Part shown: positions 1 through 64,000 of the stretch, piece after piece
How the letters are laid out: the number at the start of each line of letters is the position of its first letter
How positions within the stretch are numbered: position 1 is the first letter of the stretch
NCBI GenBank assembly: GCA_040954595.2
Contig: CM082588.2
Location: forward strand, 6,398,202 to 6,462,201
DNA: 64,000 bases
Reading direction: 5' to 3'
From: Balanoglossus misakiensis
Taxonomy: Eukaryota; Animalia; Hemichordata
Position numbers and translations under genes: made by a program
Notes under the pieces: generated by a model
Told to the model about the DNA's origin: nothing
The model's input: only the letters and a program-made list of their open reading frames with translations
Databases searched by the model: none

Positions 1-111
1 ACTTCCTTCTATTATCTGTTTACTTTCCTTCGAATAAGGAAAGTAGAACAAGCCACTAACAAAGTTAATTCGGTTACTGATTATAGAAATGCAGTTTTCT
101 CATGCAGCAAA

Positions 112-142
112 ACCACCACCACCACCACCACCACCACCACCG

Positions 143-220
<78 letters not shown>

Positions 221-222
221 CA
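112..222. repeat. Compound trinucleotide microsatellite (ACC)n-(AAC)n in a BPHL-A intron
   Basis: Direct reading: an ACC run to ~141 followed by an AAC run to ~222. Confidence 0.97.
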
Positions 223-252
223 TTTAATATTTTGAAGAATAAAGATACAGAC

Positions 253-1041
253 CTAACGCCCCTGGCAGCAACAGAAGAGGATGGTCTCCATGTCCTGTCT
301 TCTTATAATGGATTTTAAAACCATTGACTTCTTGGTAATGTTCACTTACTTCAGAGCTATGAAAAGTGCAATAACAATGTTCTTGTCGTACCTTATTGCA
401 GCCAAGCTAATATTTTGTTCACAAAGCAACCCAGCTGAGCCTGGGCGATTTTCCGACTGTCAGTATGTCGAATTCGCCACACTGCAATCCCATTGTCCAA
501 ATTTATCGCGTTGTTATACCGGCGGCCACAAAGCCCTGAGTTTGTATGATTCAAGTCGGAACATAACCGAAATATGCCTATCCCTCAGATAGCCCTACAT
601 TTCGGTTTATTTTGCGCGTGTTTTATTTATCCACGACCCCTTATGCGAACTAGGGCAAGGTTCCAATTAATATTCGAGTGGCGACTGCTCTTTACAGTGT
701 GCACTATGGGCCGGCCATGAACTGGCGAATAATTGGCGTCTGTCAGCATGCAGGTGTGTCATCTTTCTCTGCTAACAAGACATAAAAGCACCGAGGTCGT
801 TAATAAAAAAAGACTTATACATGCAGCCTAGGCACCACCGTTGCCCACAAGTACAAGCGGAAACCTCGGGCTAGATACTGTATGTGCACACCACACAATG
901 TGCACACCAGCAATGTTACCTCGATCAGCAAAGAACAGTGCGATTACCTCATACTTCGATGCGTTGTAGATCGCAGTCTCCAAATAATAAACCCTAGTTT
1001 TCTCGTAGGTCGCTCAGCGCTGTCGTCCAGCCGGTCGCCAT
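253..1041 (-). CDS. BPHL: BPHL-like paralog A, 5' part only (exons 1-2; rest lies off the window); exon 1 frameshifted as assembled
   Basis: Exon 1 948-1041 and exon 2 253-356 (SEVSEHYQEVNGFKIHYKKTGHGDHPLLLLPGALG) with GT/AG ends, homologous to copies B-D. Exon 1 is 94 nt versus 95 nt in the other copies. Confidence 0.8.
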
Positions 1042-1289
1042 TTTATGGGTACACAGCCACAACACATGTGACACGACCGAGACACGACCTTTAGGGCGAC
1101 CCTTTCCAGAAAGGGGCGGGTGACACATCACCACAATCGATGCACTGGTATTTAGCTTTGTAGAGGATCAACCGTCTTTGCCAGGCAATGTCGTGCATAT
1201 AAATCAACCATACTTCCCAATTTGTCATCAGCGAAATCAATGCGAAACGGTATAGTCTTGTAGTTAAATTTTGCCAAGATAACCGTTCC

Positions 1290-1800
1290 GAAAACAAAAA
1301 TAAGAGTGTGACCTGGTGTGGAAATGAAAACTAATCAAATCCAAAGTCCCGTAGAAAGTTCCGTAGTTTGGACACAGGACGCGACGATACCGCGACAGTT
1401 CCGACGTCCAGTCCGAGTAAATCCACAGGTTGACTGCACGGCTTCCAGGCCAGTATAACATGAGACGGCACGGCTTCCAGACCAGTACAACGTGAGACGG
1501 CACAGCTTCTAGGCGCGAGTTCCAGACCAGTACATGTACAACATGAGACAGCACAGTTTCCAGACACGGCTTCCCAGACACGACTTCCCAGACACGACTT
1601 CCAAGCCGGTTAGAACAGAACACAACTCACAGGCCAGTTCAATTAGCAGCTGCCCCACAACGTGGCAACGTGCAGGCTTTCACACGAGAAAAAAATAATG
1701 AATTCATCACACCTGGTCACAATATTCAAATGAAGAAAGTAAACGAAAAACACACCTGGTCACGAAAAACAATAGAAAACTTATCCTACGTAACATGGTC
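1290..1800. mobile_element. Putative non-autonomous insertion with internal 32-bp and 14-bp tandem repeats
   Basis: Absent from the paralogous spacer: 1250-1270 matches ~5215-5235 and ~1817-1835 matches ~5281-5299. It contains gcacggcttccag(g/a)ccagta(t/c)aac(a/g)tgagacg units, cacg(a/g)cttcccaga units, and gtgacctggtgtg (~1308) inverted to cacacctggtcac (~1708, ~1751). Boundaries approximate. Confidence 0.45.
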
Positions 1801-2337
1801 AATGATCACGTTCTCACGACTGCCCAGAACCCCATTATATTTAGCGATGCAGTTAACGTTAAATTGTAATATTCAATGAACTTTTGTAATTAGTGATATA
1901 TTACTGATTAAGTTACTGCACAAAACAGGATGAAGCACGCACTTAGTATGCATCTAATAAGTACGAGACATGTTTGTGAAACCCTCGCAAAATGATGCAA
2001 CGATGCAACACACAGTAGTAAGCCCACAACAGTATGGGTTAAGAGAAATGGAAGAGTATCATGAAAATTTATTGCCAATGGATAAAATTTTCAATATATT
2101 TTCTTTCACAACAGGGGAGCAATTTCAGTTCCCGGTGCCATGACTGTTTACACTCGGTGTTCATTTATGTGAATATGGTGAACTGCGATACCCTGAAGAG
2201 GTAGATACTGCCACCATCCGTGTAGACATTCAATGATTAAAACATATATTTCTGGTGAACTGTCACATGCCATGTATCAGATATAGAGTAACATGTCGAG
2301 AAAATTGGACATAAACAGTTGCAAGGCCTGCAGCTTC

Positions 2338-4967
2338 TTACACCATCGAATCTTTAATTAAGAATTCTTCAACTAATTTGTTGAATTTGTCTGGAAAGCG
2401 AAGGTGAAGATTGTGTGTTCCATCTGGCCAAGTGACCAATCTGTAAACAGAAATTTCAAGATATAATGTATAGTAAAAAGTGCATAGCTTATGTGTGTTA
2501 TATTTCTTAATGCATTTTATCGACATTTTGAAAGTGGCAATATTATTGTAGGGCCAAGAGAAAACCTATTTAAAACTTATTTATTGAAATGAAATAAAAT
2601 TTTCTTGTTGATTGATTTTCAAACCAAATTACCTGAACTTCTTCAGCAGTATGTTTTGAAAATAATTTCGGGAAAACTATGATAAAAATTTGCAATATGG
2701 TGACAATATTGCAAAACTGGGCAAATCACACATGTATTCCATACTCACTTGGATCCTTTGATGTTAGCAAGAAGGAAGTCGGGATGACACTGGGGGAGAA
2801 AGTGGTCCTTCTGGCCGTGTATGATGAGAGTTGGACATTCAATTTTGTCAAGTGCATCTCTACAGATGTCACCATCATATTCTGTAAGGTATTCTGAGAA
2901 TGCATCCAATGCACCTTCCTTGAGTTGCTCAAAGCAGTCCCCATACTGAGCAATCATTGCTTCCAGCAAATCTCTACTCCAAGTGGTGGTATCTCGCATT
3001 CCTGAAAGATTTAGTTATTCAGAATATCACTGTATAACATAATTAGAGGCGTGTATTAAACAATACATTTAGATCTAATTTGAGACGTACCCCCTGGCAC
3101 ATGTGAATTTTTCCACGCTTGTTTAAGATAAGCGAATCACAAGTTTGATGAGAATAAGATTATTGTAACAACTGCATTGGCCGAATCTAGTCTAATGATA
3201 ATGAATGCTATATGAACATAGTCACCAAGCATATACAGAAGCTACAGTTGAGTATCAATTAACATTAAGCTGATAGCCTGTACATTGTGACAACATTTCA
3301 CTTTTTGATAAATGCGTTTCTTAATAACTTCTGGTCGATAACTGATATCTCCCTGACCGAATACATAGGCCCACGACGTTCTCACCGTCAAAGACCCGCA
3401 CGTCATCTTCAGTGATATAGGCACTTGTTCCCCACACAACTATTCTCTTGATAAGAGATGTGTGCTTTGCCGCTATTATCATTGCCATCATTCCACCAAC
3501 ACTCCACCCAAGCAGAGAGTATTGGTTGAAGCCCAGTGCCTGGAAAGAAATTTCACTTGGCAGTCAATATGAACTTGTCAGTGTTGAACAGGTTACTGTG
3601 TCATAGTATGTTGAGCATAAGAGCATCGTTTGGTAAGTCTAGACAATGAGCATTAATTGTTCCAGATGGTCACCAGATATCAATAAAATTCACATTGATG
3701 AACTGACCATGGAAGAATGCAATCAAACTCTGCAATTCAGAAAACTAGCTGCTCCTTGAGTGTAATGAGAATGTGTTGCACTGTGAATTCCCTCATACTC
3801 CATAACAGTGAAGCAGTGTATACAATCCCATCTGGAGGAAGATGGGGGAATTTTCAAAAGGATCCCTCAGACCCTTCTGCGAACCACGAACATCTGCATA
3901 TTACTTCTACTGGTTATCATTTGCACGTAATATTACTTTGCCATAATATTTCAATACATCTTACTTTCATCAGCTCTGTTGCGTCGACTGCATCTCTGTG
4001 AAGGTATTTCTTTGGAAAGTCTCTCTCAGGAGGCCTGGACTTTCCATAACCTCGTGGATCAAACGCTATAGTTGTAAACTTATCACGGTTAAGCCCCTTC
4101 AACTGTGGACTGAAATCAGTCTCTCCACAGCCTTCACGAAATATAATATACATCCAAATGAGGAGAGTTATTGTTGGGTTTATCTCCTCGACATAAATGT
4201 AAAGAGAGATGTGTCTGAATATAAACAGTACTGCACATACTAGGCAAAATAAATAAAAATTCTATGCCACTGAGGCATCCTGAAGATTTCATATGACAAG
4301 AACCAAGAAGATGTATTTTTACATTCCAAAACTTGTAATTGATTACAAAAATGCACCCATTTTTTAAAGCAAATTTCACTTGCGAGATTTCTCTTCTTTG
4401 AACTCCAAAGAACTATAATCATACAGTGCCCAGGAAAGTAGAACTGATGATGGGTTTTAATTCATGATTGCAGTTTCCCTCATGCTGTAAAACCGGCAGA
4501 AATGGAGATATTATTTTAACATTTCGACAAATGAAGGCACAGACCTAAGGCCCCTGGCAGCAACAGAAGAGGATGATCTCCATGTCCTGTCTTCTTGTAG
4601 TGGATATTAACACCATTGACCTCTTGGTAGTGTCCACTTACTTCAGAACAGTTGAGACTGAAATAAAATGAATGAACCTTAGCATGCTTAGAGTATGCCA
4701 TGCATGTGCCCGAAGGGCAACCTTGGTAAACCTCAGATAAATATCCACTTAAATACTTTAAGGACGTGCACACTGTAGCCTACAGTGATGGTGAAACATC
4801 GGGCTACATACTGTATGAGGAACTCGCGTCCCCCCCCCAATTTTAAGGCAATCTACACTGACTTGTAATTACCTCATAGTTCGACTCGTTGCAGATCGCA
4901 GCCTCCAAATAAGAAACCTTAATCGCCTCGTATGTCGGCTCAGCGCTGTCGTCCAACCGGCCGCCAT
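2338..4967 (-). CDS. BPHL: BPHL-like alpha/beta hydrolase paralog B (6 exons)
   Basis: Exons 4873-4967, 4545-4657, 3965-4131, 3386-3539, 2749-3001, 2338-2440. Motifs LLLPGALG, DPRGYGKSRPP, GWSVGG, HGQKD, GTHNLHLRF. Arg-rich N-terminal presequence MAAGWTTALSRHTRRLRFLIWRLRSATSRT. Confidence 0.9.
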
Positions 4968-5722
4968 TGTATGGCTACACACTGTACAGTACTACGATCG
5001 ACAAAGCTAAACATAGATGACACGACGGGACGTCGACCTTGACACTCCTCAGGGTGACCTTTTCCAGTTAGGGGCGGTTGGCAAGTTTCCACAACGGAAT
5101 GTATTAGTATTTAGCACTTCTATAAGATCAGCAGTCTTTGTCAGACGATGTCATACCAATAAATCAAACGTGCATACTTCCCAAACCGGCATAAGCATAT
5201 GAATCAGCGAAACAGTATAGTCTTGTAGTTAAATTATTTTCGTGATAAATGAAGGATAAAATCCAAGATCACTTTCTCGACGACGACCCATAACCCCATT
5301 GCATTTAGTGATGGAATTAACTTTAAATTTTCTTCATTAATGAACTTTTGTAATTAGTGACATGCACAAAACCGGATGAAACATGTACTTCATGTACATC
5401 CTCAAATATGAGATATGCATAAAAAAACTGTCCCAAAATGGTGTACCATGTATATACACATGGTTACAAGCGCATAATAGTATTGCATTAAGAGAAATGG
5501 AACAGTATAGTGAACATTAATTACTAATAGATAGACTTTTCAATATAGTTTCTTTTCGCAACAGGCCAGCATATTCGGTTCATATCCAGTGGAAAGACCA
5601 TGAACATTTCCACTCGGTGTTCAGATGGTCGACTGTGATACCTTGAAGATAAAGACGCCGGCATCATTCATGTACACAGTCAATTTTTTTTAAAAAAGTG
5701 ATTAAATATTTCTGGTGAATTG

Positions 5723-8700
5723 TCACATAAATCGTGTTGCATCATGCCCGCCGCTCTTTACATCCAGTCCCTGTGTTAAAAATTCTTCAACTAATTTGTT
5801 GAATTTCTCTGGGAAGCGGAGATGGAGATTGTGCTTGCCTTCTGGCCAATTCACCAATCTGTAAACAAACACAAAATTTCAATTTCATTTGCTAATAACA
5901 TACAATTTTATCAACATCTTAAGTAAAGTTGTCACTTGCATTTAATGGATTTGGCACCAACAAAAATCTTGTTTGTGGAAATGAAACTTCCCTTGATGGA
6001 ATTCCAAATTATATAACCCATCAAAATTAGGCATAACAAACTATTATTTCGTACTCACTTAGATCCTTTTATGTTAGCAAGAAGAAAGTCAACGTGACCC
6101 TGGGTGATCAAGACATCCTTCTGTCCATGAATGATAAGAGTTGGACATTCAATTTTGTGGAGTGCACCTTTACAGATATCACCATCATTTACGGTGAGAT
6201 ATACTGAATATGCATCTATTGTGCGTTCCCAGAGTTTTTGTAAGTATTTTTCGCCATACTGAGCGATCATAGGTGCCCTCAAACCTTCGCTCCATGTGGC
6301 GATATCTCGCATGGCTGAAAAATGACAGATATACGGAATGTTAACATATAACCCCTAATCAAGGCATGCATAGCACTATAAGGCAAAATCTATAGCATTT
6401 GAATAATTTCTACATGACACCTGCTTAGGTGCAGGTTGCAAGGCCAATCGCTTTCCACTAAGTTCCAATGCCCAAAGCAACTTTCATGTATAGTTTTTGT
6501 ATATCCTCTACTGTGTATGGTTAATAACACAAAACGTCTAGAATGCCCCCACCTTCATACATGCGCAGGTCATCTTGGGTGTTATAAGCACTTGCTCCCC
6601 ATAAAACCATTTTATGAATTGCCGATGGATTATTTGCTGCCATTATTAATGCTGCTGTACCGCCGCCACACCAACCAAGTATGGAGTATTTTCTGAATCC
6701 TAGCGCCTGAGAAGAGAGGCATTGGAAACTCAGTATGAAGTTATCAGTGTTGCTCTGACTTTGCATGCACTGTGTATAGCATTGTCCATATGTTGTGAGA
6801 TTTATAACATAAGTATTACATGTTTAACTCAAAACTATTTTGTAACAGTGAGTGTAACTCGCAAATGTTGCCTTTTTTCCAACCTACACACTTTCACACA
6901 ATTTAAATGTATACCTTCATAAGCTCTGCTGCGTCATCTGCATCTCTTTGAATGTATTTCTTTGGAAAGTCTCTCTCAGGAGGCCTGGACTTTCCATAAC
7001 CTCGTGGATCAAATGCTATAGTTGTAAACTTTTCACGGTTAAGTCCCTTCAACTGTGGACTGAAGTCAGTCTCTCCCGAGCCTACTCGGAAACAATGCAG
7101 TCGAAAATGTGATGATTAGTACTTTGCAGGCCTCATCATTTTGGAACCAGGGGTATTTCAATTAATAAATACATGAATGTTGTTCGCATGTACGAATGCT
7201 GTCAAATTTACAATACACCATGTACACCAGAACGCTGCATGGTGTTCAACTGATTTATGGACAGCATTGTGTATGGACACAGACAGTGGCAACATTGCAC
7301 TGCCCTTGAACAATGCAACGCACCTTCCAGATTCTGATCTATCAAGAGCATGGGTATCAAAAAGATAAGAAAACACAGACACTGTGACTTGTTAAGTGTC
7401 CACTTGATTCCATACATTTATATCGAAGGAAAATCTGGGAAAGAAACAATGCTGGTCTACATACCCTTCTATGCTGGTATGAGCCAATTCCGAGATTTCA
7501 TGTAACATAAACCAGCAAAAGGTAAGTTCTTGTATTTTGTATGATTTAACCGCTTGCAAATAATAACTGTATGCATTGCCTACAAAATTTTTACTGTAAT
7601 TTACTTGGTAAGATTTTTCTTTCCAATGAACCACAGCAAACGAATTGTAATCATAGAACACTAGATGTTATTCACCACTTTGCAAGGAAAATAGAGAATG
7701 GTGAAATAACTGAACTGATCGTGAGTCCAATCAAGGTAGTTTTCGTATGCAGTATACAACAAAAGTCTACGTTTATTTATGTAAAAAATTTGATAAAGAT
7801 ACAGACCTAACGCACCAGGAAACAACAAAAGAGGATGGTCTCCATATCCTGTCTTCTTATAATGGATTTTAACCCCATTGACTTCTTGGTAGTGCTCACT
7901 CACTCCAGAACTGCTGAGACTAAATTATAATGTATTCTTGTCAAACCTTATCACATGTTATAACGATTTTTTTATAATTTTAATTCTTAGTCAGTGCATC
8001 CATAATTAAATTTAATGCATTAAAAACAGAATTGCACTTTATTTACAATTTCAATTTCACTTAAATCCCCAATAGCGGCAACTTCTAACATATTTTAAAT
8101 CGTTAACATATTTCATTCTTCTCCTTATACCAAGTCGACACAGTTTATAATACCACAGACTAATACCCATCCCCACATACCATAGTAGTCATGCACTTTT
8201 GCAATGAGTGGTTGAATGAACAGTTGCAGCTCCCATTTGTTATTTGACTTGAACACACATATATTTTGATATACAGTCACAAGCTGGTAATATGTTTTTA
8301 TATACCTATTAGCTGATTGAAATGGACCATTCCAAGTTTGAATGTAGCCTTGGTGTTCTGGGTCATGCGGCTTGCGTGATGCCCTGCAAAGCATGCATTA
8401 TCCTTGACCAATGCTGATGAACTGTATCACCAGGCTTTGTAAAAGTACTTTAACCATACGAGGTCATTTACGTTTATAGTATACAATATGTAGTACAATT
8501 TACATGTAAATCTTTCGCGTAGCTATTATAAGCACAGCTACGTTATCCCCTAGCTATACTGTAGCTCAAGGTTTTGCCTGGTATATTATGTGTACGGCAA
8601 AACTGGCCGCCCGTACACAATATACCAGGCAAAACCTCGAGCTACGGTACTGCAGCTATGTTATCCTCGTCTTATGACAGTCAACACTGGACGGTAATTA

Positions 8701-8796
8701 CCTCATAAATCGATACACTGTGGATTGCAGCCTCCAAATTTGACATCCCAAGTTTCTCGTAGACCGGCTCATCGCAGTTGTACACACGGTCGCCAT
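5723..8796 (-). CDS. BPHL: BPHL-like paralog C with Cys at the nucleophile position (6 exons)
   Basis: Exons 8702-8796, 7807-7910, 6915-7081, 6553-6706, 6059-6314, 5723-5858. Elbow GWCGGG; HGQKD and GKHNLHLRF retained; C-terminus extended (...EEFLTQGLDVKSGGHDATRFM*). Confidence 0.9.
8557..8649. repeat. Imperfect inverted repeat (hairpin) in intron 1 of BPHL-C
   Basis: tactgtagctcaaggttttgcctggtatatt pairs with aatataccaggcaaaacctcgagctacggta; flanked by direct repeats cagcta(c/t)gttatcc at ~8535 and ~8653. Confidence 0.75.
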
Positions 8797-9662
8797 TATC
8801 TGGTTATATAAACAAGTATATGTACTTCGATCAATGTCAACATAGCCGCAACATGTGACTTGGACAAGCCGATCCTCCTTGGGGTGACCTCGTATAGTGT
8901 CATGGGGTTACCACACTTGAATGCATTGGTGACCTCATTCTGAGGAGGCAAATTGTTTGTGTAGGCCTGTGGGCCTATGTCGGTTCTTTAAGCCAACATT
9001 GCTTCGATTTTTTGCATTATTATTTTTTTTTTTTTGGGGGGGGGGGGGTACTTGATGAGACATGAAATTGACAGTATACATCCATTACATGTATACACGT
9101 CACAAAAACGTAACAAATGACAACCCTGACAAGTTACATATATTGAAACTTTTTTATTGCAATTTAAGTCGACTTTGATAAACTTTTAAAGTCATCAAAG
9201 TGTTGTTTTCACTATAAACGAACACAAATTGTATTTAAAAAATGATGTTGACAACTCACATCACATAGGGGTGTTCAAGAAGGGAAGTCAAAACAAAATA
9301 CAGAGGGAAAAAGGGTTTCAATAGTTTTCCTTGATTTTTCCAGACTGATTTTCTGGAGACATAGCATCCCCCTACTCTCATCCCCAAGTTTTAATTATTC
9401 TTTGCTGGGTGAATTAACAAGCGTAGGCCAGGAAAGTTGTATTCATGTTGGAAAATTGTTATTACGTCAAAATTACTTTCCAGCTATATTTGCACATATC
9501 CCTCGAACCAAAATAATTTTTTCTTATCCCCCCAAAAAAACCCAAAACAAAACAACAACAACCCAACAACTGTGTTTCCTGTCACGGTAACCCAACCTAC
9601 CCTGTTCAACACATATTACATATGACCCTAAACTTTTTTCTTCTCTCCTTGAATATATCCAA

Positions 9663-9918
9663 TCATGATAAGAAGTCTTCGACTAAACTGTTGAATTCGT
9701 CTGCATACCGAAGGTGAAGATTGTGTTTGCCATTTGGCCAGTTGATCAATCTGTCAATAGACGAAAAGGACGATCAAATGTACACAGAAAGGTAAGTTAA
9801 TACAATATCTGCTGTCAGGACAATTGCCCAAAAACGTACATAATGCAGTCAACATTCTTTCCCCATCAGTTGGCAGTAGCTACACTTAATACCTGATGTT
9901 ACTTTAAGTTAGTATGTG

Positions 9919-9951
<33 letters not shown>

Positions 9952-12260
9952 GCATGCATGTACATACATAATTATATACTTTTTAAGCCTATGTATAGGA
10001 AATTGATGCTAATAAACTCCTACTCAATATAAACAGACACTGTACTCACTTAGATCCTTTGATATTTGCAAGAAGATAGTTGGGATGAAACTGAGGAACT
10101 AAGGCATCTTTCTGACCATGTACGATCAGCGTTGGACATTCAATTTTGTGGACTGCCCCTTTGCATATGTCACCCTCATAGTCGGTTAAATACCGCGTGA
10201 TTCCATCAATCCAAGCTTCCCATGTCTTCTGGAAGTATTCTTCCCCATATAGAGCGATCATGGGGGCTCTCATTCGTTCACTCCAACTGGCAATATCGCG
10301 GGTTGCTGAAAGAATAACCATTCAATGACATAGTTAATTTCATGTCAATGCCTTTATGACGTTATAATAATACATGAAATATCAATACAGGAAAATTTAC
10401 CTATACTAACCCTTAGGCATTGACTGTCATTTACATTAGCCATTCATTATGCCTGGTCTCAAAACACTACCTTTAGAAAATTAGCCATCTTCATTTATCG
10501 GGTGATGCACTAGAAATCGTTGACGACCTCTGACCCATAACATTACTAGCTGACCTATGACCTTTGACCTGGACAATCTCACCTTCATACAGCTCCACAT
10601 CTGCTTTAGTTACATAGGCATTTCCTCCCCATACAACCATTCTATGAATCTGTGCTGGATACTTGGTTGCCATTAACAATGCCGTTATACCGCCATCACT
10701 CCAGCCAAGCAGGGAGTACTTATGGAATCCGAGTGTCTGGTAAAATAAAACAATAACTAAATGAAGCTGTCTGTAAATTTATTCCAAGGCAAAACCATTG
10801 ATTGATTTAAAGTTAACATCCAAATGCACATGCATTTCAGGAAACAGGGTCACAAATTGGTGGATATCAATATGACACGGTCTACATAACCATATACCTG
10901 GATATAAAGTGGCAACTTACTTTCATAAGTTCAGCCGCATCACTCGCATCTCTGTCAAAGAACTTCTTTGGAAAGTCTCTATCAGGTGGCCTGGACTTGC
11001 CATAACCACGTGGATCCCATGCTATAGTTGTAAACTTTTCACGGTTAAGCCCCTTCAACTGAGGACTAAAGTCAGTTTCTCCTGAACCTATATATAAATG
11101 CAGCAAATTATTCATAAAATGTCATATCTTATTAAATAAGTCTGGGATATAGACCAGGGATGTTTGTAATTCTCAAGAACAGGTACTGGTATGTTGTACC
11201 TGTTACCTGTTGATCAAAGGCATAGTTACTTGTCATTTTTCACAAAATTAGCCTCATAACTTTTACTACATTTTCCATGCGCAGACAAGGGAAAATTACG
11301 CCCACTTGGGAAAAATACGAAAATGATAAAAATGTACCAAATTTTGACAACGAAAAATGTGGCATTCAAAAGGTTGATGTAAGCACTTCTAGAATAATAC
11401 TTCTGTTAAATTTGGACATTTATAAGTCCCTAAAAACAACATGAAGATACTGACCTAAAGCCCCTGGCATTAACAGAAGAGGATGATCTCCATTTCCTGT
11501 CTTCTTATAATAGAGATCAACACCATTGACTTCTTGGTAGTGTTCACTTACTCCAGAACTGTTGAGTATTGATACTAATTTTTTTCAAAATGTCGGTGAA
11601 ACTTTTCGAGGGGTTATATTACTTTACTGAGTAAGTTTTAACCTTTCCACCTGCTTCTTATTTTGATTACTTACATCTACTTACATCTTCTGTTATTAAT
11701 TGAAAAATCGCTGAATTACATAATGTATGAACATATGTTGTATATGATGTTCCGTTGTACATACGCTATATGCTATAGCCAGCTGTTGCGCAGTGTTGTG
11801 GTGGCGGTTTTCGTAACGTTATATCACGCCACTCCACTCAACAAGTATTCTTTTGATCATGGGGGTGTTAGGTACTAGCTACCTAATGGCTGTGTGCTTT
11901 GATGAAACAATGAAATCTCAATTAAAGACCAAGGCCGCCGGTTTTGCTAGAGCCAGTAAACAATAATAGCAGTCGGTCTACGCGGGCACCGGGTACAGGA
12001 CTGCGTGCTCCCGGCCTTGCACGCCGTGTAACACCGGAAGCACGCAAACATGTACGCTGGGCTGCCTCTGTGGCTGCAGGATATCAGGGAACTTGTCCGG
12101 GTACACACAGAATTACCTTGACCCAGATGTAGCGTAACATTGCGATAATAAGTTTGGTTGCTTACCACAATGTTCTGGACGTTGCAGATTGCAGTCTCTT
12201 CAGAAGAAGGCCCAACTTTCTGGGAGATCGGCTCACGCCGGCCACCCAACTGGCCGCCAT
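9663..12260 (-). CDS. BPHL: Valacyclovir hydrolase BPHL, most ancestral-like copy D (6 exons)
   Basis: Exons 12166-12260, 11455-11558, 10921-11087, 10583-10736, 10050-10305, 9663-9750. Canonical GWSDGG, WDPRGYGKSRPPDRDFP, HGQKD, and C-terminal GKHNLHLRYADEFNSLVEDFLS, which closely resembles the vertebrate BPHL C-terminus as recalled. Confidence 0.93.
9921..9970. repeat. Short (TACA)n microsatellite, intronic
   Basis: tacatacatacatacataca... read directly. Confidence 0.85.
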
Positions 12261-13244
12261 TATGACAGTGTGGTGGCACGTGGACTTTGTCCCGGAATGA
12301 CCTGTGGGATTAACCATTATTTGTAGGGAGGGTAAGGGTACCTTTAGCGTAGCGCAGCCAGCGGTGGGATTGGGGCAGGGGACCAAACTACGGACGGTGG
12401 CCGTCGACAACAGCTCAAATTCTGCCGCTTTAAGTAATCACGGACATGCTTTTAATTATGTCTATTGGGAGGATATTGCCTGGTAGTATTTCAAAGAATG
12501 ACTGCGGCTATTTGTGACGAAGTGGCCAAAAATAAGAGAATTATCAGTACGATCAGTCGAAAACTTCCCATCATTTAAAAAAGTGAAATATTGCAATGAA
12601 AAATGAAAATTTAATGTCTCAGTGGCTTACACTTATTTCTATGTGTTCTAGTGGATGAGATTATGCTTTGTTTATGAAGTTTCATAGCAGGAAATGCAAC
12701 GTTTGGCGGCCATATTCCTTTGCGGGAAAGTTTTATTATTTATCAGATAAAGACTTGCATATGCCCTCATACGTAGGGTTTATAATACTTCAGCGCATAC
12801 ATCTGTATGGGCTATTATTAGTTTGAAAATAAATTTCATTATATTTTCCCAAAAGTTGCAGCGCATGAGGCTTTAAATCACGGGGCAACAGCCATCACGT
12901 GATATTAGCCCTTGTATCAACAGTCTGTATCGCCGGTTTCTATATAGAAGTCTTTCACGTATTACTTGCTCTGGTCTTTTTCATTCATCAAAAATTAATT
13001 TCGAAAAGGTCTCGGCAACCGTGATCACATGAGCCCTGGTATCCATGACATGGTTAAACCCCATAACCTGCCAACGCACCTTATTGTTCTCTGTAGACAA
13101 CCCTACTATATTTTTAATTTCAACAAAACATATTGTTAGCCGTGGTAGCCTTTCGAACGCACCAGACGCCTACTATGTGCAGTGCAGAAGAACGGAGCGC
13201 GTACATGCGGTTTCAGCGGAGACAGACCACGAATCTACCTCACG

Positions 13245-16128
13245 ATGTTCACTTTGAAAACACTTTTCCTTGCCCTTGTTTGCCTCGCAGTGATCTCCGT
13301 TCTCCTGTCCCATTTCCATTTCACCGCGATTCAGAGTTCAAAGCACGGTCAGGTAAATATCTTTCGCACAAGTTTCTATTTCAACTCGTCACCTTTATCC
13401 ATGATGCATGCGTTCCATCTGCCCCACCCAAAAACAATAGTCTTCCAAATTTTAATTTATTTGAACTTGCACGAATCACTTAACTATTGTAGCAAAAAAA
13501 CACATGATCAAAACAGTAACAAAAAAATCTTCAACAGAACCACTAAACGTACAGGTGACTTTTTGACTATTTGTACTGGTTGTAATTGTTAACCATATTT
13601 TTACTGATATTGCCGGCTGTTACCCAATACTAGACTGTCATCATGATAAAACTGGTGGTTACAGCACGGGGAAGGAATATGACAGAATGATATTGTGACT
13701 TTTGTGCTGTCAACCTGAAATCATTCTGTGTCTCATAGCCCAGTACAGCGAATCGGAGCCATAATGGTGAAGACACCTTTCGTCGAGGTGACGTACTTAA
13801 AAAAGTCCCACCAGTCACAGTTGTGATCGAATTCACCAGAGAACGCCCTCCACACTCTACAGAAACGCCATCTGGTGTGGCGAAAAGAAAGTCAGATTCA
13901 ACCACGCAGTCCTCAGGCAGAAACAAGTCACCGTACGCGCTTCCAGCTGAAAAACGACACGCGATGGAAAACCGGTATCTTTTCCCCGTCGTTCACTTAG
14001 GCGGCGGACCGAATTTTCAGTACCGGCAGTTCAAAATCGCCATTCAGTTTGCTATTTTCACAAACAGAACTCTAGTTTTACCAGAGTTTAAACACCACCG
14101 TACCCCGTATCACCGAGGTCGAGTTATGTTCGAAGAAACGTTCAACGCCAGCGTCTTTGAACAATTCATGCCAGTCATCAGCATTGAAGGATTCAGTGAG
14201 AAATGCAGCCCACGTGTAGACAACTTCTTGATAATGGACTATCCCGACAGATCTTCCGATAAACCAATAGTCGATGTTTACTCCAGCCAGACCGCATTCG
14301 TGCACAAACGCACCAAGATTGTACTCCCAGACGTCAAAAGTATGACTTTCCCAACATCTAAGGAAGAGTCCTGGCAAGGGATTGCAGAAACGGCGGACGA
14401 GAAGTGCGTGGTGATGATTTCACCGGTGGCATTTGAGTCGGAGCAGAAGCGGCTGCCGAACAACCTGACTGAAATATCGGCCGGGGTTGCCGCCCATCTA
14501 GTCCGACCCACGTACCTGCGCGAGGCAGTGGAAGACATCCTGCCCAGACTGTGTGATGGGCAACCAGTGTTAGGTTTGCACTGGCGAAACAAAACTGGCG
14601 AAACGTAAGTATTACGCCAGAATGCATGGATATTCAGAGGTACAGTCAGCCACCCTGGGCCCTGTTTATCTCACTGAATCCTTTTCTTCATCCATAATAT
14701 AATGTCCACCCTGTACCAGAAAACAACTGCATATAAACATCTAAAACGTGGAGCACTGTTCACGACTGTGCAAAGTATTATACTTCTAGTGAAGCTTTCT
14801 GATCAATGCATTTCCTTAAAGTTGCCGTATAGGTCATTTGAAACGTGACAACGACCCAAGATGCCACGACCTTCTCCAGGTTCAACTTCACCTCTTGAGA
14901 AGCCTGGCATCCCACATCTCAGAAATGATGACACGAGAACACGTTGGCTGTGTATTTGTAGCGTGTGCTCCCTTAGAACCTTGCGAGGTAAGAATTTCTG
15001 GGTTGGGTAGTTTCCCCATCCTGGTATCAGCAGAGCCTTCTTCCACAATGCATTATTTGCGTTGGGCAAAATAAAACCTTCTTGCCCGTTTCGTACAGCC
15101 TATGGCCCAGGCTATTATCACGTTTAACTGTACAGTTGATTTATGTAAATAATAACTACGAAAGATTTAAGTCACAATTGATTAAACAGTAACGGGACCA
15201 AAAACCTTGAAAGCAATAAACATAGTCAATTATTAAATTAATAGTCATAATTATCTATAAGAACCCCACACCATATACCGCTGACTTGGTGTGTGTACAC
15301 CAAGAGTGAATTTAGCGTCGATAACAAACGTCTGTCAGGGATTTAATTATGCATTCCTATGCGTGGAAGCATGTGTGATTTGTTCAAAATTCACACTGCT
15401 CGTTAGGTTCAGTGATTAATCATAAACAGATATAATCGACACTACATCAAATCAGCGACTCAAATAACCATCACTTATAGATATTCTCCGTGCTCACTGC
15501 ACCCTTTCAGAACATTATGCGGGAGTTCTCCGCCCAAAAATTGCCAAACGTCATCAGTACTGATGACGTCATCAAGCTCCATAATCCAGTCATCAACTCG
15601 CTGCATGAAGATGACTATTTCGTATCCTTGTTGGAACAAGAAATTTGTGCAAGTAGGTGTTGTTTCATTTCCTCGATTTGTTAATGTTTCAGGTCAAGAG
15701 AAATATATTTCTCTATGTTCGTGTAAACTTAACATGCCAAAATATTTTTCACTATGAAAGCTAGTGGTCTTTAACTAAATGGGCGAAAAGAAATGAAGTT
15801 AGATTGGTCTTATACATTATGTTTTGGCTTTCTCCTACCCTTAGCCATAAATAAATGCCAACAGTTAAGAAAACCGACGATGAGAAATTATCATGATGGT
15901 TTCAGTTGCTTGGTCTTATTCATAACTTATCGTTTTTACTAAGTCTTTACCTTTTTAGCCAGCGTCTTTATCTCTGTTCTTCTCACAGGGAGCAAAGTAT
16001 TTATTGGTGTTGGTAAATCTAATTGGTCCAAGTTTTTATTCCAAGAAAGAAGCGCTTTCAACAGTGGTCCTACATATGATGTCATGCGAGATTTCTCTGA
16101 TATACGTTATGCCAAAGACGTTGTCTAA
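13245..16128 (+). CDS. GDP-fucose O-fucosyltransferase-family (POFUT-like) protein, copy 1 (5 exons)
   Basis: Exons 13245-13352, 13739-14604, 14822-14987, 15511-15652, 15989-16128. N-terminal hydrophobic anchor, S/T-rich stem, GGPNFQYRQF...NRTLVLP, LGLHWRN and LLEQEICARSKVFIGVGKSNWS, matching the O-FucT family pattern (HxR; D/EQxIC...FIG...S.FS). Confidence 0.8.
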
Positions 16129-17472
16129 AATATAATTAGAACATTGATAGGGATGGTCTACCCGGCTCATAGGCTAGTCATTCTATCAAGTTACATTTCT
16201 CAAGTGTTTTCAGTCAGTTGAACATTAGATTTGGCGAGAAAGGTCATGGTGACAGGTTAATATGGTTACAAATCATCATGAAAGGGTGAGCACAAATGTA
16301 CAATAAAGGCTTTTAAATTAAAAACGGTTTACTCTACAGATGAACACGTTTAATAGTTGCGTATACATACCAACTGTAATTTAATGTCGGCAACACTCAT
16401 AAAATTAGATTTCATTAATGCTGCCATAAATTTAATTTATGGTGTAACATAGAGATTTAATAATTTCCGCTGTCCTATAGTTATATTCGACTTTATTCCG
16501 TTTGCTGCTTGCACACCTTTGCCCCACATTGTCGAAACAAGTGGGTTCATTTGATGTTAAAAACCGAACAAGCAGAGCAAGAAAGAGCTAAAACAACGAA
16601 CGCGTTATATTTTCCGCTTATTCAGTGTTTAATATTTCACCTTCTCTTGCACTAGTGCAAGGGTTTTAGCTTTTGATAAATGCGTTGTGATCCTGATTCT
16701 GTGAAAGCAAAGGTCTTTACAGACTGGTTGTATTTCGGAAACCTTCCATACACACTGGGTTATAGGTTTGTGGTTCAATCACTTGCACGACAACGCTTGT
16801 GCTCAGTAATCCGTTTTAGATTATTGTGCACGGGTATTTAAACAAGCTGTTGCCTACACGCAGGATGTTGATGTCACACAAAGCGTGGATGAATGCTTAA
16901 TGTGTACAGCCAGATGTGGTCTGCATGATCGCATGTGTTTTGAACGGGGGCCATCGCGATTTTTTATGCTGCATGACAAAATAGCCCCGTTTGTAGCTGT
17001 GACTGTAACGCTCAGTAATTTAAGTCTTGTATCATGTGTAGAACTATATTGAAGCCCCAATAGTCTCTTCATGATATGTCTTCATCTTACTTCCATATAT
17101 CATTTTTTTATTTGTGTACACAGCCATCGCGTCTGGTTTGTTATCTCAGACGCTTTTCAAACAACGTACCCACAGTGTTACACATTCATATATTAGTACG
17201 TTTCCCCAAGTGTTGCGTGTAACATTTTATTCACCAGTTACTAAACTGTAACCACAAACGATTTGACCCTGGTATGCGTTACCTGTCGGGAAAACTGCGG
17301 CATACCAATACACCTTGTGTTCTATAATCTGGCTGAATATGGAGATTGGTTTACATTGATGATGGATGTGATATCCTTTGTAGAATCTGCAGCTGTCGTA
17401 TAGTGGGTGCGGAATATCCGAATATCATTTCAACCAGGGGAGATTCCACAGTTGAAACGGTTGCATTCCGCC

Positions 17473-20400
17473 ATGTCTGGCTTCAAAACACTCTTCTTCG
17501 TTCTTGTCGTCATGGCAGTCGCCTGCGCTGTACTTCTACCAATGGTATTTAGAAGTCATTTTCACGTCATTCACGGTCCAAAACACGAACGCGTTTTTCA
17601 CGGCCATTTAAAAAATTCGCCATCCATAGAGGTAAGTTTTCGCAACACATTCTCGTTTCACTTGAACTCGCCATTTTAATGTAGCAATAACTGGATGGCT
17701 AAATGATCTAGAAATGAAACGTATCCACAATTCCTTATGTCATTGGGTGGTTTTGCTACCGCGCGCTTCTCAGTGCGAACTCAGATCAGTGTACATGTAG
17801 ATGACATAACATGCATCAGCCGATGAATTTCCCGTTCTATATCTATAGCACGTGAATGAGAGTAAGAAGACGAACGACGAAAATCACCATGACGACGTCC
17901 CTGGGAACGTGACATCGTTTACTGTCGCGGACCAGGTAACCAAGGGAAGTAAGCCCCATTCTCCAGAAAACACCACTGCTGTTCACAAAGCAAAGTTAAA
18001 TATAACCACGAAGCCATCAAACAGAATCAAGACCAGTAATGCCTCATATACGCTCCCAGCGGAAATACGCCAGGCGATGGAAAACCGATATCTTTATGCT
18101 GTCGTTCATCTGGGAGGCGGACCGTGTTTCCAGTACCGGCAGTTCAAAACCGCCGCCCAGTTCGCTGTTTTTACAAACAGAACTTTAGTTTTGTCCGACT
18201 TTCGGCATCACCGCACACCATACCGCGTAGGGCCAATTGCCTTTGATAAAACGTTCAACGTGAGCGTCTTCGAAGAGTTCATGCCCGTCATCAGCATTGA
18301 AGGATTCAGCGAGAAGTGCGGTCCACGCATCAACAATCTTTTGATAAACGAGGGTTCTGTTGGTAAAACGACAGACGCTGTCAACGCCAACCAAGCCGCG
18401 GAAATACGCCGGCGCGCCAACATTGACTTCCCAGACTTGAACAGTGCGAGTCTCGCAAAGTCCAAGGCGTCCTGGGGCGGCGTTGAGAGAACGGCCGACA
18501 AGAAATGCGTCATGATGATTGCGCCGGTAGCGTTTGAAACGGAACAGAAGCGGCTGCCGAATCTGGAGAAAATATCCGAAGGAATTGCCGCGCATTTGGT
18601 CAGACCGTCGTATCTTCGGAGCGCCGCTGAAGACATCATGCCCAAACTCTGTGATGGGAAGCCCTTATTGGGACTCCACTGGAGAAACAAGACTGGCGAA
18701 CAGTAAGTCGATCCAAAAGTGAATCAAAGCCCTTATAGCTGCACACATGCATGTTTGTTGGCGTTATTCGCAAACACATTACAACGTCGCATTGCAATTT
18801 TCAAAACCAGCACTTTTCATGATTGCCTTACTTTATAGATAGAAGGAACAGGATCTGTTATCCCAAACACACTATGTGCATTTCCATACTCTCTACGGGT
18901 AAGTTGCCCTTGAGCAAACTATGAGAATAGGATTAAGAATAGTAAGGCTATTGTGTGTATTAATGAAGCGTTATCGCTCTTTTCCTTTCGATCAGGTGTC
19001 GCATAGGTCAATTGGCACACTCCGGCGATCCCAGGTGTGACGATCTTCTCCAAGTGCAACGTCGAGTCTTAAGAAGCCTCGCGTCTACTGTCTCAGGTGT
19101 AATGAAGCAAGAACATATTGGTTGTATTTTTCTAGCTTGTGCGCCTATGGAACCTTGTGAGGTAAGAATGCATGTACATGTATAGGCGATAGCGAAATCT
19201 CGCGATCATTGTTCGAAAAACAAATGGCAATGTTCATCCTCAGTGATTATTTTCACAAGTAATGCCTATAGCGTTGCATATGTACTATGACAGAATGCCG
19301 CAACATGTGCGCCCGATCGTGATGGTGTGTATTCTGCTGTACTAGGCCTAAGCATTGTCGCAGAATACACCTCATCACTCGCGTGAACAATAATTTCTCA
19401 ACACGCAGACACTGTGTGGATTGACTGTGTTCTACGGCACAGATCACGCGAAGGGGTCATGCAGTTCTTGCATATGGTCCCTCAGATGTGATGAAAATTG
19501 AAGTTCCGGTCGTGGCGCCTTGATTTCCAGTACAGTGATGAGGCAGTGTTGACATTGTCCAGACGCTGTCGTTCATTGGCCAAGTTACGTAGCTTTTGTT
19601 ATGCAGAGTAGGGTCATGTAGGGTCAGTTCATCAGTGATTTAGCTCAGGGGTCTTCAGATCGCATAGGCAATATTCGATAACACAGGCGATAGCGAGAGA
19701 TTTTCGTGAATTTTAAGGTTCCAAAATATACCGACAACTAAATGCATTGCTATTCTGACGATAGTTGGGAAGGATAATGAAATGAGATGACAAAATGTTG
19801 AATAATCCCTACGTTTCGCCGATCGTATTCTTCTTTGCGTTCAATGTTTACAAACAGAATGTAGTTCCACTAGTCCACTCATTTGCATGAAATGCTGTGA
19901 AAATACCTCTCTCGCTTCATATTGTTTTTGAAAACTAAAAGTAAAAATAATGTATGCATAGCCTTACCAACAATTTACGTTACGCTCTCGCCCAAACAAT
20001 TGTCTTGGTCGTTGTGTATTTTCAGAATATTATGCATGAATTCTCTGATCAAAATATACCAAACATCGTCAATATCCATGACGTCATCAAGTTAAACAAT
20101 CCAGATATCAAAACCATTGGTGGCAACGATTATTTTGTATCCTTATTGGAACAAGAAATATGCGCAAGTATGACTTCACCTTATAACACTTCTACCAACA
20201 TATGTGGTATATAATCCACAAAACAAACATTAGTGTTGGTCTAAATGCGAATGGTCGAAAGGAAAAAGATTGGTCGTTATGTTTATAATGTATTTGAATT
20301 ATCTCTTTGATGTCACCTGCAGAAAATTCGAGTGTTCTATCTGTTTGTTTGTTTTCCTCGCAGGAAGCAAGGTGTTTATCGGTGTTGGAAAATCGAACTG

Positions 20401-20503
20401 GTCCAGGTTTTTATTCCAAGAAAGGAAAGTATTCAACAGAGGACATTCTTATGATGTCATGCGAGATTTTCCTGGTCTACGTTATGCCAAAGACGTTTTA
20501 TAG
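17473..20503 (+). CDS. GDP-fucose O-fucosyltransferase-family (POFUT-like) protein, copy 2 (5 exons)
   Basis: Exons 17473-17631, 17849-18702, 18996-19161, 20026-20167, 20364-20503. Exons 3-5 have the same lengths as in copy 1 (166/142/140 nt) and the same motifs. Confidence 0.8.
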
Positions 20504-21037
20504 AATGGAAAATACATGTACTAATAATTATAGGTGATTCCAGACTGTAAATGAAGGATTAGTGTTGATAGTGTTGGACTAAATATATATTCTATAAAAA
20601 TTGTGTAAATAATGATGAATACAATGGGCTAATGGTATATTCGATCCGTTTTACTATAGTGACATAATGTTACAATCCAAAAAAATACAGTACGACACAA
20701 TACAATATAATAAAATTACAATACAAAACAACAAGACACAACAATACAGAATAACGATGTGGCATGGACTGTAACAATTACATTTTGCGCCTACTGTGTT
20801 AGCAATCGTGTCATATGCATGAACCCCTGAATTTCGATCAAAATGCAAAAACGTCGCTCAGGTTCAAAATGTTAAACTTATGGACTAAGACGTTGAACAG
20901 GAACTAAATATTGTATTTGATTCATACTGGTATAAAAAGAGCGTACACGAGTGGTCGACGTTCGCGCCCTCTGTGGGACAACCGGATTTCCGCCTGACAC
21001 CTTGACGACGCAGCTGCTTTATTATTCTGAATCGTTA

Positions 21038-22948
21038 ATGGCGGATACCAGGCTGGTAAACACAGTAAACATGCAGCCCCTCTATAACCTGCCCGACATG
21101 TTTGCTGCGGAGGAGCTGAGTGATGTGACTGTCGAAGTAAAATCTCAACAGTTCAAGCTGCACCGAGTTATTTTGGCGAGCTGCAGCGACTTCTTCCGCG
21201 CCATGTTCCGCGGGGAGATGCAAGAATCGACGAGCAAAGTCATTTCATTGTCGTACGATGATTTGACCACGCATGCCTTCACAACTCTGATCGACTTCGC
21301 GTACCGGTCGAAACTTAACCTTACACACGAAAATGTGTTTGAAGTGTTCATGGCAGCCGATCATTTACAAATGCGCGCTGCCATGACGCGATGTGAAGAA
21401 TACCTTCTGGGTCTGGTGGAAAAGAAGTCCGGCGTGGTCTCCCATCTCCTGACCATATGTGACTTTGTGTCTAAATATGACCTTCCTGAGGTGGAAGCAA
21501 AGGTCATGAAGCGCATGGCATTGCAGTTCAAAGAGCTGGCGAAAACCGCTGAGTTTGGCACCAGGCTCAGTCTGGCAAAACTAACCGAGTTGCTTGAAAG
21601 GGAAGACCTAGTCGTTGAGTCAGAGGCAGCGTTATTTCGCATTGTGGTGAAGTGGGTCGAAGCTGACGAACCAAACCGAATTGAGCATTTGGGGGAGTTG
21701 TTAAGTCGCGTGAGACTGGTCCTTATCGACGTCGATGACCTTACTGAGTTAATGAATAATGCCAAATTCAGGGGACTTCCCTGCTTTGATCTCTACCTGA
21801 GCACGCTCCAGTTTCACCAGAAATGCCGAATCATGCAGGACTCCAAGGCGACACATTTGAACCAGACACCGAGAAATTCAAACAAGGTAAGGAGTAAACC
21901 AGTTTGACATATTTGAAAGGCAGCCGGCATATATACCGTGTAACTGCCTTGGGGAGCATCATTTAGTGTACGGGTAAACCGGTAGATCTACGATGGGAAT
22001 GAATTACATTTCCCTGTGTAACGTTCGTTCTCTGGCTTCTATCTGCTTCCATAGAATGTAAACCATGCAGATTATTTCAAAAGATGTATCGAAGGGAAAT
22101 GTAAATCCGATTTTCTTAAGGATATTAATAATCTATACATTATTTTGTAGGTTTTTGTGAAAGTTACCACTAAAGGTGTAATTCGTTTCTATAACAATAA
22201 CGCCTACAAAGTGGACAAATATGCTGGAGATATATACTACAGTGGACCAATCACTACTACCATGGTCAACAACACATTGATTGTCAGCCAAAATGATGGG
22301 ATCGTGTTCAGTAAGCGTGGCCTCAAGCAAGAGTGGAAACAACTTCAAAGTATGAAAGAATCTCGGCAGAAGTGTTCGTTGATTTATGATGGCGGAGAGT
22401 TTCTTTATGCACTGGGTGGAGTCAAATATTCATCACCATCACGTTCTTATGTTGCAACTGCAGCAGCTGAGCGCTATAGTTTTCATAAGGATAAGTGGCA
22501 AATAATTGCATCACTGCCAGACACCACGAATGAAGAGGCGACTCCCGCAGCGATACTGTATAACAACAGAATTCTATACCTGTGTAAAAACACAGGTTAC
22601 TCATTTGACCCCGAGAGAAATGTGTGGATGAAGGTGCTGACTTTCCCTTACGGCATGGCCAGGTTTGCAACCGTTATTGACGGGCGACTGCATCTGGTCA
22701 ATTCAGGGACCGCAAAAGCATACCGCAAAGGTGACGACGCGTGGGAATACATAGCTCAGAAAGCTATACCACGGAAATGGCAGGAGTACGCTTTCTGCGG
22801 AGTAGACAACTGGGTGTATATCATTACCGGGACCACGTGCCACCGCACGGGGATTCGCGTTGACCCGAAGGACCCATATCTTGTAGACATAGACAGCTGG
22901 GGGTCAATGATGGGGGATGAGAGCATATTTGAAATGAGTCTCGCATGA
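21038..22948 (+). CDS. Kelch-like BTB-BACK-Kelch protein (2 exons)
   Basis: Exon 1 21038-21886: BTB (LSDVTVEV..FKLHRVILASCSDFFRAMF) plus BACK (VESEAALFRIVVKWV). Exon 2 22151-22948: divergent Kelch repeats (LYALGG...AERY...W). Phase-0 intron GTAAGG...TTGTAG. Confidence 0.88.
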
Positions 22949-24727
22949 TGCTGGACGCAATGATAGTGTGTTTTAGTAGTAAGAAGAGTAACCAGTGAGA
23001 TAGAACGTGATTCATCTGTAAGTGACAGGCATACTTGTCCATCGATTAAACAGAAACTCTTAGCAAAAGCCGATGATCGGACAGCAAATCATTTGCATGA
23101 CAAAACTAGAAGAGCAGAAGATAACAAAATAAAACTTGCAAAACACGGAAATTATGCAAACACTCTTGTTTCAATTCTCAAACTTTTCTGTTATTTCATG
23201 GCAATACTTTTGCCTCGCCAATGAAAGCGAAATTTGCCTGATCGTCACTGTTAGGGACATGAAGTGTCGTAGCTCTGTGTTGACAATTTCCCTTGAACTG
23301 TAGGAAGAAAAAATACCGTGTATTGTACCATTATGACATGCTTCAGACGATCTTACCTATATGGCTGTCATAAGTTCCATTAATTGGAAAATCGAATTAC
23401 ATAGAACCACCCATGCACCCACCCAAAAAGGTTTGTATGACACTCAGATAGTAAAAAGACACTGATTTCATTCTTTTTAATTCACTGATTTGAACCAAGT
23501 CTAATTTGAACCATCAGTATAGTGTTGAATCATTTTTAATTGTAACTCATTAATATAACTAATTTAGATTAGGTTGGTCTAGGGGACGTTGTAAAGCCTA
23601 AAAAGCAGGGGACAAAACATATTTACAGGTTTTATTTAGCAAAACGCTTCGTACTGGAGCAATAGTCCCTCAAGAGGGACTTAAGGGACTGTGGCTGGAG
23701 TAAAGAACTGGAAAAGATATGGGCCTTGACACACAAAGTTACAGATGAATGAAAGAGAATTTAACCATGATTTTTTTGCATAAAAGTAGTGTAAATAATG
23801 TAAAGCCTTATCAGTGAAAGATGAGAGACAATGCTTTGTGTGATTATTGTAAGAGTACAGAAAAAAATCAACATCGTTACTTTTAATGTACATAAGCCAG
23901 GAAAGTTTTGAAAATTAGTTGAAGAAATTCAAATTGTGCGTGGAATAATGCATCTTTGTCATTTAAATGCATTGTACTAGGAATTGATATCAATACTAGA
24001 TATGTAAATCTTATTAGTTTGATTGCTAAATGGTCCATTAATACATTTCGAGATATTACCCCAAACAGAATAAGCACAGAGGGAATTTTACGACGATTAT
24101 GAAATGTAATTTTTTTTCTTTTTCTTCGTATGTGAACAGAGAAGAAATCTGGAGGTGCAAATCTAGTGATGAAAAATATTGAATGGTGGATATTGAGCGC
24201 AAACTTAGCTTTGGTAGTGGAATCTTCATTGAATGATTACATAGAAAATGGCAGTTTCTCAAGTTAGTTATTTGGTTTTCGGTGGGCAGTCAGTTCAAAT
24301 GCATTTTAGAACAGGCGTTTACATGTACATGTATATTGATGTATTGTTTTGTCAAATATTATTCAATGAAAATAGAAATGTTTTTTTAAATGCAACGTTT
24401 CGCGCTCGTGCGTGTTTTTTTCTTAATACGACACTGGTTGTCAAGGAAGTAAAAAGGCGTCGATAGAGAGGGACAAAAAAAATCAAATCTTGCACGAACT
24501 TCCTTATTGTCAAAACCTTTAGATTTGGTTGATTCTGGCATGACTCGTACAGTAGATTTTAAATGTTAAGAGAGTTGGCCTTAATTGTAAATATTGATAA
24601 TAGTACATAATGAAAATGTGTACTATTAAATGTAGAAAACAAGAAGAAATATCCACAGTCTCATCAGCTGTAGGCGTATTTTTCAACGTGCATGACTCAT
24701 AAAAGTCGAACACGCATTCACTGCATT

Positions 24728-25100
24728 CTTCTGCTTACACTCTGTTTGGTCTCCACAGTACTTTCCTTTGTGTTGAGTCTGCGCATTGTTGACAGTAGAT
24801 CCAGGTCAGCATTTGGGTCAGCCTTTCAAAGTTTTTATGTTGCGAGTGAAACTCCTTCTGTAAAGTCCACCCATCGATTCTTTGTCTCGTACGCCTCTGT
24901 ATACCGCTATCGCCGTCTTCAAGATTCTTCCTCCTTCATATTTCTGTGTTTTCCAACAGCCCTACATCCCTACACCTGACCGAACACACCATAGCAAAAG
25001 AAGCACACTCTTAAATAAACAGTCATGCACAGGACTGCTACAATGATCATGTAATGTTCATCTGTGTCATCATATGCTGTTTTTGACTGATGACCACGGA
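24728..25100 (-). pseudogene. Decayed ITIM-type cytoplasmic tail belonging to Ig receptor 1
   Basis: 24761-24935 aligns with the ITIM tail at ~29860-30030 and ~25060-25095 with the PAYDET segment at ~30718-30752. It has indels, and the Tyr codons of the VYAEV and TYADL motifs are destroyed. Confidence 0.8.
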
Positions 25101-25208
25101 GATCAATTAAAGCGTCAGATCAGTTGATTCAACATGAACAGGCTTAGTCCGCTGTTAGAGGATGTAGTTGTACCGACGCGTCAAATCACAATCAATTCGA
25201 TGATGTTT

Positions 25209-26159
25209 CTAGTGGAGTTTGCAGAAGAAAACCCCCACTACGATGACTACGACTAAGGGAAGAACAAGGGCAGACACACCAATAAAAACGCCAATTCTGT
25301 CGAGGGTGTTTGCCTGGTCATTTTCTTTGCTGTCATATACTGATGTATCGTTCGGTGTGCCTTCTGTACGGGGATGTCCAGTCACTGTGTTTGATGTAGG
25401 CGAGGGCTGGACGTTGAATGGTCCAAGCTGACATGTTCTGTGCGTGTCGTAGGCCGGGTGAACTCCTGTACAGGTGAACAATGAAGCGTGCTGTGCCCGT
25501 GTGGGTGTCCATGAAAATGACAGTACACGTGAACCATCCGCAGGGTCAGTGCCAGCGACAGTATTTAAAGATTCACCAGCAGATCCCTGTCTCGTCCATT
25601 GTGTTGTCAGTACAGGCACACCTGTAAGATCTGAGCGACACTCTAAGGACAGCGGGACCCCTTCAATCACGTTGAAATCATCATCATCAGGATCAACACC
25701 TATTGAACACCGCACATAACCAGATTGCGGGGTTACATACACATCCAGGCGAGCTGTACGGGAATACCGAAAAGGGCGTGTCGCAACAACACACTGGTAC
25801 TGACCAGAATCAAATTCGGCCTTGGTCGCTTTTGTTCTGATCATCAGGTCGAATGTCGAAGAGGTTCCTTGCACGGCGGTTTCTACAAGGTAGCGCGTAT
25901 CAACCTGTCTCAGGTTGACAATGCCATTGATGCTAATGTCCACTCCGTTTTTGTGCCATTCGACATCTTGACCGGCCTGTAGGTTTTGAACAGTACAGTG
26001 GAGAGTGACGGTAATCTCATTGTCGCTCCCGTACGCGAAAATCTCTGTCTTGTTCGTCGGTTCCACCAGGAATGAGGGGTCTGTTGCGTCTACGCTGGAA
26101 TATACTAGTGTGACAATCAGTATACACAATTGTAGACCAAGTAGGAACCTGGCATTCAT
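25209..26159 (-). CDS. Ig receptor 1: signal peptide, 2 Ig domains, TM, essentially tailless; intronless
   Basis: MNARFLLGLQLCILIVTLVYSSVDA; D1 C..W..DSGQYQC; D2; D3 deleted in frame relative to receptor 2; TM IGVFIGVSALVLPLVVVIVVGVFF; stop codon four residues later. Confidence 0.85.
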   Translation of the reverse strand: MNARFLLGLQLCILIVTLVYSSVDATDPSFLVEPTNKTEIFAYGSDNEITVTLHCTVQNLQAGQDVEWHKNGVDISINGIVNLRQVDTRYLVETAVQGTSSTFDLMIRTKATKAEFDSGQYQCVVATRPFRYSRTARLDVYVTPQSGYVRCSIGVDPDDDDFNVIEGVPLSLECRSDLTGVPVLTTQWTRQGSAGESLNTVAGTDPADGSRVLSFSWTPTRAQHASLFTCTGVHPAYDTHRTCQLGPFNVQPSPTSNTVTGHPRTEGTPNDTSVYDSKENDQANTLDRIGVFIGVSALVLPLVVVIVVGVFFCKLH

Positions 26160-26551
26160 GATAATCGCACTATGGTCGCCAATTATTGTTGTACTGCTCC
26201 AACGAAACGCTGTTCGTATTTTCAGAGACTGGCAACAAAGTATTGCTGTGTGTCCTTGGTCCGAGCACTTTCGTGACGTCTGCAAATAGCTGGCGATTGT
26301 TCGTTCTCCTCAACTCATTGAATGAATGACCCTTGCATTGAATGAATGCGAGCGATGGGTGTCACATATATAATGCTATCGTCAACTTACGCTTTTAGCT
26401 TTCTGGAGACTTGGGCCTTTTAAAGCCTTAAAAACTTTCCATGAAATCCTTTATATTGTGTATGTGTCTCGTACATAGGGATACTGGCGTTTGCATAGAT
26501 ATGCTAGAGTCATTGTCAACGCATCGTCTTCTTAAATCTCGTACGGCACCC

Positions 26552-28330
26552 TCACTGTTGGATCGGTTGCCCGTCAAATTGTCGTCCGCTCAGTTTTGGT
26601 TTTGGGTGAAGAATCGGTGGTCGGTGTCCAGGTATTGGTTTTTGTATTTTACCAGATCCCGTGTCGTTTTCCTTCGTCGACTGTTGTGGTCTTGTCTTTG
26701 CCTGTGCAGGGCGTTGGTGGGTATCGTTTCTGTGCTTAAGAACTGGCAGTGGTAGTGGATTCCCTAGTCTGACAACTACAGGCTCTGGGCGACCCGGTCG
26801 TGCGGGGCCTAATGTATCACTTGCATTGTTATATAGTCTAACTTGCTGAGCTACCTGGGAAGAGGCTGCCCCGTCGTAAGCCCAGTCGCTGTCGTAGTTT
26901 TCACTGGTTTCATAATATGCCGAGTTGACTGAAGAGAACGGCGTTGGTGACGAATTAGCACCCGCATCGACATTGACGATCCCGGTGTCTTCACGCGGGC
27001 TAGTGGCCTCGTTTCGAGAAAGTTTATTCCCCCGAGATTTTCGGAAGCAAACGATGACCAGAACGACACCGACTAACAGGACGAAAACCCCGGACAGACC
27101 AAACGCGACGCTAATTTTGTCAGAGACGTTGCCAGTGATGCGACGCGTATCGTTCTTCGCATAGGCGGCTGTGGCATCGTTGTTTAGAGTCGTGCCAATT
27201 GACGAACCGACACCGACTCTGAGAGTTGCCGCGGTGGTCCTATCTCTCCCAATCAAGGGTGCCGTGGTTTCTGGTGTACTTGTAGCTGGATGTCGAAGCA
27301 CAGTTGCTGTGGATTCGATGTTGACGTATAATATACTAGTGGCGGGTTCTGACTGCCCGATGCCATTCACTGCTACACAGCTAACGGAATATACGCCATT
27401 GTCGCCACTGGTAAAATCAGAACCTATGATGACGTTAGCGCTTTGGGAACGAAACGTTCCAACCGCCCGGTCTGACCACACGTAGTCCGTCACTGGAGGA
27501 TTGGCCACGGCGGTACACGTGAACCTGATGACTTGCGTCTCAGATGTGACTGTTTGTGAAGGCGGGGAAACCTGGGCGGTTGGTCGGTACTGGACGTTGA
27601 AGGGACCAAGTTGGCATGTCCTGTCTGTGCTGTAGGTCGGGTGAACTCCTGTGCAGGTGAATAACGCAGAGCTTTCTTGGCGCGTGGGTGTCCATGTGAA
27701 TGATAAGACATGCGAACCATCACTGGGGTCAGTGTTCGCGACAGTATTTAAAGATTCACCCGCTCTAGTCCAATCTGTTGTCAGTACAGGTACACCTGTA
27801 GGATCTGATCGACACTGTAGGGATAGCGGAACTCCTTCAATCACGTTGAAATCATCATTATCAGAATCAACACCTATGGAACACCGCACATAGCCCAATT
27901 GCGGGGTTACATACACATCCAGACGAGCTGGACGCGAATACCGAAAAGGGCGTGTCGCCACCACGCACTGGTACTCACCAGAATCAAACTCGGCCTTGGT
28001 CGCCTTTGTTTTGATTTGCAGGTCGAATGTCGAAGAGGTTCCTTGCACGGCGGTGTCTATAAGATATCGCGTGTCAACCTCTCTGATATTCACATATCCA
28101 TTAGTGCTAATGTCTACTCTGTTTTTGTGCCATTCGACATCTTGACCGGCCTGTAGATTTTGAACAGTGCAGTGCAGAGTAACAGTGATCTCATTGTTGC
28201 TTCCGTAGGGAAAAATCTGCGTGTAGTCCGTTGGTTCCACCTGGAATGGCGGGTTTTGAGCGTCAACGCTGAAGTATACACCAATAACAGTTAACAACTG
28301 TACGCCAAGTTGAGGTCCCATTATATTCAT
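26552..28330 (-). CDS. Ig receptor 2: signal peptide, 3 Ig domains, S/T stalk, TM, Tyr/Pro-rich tail without distal ITIMs; intronless
   Basis: Single ORF. D1/D2 nearly identical to receptor 1. Tail contains SAYYETSENYDSDWAY and ends shortly after PPILHPKPK, which is homologous to PPVVHPKPK in the ITIM-type tails. Confidence 0.9.
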   Translation of the reverse strand: MNIMGPQLGVQLLTVIGVYFSVDAQNPPFQVEPTDYTQIFPYGSNNEITVTLHCTVQNLQAGQDVEWHKNRVDISTNGYVNIREVDTRYLIDTAVQGTSSTFDLQIKTKATKAEFDSGEYQCVVATRPFRYSRPARLDVYVTPQLGYVRCSIGVDSDNDDFNVIEGVPLSLQCRSDPTGVPVLTTDWTRAGESLNTVANTDPSDGSHVLSFTWTPTRQESSALFTCTGVHPTYSTDRTCQLGPFNVQYRPTAQVSPPSQTVTSETQVIRFTCTAVANPPVTDYVWSDRAVGTFRSQSANVIIGSDFTSGDNGVYSVSCVAVNGIGQSEPATSILYVNIESTATVLRHPATSTPETTAPLIGRDRTTAATLRVGVGSSIGTTLNNDATAAYAKNDTRRITGNVSDKISVAFGLSGVFVLLVGVVLVIVCFRKSRGNKLSRNEATSPREDTGIVNVDAGANSSPTPFSSVNSAYYETSENYDSDWAYDGAASSQVAQQVRLYNNASDTLGPARPGRPEPVVVRLGNPLPLPVLKHRNDTHQRPAQAKTRPQQSTKENDTGSGKIQKPIPGHRPPILHPKPKLSGRQFDGQPIQQ

Positions 28331-28423
28331 CGCGTCTAACCGAGTCAAATATTGCAGACCACAAATCAAACGAACGGTACCAGCCGCCAACGCAGTTACC
28401 TCGGACTGACAGCAAGGGCTGTA

Positions 28424-28442
28424 TCCTTGATCCGGGTACTTT
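28424..28442 (-). promoter_or_regulatory. Conserved tandem ETS-like element upstream of receptor 2
   Basis: Minus strand AAAGTACCCGGATCAAGGA, ~100 bp above the ATG; recurs upstream of all array members. Confidence 0.55.
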
Positions 28443-29808
28443 CTCGACGTCTTCAAATAGCGGTATTCGTTCTGCACAAAAGGAATGAATGCTGACCCTT
28501 GTATCGGGTGAACGCCCGCAACAACAATTACCACAGGCGTGTGATGTCAGCGAAGCCATTGAACTTTTTGAAGACGGTCTTACCGACATAAAACTAAACT
28601 TCGCCTGTCTTCTGCATAAGAGAAAATACTGAAGTACCACAAAACTATCAAACATTGAACGAGAGTAGGTAATACAAAACACACCATTTATTCATTTCCG
28701 TATATGTCCCTTTTGAATGAAACATTACCTTGTCCCTTGTACAATACGATTCTTGTGCAAGTGCAATTCTATGGGTAAAAGCGCCCTCACACCCATGCTT
28801 GATGACTCATACCTGGCCAGTTTTTCCCAAAGGCCATCAGAGCGCATAATTTTCGCACTCGTTGCTAACGTGCGTTGCTATTTTTGTAAACACTGCAGGA
28901 GAAATAAAGCGTTCTTTCAGTGCTTTGGTCCCAGCCAAGCGGGAAGCTATCAAGGAATAAAATATGTTTGTAAATCAAGTGACTTCCAGGTAGGGTGATC
29001 CCTCATGGGATGATTTTCCAGAAACTATAATCCAGACTTGGAATTCAAAGCAGAAGGCAAATAATCACGAGTGTAAAACTACAGTACAATTTACCAACTC
29101 CTTACAGATACAAAAATATTTCATAATAACTGAATGGTGACGTAACATGCACAAACGTGCTAAAGCCTGTATAGAAGTTACGACACTATTATCAAAAATC
29201 TTTACAAATTATAATTTTCCAGTACACCCAATACCATACACCCAACTATTTCTTTAAAGTTATTCTTGCTATTTGGAATTTGTATGTAATCAGAAACAAA
29301 AATCTGAATATATGCCTTTCGAATTAGCTGATTTTAACATATTTTCGTGGAAGCTACATCACCACACCATCGTCAACTTCCACAACGAAACTAAAGGAAG
29401 CTTTGTAAAATATATTCTACATATGCTAGTAAGTGTACATTAATGTATGACACAATTCAGTACTGAAAACCAATCTCAAAGAAGTAAATAAAATGATTAT
29501 TTCTCAAGTGGCACAAGCATTGGTATATGGACACTATTGTTTTATTGAATGTCACGAGTTTGTGCGGATGATGTTCGTCACATATGTCATATATGTCGAA
29601 TACCGACGAATGGTGAGATTTTCTAGTTATTTCAAAGTTTAAGCACTGATCAACTGAGCAACTTTCTCTTGTCTGGCCTGGGGACCATACCTCTGACTTG
29701 TTTTAGAAACTGTAATCGGTTATCCAGAAATGTTCTACTTGAAAGCATTACTTTTCAATAGGAAATCCGCGAATTTCCACAGCAGAAATGGAGAAAATAT
29801 ATTCACTA

Positions 29809-32190
29809 CTACAACCTTACTTCTGCATACACAACGTCGTCATTTTGTTCGATTTCTTTGCTTTCCTTTGGGTTGAGTCTGCGCTTTGTTGGCGCTAAAT
29901 CCAGGTCAGCGTATGTCAACCCTTCAAAGTTTTTATGTCTTGCGCTGTCGTCTGACATGGTGACCCCTTCATTGTACGCCTCTGCATCTGTCATTTTATC
30001 GCCGTCGGTGAGATTTTCTTCCTCCTTGAAGGTTTCGCCTGCCCCCTCGGATTGGCGCTTCTTTTTGGCCAAATCGACGCTCGCATACATAACTCCAATA
30101 TCCCTTTCAGTCTGTGTTTGTTGTAGCTCTGATGGATTGTTCGTAGCCTGATTTTCGCCAACCGTTTCTCGAGTATCGCGTGCAATTATTGGCTTATCGT
30201 CATATTCAGAATTGTCAGCGTGGTCCCAAGGGCCCATCCCATCGTCGTCAGAAAGATTTTCTTCCCCCTTGCAGGCTTCGCTTGCACCCTCGGATTTGCG
30301 TTTCTTTTTCGCCAAATCGACTCTTGCGTACATAACACCAGTGGCCAGGTCACTTTGTGTCTGCTGTAGTTCAGATACACCCTTCCTAGCCTGGCTTTCA
30401 CCTTCGGTTTCTCTAGTACCGCGGGCAATTATTGGCTCACCGCCATATTCGGAATTCGCTGCATGGCCCCAAGTTTCTGTTTTGATTCCGCCTGACTGTC
30501 TGTTTGGTTTTGGTTTGGGGTGAACAACGGGTGGGTTCTTCACAGGCTTTGATTTTTGTCCGTCTCCTGGTCGTTGCATACCGGCTCTCTCGGCTCCAGT
30601 CTCTGGGGCACCTGCTTGTCCGAGGCCTCCTTTATTTCTATCGATATAAATGTTGGCTTGCAATGTGATTTGCAGAGATGTAGATTGGTCATCTAATCTG
30701 TGTTCGCGGATGTCGTCTTCTGTTTCGTCATACGCTGGGTTGACTGGTGAATACGTGGGAGAGGGGTCTGCTGCCTGGTCAACCAGTTGATCTGGGTTGA
30801 CTAATTCAGCATTATTAGTTTGAATGTCCTCGTAGGGGTTTGCATATCTGTGGGCATGTGTTGGTGCTGGTGTTATTGTTGGTGTTTGCGCATTCCGGGT
30901 ATGCTTCCTGCGTGACTTGCAGATACAGACGGCAACTAAGATACCAACTAAAGCTAAAATAAAGCCACACGCTCCAACTGCACTGCCAATGATGACTCCA
31001 GCCCCTTCCTTGCTGGTTTGCCTAGATTCTTTCTGTCCATACGCTAGTGTTTCAATGGTAGGTTCTCCCGTGGTACTCATCCACTGTTGCTCTTTACTTG
31101 TGACGTCAAAATCCACTGCATTTGTGGTAAAAATGTCCATCGATGTACTCAGATCCTTCACAGTTGTGGATGGAATGTCGACATACAATATACTACTGAC
31201 AGGTGCTGAATCGCCGATGCCATTAACTGCTGTACAGCTCACGGTATACACACCATTGTCACTACTCTCAAAACCTGAACCAACGATCACATTGTCGCTC
31301 TGCTGGTGAAATTTTTCGGCGTGTGACGTTGTCCACACATAGTCTGTCACTGCAGGATTTGCATCGGCTGTACATGTGAAGGTGACGACCTCTGATTCCA
31401 TGGTCAGTGTGTACGATGATGGTGAAATCTGGGCGGTTGGTTTGTACTGTACATTGAATGGACCTAACTGACATATTTTGTTTGTGTCGTAGGCGGGGTG
31501 AAATCCTGTACAGGTAAATGTTGCATGTTGCTGTTGGCGCGTAGGTTTCCATGAATAGTAGAGAACGTTTGAACCATCAGGATCCGCCCCTCTGATTGGA
31601 GCAATTATGTCATCATGAAACCCATTTCTTGCCCATTTGGTCGTTACGGCAGGTACACCTGTAGAATCTGAACGACACTGTAAGGAGATCGATATTCCTT
31701 GAATCGCGTTGAAATCGTCATCTTCGGCAACAGTACCAATTGAACATCGTAACGAGTCTGACTGGGGGAGTACATAGACGTCCAGGCGGGCAAAAGTAGA
31801 TTGCAGGTAGGGGGTTGCCGTCACTACACATCGGTAATTGCCCGAGTCTTTGACAGCATTGGCGGCATTCGTGTTGATGTGTAGATTGAATATTAAAAGA
31901 GGTGACGACGAATAGTGGACTATAGTATAACGATCGTCAGTGTACATCGTCATGAAGACGTCGCCATTGTTGCTGATTTGTAATCCGTTCTTGTACCATT
32001 GTACACTATGACCCCTTAAATTTTCAACGGTACAGTAAAACTCGACAAGAGAATCCACACTGCTACCGTGCGTGAATACCTTTTTAACGTCAGTTGGCTC
32101 TGTCCCGAATTCAGGGTCAAGTGCTTCGACTGTGGAACGCACACGAGCCAGCACGAATACTTGCAAGACAAGAAATCCGTTTAGATACAT
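29809..32190 (-). CDS. Ig receptor 3: 3 Ig domains, TM, inhibitory tail with 4 ITIMs; intronless
   Basis: Signal MYLNGFLVLQVFVLARVRSTVEA; TM VIIGSAVGACGFILALVGILVAVCIC; VMYARV, VMYASV, LTYADL and VVYAEV fit (I/V/L/S)xYxx(L/V). Confidence 0.92.
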   Translation of the reverse strand: MYLNGFLVLQVFVLARVRSTVEALDPEFGTEPTDVKKVFTHGSSVDSLVEFYCTVENLRGHSVQWYKNGLQISNNGDVFMTMYTDDRYTIVHYSSSPLLIFNLHINTNAANAVKDSGNYRCVVTATPYLQSTFARLDVYVLPQSDSLRCSIGTVAEDDDFNAIQGISISLQCRSDSTGVPAVTTKWARNGFHDDIIAPIRGADPDGSNVLYYSWKPTRQQQHATFTCTGFHPAYDTNKICQLGPFNVQYKPTAQISPSSYTLTMESEVVTFTCTADANPAVTDYVWTTSHAEKFHQQSDNVIVGSGFESSDNGVYTVSCTAVNGIGDSAPVSSILYVDIPSTTVKDLSTSMDIFTTNAVDFDVTSKEQQWMSTTGEPTIETLAYGQKESRQTSKEGAGVIIGSAVGACGFILALVGILVAVCICKSRRKHTRNAQTPTITPAPTHAHRYANPYEDIQTNNAELVNPDQLVDQAADPSPTYSPVNPAYDETEDDIREHRLDDQSTSLQITLQANIYIDRNKGGLGQAGAPETGAERAGMQRPGDGQKSKPVKNPPVVHPKPKPNRQSGGIKTETWGHAANSEYGGEPIIARGTRETEGESQARKGVSELQQTQSDLATGVMYARVDLAKKKRKSEGASEACKGEENLSDDDGMGPWDHADNSEYDDKPIIARDTRETVGENQATNNPSELQQTQTERDIGVMYASVDLAKKKRQSEGAGETFKEEENLTDGDKMTDAEAYNEGVTMSDDSARHKNFEGLTYADLDLAPTKRRLNPKESKEIEQNDDVVYAEVRL
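29986..30471 (-). repeat. Coding tandem duplication (243-bp / 81-aa period) in the receptor 3 tail
   Basis: WGHAANSEY...GVMYARVDLAKKKRKSEG starts at 30471; WDHADNSEY...GVMYASVDLAKKKRQSEG starts at 30228. Confidence 0.9.
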
Positions 32191-32290
32191 GACCAGCCTT
32201 TGGTACACTGCAGCGAATTGGTGTTCAGAGACGCAAACAGTCCCACTGACGTCTAGTATTACCCAGTTAGCACCCAGTTTGAGAATTTCG

Positions 32291-32310
32291 TTTCCTCGAT
32301 CCGGGTACTT
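32291..32310 (-). promoter_or_regulatory. Conserved tandem ETS-like element upstream of receptor 3
   Basis: Minus strand AAGTACCCGGATCGAGGAAA. Confidence 0.55.
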
Positions 32311-33723
32311 TTGTGGTGTTTACCATTAACGATGGGGCTTTTTGTGAGTGTGGTGTTCAACAAAAATATTCAATAGCGTCGCGACGGTATTGAATTGACC
32401 TTTTCACTACGTCTTTGTATTATGACTAAGGCGATTTTAAGGCGGCACTGCAGGTTAGAGGCGATTATTTTATTCTCTCCAAATTTCACATTTATACCTA
32501 TTTGATATAGCATCGTATTTATCCACAATTTGGGAAATGTTTGGTTTCCTAATGTACCTAATGTGCTTCATTATCACAATTGGCGACATATACTATTTCT
32601 TTCTGTAAAATTATGTTGTACATAAAAGCTGGTGGCCTAAAGTACTGAATAAAAGTTTATTATTATTATAATGTACATACACTTTAAAGGTAGGACACTT
32701 TTATTGTAAGTCCCATCAAAATTACAAATATTTTCAAAAAATCCTGATATCAAAAATGTCCTATTTGTGAAGCTAGTGCTTGTGTGAGCTGCATGTGTGT
32801 GTGTTGATATAATGGGATATGAGTCAACGATTAGTTGATGTGAGTAATGCTGTCTATTACCATTTGTATGCGTTCGTACATTGTTTGCTACTGGGTCGTA
32901 CATTACTTTAAATAACAACGTGGTAGATCGTAGAGGGCGGTGAAAATGTCACAAAAGTTGCATTGTACTTTCTTTTCCGGGATCACGACCTGATCTGTTT
33001 ACTCGCCAATCTCTTAAGGACGTTCTCACCACCATTATCGTTGTCCATTCTCCGAACTCTATAGCGCAAACTTAAATACACGTACACAAATTTACAATTC
33101 TTAAGAGTGATCACAAGATTATCGATATGGTGCGTAGATTAAATGCATATATTATACTTACATGTTCATATGATAGTAAATTTCGAAGTCATTAGCTAAT
33201 ACGTACATGTATAGAGAAATTAATCATTCACAATTGTTGACCAATCTAATTATCAAATTTCCCGTATACGATGTCATGGCCATCAATAATCTTATCCCCG
33301 ATTAATATTAAATTCAGATGTATAATCATATGTCCAACACACTGGCGCTTACATTTGTTGATCATTATATGTTTCATTTTACGAGTGTTTCTAAAGAAGT
33401 CCTAGAACTTTTGATTGCATAAATATGAAAACATTCTTCGTGACAGGTACCGCTATTATATCTACTATAATCGGTTGCTTAGTAAACTTATACGTAATGT
33501 TGTTTGACCATATTTCTATGCCAGAGACTTAAAAGTACACATAATACCAATTGTTTTTATAACATATGTGTCGGAGAAAATCATTATAATGTCATGTAAT
33601 TTTTCGTTATTGTACCAATAGAACCCAGTAATATTCAAGAATTAATAACATGTCGAGCTGGAAAATTATTAATTTGATTTTCACACACATCTTGCATTGT
33701 GACTATCGTTTGACTGAAATTCC

Positions 33724-35712
33724 TTATTTAGTTTTCTCGACAACCTTTACATCATCAAGTGACGTGTAAACATCAGTGGTTGTAAGGTTTAAACTTTGAT
33801 AATGTTCGGCGCCATCGCTGACGTCATCGCCGTCGAATTCTTTGACCGGACTTTGAGGACCCTGGTCGGTGAGAGTTTTCGGTTCGCCATGTGCAACGCC
33901 CTCCTCGGTAACTTTAGCACCGTACAGGGACATGTAGTCAACTTTGTCTGGGGAATTCAAACTTTGATAATGTTCTGGTTGTTGCCTGGCAACACCGATA
34001 TCGTCGTACTGGACACTATCTGCAGGAATCTGACCAAGGTTGACTCTCACGTCCATTTCGTGTCCATTGGTTTTATGGTCTGTCCACCGGCTTCCTTCAT
34101 CTACTATCAGTCCTCGGTTACCCGATCTCATGACGCCAGGTTCCAAAGTACCTGAATGTGCAACGCGATCTTTATTTCTATCTATATAGATTTTGGCTTT
34201 CAGGCGGGTTTCCAAAGACGTTGAATCGTCGGTGGATCTTTTTCCGTTGTCGTATTCATCCGACTGATTGCATGCTGGGATTACTGATGGATACGGCAGT
34301 GGATCTGCAGAGTCGACTGAATCAGAATTTTTAGTTTCAATGTTTTCGTAAGGGGATGCATATCTGTGGTTATGCGTTGGTGCTGGTATTATTGTTGGTG
34401 TTTGCGCATTCCGGGTCTGCTTCCTGCGTGACTTGCAGATACAGACGGTACCTATGATACAAACTAAAGCTAAAATACAGCCACACGCTCCAACTGCACT
34501 GCCAATTATGACTCCTGTCCCACTATTGTCTGTTTGCCCAGATTCTTTCTGTCCATACGGTAGTGTTTCACCAATGAGAGGTTCTGCAGTGGTGCTCGTT
34601 CTCTGTTGTTCTTTACTTGTGACGTCAAAATCCACTCCATTTGTGGTAAAAATGTTCATCGATGTACTCAGATGCTTCACAGTTGTGGATGGAATGTTGA
34701 CATACAATATACTGTTGGCAGGTGCTGAATCGCCGATGCCATTGACTGCTCTGCAGCTCACGGTATACAAACCATTGTCACTACTCTCAAAACCTGAACC
34801 AACGATCACATTGTCGCTCTGCTGGTGAAATCTTTCAGTGTGTGGAGTTGTCCACACATAGTCTGCCACTGCAGGATTTGCATCGGCTGTGCATGTGAAG
34901 GTGACGACCTCTGATTCCATGGTTAGTGTGTACGATGATGGTGAAATCTGAGCGGTTGGTTTATACTGTATATTGAATGGACCTAACCGACATATTCTAT
35001 TAAACGTGTAGGCAGGGTGAAATCCTGTACAGGTAAATGTTGCATGTTGCTGTTGGCGCGTAGGTGTCCATGAATAGTAGAGAACGTTTGAACCATCCGG
35101 ATCCGTCGCTCTGGTTGGAGCAATTATGTCACCGTGAAACCCGTTTTTTGCCCATGTGGTTGTTATGGCAGGTACACCTGTAGAATCTGAACGACACTGT
35201 AAGGAGATCGGTATTCCTTCACTAACGTTGAAATTGTCATCTTCGGCAACAGTACCGATGGAACATCGTAAAGAGTCTGACTGGGGGAGTACATAGACGT
35301 CTAGTCGGGCAATAGTGGATTGCAGGTAGGGGGTTGTCGTCACTACACATTGGTAATTGCCCGAGTCTTTGATAGCATTGGCCGCATTCGTGCTGATGTG
35401 TAAATTGAATACTAAATAAGGTGGCGAGGAAGTTTGGACTACGACGGAATAACGATCATCAGTGTTCATCGTCGTCAAGACGGTGTCATTGTTGCTGATT
35501 TGTAATCCGTTCTTGTACCATTGTACACTATGACCCATTAAATTTTCAACGGCACAGTATAAGATCGCAGAGGAATACACACTGCTACCGTGCGTGAATA
35601 CCTTTTCAACGTCGTTCGGCTGTGTCCCGAATTCAGGGTCAAGTGCTTCGACTGTGGAACGCACACGAGCCAGCACGAATACTTGCAGGACAAGAAATCC
35701 GTGTAGATACAT
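33724..35712 (-). CDS. Ig receptor 4: ectodomain and TM like receptor 3, activating tail with 2 ITAMs; intronless
   Basis: YQSL-NSPDKVD-YMSL (33925-33969) and YQSL-NLTTTDV-YTSL (33757-33801), both YxxL-x7-YxxL. ATG 35712 chosen by homology to receptor 3. Confidence 0.92.
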   Translation of the reverse strand: MYLHGFLVLQVFVLARVRSTVEALDPEFGTQPNDVEKVFTHGSSVYSSAILYCAVENLMGHSVQWYKNGLQISNNDTVLTTMNTDDRYSVVVQTSSPPYLVFNLHISTNAANAIKDSGNYQCVVTTTPYLQSTIARLDVYVLPQSDSLRCSIGTVAEDDNFNVSEGIPISLQCRSDSTGVPAITTTWAKNGFHGDIIAPTRATDPDGSNVLYYSWTPTRQQQHATFTCTGFHPAYTFNRICRLGPFNIQYKPTAQISPSSYTLTMESEVVTFTCTADANPAVADYVWTTPHTERFHQQSDNVIVGSGFESSDNGLYTVSCRAVNGIGDSAPANSILYVNIPSTTVKHLSTSMNIFTTNGVDFDVTSKEQQRTSTTAEPLIGETLPYGQKESGQTDNSGTGVIIGSAVGACGCILALVCIIGTVCICKSRRKQTRNAQTPTIIPAPTHNHRYASPYENIETKNSDSVDSADPLPYPSVIPACNQSDEYDNGKRSTDDSTSLETRLKAKIYIDRNKDRVAHSGTLEPGVMRSGNRGLIVDEGSRWTDHKTNGHEMDVRVNLGQIPADSVQYDDIGVARQQPEHYQSLNSPDKVDYMSLYGAKVTEEGVAHGEPKTLTDQGPQSPVKEFDGDDVSDGAEHYQSLNLTTTDVYTSLDDVKVVEKTK

Positions 35713-35812
35713 GGCCAGCCTTTGGTACGCTGCAGCGTATCGGTGTTCAGAGACGCAAACACATCCACTGACGTCTAGTATTACCCAGTTAGCACCCAGT
35801 TTGAGAATTTCG

Positions 35813-35832
35813 TTTCCTCGATCCGGGTACTT
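35813..35832 (-). promoter_or_regulatory. Conserved tandem ETS-like element upstream of receptor 4
   Basis: Minus strand AAGTACCCGGATCGAGGAAA. Confidence 0.55.
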
Positions 35833-36469
35833 TTGTGGTGTTTTTTGTGAGTGCGGTGTTCGAAAACAAATTGAATAGCGTCGACTAAAGGCTTTGTCAC
35901 TACGTCTTACTCTTTGTATATAAACTAAGACGATGTTCATGTTGCACTGCAGGCTATAAGGAGGCTATTCCCCCAATTTTTGCCTTTCATGCCTAATTGG
36001 CAATGTGTCATACTGACTCACAATACAGAAACACGCCATAATGAAATAGTGTCTGATCAACCAGAGGTATTTTTTCGAAAAAGGCTAATAAGTCCACGAG
36101 ATAGGCCAATATACTCTTATTGTTTTTGTAGGTTTTCGGGTTGTCATTATTTCCACAAGTTTTTTTTACCCGTGCGTCAAGATTGACATGGAATTTGCAA
36201 CAGTTCTTTTATTTAAACATTAAATCTTACGTTTTTTTGTATAGAAAATGAAGCGGATAGTCATATTTGATTTGCACCATCTGACAGAATAACCGACGAA
36301 AGCCACAAAACACTGCCAATTTTTGTACAAGTTGGAGAATCATGAAATAGCGAAGAAATTCTCAATAGGCAAGTTAAATAAAAATAATGTCATATCACAT
36401 AATCAACGTAATATTGTTTTATTCGCAAGTAAGCACAGGTTACATTCTTAAGTTTCTAGGTATGATTTA

Positions 36470-36781
36470 AGCAATAAAACACCCCCAGCCATGGTATATC
36501 ACGAGATTTTGACCAGTTCACGACATATACGCACGAGCGATAGCGAGTGCGTATATGGAGTTGAACTGGTCAAAATCGAGTGGTATACCATGGCTGGGGG
36601 TGTTTTATTGCTATTATATTATGCCAGTATATTGAAACTTTGCATAAAACATTTTAATAAGGCATTTTCTTTAACTATGATATATGACTGTGGTATATGG
36701 CTAATATATCACGGTCACGTGTCGTGTCTCGACCAATCAAATAGCGTGATTTACACCATCAATATACTGGTATAATATAAT
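36470..36781. mobile_element. Palindromic MITE-like repeat with two adjacent inverted-repeat pairs
   Basis: agcaataaaacacccccagccatggtata (36470) pairs with tataccatggctgggggtgttttattgct (ends 36612), with pairing continuing inward; attatattatgccagtatattga (36613) pairs with tcaatatactggtataatataat (ends 36781). Confidence 0.7.
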
Positions 36782-37581
36782 GAACAATATAGTATTTCAT
36801 AAGACAATTGCTGGATAAACATGACAGGTAAAATTCACTTACGTTGCCTAGAGACGCTTCAGAGTTTGTGTGATGGGCATTGGTATTGCACAGTTGTATA
36901 AGTCTGTGTTTTACCTTGGCCTTTTCAGTTCCAGTCGCATATCTTTATTAGTTATTTCTTGAATAATTCAACAACGGTTGTGAAAGCGTTGATATCACAC
37001 ATCCAATAAGTATAAGTAACCGAATAACATGTAGTAAAAACATATTTCCATGTCAGAAGAAAAATGGACCAGTTGGATCATAAGAAATTACATAATGGCG
37101 TCTTTACACTATCGAATGTGAATTTTAGATAATTACACCTTGAATATTTCATAGAATTCTTGTTTAATCGACTTTTCGAACCAATCAAGTCCGGACACGA
37201 CACCACTCGGCCATGGCCAGTTGCAATTATTTTTAGCTAGAATTTTGACACTTGAAAAATATCCACTAGAGCATTATCTGTTCTTATTTGTCATTATGAA
37301 ATATCCATCGAAGAAAGAATGAATAATGATGATGGTAAATCACGTGGTCCTAATAGACCAATGAAAGTGTCCGAATATGTTGACGAACAAGTACGGAATT
37401 AGCATATTTGAAAATTGCCGTGAAAGACAGTGGCCACTGCCTTTGTTTTCATATTACAATTGGAGTTCTTCATTCAACATTGACGAGTTTCCGTCCACAA
37501 CTTAAACATTTACAGATTTTTAGTACGAGAGGGAACAATCACCCTCAGGCTTAGAGCTAAAGTACCTGGACCAAGATTCGT

Positions 37582-40050
37582 CTACAATCTGACCTCTGCA
37601 TACACAGTGTCGTCATTTTGTTCGGGCTCCGGGCCACTTTCCATTGTGTCAAATCTGCGCATTGTGGATGATAAATCCAGGTCAGCGTATGTCAACCCTT
37701 CAACGTTTTTATGTCTTGCGCTGTCGTCTGACACGGTGACCCCTTCATTGTACACCTCTGCATCTGTCATTTCATCGCCGTCGGTGAGATTTTCTTCCTC
37801 CTTGAAGGTTTTGCCTGCCCCCTCGGATTGGCGTTTCGTTTTGGCCAAATCGACGCTCGCGTACATAACTCCAATATCCCTTTCACTCTGTGTTTGTTGT
37901 GGCTCTGGTGGATTCTTCGTGGCCTGGTGGCCTTCGTGGTCAACCGTTTCTCTAGTATCGCGTACAATTATTGGCTTTATATCATCATATTCAGAATTGT
38001 CTGCGTGGTCCCAATGGCCCATCCCATCGCCGTCAGTAAGATTTACTTCTTCCTTGCAGACTTCGCTTACACGCTCGGATTTGCGTTTCTTTTTCGCCAA
38101 ATCGACTCTTGCGTACGTAACACCAGTGGCCATGTCACTTTGTGTCTGCTGTACTTCAGATACACCCTTCCTAGGCTGGCTTTCACCGTCGGTTTCTCTA
38201 GTACCGCGGGCAATTATTGGCTCACCGCCATATTCGGAATTCGCTGCATGGCCCCAAGTTTCTGTCTTGATTCCGCCTGACTGTCTGTTTGGTTTTGGTT
38301 TGGGGTGAACGATGGGTGGGTATTGTTTAGGTGTGGATTTGTGTCCGTCTCCTGGTCGTTGTATACCGCCTCTCTCGGCCCCAGTCTCTGAGGCACCTGC
38401 TGGTCCGAGGCCGCCTTTATTTCTATCGATATAAATGTTGGCTTGCAGGGTGATTTGCAGAGATGTCGATTCGTCGTCTGATCTGTATTCGCGGTTGCCA
38501 TCTTCTGTTTCGTCATACGCTGGGTTGACTGGTGAATACGGAGGAGGGGGCTCGACTGCTGCCTGGGCAACGAGAGTGTCTCCCTGCTGGTCAAGTATGC
38601 CAATATTAGTAGTGGCAATGTCATCGTAGGGGTTTACAACTGCGTGTGAGTGTGTTTCGGGTGGCTCGCTCCTGGATTCGTGTTTGTAGGACTTGCGGAC
38701 GCAGACAATCACCAGAATGAGTCCAACTGTCACCAAAATGAACCCACATGCACCAGCCACACCGCCAATTATTGTAATTGTACCGTCCTGTTTTTGTTTA
38801 CCTGTTTCTTCTTGTTGACCAGTATTTGTTGTAGAAGTGGAAAATGGATACGGAGTGAGAGACCGAGGGATGGCATCAGTCGCAGTGTTTCCGCTTTCCC
38901 TCTGTGTGCTCATCTCACGTTGTGTGTTGCTTGTAACGTCAACATCAGCGGTACTTGCAGGTATTGCCTCGGTCGAGAAAACGTTTAGAGTCGATGGCTG
39001 TAATACATGGTCCGTGGTTGATGATCGGATGCTGATGGTCAACGTACTATACAGTACTGATCGTCCGATGTCATTGACAGCTTCACAGCTAATGTAATAT
39101 ACACCATTGTTGGCACTCGTAATGTCAGAAACGATTAAAACATTATCACTCTGATAGCTAAACTCTACCCCTCCTGTAATTGACCAACTATAGTCTGTCA
39201 CTGAAGGATTTGCATCACCACTACATGTAAATGCGACGACTTGTGTTTCAACTGCAACTGTGAGCGATGGTGGTGAAATATGAACGATTGGCTTGTAATG
39301 TACATTGAATGGACCTAGCTGACATATTTTGTTTGTGGGGTATGCTGGGTGAAATCCTGTACAGGTAAATACTGCGTTTTGTTGTTGGCGTGTTGGTTTC
39401 CATGAATAGTGGAGGACTTTTGTTCCATCCAGGTCAGTGGTTCTGACTGTATTAAGGATATCATTTGGGAATCCATTTCTGGTCCATTCTGTGGTTATGG
39501 CGGGTGTGCCCGTGGGATCTGAACGACACTGTAAAAACAATGGTATTTCTTCTCTCACGTTCAAGTCGTCATCATTTGGATCATTGCCGATTGAACACCT
39601 TGTATATCCTGTCTGCGGCGTTACGTAGACATCCAGACGGGCTACAGGGGATTGCAGGGGAGGGGTTGTCGTCACCACACACTGGTAATTACCTGTGTCA
39701 AATACAGCGTTGGTCGCAGACGTTCTGATTTGTAAGTTGAATACCAAATACGATCCCTGGGCCATATAGAAGTACACACTGTACCGATTAACATCCACAT
39801 TGACGGTGTTGTACACAACATCATTGTTGCTGAATGGTATTCCGTTCTTGTACCATGCCACATCCTGACCAGTCTGCAAATATCGAACAGTACAGCGTAG
39901 ATTAACAGTTGAGACATCATTGCTTGTATACGAGAATATAACTTCCCAATCTTCCGGTTCTGTCTCAAAGAAGGGGTCTGCTGCTTGAACACAGAAAAAC
40001 ACAGCTATAAATATCCACATGTGGAGGCTGATTCGCGTATTTCTGGACAT
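37582..40050 (-). CDS. Ig receptor 5: 3 Ig domains, TM, inhibitory tail with 3 ITIMs and a terminal ITSM-like motif; intronless
   Basis: Signal MSRNTRISLHMWIFIAVFFCVQA; VTYARV, VMYASV, LTYADL, TVYAEV. Tail highly similar to receptor 3, including the 243-bp duplication (unit starts 38256 and 38013). Confidence 0.92.
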   Translation of the reverse strand: MSRNTRISLHMWIFIAVFFCVQAADPFFETEPEDWEVIFSYTSNDVSTVNLRCTVRYLQTGQDVAWYKNGIPFSNNDVVYNTVNVDVNRYSVYFYMAQGSYLVFNLQIRTSATNAVFDTGNYQCVVTTTPPLQSPVARLDVYVTPQTGYTRCSIGNDPNDDDLNVREEIPLFLQCRSDPTGTPAITTEWTRNGFPNDILNTVRTTDLDGTKVLHYSWKPTRQQQNAVFTCTGFHPAYPTNKICQLGPFNVHYKPIVHISPPSLTVAVETQVVAFTCSGDANPSVTDYSWSITGGVEFSYQSDNVLIVSDITSANNGVYYISCEAVNDIGRSVLYSTLTISIRSSTTDHVLQPSTLNVFSTEAIPASTADVDVTSNTQREMSTQRESGNTATDAIPRSLTPYPFSTSTTNTGQQEETGKQKQDGTITIIGGVAGACGFILVTVGLILVIVCVRKSYKHESRSEPPETHSHAVVNPYDDIATTNIGILDQQGDTLVAQAAVEPPPPYSPVNPAYDETEDGNREYRSDDESTSLQITLQANIYIDRNKGGLGPAGASETGAERGGIQRPGDGHKSTPKQYPPIVHPKPKPNRQSGGIKTETWGHAANSEYGGEPIIARGTRETDGESQPRKGVSEVQQTQSDMATGVTYARVDLAKKKRKSERVSEVCKEEVNLTDGDGMGHWDHADNSEYDDIKPIIVRDTRETVDHEGHQATKNPPEPQQTQSERDIGVMYASVDLAKTKRQSEGAGKTFKEEENLTDGDEMTDAEVYNEGVTVSDDSARHKNVEGLTYADLDLSSTMRRFDTMESGPEPEQNDDTVYAEVRL

Positions 40051-40140
40051 CGTCAAAAACGGCAATGGAATTGTTGTACAACAGTGTTTAGTAAACCATG
40101 TCCAGTAGGACAGATCGCTCAAGCAAGTGGCAAGTTTCTT

Positions 40141-40170
40141 TTCCTTGATCCGGGTATTTCCGTGACGTGA
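40141..40170 (-). promoter_or_regulatory. Tandem ETS-like element plus TGACGT half-site upstream of receptor 5
   Basis: Plus strand ttccttgatccgggtatttccgtgacgtga. Confidence 0.55.
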
Positions 40171-41801
40171 AAATCGGTCAATAGCGATTCGTTCTTTGTA
40201 TTGGTGAACCTCAGTCGTGAGTGAAAACTTTCAATAAATATGCGCATGTGTGGACTACAGTCGAACCTGCTTTTATCTTTTGCGAAAATGGGTTGTTGGA
40301 TTGTAACTGGTCAAATAATTTTAGATTTTTTTTGCTAAAATGGAAAACTTCATATGATTGAATTTAACTACATGTACATCAGCTGAAATAATACAAACAT
40401 AATCAAGGTTTGATTGCATCCATTGGACACAAACACACAAATTGTCCCGGCTAAATTACACTAATGCTGTGTGACCACTACTGTAAGTGAATTATCTTGA
40501 TTTTGTGTATCCACTGTTGTATCAACAACAAAAGAAGAAGAAGGAAGGAAAGTAAGAGTGCAGAAAGTTGCGGTGTTACCATATTCAGCTCATGTGTCGT
40601 TTGTTGCTTGTAACGTCAAGATGAGTAACGCACTGAATCTGGCTCGTTTTGCTTTGCACCTACGCATTTAAAGGTAGGCCAGTTTATTTTAAATCCCCTC
40701 AAAATAACGAATATTTTCAAAAATGTTGATATAAAAATATCCCATTTGCGAAGGTAGTACTTGTGAACTGCATGTGTGTGTTGAGAATGGGATGTTGATC
40801 GACACTATAGGTTGATGTGAGTAATTTCTTCAGGTTCAGGGCCGTGCGATGGACCGTCGGACATTTTGTGTTTTTTATGTTTGCAAATTCACTGCCATTG
40901 AAAAACTATCCAATCATAACAATAACATACACCCCGAACGACCCACAAGACATTCAAGATCACATTGCACTCTCCGATGTGTGCTTTCGTCCATTGTTGG
41001 TTACTGGGGCGTACCTTACTTTAAATAACAACGTGGTAGGTCGAATAGGGCAGTGAAAATGTCACAAAAGATTCATTGTACTCTCTTTTCCGGGATCACG
41101 ACCTGATCTGTTTACTCGCCAGTCTCTGGAGACGTTCTCACCACCACTATTGCTGTCCATTCTCCGAACTCTGTAGCACAAACTTAAATACACAAATTTA
41201 CCATTCTTAAAAGAGATCACAATATTATCAATATAGTGCGTAGATTTAATGCATATATGTTTATACTTACATGTTCATGTGATAGTTAATTTCGAAGTCC
41301 TAAGCTTATACGTATAGAGAAATTAATTAATCATTCTCAATTGTTGATCAGTCTAATTTTCAAAAATTCCCTACAAGCTATACCTGGCCTTTAATAATCC
41401 AATCCCCTAATGAATATAATAATCATGTATCTAACACATTGGCACTTACATTCGTTGATCATAGTGTTTTTCATTTTACGGGCGTGTTCTGAAGGTGTCT
41501 GGATCTTTTCATTGCATAAATATGAAAGCATTCCTCCTTACAAGTGAACTACAAGCATGCTACTCAGTATACTGTGACGTCATATAGTGTGACCACTCTG
41601 TCCCAGAGATTGAGAAGTAAACATAATACGGTTTGTTCAGACAAAATCATTATAATGGAATGTCGTATTATTATATCAATGAAACCCGGTAGTATTTAAG
41701 AATTGATGACAGGTCGAGCTGGAAATTTATTAATGTAATTTTCACAGTCCTGCTTGCATTGCGACTACAGTACCATCTGTGTGAAACTCCTCATTCAGTC
41801 A

Positions 41802-43565
41802 TCATTTCTCTACAACCTTTATGTCACCGAGTGACGTGTAAACATCAGTGGTTGTAAGGTTTAAACTTTGATAATGTTCGACGCCATTGCTGACGTCATT
41901 ACCGTCGAATTCTTGGACCGGACTCTGAGGACCCTGGTCGATGAGACTTTTCGGTTCGGTATGTGCAACGCCCTCCTTGATAACTTTTGCACCGATTAGG
42001 GACATGTAGTCATCTTTGCCAGCGGAATTCAAACTTTGATAATGTTCAGGCTGTTGCTTGGCAACACCGATATCGTCATACTGGACACTGTCTGCAGGAA
42101 TCTCACCTACGTGGACTTTCACGTCCATTTCTTGTCCAGAGTTTGAATTGTCTGTCTTCCCTTTTCGTGCGCCGTTCATCCTTTCTTCCACTGAAAATCT
42201 GGTGCATGGAATTCGACGGTGTGTACGAATTTCGACAAAACAATACAAGATGATGGTTATGCCAACAATAACGACCACACTCAAGATGGCGATCACTGTG
42301 TTTGTGACAATATCCCTTGTGTTCGTTCTCGAACTGCATATCTGTTGCTTGTTGGCTGACTCTGACGTTTCTGTGCTCTCGAAATTGCCTGTGGTTCCAT
42401 CATCTGTGCTGATTGAATTTCTTTCTGCGTCGTCGACATCGGTTATGATATTACGAGATGTATGAGATAATATTTTTGGTTCGGTTGTGAACACGTTAAG
42501 TGTTGATGGCTGTAATTCTTTGTGCGTGGTTGTTATTGATTGGACGTTGACGGTCAAGGTACTGATGGTAGTTTCTGACTGTCCGATGTCATTGACAGCA
42601 TCACAGGTGATGTAGTATACACCATTGTGGGCACTTGTGATATGAGAAACGATTAAGACATTGTCACTCTGATAGCTGAAATCTAGACCGGCTGTTATTC
42701 CCCAGCTATAGTCTGTCACTGAAGGATTTGCGTCACCACTACATGTAAATGCGACGACTTGTGTTTCTGCTGTTACTATGAGCGAATGTGGAGAAATCTG
42801 CGCGATTGGTTTGTACTGTACATTGAATGGACCTAGCTGACATGTTTTGTTTGTGTCATAGGCAGGGTGAAATCCTACGCAGGTAAATACTGCATTCTGT
42901 TCTTGAGGTGTTGGTTTCCATGAATAGCCGAGAACATTTGTGCCATCCGGGTCTGTAGTTCTGAATGTATCACTGGTATCATTGGGGAATCCACTTCTGG
43001 TCCATTCTGTTCTTATGGCGGGTGTGCCCGTGGGATCTGAACGACACTGTAGGGACACTGACGTTCCTTCCCTCACGTTAAAGTCGTCATCATTTGGATC
43101 ATTGCCGATTGAACACCGTGTATATCCTATCTGTGGGCGAACATAGACATCTAGTCGAGCAGTACGGGACTGTAAGGCAGGGTTTGTCATCGCAACACAT
43201 ACGTACTCACCAGTGTCAAAGAAAGCATTGGCCGCAGACGTTATGATTAGTAGGTTGAATACCGAATAGGATATTTGATGTATATAGTACACACTGTATC
43301 GATTAACATCCACATTGACGGTATTGTACACAACATCATGGCTGCTGATTTGTACCCCGTTCTTGTACCATGCCACACTCTGACCTGCCTGCAAATATCG
43401 AACAGTACAGCGTAGATTAACAGTTGAGACATCAGTGCTTGTATACGAGAATATAGCTACCGTATCTTCGGGTTCAATCTGAAGCAAGGGGTCTGCTGCT
43501 TGAACGCTGAAAAACACAGCAAAAAGTATCCACATGTGGAGGCTGAATCGTGCTTTTCTGTACAT
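41802..43565 (-). CDS. Ig receptor 6: ectodomain like receptor 5, activating tail with 2 ITAMs; intronless
   Basis: YQSL-NSAGKDD-YMSL (41997-42041) and YQSL-NLTTTDV-YTSL (41829-41873); TM VIAILSVVVIVGITIILYCFV. Confidence 0.92.
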   Translation of the reverse strand: MYRKARFSLHMWILFAVFFSVQAADPLLQIEPEDTVAIFSYTSTDVSTVNLRCTVRYLQAGQSVAWYKNGVQISSHDVVYNTVNVDVNRYSVYYIHQISYSVFNLLIITSAANAFFDTGEYVCVAMTNPALQSRTARLDVYVRPQIGYTRCSIGNDPNDDDFNVREGTSVSLQCRSDPTGTPAIRTEWTRSGFPNDTSDTFRTTDPDGTNVLGYSWKPTPQEQNAVFTCVGFHPAYDTNKTCQLGPFNVQYKPIAQISPHSLIVTAETQVVAFTCSGDANPSVTDYSWGITAGLDFSYQSDNVLIVSHITSAHNGVYYITCDAVNDIGQSETTISTLTVNVQSITTTHKELQPSTLNVFTTEPKILSHTSRNIITDVDDAERNSISTDDGTTGNFESTETSESANKQQICSSRTNTRDIVTNTVIAILSVVVIVGITIILYCFVEIRTHRRIPCTRFSVEERMNGARKGKTDNSNSGQEMDVKVHVGEIPADSVQYDDIGVAKQQPEHYQSLNSAGKDDYMSLIGAKVIKEGVAHTEPKSLIDQGPQSPVQEFDGNDVSNGVEHYQSLNLTTTDVYTSLGDIKVVEK

Positions 43566-43655
43566 CGTCAAAAATGGTAATGGAATTGTTGTACAAGAGT
43601 GTTTACTAAACCATGTCCAACAGGACAGATCGCTCAAGCAGGTAGCAAGTTTCTT

Positions 43656-43685
43656 TTCCTTGATCCGGGTATTTCCGTGACGTGA
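43656..43685 (-). promoter_or_regulatory. Tandem ETS-like element plus TGACGT half-site upstream of receptor 6
   Basis: Plus strand ttccttgatccgggtatttccgtgacgtga; an NRF1-like tgcgcatgcg lies at ~43764. Confidence 0.55.
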
Positions 43686-45379
43686 AAAGCGGTCAATAGC
43701 TATTCGTTCTTTGTATTCTCTTTAGTGGTGAACCTAGCAGTGAGTGAAAACTTTCAATAAATATGCGCATGCGTGGACTACAGTCAAAACTGCTTTTACC
43801 TTTACGAAAATGGGTTATTGTTGGATTGTTACCGGTCAAATAAGATTCATTTTTTTGGAAAAATAGAAAACATCATTTACTCCAGTAATTGAAATAATGC
43901 AAACACAATCAAGGTTTGATTGCATCCATTGGACTAAACACACCAACTTTCTCCCGCAAAATTACACTGTGATGTGATTACATTCAGTTTCAAAGTATCT
44001 GTCAATTTATAAACCACACATAGATGTCTGTATTGGGTCACATAGACAATTACTTTAAGTTTATTGTCTTGATTTGGAGTATCCACCTTTGCTGCAACAA
44101 CAACAAAAGAAGAAGAAAGGAAAGTAAGAGGGAAGGAGTTTGCAGTGTTACCACTTTCATTTTGTGTCGTCATCTCATGGCGTTTGTTTTAACTTCAACA
44201 TAAGTACCACTTACAAGTAGCGCATTGAATCTGGTTTATTTTAATTCCCCTCAAAATAACGAATATTTTCAAAAATGTTGATATAAAAATATCCTATTTG
44301 CGAAGGTAGTACTTGTGAACTGCATGTGTGTGTTGAGAATTGGATATAGATCGACGCTTGGTTGATGTGAGTAATTCCTGCAGATTCAGGGCCGTGCATG
44401 GACGTTGGTTCATTTCGGAACTGGCCTGTCGGGTATGTTTTATGTTTGCAAATTCACTGTCATTGAAAAACTATCGAATCATAACAATAATATACACCCC
44501 CCCCCCCAACGACCCACAAGACACTAAAATCCACATTGGACTCTCCGATGTGTGTTTTCGTCCATTGTTGGTCATTGGGGCGTACGTTACTTTAAATAAC
44601 GACGTGGTAGATCGTGCAGGGGGGTGAAAATGTCACAAAAATGCATTGTACTATTTCTTTTCCGGGATCACGACCTGACCTGTTTACTCGCCAGTCTCTG
44701 AAGACGTTCTCACCCCACTATCGCTGTCCTGATTCTCCGAACTCTATAACACAAACTTAAATACACAAATTTACCATTGTTAAAAGAGATCGCAATATTA
44801 TCAATATGGTGCGTAGATTTAATGCATATATGTTTATACTTACATGTTCATATGATAGTTAATTTCGAAGTTCTAAGCTAACACGTATTGAGAAATTAAT
44901 CATTCTCAATTGTTGACCAATCTAATTTTCAAAATTTCCCTATAATATGTACCTGGCCTTCAATAATCCAATCCCCTAATGAATATAATAATCATATGTC
45001 TAACACATTAGCACTTGCATTCGTTGATCATAGTGTTTTTCAATTTACGGGTGTGTTCTGAAGTTATCTGGATCTTTTCATTGCATAAATATGAAAGCAT
45101 TCCTCCTTACAATTGAACTACTAGTATGCTACTCAGTATACTGTGACGTCATATAGTTTGCCCGCTCTGTCCCAGAGATTAAAATATATACACACACATA
45201 ACACCATAATTGTGTTGCAGAAAAAAATCATTGGCATGTAATGTTTTTGTAATATATCAATCAAACCGATAATATTCAAGCATTATGAGGAGGTCTGAAT
45301 GTTACTTTGAATGTCATTTTCACAGTCCTGCTTGCGTCGCGATTACAGTACCATCTGTGTGAAACTCCTCATTCAGTCA

Positions 45380-45736
45380 TCATTTCTCTATAACCTTTAT
45401 GTCACCGAGTGACGTGTAAACATCAGTGGCTGTAAGGGTTAAACTTTGATAATGCTCGACGCCATCGCTGACCTCATTACCGTCGAATTCTTGGACCTGA
45501 CTCTGAGGACCCTGGTCGATGAGAGTTTTCGGTTCGGTTTGTGCAACGCCCTCCCCGATAACTTTAGCGCTGTTCAGAGACATATAGTCAACTTTGTTTG
45601 GGGAATTCAAACTTTGATAATGTTCAGGCTGTTGCCTGGCAACACCGATATCGTCATACTGGACACTGTCTGTAGGAATCTGACCAATGTCGACTCTCGC
45701 ATCCATTTCTTGTCCAGAGTTTGAATTGTCTGTTTT
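45380..45736 (-). pseudogene. Out-of-frame but intact double-ITAM tail of Ig receptor 7
   Basis: Encodes KTDNSNSGQEMD...YQSLNSPNKVDYMSL...YQSLTLTATDVYTSL in a frame shifted by one extra base near 45737-45740 relative to receptor 6. May be an assembly error. Confidence 0.55.
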
Positions 45737-47144
45737 CCCCGCTTCTCGCGTCGTCCATCCTTTCTTCCACTGAAAATCTGGTGCATGGAATTCGACGGTG
45801 CCTACGAATTTCGACAAAACAATACAAGTTGATGGCTATACCAACAATAACGACCACACTCAAGATGGCGATCACTGTGCTGGTGACAACATCTTTTGTG
45901 CTGGTTTTCGAATTGTTTGACCGTTCATTGTCGTCTGAATCAGACATTTCTGTGCTCACTAAATTTCCTGTGGTTCCATCATCGGTGCTGACTGAATTTC
46001 CTTCTGCTTCGTCGAGATCGGTTATGATGCTACGAGATGTATGAGATAATATAGATGGATTGGTTGAGAAAACATTTAAAGTCGACGGTTGCATTACATG
46101 GCCCGTGGTTGTTACTGATTGAATGTTAATTGTCAAGGTACTGATGGCAGTTTCTGACTTTCCGATGACATTGCCAGCTTCACAGCTGATAAAATATACA
46201 CCATTATTAGCACTCGTAATGTCAGAAACGATTAAGACATTGTCACTCTGATAGCTATGCTCGATGCCTGTTGTAATTCCCCACCTATAGTCTTCCACTG
46301 AAGGATTTGCATCACCACTACATGTAAATTCGACGGCTTGAGTTTCAACCGTAACTGTGAGCGATTGTGGTGAAATCTGCGCGATTGGTTTGTACTGTAC
46401 ATTGAATGGACCGAGTTGACATGTTCTGTTTGTGATGTGTGTGGGGTGAAACCCCATGCAGGTAAATATTGCATGCTGTTCCTGAGGTGCTGCTGTCCAA
46501 GAATAGCTGAGAACTTTTGTGCCATCCGCGTCTGTGGTTCCGACTGTATTACTGATATCATTGGGAAATCCATTTCTGGTCCATTCTGTTGTTATGGCGG
46601 GTGTGCCCGTGGGATCTGAACGACACTGTAGAGACACTGCTGTTCCTTCCATCACGTTAAAATCGTCGTCATTTGGATCAGTGCCGATTGAACACCATGT
46701 ATATCCCGTCTGTGGGGTTACATAGACATCCAGACGTGCAGTACGGGATTCCAAGGGAGGGGTTGTCGTCACCACACACTGGTACTCACCCGTGTCAAAT
46801 ACGGCATTGGCCGCAGACGTTGTGATTTGTAGGTTGAATAACGAATATCCCCGATCCAGATAGTAGTACACACTGTACCGATTAAGATCCACTGTGAAGA
46901 TGTTGTACACAGCGTCGTTGTTGCTGATTTGGAGCCCGTTCTTATACCAATTTACACTCTGGTCAGCCTGCAAATATCGAACAGTACAGCGTAGACTAAT
47001 AGTACTAACGTCATTGCTTCCAAACGCAAATATCTGTACATAGTCACCTGGTTCTTCCTGGAAGGTGGGGCTTGTTGCTTCAACGCTGGAATACACAGCA
47101 ACCAGAAACAGTAAACGGAGGCCGAATACTCCCTTTCCATGCAT
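45654..47144 (-). CDS. Ig receptor 7: 3 Ig domains, TM; ITAM tail frameshifted as assembled (would end at 45380 if corrected)
   Basis: Signal MHGKGVFGLRLLFLVAVYSSVEA; stalk and TM near-identical to receptor 6; the frame diverges after EERMDDAR. Confidence 0.85.
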   Translation of the reverse strand: MHGKGVFGLRLLFLVAVYSSVEATSPTFQEEPGDYVQIFAFGSNDVSTISLRCTVRYLQADQSVNWYKNGLQISNNDAVYNIFTVDLNRYSVYYYLDRGYSLFNLQITTSAANAVFDTGEYQCVVTTTPPLESRTARLDVYVTPQTGYTWCSIGTDPNDDDFNVMEGTAVSLQCRSDPTGTPAITTEWTRNGFPNDISNTVGTTDADGTKVLSYSWTAAPQEQHAIFTCMGFHPTHITNRTCQLGPFNVQYKPIAQISPQSLTVTVETQAVEFTCSGDANPSVEDYRWGITTGIEHSYQSDNVLIVSDITSANNGVYFISCEAGNVIGKSETAISTLTINIQSVTTTGHVMQPSTLNVFSTNPSILSHTSRSIITDLDEAEGNSVSTDDGTTGNLVSTEMSDSDDNERSNNSKTSTKDVVTSTVIAILSVVVIVGIAINLYCFVEIRRHRRIPCTRFSVEERMDDARSGENRQFKLWTRNGCESRHWSDSYRQCPV

Positions 47145-47232
47145 CGTCACATTAAACTTCAGCAGCAAATCGATTGTATTAGACGGCGCTTAGTAAACCA
47201 CGTCCTACCAATACAAGAATCACAGTGTTCCC

Positions 47233-47254
47233 TTTCCTTCATCCGGGTATTTCC
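47233..47254 (-). promoter_or_regulatory. Conserved tandem ETS-like element upstream of receptor 7
   Basis: Minus strand GGAAATACCCGGATGAAGGAAA. Confidence 0.55.
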
Positions 47255-47565
47255 ATGACACCAAAAGTGTTCATCAAGTACTTGTTCTTTACAACTGCAA
47301 TGACCCTCAGCCAATAAGCATGTGCGCCTGCGTGAACTGTTCTTGAAGAGTTATTAATCAAAGAATCCGGACTGAAAAATCGACGTCTTTAAAAGTAAGA
47401 ATGTTGACATGATTGAATTCAACAGGTCAAAATAATACAATAATGGTAAACCACGTCCTACCAATGACATCAAAAGTATGAGTGTCTGAAGTTAGTCTGA
47501 TATTCTCGTTTTGAGCCTGTTTGCCGGATAGGATCCCCTTACCCCTGTCATCCAAGTTTTCTCTA

Positions 47566-49020
47566 CTAATTTCCAACAGCGTTTTGTTCCAGCTGAATTT
47601 CGCCTGCAGAGGCATTGAACATTTTCTGATCCATCGGCTCCGTTTCCGTCGTTCTGTCCGTCGGTATCAGTATACCAAGAGACTGATATGCTGAATGAAG
47701 TGTATTCGGGTCAATGCTTTCGTAGCGGTTTGGCCCTACGTGTACGCGTGGTTCTGGCAGCCCGTTTCTGGGTTCAGTTTGTCGTGATTTACGGATGCAG
47801 AAGATCGTCAGGAAGACTCCAGTTATCAAACCAAGTCCACATACACCTATCACACCGCCGAACAAAATATGTGCAGAGTTGTGGTCTTTATAACTCGTTT
47901 TCCCACGTACAAAAACATCTGTGGTCTTAGCAGTTGTGCTGGGCTGTACACTCATTGCCTTGCTTGACAAGCCAACCCTAGCAGTCGTTGTTACACCTAC
48001 GTCGACGTTTAAGATACCAGAGGAAGCTGTTGATTCTCCAATATCATTCACAGCTGTACAGCTAACGTTATATACGCCACTGTTTTCTTGTGAAAAGTTA
48101 GCCATTATTAGCTCACTTCCATCGTGGTTTGTCTGAACGTCGAACGTTTCCTCTGCTGTATTTGACCACAAATACAATGTCACTGGAGGATTTGCATCGG
48201 CGACACACGTGTAGGTAATGACTTGTGTTTCCACGGTAACCGTGTGTGATGACGGCGAAAGTTGGACGATTGGCTTGTACTGTACATTGAATGGACCTAA
48301 CTGACATGTTTTGTTTGTGTCAAAGGCAGGGTGAAATCCTGTACAGATGAATGTGGCAGAGTTTTCTTGTGGTGTCGGTGTCCATTTGTAGAAAAGAACA
48401 TTTGTGCCATTAAGTGTGCCTCTTTGTGCATTAGTCTCATCGTCTGGATACCCTTGTCTGGACCAATCCGTTCTTATTGCAGGAACGCCTGTAGTATCTG
48501 ACAGACAATACAAATACAGCGGATTACCTTCGATCACGTTGAAATCGTCATTGTTGGGGTCGTCATCACCGATTGAACATCGAACAAAACCAATTTGCGG
48601 ATACACATAGACATCTAGACGAGCCACACGCGATTCTAGCGGAGGCGTTGTCATCACCTTACAGTGGTAGTTGCCTGTGTCCAATCGAGCATAGTCTTTC
48701 CCCGTTACGATCGATAGGCTGGATGTCGTATTGATTCCATTAACAGAGGTGGTAAGAGTATACCGACTGTTGGGCAAGGACAATCTGATGTCTTGTTCCC
48801 CATTTTTGTACCAATCAATGCTATAGCCCTCTGGCAAGTCCTTGATGACACAGCTGAACGTTACAGTGACGTTGTAGACTTCACCGTACGGATATATCTG
48901 TGTCAAGTCTGCAGGTTCCGTCTCGAACGAAGGGGTTGAAGTGACCGACACAACATTGAAGTACACAGCAGCCAATACACACAAAGTCAGTCTGGTTAGA
49001 TGTCTTCGAAAAGTAGCCAT
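47566..49020 (-). CDS. Ig receptor 8: 3 Ig domains, TM, short tail with one ITAM-like motif; intronless
   Basis: Signal MATFRRHLTRLTLCVLAAVYFNVVS; shorter, divergent D1; YESI-DPNTLHSA-YQSL (47677-47724) = YxxI-x8-YxxL. Confidence 0.9.
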   Translation of the reverse strand: MATFRRHLTRLTLCVLAAVYFNVVSVTSTPSFETEPADLTQIYPYGEVYNVTVTFSCVIKDLPEGYSIDWYKNGEQDIRLSLPNSRYTLTTSVNGINTTSSLSIVTGKDYARLDTGNYHCKVMTTPPLESRVARLDVYVYPQIGFVRCSIGDDDPNNDDFNVIEGNPLYLYCLSDTTGVPAIRTDWSRQGYPDDETNAQRGTLNGTNVLFYKWTPTPQENSATFICTGFHPAFDTNKTCQLGPFNVQYKPIVQLSPSSHTVTVETQVITYTCVADANPPVTLYLWSNTAEETFDVQTNHDGSELIMANFSQENSGVYNVSCTAVNDIGESTASSGILNVDVGVTTTARVGLSSKAMSVQPSTTAKTTDVFVRGKTSYKDHNSAHILFGGVIGVCGLGLITGVFLTIFCIRKSRQTEPRNGLPEPRVHVGPNRYESIDPNTLHSAYQSLGILIPTDRTTETEPMDQKMFNASAGEIQLEQNAVGN

Positions 49021-50385
49021 ATCTTTTTTGGCGAAAAGGTGTTAGAATACCGTACCACCTCAACGATCCGCTTAATAAACACCAGAGGTTATAGGTTATT
49101 CCCCCACCCAGGTACTTCATGCAAAGTCACCCATATCCATTGTTCACAACAACAAGAAAGTATCGGGGCATGACAGACGCAGCTAATCCTACCATGAAGC
49201 CTCGCTTCCCTGGTAGCATTATAGTGCCAGAAATTTCAGACACTCCTACACTTAAAATTGTATACAGCAGCCCCCCCCCCCTCCCTCCCCGTTAAAGCTA
49301 TGAGCTATCTTTGCCGACACAGACCCACAGATTTTTTCCATGGACCTAGGCCTGAAATAAGGCGAAATATTTTGACCAACCGTGTGTATTCCATGGTTTC
49401 TTTTTAAGTACATAGAAATATGTATCTGTTTGCGGCAACATTTGAACAATACAACTTGTTTGGGTAAATCTGAGTGTAAAAATCAAACATGAAACATCCT
49501 ACAACAGACTGACGCAGGGCTCTTCTACAAATCTCCTCTGATTTGATAAAAATGAATAACTAAACAAACACACGGAAAGAAAGCTAAATGTAAAGACACT
49601 AGTAATTGTCTATGGCATTCGACGAAATAAAATGGCCAATCATCACAGAAATAAAATACAAATGTAGTATTAAGTTTGAGATTAGATCGCCGTCAGAATA
49701 CATCCTCATCCATCCACCCATCCATCCATATACAGGCCATACGCAATTGTCGACGGTATCAGAACTTCTGGAAGATCAATCATCACACGAGAACATTTTC
49801 ATGGCCAGAAATATTATTTAAACAGTCGACGTCTACTTCCAGACCGAGATAAACAGAGGCAAAAGTTACATAGTCGCGAGATGGCGCTTTCGAAAATTAC
49901 ATCAAGGTATGATCGTGAGCCAATAGTGTCTGCTGATTCTTCAACGGCACGCAAGCTGTAACTTTTGCTGGTTTCAGTATCTTTACAGCTACAATTTCTT
50001 ATCGCAGATATTTGAGGGGGCTATTAAGCCATTGGCAAACGCTACAATTGTACTGTCTCATTGAGGTCGAAGTCATCCAGATTGATTTGATGGGGCGTGT
50101 CGGCTTAGTCAGAGGTCGGTTGAAAACCAAAGGAGAATTTTCTTTGGAATTCTTGTGAACACAGAAGACCGGTTGATAAACCCACAGTGGTCACACGATG
50201 ATATTTTCCAGGCAATCTCGTCTAGACTCAATTCAAATGATATGATTGTCACAATCATCAGTGTTTCTTGTTTGCGGCTATTTAAGAGACAGAATGTCAC
50301 GAACTGGCTCCTCGTAGTAGATAAGTCAGCGCTTTGACGATGTCATTAATTCTCGATTGCCGCATTCCAGCCTGAAAAGTGGGCC

Positions 50386-50610
50386 ACATACATACATACA
50401 TACATACATACATACATACATACATACATACATACATACATACATACATACATACATACATACATACATACATACATACATACATACATACATACATACA
50501 TACATACATACATACATACATACATACATACATACATACATACATACATACATACATACATACATACATACATACATACATACATACATACATACATACA
50601 TACATACATA
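50386..50610. repeat. Long perfect (CATA)n microsatellite, ~56 units
   Basis: Read directly; it produces the spurious MYVC/HTYI ORFs. Confidence 0.98.
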
Positions 50611-53090
50611 ATCATACACACACATCAGCTACAGAACTAAATAATCAGGGTCTGGGTCTAGTGTCCCTAAACAGATATTCCCACGCGGTCAAGAATACGT
50701 AAGCTCACACACATACACAAGCACATAAAACGGCATGGAATATTTCTGTCGGCTGTGAATGGAATATTTATCACACGTGCTGATTGGGCGTTCATGAGAT
50801 CGTCTAGACAATAAACTCCCACGATAATATGTTATTAAGCGCCTAATATTTTATGGCAGAGTACTCCACGGTATTATGTTTCAAATTTTAAATTCGTTTA
50901 GACACAAGATACTTGGTACACGTGACTTGTCCCTGTACTACGGAGTTTGATTTCGTATGACGTCATTTTTTGTTTGCCATCAACATTTTTCCCATAAAAA
51001 ATCTTCTCACTGTTGGCCAGGGGAGTGTAAATATCTTTTTCGTGTTGACAAAGCTTCACACAACAAAGTTTTACAATGTCGCTGTTTTTCCATCAGAGAA
51101 TTTGAAGCTCCCAATGACGATTCTTTTCCATTGAACAAACACACATATAATACGGTCAAATCAGGTTAACACCGTCCTCAGTTCAAAATGTCCCTTGACC
51201 TACTTTCTGCGGAGGGTTATTGATATCTTCCTGTACAGCAAAGTCTTTTGAAACTCCCCTTCCGGTCAGAAACATCACAAACAGTTGCAGGAGTAAACTG
51301 TATGCCATAAATAAGTGACTGGTCACTTATCGCTATTCACAGAAACTAGACAAGGGGAAATTAGCATTCATACGAAGGTATCAGTCCTATTCAGCCTTAA
51401 ACGTCTTCCTGTACTCGAAGCAATGGAGTTTGAACTTTTGGTTAAAGGGTAACCCTTGACAGACACTGACATTTTTCTTTCGGTCTGCAACTATTTTGTC
51501 TCGATATATCTCCCCCCCCCCTCACCTCGAGATACAAAATGTCTTTATATCCTTCAATGAGAATAATACACACATTCCACGCGGTATTCAAATAGCCATG
51601 CGCGACGATACATCATCGCCTTGCAGTTGCTAAGGGCAACTGCTCAACCCGCGCCTATATGTCCACGATCCAGCGGCTGCGTTCAATCAGAATACAATGT
51701 ATTATGCGTATACCCTATTCCTCAATGGGAAGTGGTATCAATGCGACCCATTGAGGGTTTTGTGTCACAGAGGGCGTGATGTCTACTGACTTGTTTACTG
51801 TACAATAAACCAGAAGTACACGTCAACGATAAATCTCCCATCCGACGATATCGGGCCACCTGTACAAAGAACTGGTCATAAATTAATCCACGGTAAATAA
51901 ATCTGATTCAAAGTATTTCAACCCGTTGGCAACACCTTAGGGCGATCCACACTCACGCCCTCTCAACACAAGTTAGACACACGTGACAATAAACACTGGT
52001 GTGATATGGTTTAACTCTCGAGATAACACACAGTTGAAGCTGATAGTGGTATCCTAGTATTATGTACGTGAGAGACACCAAGCAACGATAAAACAAACTT
52101 CAACAAAACAAAATCTGCAGTAGCAACCCACGTTATATGTCTATTCGTTTTCAAATAGAAAAGAACCCCTCATACAGAGAATGACACCGCATATGTACAA
52201 AAAGTTGTAAAATCAATAAATATAAACAATAAACATATTTTTTCTGATGAGTTAGATAGTGGAAATTATTATTTGCATATCGTTAATCGTTTGACGTGTC
52301 GAAACTGAAATACTAGTCACGACAGTTTTGATCTTCGAAACAAAAGCCGATATGATTCGGAAATATGACTCGGAAACTACATCCGTCTTGAAACAGAGAC
52401 TGCGTATGTATTAAAACCACCCATTTGCAAGAGTCCATACTGACACGCAAACCAACTTCAACAGTGGGCTTGTTGGTACGTCTGTTTTCACATCACACCC
52501 CATCCACCTGGGGTGGGGGTGGGGGCTCGTTCCTCGCCCGCTCCCTCAGTTCATTGCAAATGAAACTGAACGTATAATCTTAACTGTTCAACATGTGTTC
52601 ATGGCTATATACATTGAGACTGGTTAAGAAACCATTATATCGAGATTAAAGCGATTTAATGTGGACAGCACGTTCTTAATGGCTTTAAGTTGTAAAACAT
52701 GCCTTCGCTTGGCCTGTCGTCGACCACCATCTATACAAATTGAGATCACGTGACGGTTAAGCAGGGTAATGAAAGGAATTGGTGGAATTCGCTCTCGAGT
52801 GTTTTGATCTGTCCAGGCATGCGTGGCGACCGCTAGCTGCCCCGGGGAAAGTTATTTACGAGTGCCGCAAACATGCATAACTTCATACGCAGTAGAGGTA
52901 AAGCGTGTCACGGTACTTCGAACTGTTTTTTCGCAGCGTTCAGCATCAGTTGTGTCTTGGGAGACAAAACGCCCTATTACTGTGGCATATTAACATGTAA
53001 TTTCGCTTTTCTTTGAAATTAGCTCTGGTTGCAAAATTAACTATCACTGTTTATGATGTCCGATAGCTGAGTTGGTGTTTTTTAAACGAA

Positions 53091-54440
53091 TTATAAAGGT
53101 ATCGTGTCCATTTTGGTATAACTCTCCCCGTCCACTGACGTCATGGACTGGTAGTGTTCTTTTTCATTTTCTTCGACGTCTTTGGTGTTAACGTCACTGT
53201 TTATTGTCGTCATATTAAGCATGCTGCTGTGTTGGCTTGATGATTTGCTTCGGGAAGACGTCAGCGATGTCTGGCTCGGCGTCATTTTCCGCGAATCTGC
53301 GAGACCGTTGGCCTCCCGGGTGTCTGTGACGACGTCCGGGTTCGTCACGGTCGGCGGGGCGTGCTCCGATCTCTGCTTCCAGTACACCTCCCCGGTGTCG
53401 AGAGAGAGGGTCCCGAGACCCAAGGGTTGTCCCGACGCGTCTGTCTGCTGCTGGGCGCCCTTGTGGGTGGTGCCCTGCCAGCCGAAGTCGGACGCGGCCG
53501 TTACCTCGTATTTGCGGTTGTTGTATTCGTATTCATAATCGTCATCGTCGTCGTCGAATCTGTGTCTCAGTTTCAGAGCGATGACGACGATCAGGATGAT
53601 GATGAGGGCTATGAACGCGAGAGAGGCGCCGATCGATATGCCGATGATTTCACTCGTGGTGAAACCGGCTGTTTCGGTCTTGCGTGGCGCGGACACGGTG
53701 AGCGGGCCGACCTCGCACGTTCTGAAGACCGAGTACGCGTGGTGGGTCTCCGCGCACATCAGGATGGCACCGTCGTCGTCCGCGCTGGGAGTCCACTCAT
53801 ACTCCGCGAAGAGTTTACCGTCCTGGGTCGTCCCGCTCCGTGTCGACGGCAGACTCGTGTTGTCATGCCTACGGAACCATTCCAGTCTGGTCTCCGGTAT
53901 GTTCGCCACCGTCACGCACGTAACGACGGCCGCGACGCCGGCGCTGTAGTTGTACGGCGGCGCGTCTGGTATGCATCTGGGGTAGTTCGAATCGATCATG
54001 GAGACGACGTGCACCCTGACCTCGGCGTCCGGGGTGCGGATCACATCGTCGCCGTCCCTCTTGACGACACACCGGTAGAGGCCGCTATCGGCCGTGGCCG
54101 TGGCGGCAGTGACCTCTCTGATCTCCAGAGTAAACAACTTGTCATCAACGCTGGACACAACATACCTGTCAGAATCGACGACGTCTGCATCCTCAACAAC
54201 CAACTGGTCGTTATCGCTGATCGATTGGTTGTCCTTATACCAGGACAGGGTATGGTCCGATCCGAAGTTAATCACATAACAACGCAGTGTTATTGTCTTA
54301 GACGAGTATTCCCCTTGCAGGACAATCACTTCATCCTCCGGTTCGATCAGAAACGATGGCCGCTGCGGTTGTGCCAGCCGCAAGACGGAAAACAACACCG
54401 CCCAAAGAAACACCACCCACTGTCCCGAATGAGCGCACAT
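53091..54440 (-). CDS. Ig receptor 9 (divergent): signal peptide, 2 Ig domains, TM, tail with DDDDDDYEYEY and C-terminal YxxM-x7-YxxM; intronless
   Basis: PSFLIEPED..ITLRC..W..DSGLYRC; D2 ending CEVGPLTV (compare CQLGPFNV); TM IIGISIGASLAFIALIIILIVVIAL; EHYQSM-TSVDGES-YTKM (53109-53153). Confidence 0.9.
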   Translation of the reverse strand: MCAHSGQWVVFLWAVLFSVLRLAQPQRPSFLIEPEDEVIVLQGEYSSKTITLRCYVINFGSDHTLSWYKDNQSISDNDQLVVEDADVVDSDRYVVSSVDDKLFTLEIREVTAATATADSGLYRCVVKRDGDDVIRTPDAEVRVHVVSMIDSNYPRCIPDAPPYNYSAGVAAVVTCVTVANIPETRLEWFRRHDNTSLPSTRSGTTQDGKLFAEYEWTPSADDDGAILMCAETHHAYSVFRTCEVGPLTVSAPRKTETAGFTTSEIIGISIGASLAFIALIIILIVVIALKLRHRFDDDDDDYEYEYNNRKYEVTAASDFGWQGTTHKGAQQQTDASGQPLGLGTLSLDTGEVYWKQRSEHAPPTVTNPDVVTDTREANGLADSRKMTPSQTSLTSSRSKSSSQHSSMLNMTTINSDVNTKDVEENEKEHYQSMTSVDGESYTKMDTIPL

Positions 54441-54630
54441 ACCTGTATCAGTTCAGCACGTACCGCTGTCCATGGTTTTATGGCGTAGTAGGCCAAAAAT
54501 ATGGTAAAATTTCACCGATCAAGTCAACGTGATATGCGACACGATGAAACGCGACGCACCCATGTCAGTTACATACACGCACTCTATCTGCTGTCCCAGT
54601 GCAGTGCAGCGCAGTGTGCATACGTATTTT

Positions 54631-54651
54631 CACTTCCGGCATCCGGGTACT
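54631..54651 (-). promoter_or_regulatory. Tandem ETS sites upstream of receptor 9
   Basis: Minus strand AGTACCCGGATGCCGGAAGTG, i.e. ACCCGGATG followed by the canonical CCGGAAGTG. Confidence 0.6.
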
Positions 54652-56796
54652 ATAAATAGTTGACTCGTTAGCGCATCGAGTTCACTTACTTTTTGTGAAC
54701 GGTGGTTAAACCCATTGTGTGGCTCACATACCACTGACCATAGTCTGCCGCCATTGCCTACCTGTGCGAAAGAGTGTAATCGGTTAATCGACATGAGAAT
54801 GGGGCTACCGTGCGGGCAATTGAAAAGACCTACTTTCCTTATGGGGCGTTACTTATATTCAAAGGTTGCGAAGTGTTATTTATGACGTTCATGTATTTAT
54901 TAGGGCTATAATTTTATCAGTTTGTTGAGTTTTGCTATAAAAAGTCATGTTTTCTATAAGCTGATCAGGTTGCTGTTAGACGACTGTCGGTCTGTATGTA
55001 CAGATAACACGAATATATATATATTTTGCATTGAAATATGTTATCATACATTTAGTAGGACCATCATAGACCCAAGGTCTATGTATTGGTGGGATCATGC
55101 ATGTTAATGTAGAGGTCCCCAGAGAATTTGTGCACCGCCGTCTACATATTTACCGTGTTTTTGTGTGTGCACAAAAGCGTAACTGTAAATAGTTTCACAC
55201 CTCGCGAAATCGAAAAATAGCCGGGGTGAAAATTGAGATGTTAATTTCCACTTACGTAAGTCGAGATATATGGTCGACCATATATGCACCCTGCATATTA
55301 GCATAATATGCTAATGAAATATTAATGATGCAATTACATTTAAATATGAATAATATCATCCTGGTGTCCATGTCGCGCGTTATGCAATGGAAGGGAAAGC
55401 ATATCACACTACACGGAATTACCCAATAATGTCGAATGGTCAGTGAGTTCTCGATCAACTTCAACACACAAATACGTCCACAAGGCTTACGCATACATAA
55501 TACATATATAGAGAATATAGGTTTTCATCGTTCACCTTTGACCTGTAGAGCCCTCGGCTAACATTTATCAGGGGAGGGATTTGACAGGCTAGAATGTCGG
55601 CTGTCTCGAAGGAACGTGCGCTGCAACTGAATATTTCCTGCTTCCTTCTATTGTCACGAGATAAATGTCATCATGAGATATTTATATCTATGGTGCGTCA
55701 TGATTAATTGTCAAAATGCCAAGTCTCACAGTGTTGATGTGATGGAAACTGTTTTCTCTGAGTCAGAGCCGTGGCGACCAGTCGTCCAATCGATCTGAAC
55801 AGATCTCGTCCCTTGGTAATGCTGTGAAACCAATCGCTTCATTAATGAGAACAAAATACGTTCATTTATTAAATCAATTCCCACGATGGGTTGATGAGGC
55901 ATGGTGGAGGAATACTTTCACTATCAATCAATTTTGGTATGACTCGTACATGACCCCATAAAACGCAAGCACCGAATTAATATACATGTAATATGTTGGT
56001 GTTTAACATACGATATAGTGGTATCATATTACTCGCAACTCATCTCTAGATACTGTTTCTGACAACAGTAATGAGTTATGGGTTCGTCAATTTTTATTAT
56101 TCTTGGCAATGGAATATGTATGGGTCCTTCTTTTGGTGGAGTCCTAATATCTCCAAAGCCAGCTAAACACGGTAAATGTTGACCATTTCGTTTTCAAAAG
56201 CGCTGTGATATCAAAACGGAAACATATACACTGTTACATTGCACTGAATAAATGGTATCATGAAATATTTCGTAGTTATCATATGAGACGACAATCTATT
56301 TTCAAACTCGACGTCAGAAGACGTCGATATATTTCAGAAAGTTGATAGCGTCAGTCAGCAGAATTGCGTCATGTAGACAATGAGATAAGTGAAACGAAAG
56401 TGGTATGACTTAAATTTCTCCTTCCCCGTATCAATTTAATTCAATCTCGAATACCGACTGCGTGAAGTAACTAAGACTTCAATGCGAAGATGCGTAAAAG
56501 ATGGTCGTTAAATGCCCACATTCCTTGACATGGCTATTTCTGTGGAAATAAACAAAAGGCTTTTTTGTCTGTGCGCGCTATTGTTTATTGGGAAACAAAA
56601 GGCCAGCTGTGCATAACATACGCCCTTTGTACTTGTTGCGTTTGGGTATGACGACAGACATATGTGGGACGCCCTCTGTTATCATTCTGTGTTTGTTCTT
56701 TGTTTTTATTTTAGCTGATCGGCCATTGGGTCCTTGAATATGCCACCAACCAAAACACTCTCTCCTAATCACTGTACCTGTACCGTACACTAGCTT

Positions 56797-59154
56797 CTAA
56801 ATGAAAAGAAGCGACGACTCTGCATTTTCTCGCGTCGTGATGCTGTAAATGTTACGATGTGCTGCTTTCAGAAGTTCATCACAGCAATACTTGTTGTGAG
56901 CGTTCTCTCTGGCCCGAACGTGTTTCTTCTGTAGGGCCACGCAGCGCGGGTAGGAGAAGATGGTGACGTCTTCCAAGGTATCGGTGGTGTTCCACGCGTC
57001 TGTGGCATGGTCGTAGCATTCAACCGTCTTCACGGGCTGGCCCATGTATACACCGCCGAGGGCGTAGATTTTGCCGCTGCAGACGACCGCCGTGAAATCC
57101 GTCCGAGGGCTGTTCATGCTCTTCATTTTCCGCCAGGAATTCCGCCGCGGGTCGTATCGGTACGTGTCTCCCGATTCAAAGACGTAGATGAAGTTGCCGC
57201 GGGCGACAACGGCTATCCCGCACGTGTCTTTGAACGGGCAACGGCTGGCATACGTCCAGGTGTTCGTCTCGATGTCGTAACGCTGAACCGCCCGCGTGTA
57301 GGTCTCGCTGTCCCATCCACCGAAGACGAAGATTTTGGACTTCCACACGACCGCCGATTTTGTACCGACGGCTTTGAGCAGGGGCTCCACCATGGACCAG
57401 GAGTCCGTCTCGGGGTCGTAGCGGTCGACGGTCGCCTTCACCTTGTTCGTGTTGTCGTCACACCCGCCGATGACGTAGACGTACCCGCCGTGCGTCACCG
57501 CACCGTACTGGCTCAGCACCCGTCCCGGCTGGGGGCGAACTTCTCTCCACTGGTCGCTCTGTACGCAGTACAACCAGGTGGTCCGCTGCAGGGTACAGAC
57601 CCACACTGCGTCAACCATGGGGACAGCAGACGCGACGAACGCATCTGCGGAGCTCGGCAACTTTGACAGAACTGACCACTTCTCGGTGTCGAGGTTGTAC
57701 ACGTCGATATTTCTCTGCCTGTGGTCCATTTCATAGCTTCCGAAGAAGACCAACACCTCGTCATAATATCGCGTCCGTTCCCGAGTTCTCCGGCCCCCTT
57801 CTGACGTCATCACGATTTTCGAAAGAGCACTTTCAAGATATGGGTGCGACTGGAGCATTAGGTTTCTCGTCTCGACGGGCAAATTCTCTACTATAACAAA
57901 CTCAAGAAGTTGCCCGCTGAAATGTTTGCGGTTTTCTATGTCGTGGTGCACCCACCGAATGATCGCCTCCAGCACCGTCTCCTCGCAATCAAAGATGACG
58001 TCTTCTTCAAGAAAACTGACCACTTGCTCGAAGTCCAGTTCGAGAAACTCGATTTGATTGGTGACTTCTTGGAAATTGTCCAGGGCGAACTGCCGCGCTT
58101 TCCGAGACAGTTCGGTGTATGTGAAGGTCTCTGCGAAATAGCTTATACCGATGCAGTTGAACGCGTCAATTTGCTTCTCGAGGAAATTTTGGGCCAAACG
58201 TTCGATTTCAGTCCATTGTAGCTGATTGGCCACCCGCAGTAGGTTCTCGGCGCTGTCGGCATCGATGTCCACGTGGCCCGTGTAGGCAAAATCGATCAAC
58301 CTCTTCACCGATTCCTCGTCAGTTTCGCGCAAGTAAACCACGTCTGAAGCACTGTCCTCGAAGTCGGCCGAAAACAAGACGCGAAAGAACGCGCTCGACG
58401 CGGCGAGAAGTGACCGGTGGCATTTCTGGCTGTACTCTTTTGTTGCCACGACAACGTCGGTGAAGCTTTCGGCCAATCGCAGCCTGTTAATTTCCTCCAG
58501 GAAAGAAACGACGTAATCTTCATTAAAACCGTTCCATTTCGCGTCGCCGTTGATGTTGTTGCTGAGGAACACTTTCGCCGAGTAACACACCTCTTCGAAT
58601 TTTGTAATTCGCAGCGAAGCGGCCATCTCATAGTTTGCCGGGTTGTTGCTCTTGTTCAGATCGTACCGCCCCGTGTATATGTACTCTAGAACGCTCTCTA
58701 ATAGTTCAGCGTCGACGTGATCCAGTGTGACCGTGTCATGGCCAGACCCCGTCTCAACGCCGAGGCACTTTTCCTTCAATGTCTCGCTAGCGGCGGAGAT
58801 GACGACCCTGTGGCACGGGAACACCACGCCATCTTTGGAGCGCACCCGGATATCCGTGAAGAGCTCGCCGCGGCGGAGTTCGTCGAATCCCTCGAGGAGA
58901 GTTTTGCCGTGCGCTCTCGCCAACCCGTCGCGAATCTTCAACTCGTTCACTTTCAGTATCTCCTCCAAGATGTCCGTGTACTGGGCAATGTGGAGGCCGT
59001 TGTCGATGGAAATCTGCCGCAGATGTTGGCCTGAACGTTCGCGTGTCGCCTGCAGTTCCTTGTCGTTTCCGTGGCGACGCTGGCGGTCGAGTCGAATCGC
59101 ACGCTTGATGTTCTTGCGTGCAATTTTGCGCCGCTTGGAATGTGTACAACCCAT
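56797..59154 (-). CDS. Kelch-like protein with two BTB domains, BACK and Kelch repeats; single coding exon
   Basis: ATG 59154 lies just after the acceptor TTTTTCTTCCAG. BTB1 LFTDIRV..FPCHRVVISAAS; BTB2 SFTDVVV..KCHRSLLAASSAFFRVLF; BACK CEETVLEAIIRWV; Kelch YVYVIGG, IFVFGG, IYALGG...VECYD...W. Confidence 0.92.
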   Translation of the reverse strand: MGCTHSKRRKIARKNIKRAIRLDRQRRHGNDKELQATRERSGQHLRQISIDNGLHIAQYTDILEEILKVNELKIRDGLARAHGKTLLEGFDELRRGELFTDIRVRSKDGVVFPCHRVVISAASETLKEKCLGVETGSGHDTVTLDHVDAELLESVLEYIYTGRYDLNKSNNPANYEMAASLRITKFEEVCYSAKVFLSNNINGDAKWNGFNEDYVVSFLEEINRLRLAESFTDVVVATKEYSQKCHRSLLAASSAFFRVLFSADFEDSASDVVYLRETDEESVKRLIDFAYTGHVDIDADSAENLLRVANQLQWTEIERLAQNFLEKQIDAFNCIGISYFAETFTYTELSRKARQFALDNFQEVTNQIEFLELDFEQVVSFLEEDVIFDCEETVLEAIIRWVHHDIENRKHFSGQLLEFVIVENLPVETRNLMLQSHPYLESALSKIVMTSEGGRRTRERTRYYDEVLVFFGSYEMDHRQRNIDVYNLDTEKWSVLSKLPSSADAFVASAVPMVDAVWVCTLQRTTWLYCVQSDQWREVRPQPGRVLSQYGAVTHGGYVYVIGGCDDNTNKVKATVDRYDPETDSWSMVEPLLKAVGTKSAVVWKSKIFVFGGWDSETYTRAVQRYDIETNTWTYASRCPFKDTCGIAVVARGNFIYVFESGDTYRYDPRRNSWRKMKSMNSPRTDFTAVVCSGKIYALGGVYMGQPVKTVECYDHATDAWNTTDTLEDVTIFSYPRCVALQKKHVRARENAHNKYCCDELLKAAHRNIYSITTRENAESSLLFI

Positions 59155-62100
59155 TCCTGGAAGAAAAATGCGATTTGTTAATAAATATAAATCAAATGCA
59201 TTTACAAAAGTGAGTTGGCCAAAAGCTACCAATTTCGGCAATTACAAACGTTTTACTATTAATATAATAGACAGGCTCTTTCCATGATTGTTCATAGTAA
59301 TTTTTTTATAAAAAGCAAAACTGGACCACCATATAAACTGCTGATCGACTACATATATTTCATTATCGTTTACACTTTGAGACTTTGCCGGTTATTTATC
59401 TGTACATGTACATACTTCAATCGCCGGCAGACAATCTGAACTCTACTCGACATACAGACAACGCATGATAACACTTAGGTTGTCAAGCTGCCGATCAACG
59501 AAAACACAATGATCTGCCAAATGTGGTCATCGACCTGACTGAGTTGCCGAGGGCACCTGTCCAACCACAGTCACACCAAATTTACATATGTCCAGACATG
59601 ACAAAAATAGCGTATCTGAGTGGTAACTGTTGCCGCAAAGAAGCCTGTAGTATACAACGATGTAATTGCATGGGACCCGTGGGGTTGTTTGAATAGTTTA
59701 CATTCAGAAACTGTTACTACATAAATACTCAGCCCAAGGTAGTCGTCTCCTGGTAATTTCAGAGACACTTGTTTGGCTAACGTTGGTGTTTCTGGCATCA
59801 GAAGAATGTAAATATTAAATTAGAATCAGACTGGATACAGAAAATTTAAAGCAGATATGATGAACGTATATTTCCTCTCTAAATCGAATATATTGAGTGA
59901 ATATTTCCGATAGAGATGGTCTCTTGGCAACTTCATGCTATTACGAATTCAAAGGCGGATATGCCTAGGACATTTGACACGCCAAGAGAACTGGTATCTA
60001 TACACGTGAATTCGTGGATTACTGAGCTAAGCCCGGTTTGGTTGTGGTCTATATTTAGAGTTACCAGAAGCTCTTGAACAACGATAATTTAGTCGAAACG
60101 GTTCCTCTAGACAGCGTGCTTAGTAATTTCTGAAGCCACGTAAGAAGAGAAAATGAATAGAAAAATACTGGTGATTTTTTTCAGCCTATATTTTATATTG
60201 GATCGGACTCACAAAGTTGGTCATTCTTATTCTGGTGTTGTTAAATCATATATATTTCCAATTTCAAGAATTAAATTCTTGCAAAAATAAAAGCTATTTC
60301 CTCAAATCAATACCGCGACACCGGTTTATCTTGAGTATTTACACCATTGTGTTTGTTCATTACGTCATATTGGATAACTTAGTATGTGAATAACCAGCAC
60401 AAGTAACAGTTTTTTTTCTAAGACTTATATAGACAGGGTTTTCAGACAGAATAACGTTTGGGAGGCCTCTGTGCAATTTCCCCATTAATAATACGTGAAA
60501 GCTGTATGATGTATGAACAATCGAGGTTTACAGTCTCAGTTTACAAAGTTGCCGAAACATGAACATGAGTGTGACGCTGCACAACAACAATATTGAGTTC
60601 GGTGTGAGGTCAAAATAAGCCTACCTTTTTGTACAAGCTGCAGCTATGTTATTTGGATGAGAAATGATGTGTATTGAATGAGGAAGGCTCGTTCAAACCA
60701 AAGCTGATATGAAGACCCCGGAATAGGGAAGTTTCCCGGCCAAAATTTCACATGCCTTCTAACCGAGTAACCCCTCCTTCGCCATCTTATTTGACAGGTG
60801 TTTTCAGAGCCTCCTTATCATGCTGAAAAAAATAAACACAATGAAGTGCCCACCTGTGTGCGCATCCTATGCCAAATAATCAACCTGTGTTACAAAGGTT
60901 AACATGGGGAGTTCAATGACGTCATGGGAATACGTCTGGTGGTGGGTTCTGACAGTATTTGCGTACCTTGCGCTATTAATTGGTAACCACGTGTGACCTT
61001 GTTGTCAACGTGCAATGTTTACAGTGCGGTGAATCCTCAATGTAAATCAAACGGATATTTTTTTTTTCTGTGAAGTATCCGGCGATGTCCCCGGCGAAGT
61101 CCCGGATGACGTACTGTCGAACTCTGGATTCACCAATCAGAAGTGTTTATATAACACATTTGGTTACTTTGTTGTGCATAATTGCCATGGTTGCTTTGTA
61201 ATGGACAAAATGCAGACAAACAGAAGACCAACCACGAGTGAAAAACGATTTCTACAGGAATAGAAGTAATCTACAGGGTGATTGGGATTGTCATATTGGT
61301 AGATCCAATATTCCATTTTTCTTCAAACATTGCTGTCACGTATCTTGGCACTCTCTTGGTCATTTTACAATAGACTGTCCTTCGATCTTCATTGATGTGG
61401 TTGATGTCTAAACTTTACTCGACTTTGAAATTCCAAGGACGTGTTTTTCTGACCTTGTGGCCAGGAACTGAAAATTAATTTATGATTTAAAACATTCTCA
61501 TAAAGTTATAAATTTTATAGGCACGCCACCAGTGTGCAACATCAACTGAGCGATGGAGACCAGAGTTGACGAGTCCGAGAGAAGTCTAGTATGAATATTT
61601 CTGCATCTTGTATTGCAAAAAAGAAGGGTACAGGCTTTATAGAGTTAAATAGACAAAAGCAACCAAGTCGTCATTGGTGGCGCTAGCTCTTCAGAAGACG
61701 TCCCTCAGTGCTCGTACTTAGAATTCATAAAATCTAAAGTAATATTTCACATAAATTCAATTATTAACCCTTGCAGTGTTATTTGCAAGGGAATGAAGGC
61801 TGGCACTTATGTCTGCTATTCAAATACTCATTTGTCATCAATCACTCTGTACAAACAAGAAATACCACTACTGCCATGTTATGGAAAAAAAAACACTCAT
61901 TTATTAATCACTTATTAAATGACGGTACAAAAATGACATAATTATAAATCCAATATTCACAATGCGATTGACATCTTCGTCATAATTAATCAATTTACAT
62001 TACAAATGTACATTTCAGATATCCATATGTGACATACAGTCTTCTCATGGAACAGAGAATAATGAATAACCTGTATCCTTTATGCCATCATACATCTCGC

Positions 62101-63278
62101 AATTAAAAAAATATTATTTGGGGAATTAATATTTTCACTGTAATGGTATTGGTGCCATGAGAATGCAATTAATATTTAACATCTTTAGAATGACCATTTA
62201 ACACATATACAAGTGTATTCCATTTACAAAACAGGAATGGACATTTAAATTCCACTGTCTCTAATTCTATGGTGTATTTATATAAATTTGTGTGAAAATA
62301 CAGGGTTTTATGTTTTGTCACTTGACTACTACAGTATTCCAGGACTTTTAAGATTTCCCTGTCATGGATGATTTTCCAAAGAAAATGTCCAATTCCATGA
62401 GTTGTGTTACTGTAAGTTTGTTCAACAACAGACATCTTGTGACGCCAATCTGCCCACGGCCACAGACAACATGACAATACACTGTACCATAAAAAAAATT
62501 AAAGCTGAACCCCCCCCCCCCCCCCCCCCCCCCAACAGCTTTGCCGAAATATTGAGGGCGCACGTTCAATCGGAGGCCATGAGAGTCTACTTTCATGAGG
62601 GAACTACGGGTGAAATGGTTAAGTCACCACTATAAAACATAAAACTGATATCAAGTACAGCATTTCTGAACGTATCAAAAAAAGTTGAAGACCATGTAAC
62701 TTATAAAAGCATTCATAAAATTGAATACTACAGAAATCCTATACAGGTCAAAATACAAACAAAGCAGAAAAACACAATAGAAAATGGAGGTAGTTTGTTA
62801 CACACATCATGGACATATTAAAGCCAGCAAACTGAATCAAGACCTACATGTATGAGATCAGGTGCAATATTCGAGGCTTGTAGTTGATTGTGTATTGTAG
62901 TGTGCCTCTGAAAAGTTACACTCCAGACAAAATTTAGTAAAAGAGAAAGACATAGAATTTTGTGATATTTTGTAATACACATCAGTGGGAAGATATAGTC
63001 CTCACCCCTTAAAATTACCATGCTAGTGGACCAACCTAACTTGGACAACTACTTGGCTCAGTCCAAGTTCACACTACCAGGGGGGTGATCACCACCACAG
63101 AGGAATGTGTTGTGGGTCACGCCACTAACATTGACCTTGGTATAACCTGTGACCTTGGTATTCAAATAAAATACAATTCAAAGTGAGATGAATATTGTTG
63201 TTACAGATTTCCACTCATTAATTTATATAGATATATACAAATGTGTACTATAGACGTTCATTTCGGGCGTGGCTGTTC

Positions 63279-63899
63279 TCATGGCGATAGTGTCAACTGG
63301 GCCTCTTCTGCATAATCCAAACCGTGGGCACTCAGCTGTGAAATGCTCCTGTCAGTTGTCAGGTCATCAAACTACACAAAGGAATAAACAGACGGATTTC
63401 AGAATCTCAGACAAAAGAACGCTAGCACATGAGTACTTTGAACATATGGATTTTTTTCAGAGGGCAAGGATGGGCAGATTACATATTGATGTCCCTATAT
63501 GCACAAGTGGAGAGATGCTTACAGCGTTAACTGTATGTACATGTATGTGCCATCATTAGCCTAGTATAGAACACAGATCAAAAGTACATGATCACTTAGC
63601 AACTTTGTCCCTGAAAGGATGTGACATTATAATTCCATTTCACTGATAATGCTACAGGCAAGTGTCAGGCCATCACAATACACAAAGGAATCAAACGCAC
63701 AGATTTCAGTACATGAGGAATCTCAGAAAAAGGAATGCTGTTTACCTTATCAGTACTACTGGCCAGGAAGTCATCTCCATAGGACAGATCCCCTTCGATC
63801 TCCTCACTGATGCTGGGTGCAGAGATCCCGGAGAGACCCCCGTGCTGGCTCTGGCTCTGGGTGGGCAGGGTTTGGCTGTCAGAGGAACCACTACTACTG
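63279..63899 (-). CDS. CEP43: Centrosomal protein 43 (FGFR1OP/FOP), last two coding exons (partial)
   Basis: Exon 63746-63899 (...SISEEIEGDLSYGDDFLASSTDK) and exon 63279-63371 (FDDLTTDRSISQLSAHGLDYAEEAQLTLSP*) with GT/AG ends. They resemble the FGFR1OP C-terminus recalled from memory (IGEEIEEDLS...DKLDDLTQDLTVSQLS..ADY.E). Not in the ORF track. Confidence 0.8.
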
Positions 63900-64000
63900 C
63901 TGTAGTTAAATCACAGATACACAAGACAAACACCCAGACACACGGGGAGGGGGGCCCACACAGGTATGAATGGGAAACGGGCAGAGATGATACACATGGG

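Follow-up and report, generated by a model that had tools for sequence, protein, structure and literature searches.

Gene organization of the receptor cluster

Within a 64,000-nucleotide window of Balanoglossus misakiensis contig CM082588.2, nine immunoglobulin (Ig) receptor genes are located at positions 24728-54651, all on the minus strand. Each gene encodes an N-terminal hydrophobic leader, Ig domains (two in R1 and R9, three in R2-R8) and one transmembrane (TM) segment, and Pfam Ig_3 was matched in 9/9 proteins (E 1e-7 to 4e-16). The original prediction of nine co-oriented single-ORF Ig receptors is borne out by the ORFs, Pfam matches and TM segments; its term "intronless" holds for the coding frames only, with UTR introns and alternative splicing lying outside that scope. 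R3-R7 span 17.4 kb, a close linkage as in paired receptors, and along R3-R6 each ITIM gene is followed by an ITAM gene. The genes and one gene remnant are as follows:

R1, 25209-26159, minus strand: leader, 2 Ig, short stalk, TM, stop 5 aa past the TM; 316 aa
Downstream of R1, 24739-24840, minus strand: decayed ITIM-class distal tail remnant, detected by blastn and tblastn
R2, 26552-28330, minus strand: 3 Ig, TM, truncated proximal ITIM-class tail, no ITIM; 592 aa
R3, 29809-32190, minus strand: 3 Ig, stalk, TM, 369-aa tail with 4 ITIM-type motifs; 793 aa
R4, 33724-35712, minus strand: chimaeric receptor of putative activating type, 2 ITAMs; 662 aa
R5, 37582-40050, minus strand: R6/R7-type ectodomain, ITIM-class TM, 371-aa tail with 3 ITIM-type and 1 ITSM-type motifs; 822 aa
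R6, 41802-43565, minus strand: 3 Ig, ITAM-class TM, 143-aa tail, 2 ITAMs; 587 aa
R7, 45380-47144, minus strand: frameshifted tandem duplicate of R6, 2 ITAMs out of frame
R8, 47566-49020, minus strand: 3 Ig, TM of ITIM-class type, 75-aa tail with one YxxI-x8-YxxL; 484 aa
R9, 53091-54440, minus strand: 2 Ig, TM, tail ending in YxxM-x7-YxxM; 449 aa

Three of the nine genes (R1, R2 and R7) are broken or truncated. R1 would be a broken inhibitory-class gene, because its stop lies 5 residues past the TM and is followed by the decayed ITIM-type remnant (blastn 80-85% to the R3 and R5 tails, E 2e-20 and 1e-15; tblastn 62-71%), or else a tail-less receptor. The earlier statement that R1 and R2 lack distal signalling motifs is correct for the products and is refined by this remnant. 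R2 is 83-84% identical to R1 in the first two Ig domains (D1 and D2). The most likely start of R4 is 35712, which aligns with the R3 start, and not the first ATG of the ORF (35940). Compared to R6, R7 has one extra base near 45743, which shifts the frame, and a covering DNA contig shows the site unchanged. With its ITAMs out of frame, R7 is predicted to yield a receptor of 496 aa that has none. Elsewhere, DNA contigs of one sample differ at many letters, and there alleles are indistinguishable from paralogs. R9 is a distant member (D1/D2 identity 25-41%), and the end of its tail bears a weak resemblance to that of the ITAM class.

Signalling motifs in the cytoplasmic tails

The tails were re-read and the motifs of R3-R9 were found as first assigned, with ITIM/ITSM motifs in R3 and R5 and ITAMs in R4, R6 and R7:

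R3, 30319-30336, 30076-30093, 29902-29919 and 29818-29835, minus strand: VMYARV, VMYASV, LTYADL and VVYAEV
R3 tail, 30011-30456, minus strand: internal duplication of ~240 bp, doubling the V-x-Y-A-x-V module
R4, 33925-33969 and 33757-33801, minus strand: two ITAMs (YxxL-x7-YxxL)
R5, 38104-38121, 37852-37869, 37678-37695 and 37591-37608, minus strand: VTYARV, VMYASV, LTYADL and TVYAEV
R6, 41997-42041 and 41829-41873, minus strand: two ITAMs (YxxL-x7-YxxL)
R7, 45575-45619 and 45407-45451, minus strand: two ITAMs (YxxL-x7-YxxL) in the shifted frame
R8, 47677-47724, minus strand: YxxI-x8-YxxL
R9, 53109-53153, minus strand: YxxM-x7-YxxM

LTYADL is also an ITIM of SIRP-alpha. When each tail was shuffled 20,000 times, two ITAMs per tail exceeded the shuffles in R4, R6 and R7 (p<=5e-5), as did four strict ITIM matches in R3 (p 1e-4) and in R5 (p 5e-4; this count takes in SEYDDI and omits the T-type TVYAEV). 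The R4 tail has four matches to a loose ITIM pattern (p 6.5e-4), so that this pattern alone cannot tell the tail classes apart. The SHP-type pattern, which has Ala at Y+1 and either a hydrophobic residue or Thr at Y-2, is present in 8/8 motifs of R3 and R5 and in 0/4 of the loose matches in R4. The 7-residue ITAM spacing is exact in 6/6 ITAMs of R4, R6 and R7 and also in Ptychodera flava P0001, P0003 and P0019. A Pfam search of nine tail pieces, in which HMMER filters drop weak matches, found no family and left the ITAM model unmatched. The ~240-bp duplication is present in R5 too and is single copy in P. flava P0083; both signalling modules are doubled in this cluster relative to P. flava. 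An 'MDxRV' stretch in the ITAM class was considered as a dead ITIM and rejected, since distal ITAM and ITIM tails are dissimilar (blastp, E<0.01) and the stretch is absent from P. flava ITAM tails.

Activating receptors of the KIR/LILR/SIRP/Siglec type have a short tail and a charged TM residue for an adaptor. FcgRIIB bears an ITIM, and FcgRIIA/C carry their own ITAM. No K, R, D, E or H was found in any of the nine TM segments. With intrinsic ITAMs and an uncharged TM, no DAP12-type adaptor would be needed, as in FcgRIIA/C and CEACAM3.

Mosaic relationship of ectodomains and tails

Ectodomain and upstream DNA are common to R3/R4 and to R5/R6, while tails are common to R3/R5 (87% nucleotide identity) and to R4/R6/R7. 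The common tracts are:

R3/R4, 30784-35956, minus strand: 30784-32457 against 34297-35956, 87% over 1690 bp, reaching ~250 bp upstream of the start codon
R5/R6, 38969-43968, minus strand: 38969-40462 against 42481-43968, 83% over 1513 bp, including ~400 bp upstream

The same-class duplicates R6/R7 have 3.3 kb in common at 82%. R4 is made up of an R3-like ectodomain, TM and proximal tail joined to an R6/R7-like distal tail, and on sequence grounds it is an FCGR2C-like chimaera. The breakpoints separate the ectodomain from the signalling module, and no motif block is interrupted by them. The upstream DNA in common is only a hint of co-expression.

In an ectodomain tree of 18 rows, R3+R4 were grouped with support 100/100 and R5+R6+R7 with 97/96, and trees forced into ITIM or ITAM clades were rejected (p-AU 2e-39 and 4e-48). 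Ectodomain dS is 0.15-0.16 for R3/R4 versus 0.68-0.90 for R3/R5, whose tails have a dS of 0.155. Each ITIM gene had been predicted to adjoin an ITAM gene with a related ectodomain (3/4 and 5/6), and this was confirmed by an ectodomain grouping that contradicts the tail phylogeny. The ectodomain similarity appears to be kept by recombination, i.e., gene conversion or crossover. Cross-class matching was observed in three cases, two in this cluster and one in P. flava.

Within the pairs, D1 identity is 77% (R3/R4) and 74% (R5/R6), compared to 68% for same-class R6/R7. D1 dN/dS is 0.50-0.70 in 4/4 paralog pairs (with 1 inside the R3/R4 interval of 0.37-1.43), and dN/dS above 1 was found in no domain of the paralog pairs; the ectodomains are under purifying selection. 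A concentration of D1 differences on the C/F/G face was not found, the pooled differences being highest in A/A', D and E.

Relatives in Ptychodera flava and other hemichordates

The closest relatives are P. flava proteins with ~50% identity, and both tail types are retained in that species. ITIM motif residues are kept at 15/18 positions (41-44% in the flanks) and ITAM motif residues at 12/15 positions (28-40% in the flanks), with Fisher p of 2e-4 to 9e-3 in 7/7 comparisons. The tyrosine motifs are thus conserved in a related species, motif residues at 80-83% and the rest of the tail at 28-44%, and the two tail classes were already separate before the P. flava lineage split off and have remained so.

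The P. flava ITIM gene P0083 is 75-76% identical in the third domain (D3) to P. flava ITAM-class D3 and 53-59% to R3/R5; since the P0083 model is without leader, D1 and D2 and is possibly a fragment, its ectodomain matching refers to D3 alone. Grouping of P0083 with R3+R5 or with R3+R4 was rejected (p-AU 1.6e-8 and 0.004). The resemblance of P0083 to ITAM genes of its own species points to repeated ectodomain copying. Neither ITAM nor SHP-type ITIM was present in the three Saccoglossus relatives examined.

The relatives carry automatic names such as KIRREL-, nectin- or CADM-like, or are uncharacterised, as had been guessed. In an exact-sequence lookup, 0/10 window proteins were present in the protein collection. 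No match was obtained when a word index was searched with the R3 tail, although P0083 is a clear relative; this search is hence insensitive. Of the 8 matches from a profile search, 5 were P. flava proteins identified before, and atlas searches returned generic Ig clusters only.

Ectodomain fold

A three-domain model of R4 (pLDDT 92.9, stalk outside the model) consists of Ig-type domains with canonical Cys/Trp, and the D1 alignment, read by eye, shows the ordinary Cys/Trp/D-x-G-x-Y-x-C pattern. The Siglec V-set has a sialic-acid-binding Arg and a Siglec-type cysteine pattern; this signature was absent from D1 in the same alignment. Nectins and CADMs end in C-terminal afadin/PDZ and FERM-binding signatures, which were absent from 9/9 tail ends read by eye.

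In a structure search with the predicted model, proteins of adhesion and neural recognition had the nearest fold. The top two, tied, were Rst (4of8; Z 16.8, rmsd 5.7, 200 aligned) and Necl-4 (5zo1; Z 16.5, rmsd 9.5, 274 aligned), and DIP-theta, SYG-1, nectin-3 and Neph1 were further matches. Ectodomain domain order and fold (V-type plus two membrane-proximal Ig) are like those of nectin, CADM (Necl) and Neph/Rst/SYG-1 (4of8, 5zo1, 4fom, 4ofd), with 17-25% identity to nectin/CADM/Neph-type families. Their tails have known adaptor-binding ends, whereas the cluster tails carry multiple ITIMs or ITAMs instead.

Comparison with known receptor systems

Paired receptors are closely linked ITIM and ITAM genes with highly similar ligand-binding ectodomains (PMC13358205, PMC5112662). 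They are further defined by recombination or gene conversion that maintains this similarity, by diversifying selection on the ligand domain, by a common ligand with opposing signals, and by joint expression on immune cells (PMC13358205, PMC5112662). Human FCGR2A/2B/2C (PMC6786274) likewise form a co-oriented cluster with a chimaera whose 5' and 3' parts come from different paralogs, as in R4, but they are unrelated in sequence, multi-exon and IgG-binding, and the chimaera parts are near-identical to their donors while R3/R4 are only 87% alike. CEACAM1/CEACAM3 and the Xenopus Ceacam pairs resemble the cluster in having ITIM/ITSM versus intrinsic ITAM tails, in matching of ligand domains by within-species recombination and in decay of loci once a partner is lost (PMC5112662). 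They differ in being vertebrate and multi-exon (the cluster genes have a single coding frame), in the Xenopus pairs facing each other (here co-oriented) and in conversion confined to the N exon (here across the whole ectodomain); the putative Xenopus pairs have N domains of 80-93% identity under positive selection, compared to D1 of 74-77% and dN/dS <1 here (PMC5112662). In Siglec-11/16 and Siglec-5/14 the 5' region including upstream DNA is likewise homogenised lineage by lineage, and the activating partner is often lost, which may be compared with R7 (PMC5701461, PMC13358205). SIGLEC11/16 conversion tracts have 97-99% DNA identity, above R3/R4 and R5/R6 (PMC5701461). As pair identity in D1 is below that of the Xenopus Ceacam and SIGLEC11/16 pairs, a common ligand is not assured. 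Activating Siglecs signal via DAP12, and KIR/LILR/SIRP/Siglec-type activating receptors use DAP12 or FcR-gamma adaptors (PMC13358205), unlike the uncharged TMs here (0/9 charged).

Among invertebrates, Hydractinia Alr are also clustered IgSF genes, some with ITAM and some with ITIM tails (10.1101/2022.03.04.482883). They differ in their unusual Ig sequences, Fn3-like fold and splicing; all three R4 domains in the model are of Ig type. Pairing of ITIM and ITAM members by ectodomain was not found in the available part of that description (10.1101/2022.03.04.482883), and no Alr match was recognised in our sequence searches. Botryllus FcoR (PMC12065747) are likewise an Ig family of an invertebrate deuterostome with ITIM versus activating-type tyrosine motifs, but have a sushi domain between the V and C2 domains, hemITAMs, fester partners and a motif swap by alternative splicing. 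A sushi domain was found by Pfam in 0/9 cluster proteins, and D2 is modelled as Ig-like. ITAM-Syk signalling in oyster haemocytes (PMC6994640) and an amphioxus ITIM receptor that recruits a phosphatase (PMC8211107) show that such pathways work in invertebrates. ITAM/ITIM Ig receptors as such are already published from Hydractinia, Botryllus and oyster; in the literature searched (few subscription journals) we found neither invertebrate pairs matched by recombination nor a prior description of the Balanoglossus family.

Proposed function and alternatives

We propose, with a probability of roughly 0.6, that the cluster is a tandem three-Ig family with two opposed, conserved tail classes and repeatedly re-paired ectodomains that see overlapping ligands, likely on immune cells. 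Opposite signalling outputs are predicted for the two classes. Recombination would re-pair ectodomains and tails repeatedly, so that inhibitory and activating members see overlapping ligands. From established ITAM/ITIM biology, ligand clustering would lead a Src-family kinase to phosphorylate the tails; Syk or Shark would then dock through its tandem SH2 domains on the ITAM tails (R4, R6), with activation, e.g., phagocytosis, as the outcome, and the ITIM tails (R3, R5) would bind SHP2- or SHIP-type phosphatases that damp it. In evolution, an inhibitory receptor may bind a self surface ligand and be exploited by microbes; activating copies that resemble it in their outer domains would arise repeatedly by unequal crossover or gene conversion and then often decay (R1, R2, R7). 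The vertebrate-style paired-receptor logic of the original prediction is favoured by tails, motif conservation and re-matched ectodomains, and weakened by D1 of only 74-77% and dN/dS not above 1.

An unlikely alternative is a mixed family like Hydractinia Alr: the ITAM/ITIM modules of the tails would be real and opposed, but each receptor would have its own ligand, and ectodomain matching would be a neutral by-product of recombination in a tandem array. Co-oriented tandem arrays yield chimaeras without selection, which counts against pairing. All genes here are co-oriented, same-class R6/R7 also have their 3.3 kb at 82%, D1 within pairs is little above the 68% of R6/R7, conversion is old (dS 0.15-0.46), and 3/9 genes are broken or truncated. 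Against neutrality, cross-class matching recurs three times (one in P. flava), breakpoints separate ectodomain from signalling module with motif blocks whole, and the tail classes predate the P. flava split.

Cell-cell recognition or adhesion receptors of nectin/CADM/Neph type, binding each other or related Ig proteins, with motifs serving neural wiring, epithelial contact control, or engulfment in metamorphosis or regeneration, would agree with the best structural matches (Rst, Necl-4, DIP-theta, SYG-1, nectin-3, Neph1), the automatic names and dN/dS <1. We consider this distinctly unlikely in view of the 17-25% identity and of tails that lack the PDZ signatures found at nectin and CADM C-termini. 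Expansion within a lineage, ectodomain clusters particular to one species, chimaerism and frequent gene decay would also suit immune receptor families better than conserved adhesion genes. A reading of the tyrosine motifs as generic sites for SH2 docking or YxxL-type endocytosis, in classes that are not opposed, would explain the unmatched Pfam ITAM model (weak matches being dropped by HMMER filters) and the loose ITIM pattern in both tail classes; it is highly improbable given the exact ITAM spacing in both species and the SHP-type pattern of all R3/R5 motifs.

Extending the paired reading, acorn worms may have a pathogen-driven system that evolved independently of vertebrates, MHC and adaptive immunity, in which an ancient ITIM tail and an ancient ITAM tail are joined anew, lineage by lineage, to ectodomains and promoters that have just been matched; we hold this version tentatively, at somewhat less than even odds. 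The single-exon build would ease whole-ectodomain swaps, activating decoys such as R4 would be repeatedly born from inhibitory self-sensors and then lost, and the inhibitory/activating balance would set the phagocyte activation threshold.

Implications

Paired receptors have been described as a vertebrate innate-immune strategy, and the known invertebrate ITAM/ITIM Ig receptors are mainly colonial allorecognition systems or single receptors. Hemichordate immunity is little known, with immunocyte sources still unidentified according to one report (PMC10210618). The cluster offers single-exon markers for finding hemichordate immune cells, and R3/R4 are a ready test pair for the decoy model of activating receptor origin. 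If the proposal is true, a solitary deuterostome would show that paired receptors, together with the recombination maintaining them, can arise without MHC or lymphocytes.

Results

The receptor cluster and its surroundings

The nine co-oriented Ig receptor genes claimed in the original prediction (R1 to R9, numbered along the window) were located on the minus strand at 25209-54440, and all nine match Ig families in Pfam and carry one transmembrane (TM) segment each. The paired core (R3 to R6) is intact, as are R8 and R9. R1 has a stop just past the TM segment with decayed ITIM-class tail sequence downstream, and R2 keeps only the proximal portion of an ITIM-class tail. In R7 one base is inserted near 45743; one DNA contig covering 45623-45835 agrees with the window at every letter apart from a further 14-base gap, so the sequencing data for that copy contain the frameshift. 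This gap (45652-45665, in the R7 tail) was seen in contigs of both runs in addition to the frameshift; a second, further decayed R7 allele or copy therefore exists. The description of the receptors as intronless holds for their coding sequence, which lies in a single frame, and does not extend to the UTRs; genes at 1-12 kb of the window are broken into exon-sized pieces, so the genome itself does not impose single-frame coding. The other features of the window are as follows:

200-11600, minus strand: multi-exon gene in about three tandem copies (self-comparison, exon-sized pieces)
13739-16131 and 17849-20506, plus strand: pair of O-fucosyltransferase-family genes related by duplication (first copy matches PF10250)
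21038-22948, plus strand, and 56797-59154, minus strand: BTB-BACK-Kelch genes, one each side of the cluster (Pfam)
about 36463-36791, between R4 and R5: interspersed element, short and of very high copy number (contig depth)
50386-50622, between R8 and R9: microsatellite with a 4-base unit in about 60 copies

The pieces of the multi-exon gene resemble an alpha/beta-hydrolase of the BPHL/valacyclovir-hydrolase type. The O-fucosyltransferase-family copies share 71% nucleotide identity. The 785-aa BTB-BACK-Kelch gene consists of one ORF that contains two BTB stretches and begins with MGC, a possible lipid-anchor signal. The interspersed element, with a summed contig depth of more than 50,000 and numerous loose ends at either edge, is probably a MITE or SINE, and the microsatellite yields a spurious ORF.

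Tail motifs

All ITAM and ITIM motifs originally listed were recovered in the tails, using the consensus patterns quoted in 10.1101/2022.03.04.482883 except that the ITAM spacer was restricted to 6-8. In 20,000 shuffles per tail, two ITAMs arose by chance with p at most 5e-5 in R4, R6 and distal R7; for four strict ITIM matches p was 1e-4 (R3) and 5e-4 (R5). The corresponding values were 6.5e-4 for the single ITAM of R8, 0.007 for the Met variant motif of R9 and 6.5e-4 for four matches to the loose ITIM pattern in the R4 tail. The loose pattern calls for caution, as it is matched in this ITAM gene too; R3 and R5 are set apart by Ala directly after Tyr in 8/8 motifs, the SHP-type pattern. Acidic Y-[DE]-[DE]-I sites, a type preferred by Src-family SH2 domains, are conserved in both tail classes and may serve as docks for such domains. 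A proline-rich P-x-x-x-P-K-P-K element, a possible SH3-binding site, is kept in the tails of R2, R3, R5 and the Ptychodera flava relative P0083 and is missing from R4.

Mosaic structure of the pairs

Self-comparison of the window gave a two-by-two sharing pattern among R3-R6. The predicted close relationship of ectodomains in adjoining ITIM and ITAM genes is borne out by a common R3/R4 tract (87% over 1690 bp, beginning about 250 bp upstream and reaching into the proximal tail) and R5/R6 tract (83% over 1513 bp, beginning about 400 bp upstream and reaching the end of D3, the third Ig domain). R3 and R5 have a distal tail in common (1075 bp at 87%, up to the stop codon), while the R4 distal tail and downstream DNA are common with R6 and R7 (78-79%). 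This sharing indicates that R4 is built in three layers: its 5' part is R3-like and recent, an ITIM-class stretch of about 200 bp is older, and its end belongs to the ITAM class. Ectodomain dS is 0.15-0.16 for R3/R4, 0.30-0.46 for R5/R6 and 0.68-1.03 across pairs; tail dS is 0.155 for R3/R5 and 0.205 for R4/R6. An ectodomain tree of 18 rows (nine window and nine P. flava sequences; P0083, which is without D1-D2 and may be a fragment, was excluded) joined R3 and R4 at 100/100 and R5, R6 and R7 at 97/96, and forced grouping of R3+R5 or R4+R6+R7 was rejected (p-AU 2e-39 and 4e-48, for groups defined by tail type and tested after the tree was seen).

Relatives in other acorn worms

An exact-sequence search of the protein collection gave no match to any window protein. 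The top 4 of 11 matches of R3 were P. flava proteins (42-53% identity), as would fit another acorn worm as the likely host. When the word index was left off, the search yielded 484 matches, 150 of them listed; ten looked up among those listed included six from P. flava and three from Saccoglossus kowalevskii. Their automatic names (KIRREL-like, nectin-3-like, CADM2-like, uncharacterised) agree with the guess that the family is annotated merely as uncharacterised or CADM/nephrin-like. TM segments were found in 78 of 109 fetched proteins of 250-900 aa, and a strict ITAM in 5/78. Neither an ITAM nor an SHP-type ITIM was found in the three Saccoglossus relatives examined.

Both tail classes are present in P. 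flava: P0001 and P0003 carry the same C-terminal ITAM module as the window genes, and P0083 (XP_070569247.1) likewise shares their C-terminal ITIM block of three motifs; each of these records names a contig of 44,297,253 bases. Conservation of the Tyr motifs in a second species, named beforehand as a test, was observed, motif positions being 80-83% identical between species versus 28-44% elsewhere in the tail, a significant difference in 7/7 comparisons. The TM segments likewise form two conserved classes.

In D3, P0083 shares 75-76% identity with the ITAM class of P. flava and 53-59% with R3/R5. A D3 tree (14 rows, 84-column domain; R1, R9 and the relatives P0019, P0024 and P0036 left out) rejected three groupings: P0083 with R3+R5, P0083 with R3+R4, and R6+R7 with the ITAM class of P. 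flava. Tail conservation and these groupings suggest that the tail classes are older than the species split and that ectodomains were re-matched in each lineage, by conversion or unequal crossover, the P. flava side resting on the 84-column D3 domain.

The D3 loop of R2-R7, in both tail classes, is about 8 residues shorter than in 7/7 P. flava members, and that of R8 is intermediate; the short loop would fit one ectodomain lineage spreading through both tail classes.

Discussion

By its layout the cluster would work like FCGR2B/2C and CEACAM1/3 (PMC6786274, PMC5112662), and the lineage-wise 5' homogenisation is like that of SIGLEC11/16 (PMC5701461); the cluster is not a member of the FCGR2, CEACAM, SIGLEC, Alr or FcoR families. 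The feature is real, and ITAM/ITIM receptors of invertebrates are already known: those published include Hydractinia Alr (10.1101/2022.03.04.482883), Botryllus FcoR (PMC12065747), oyster CgIgR (PMC6994640) and amphioxus BbLcLRR (PMC8211107). Our literature searches turned up no description of this family and no recombination-matched invertebrate receptor pairs; the main text of a Saccoglossus immune paper leaves ITAM, ITIM and Syk unmentioned (PMC10210618).

We predict from sequence, with a probability of roughly 0.6, that the cluster encodes paired opposing immune-type receptors. Against pairing count the identity of the paired D1 domains (74-77%, below published pairs) and a dN/dS below 1 in all domains; dN/dS is higher in D1 than in D2+D3 in 4/4 pairs, with overlapping intervals, and no concentration of differences on the C/F/G face was found. 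Chimaeras arise in co-oriented arrays without selection, and that the receptors are opposing with neutrally matched ectodomains is a minority reading. The R4 ectodomain model (alignment of 30 sequences, pLDDT 92.9) has three predicted Ig domains, with Rst, Necl-4, DIP-theta, SYG-1, nectin-3, Neph1 and CD155 as best structural matches (Z 15-16.8, 19-25% identity), which places the modelled fold near cell-recognition IgSF proteins, orthology not being implied; that the genes encode non-immune cell recognition receptors we consider somewhat less probable again. A family whose motif classes are non-functional appears very unlikely.

For paired opposing receptors, clustering would lead to tail phosphorylation by a Src-family kinase, upon which ITAM tails would recruit Syk or Shark and ITIM tails SHP2 or SHIP. 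Since none of the nine TM segments has a charged residue, activation would be intrinsic. Syk homologues of invertebrates are reported to occur together with Bcl10, hemichordates being listed among the Bcl10-bearing groups (PMC5978004). ITAM and ITIM motifs also close the tails of three-Ig relatives that are more distant, an ITAM in P0019 (XP_070550477.1, P. flava, on a different contig) and SHP-type ITIM pairs in P0084 and P0152, and the receptor system may thus be much larger than this cluster.
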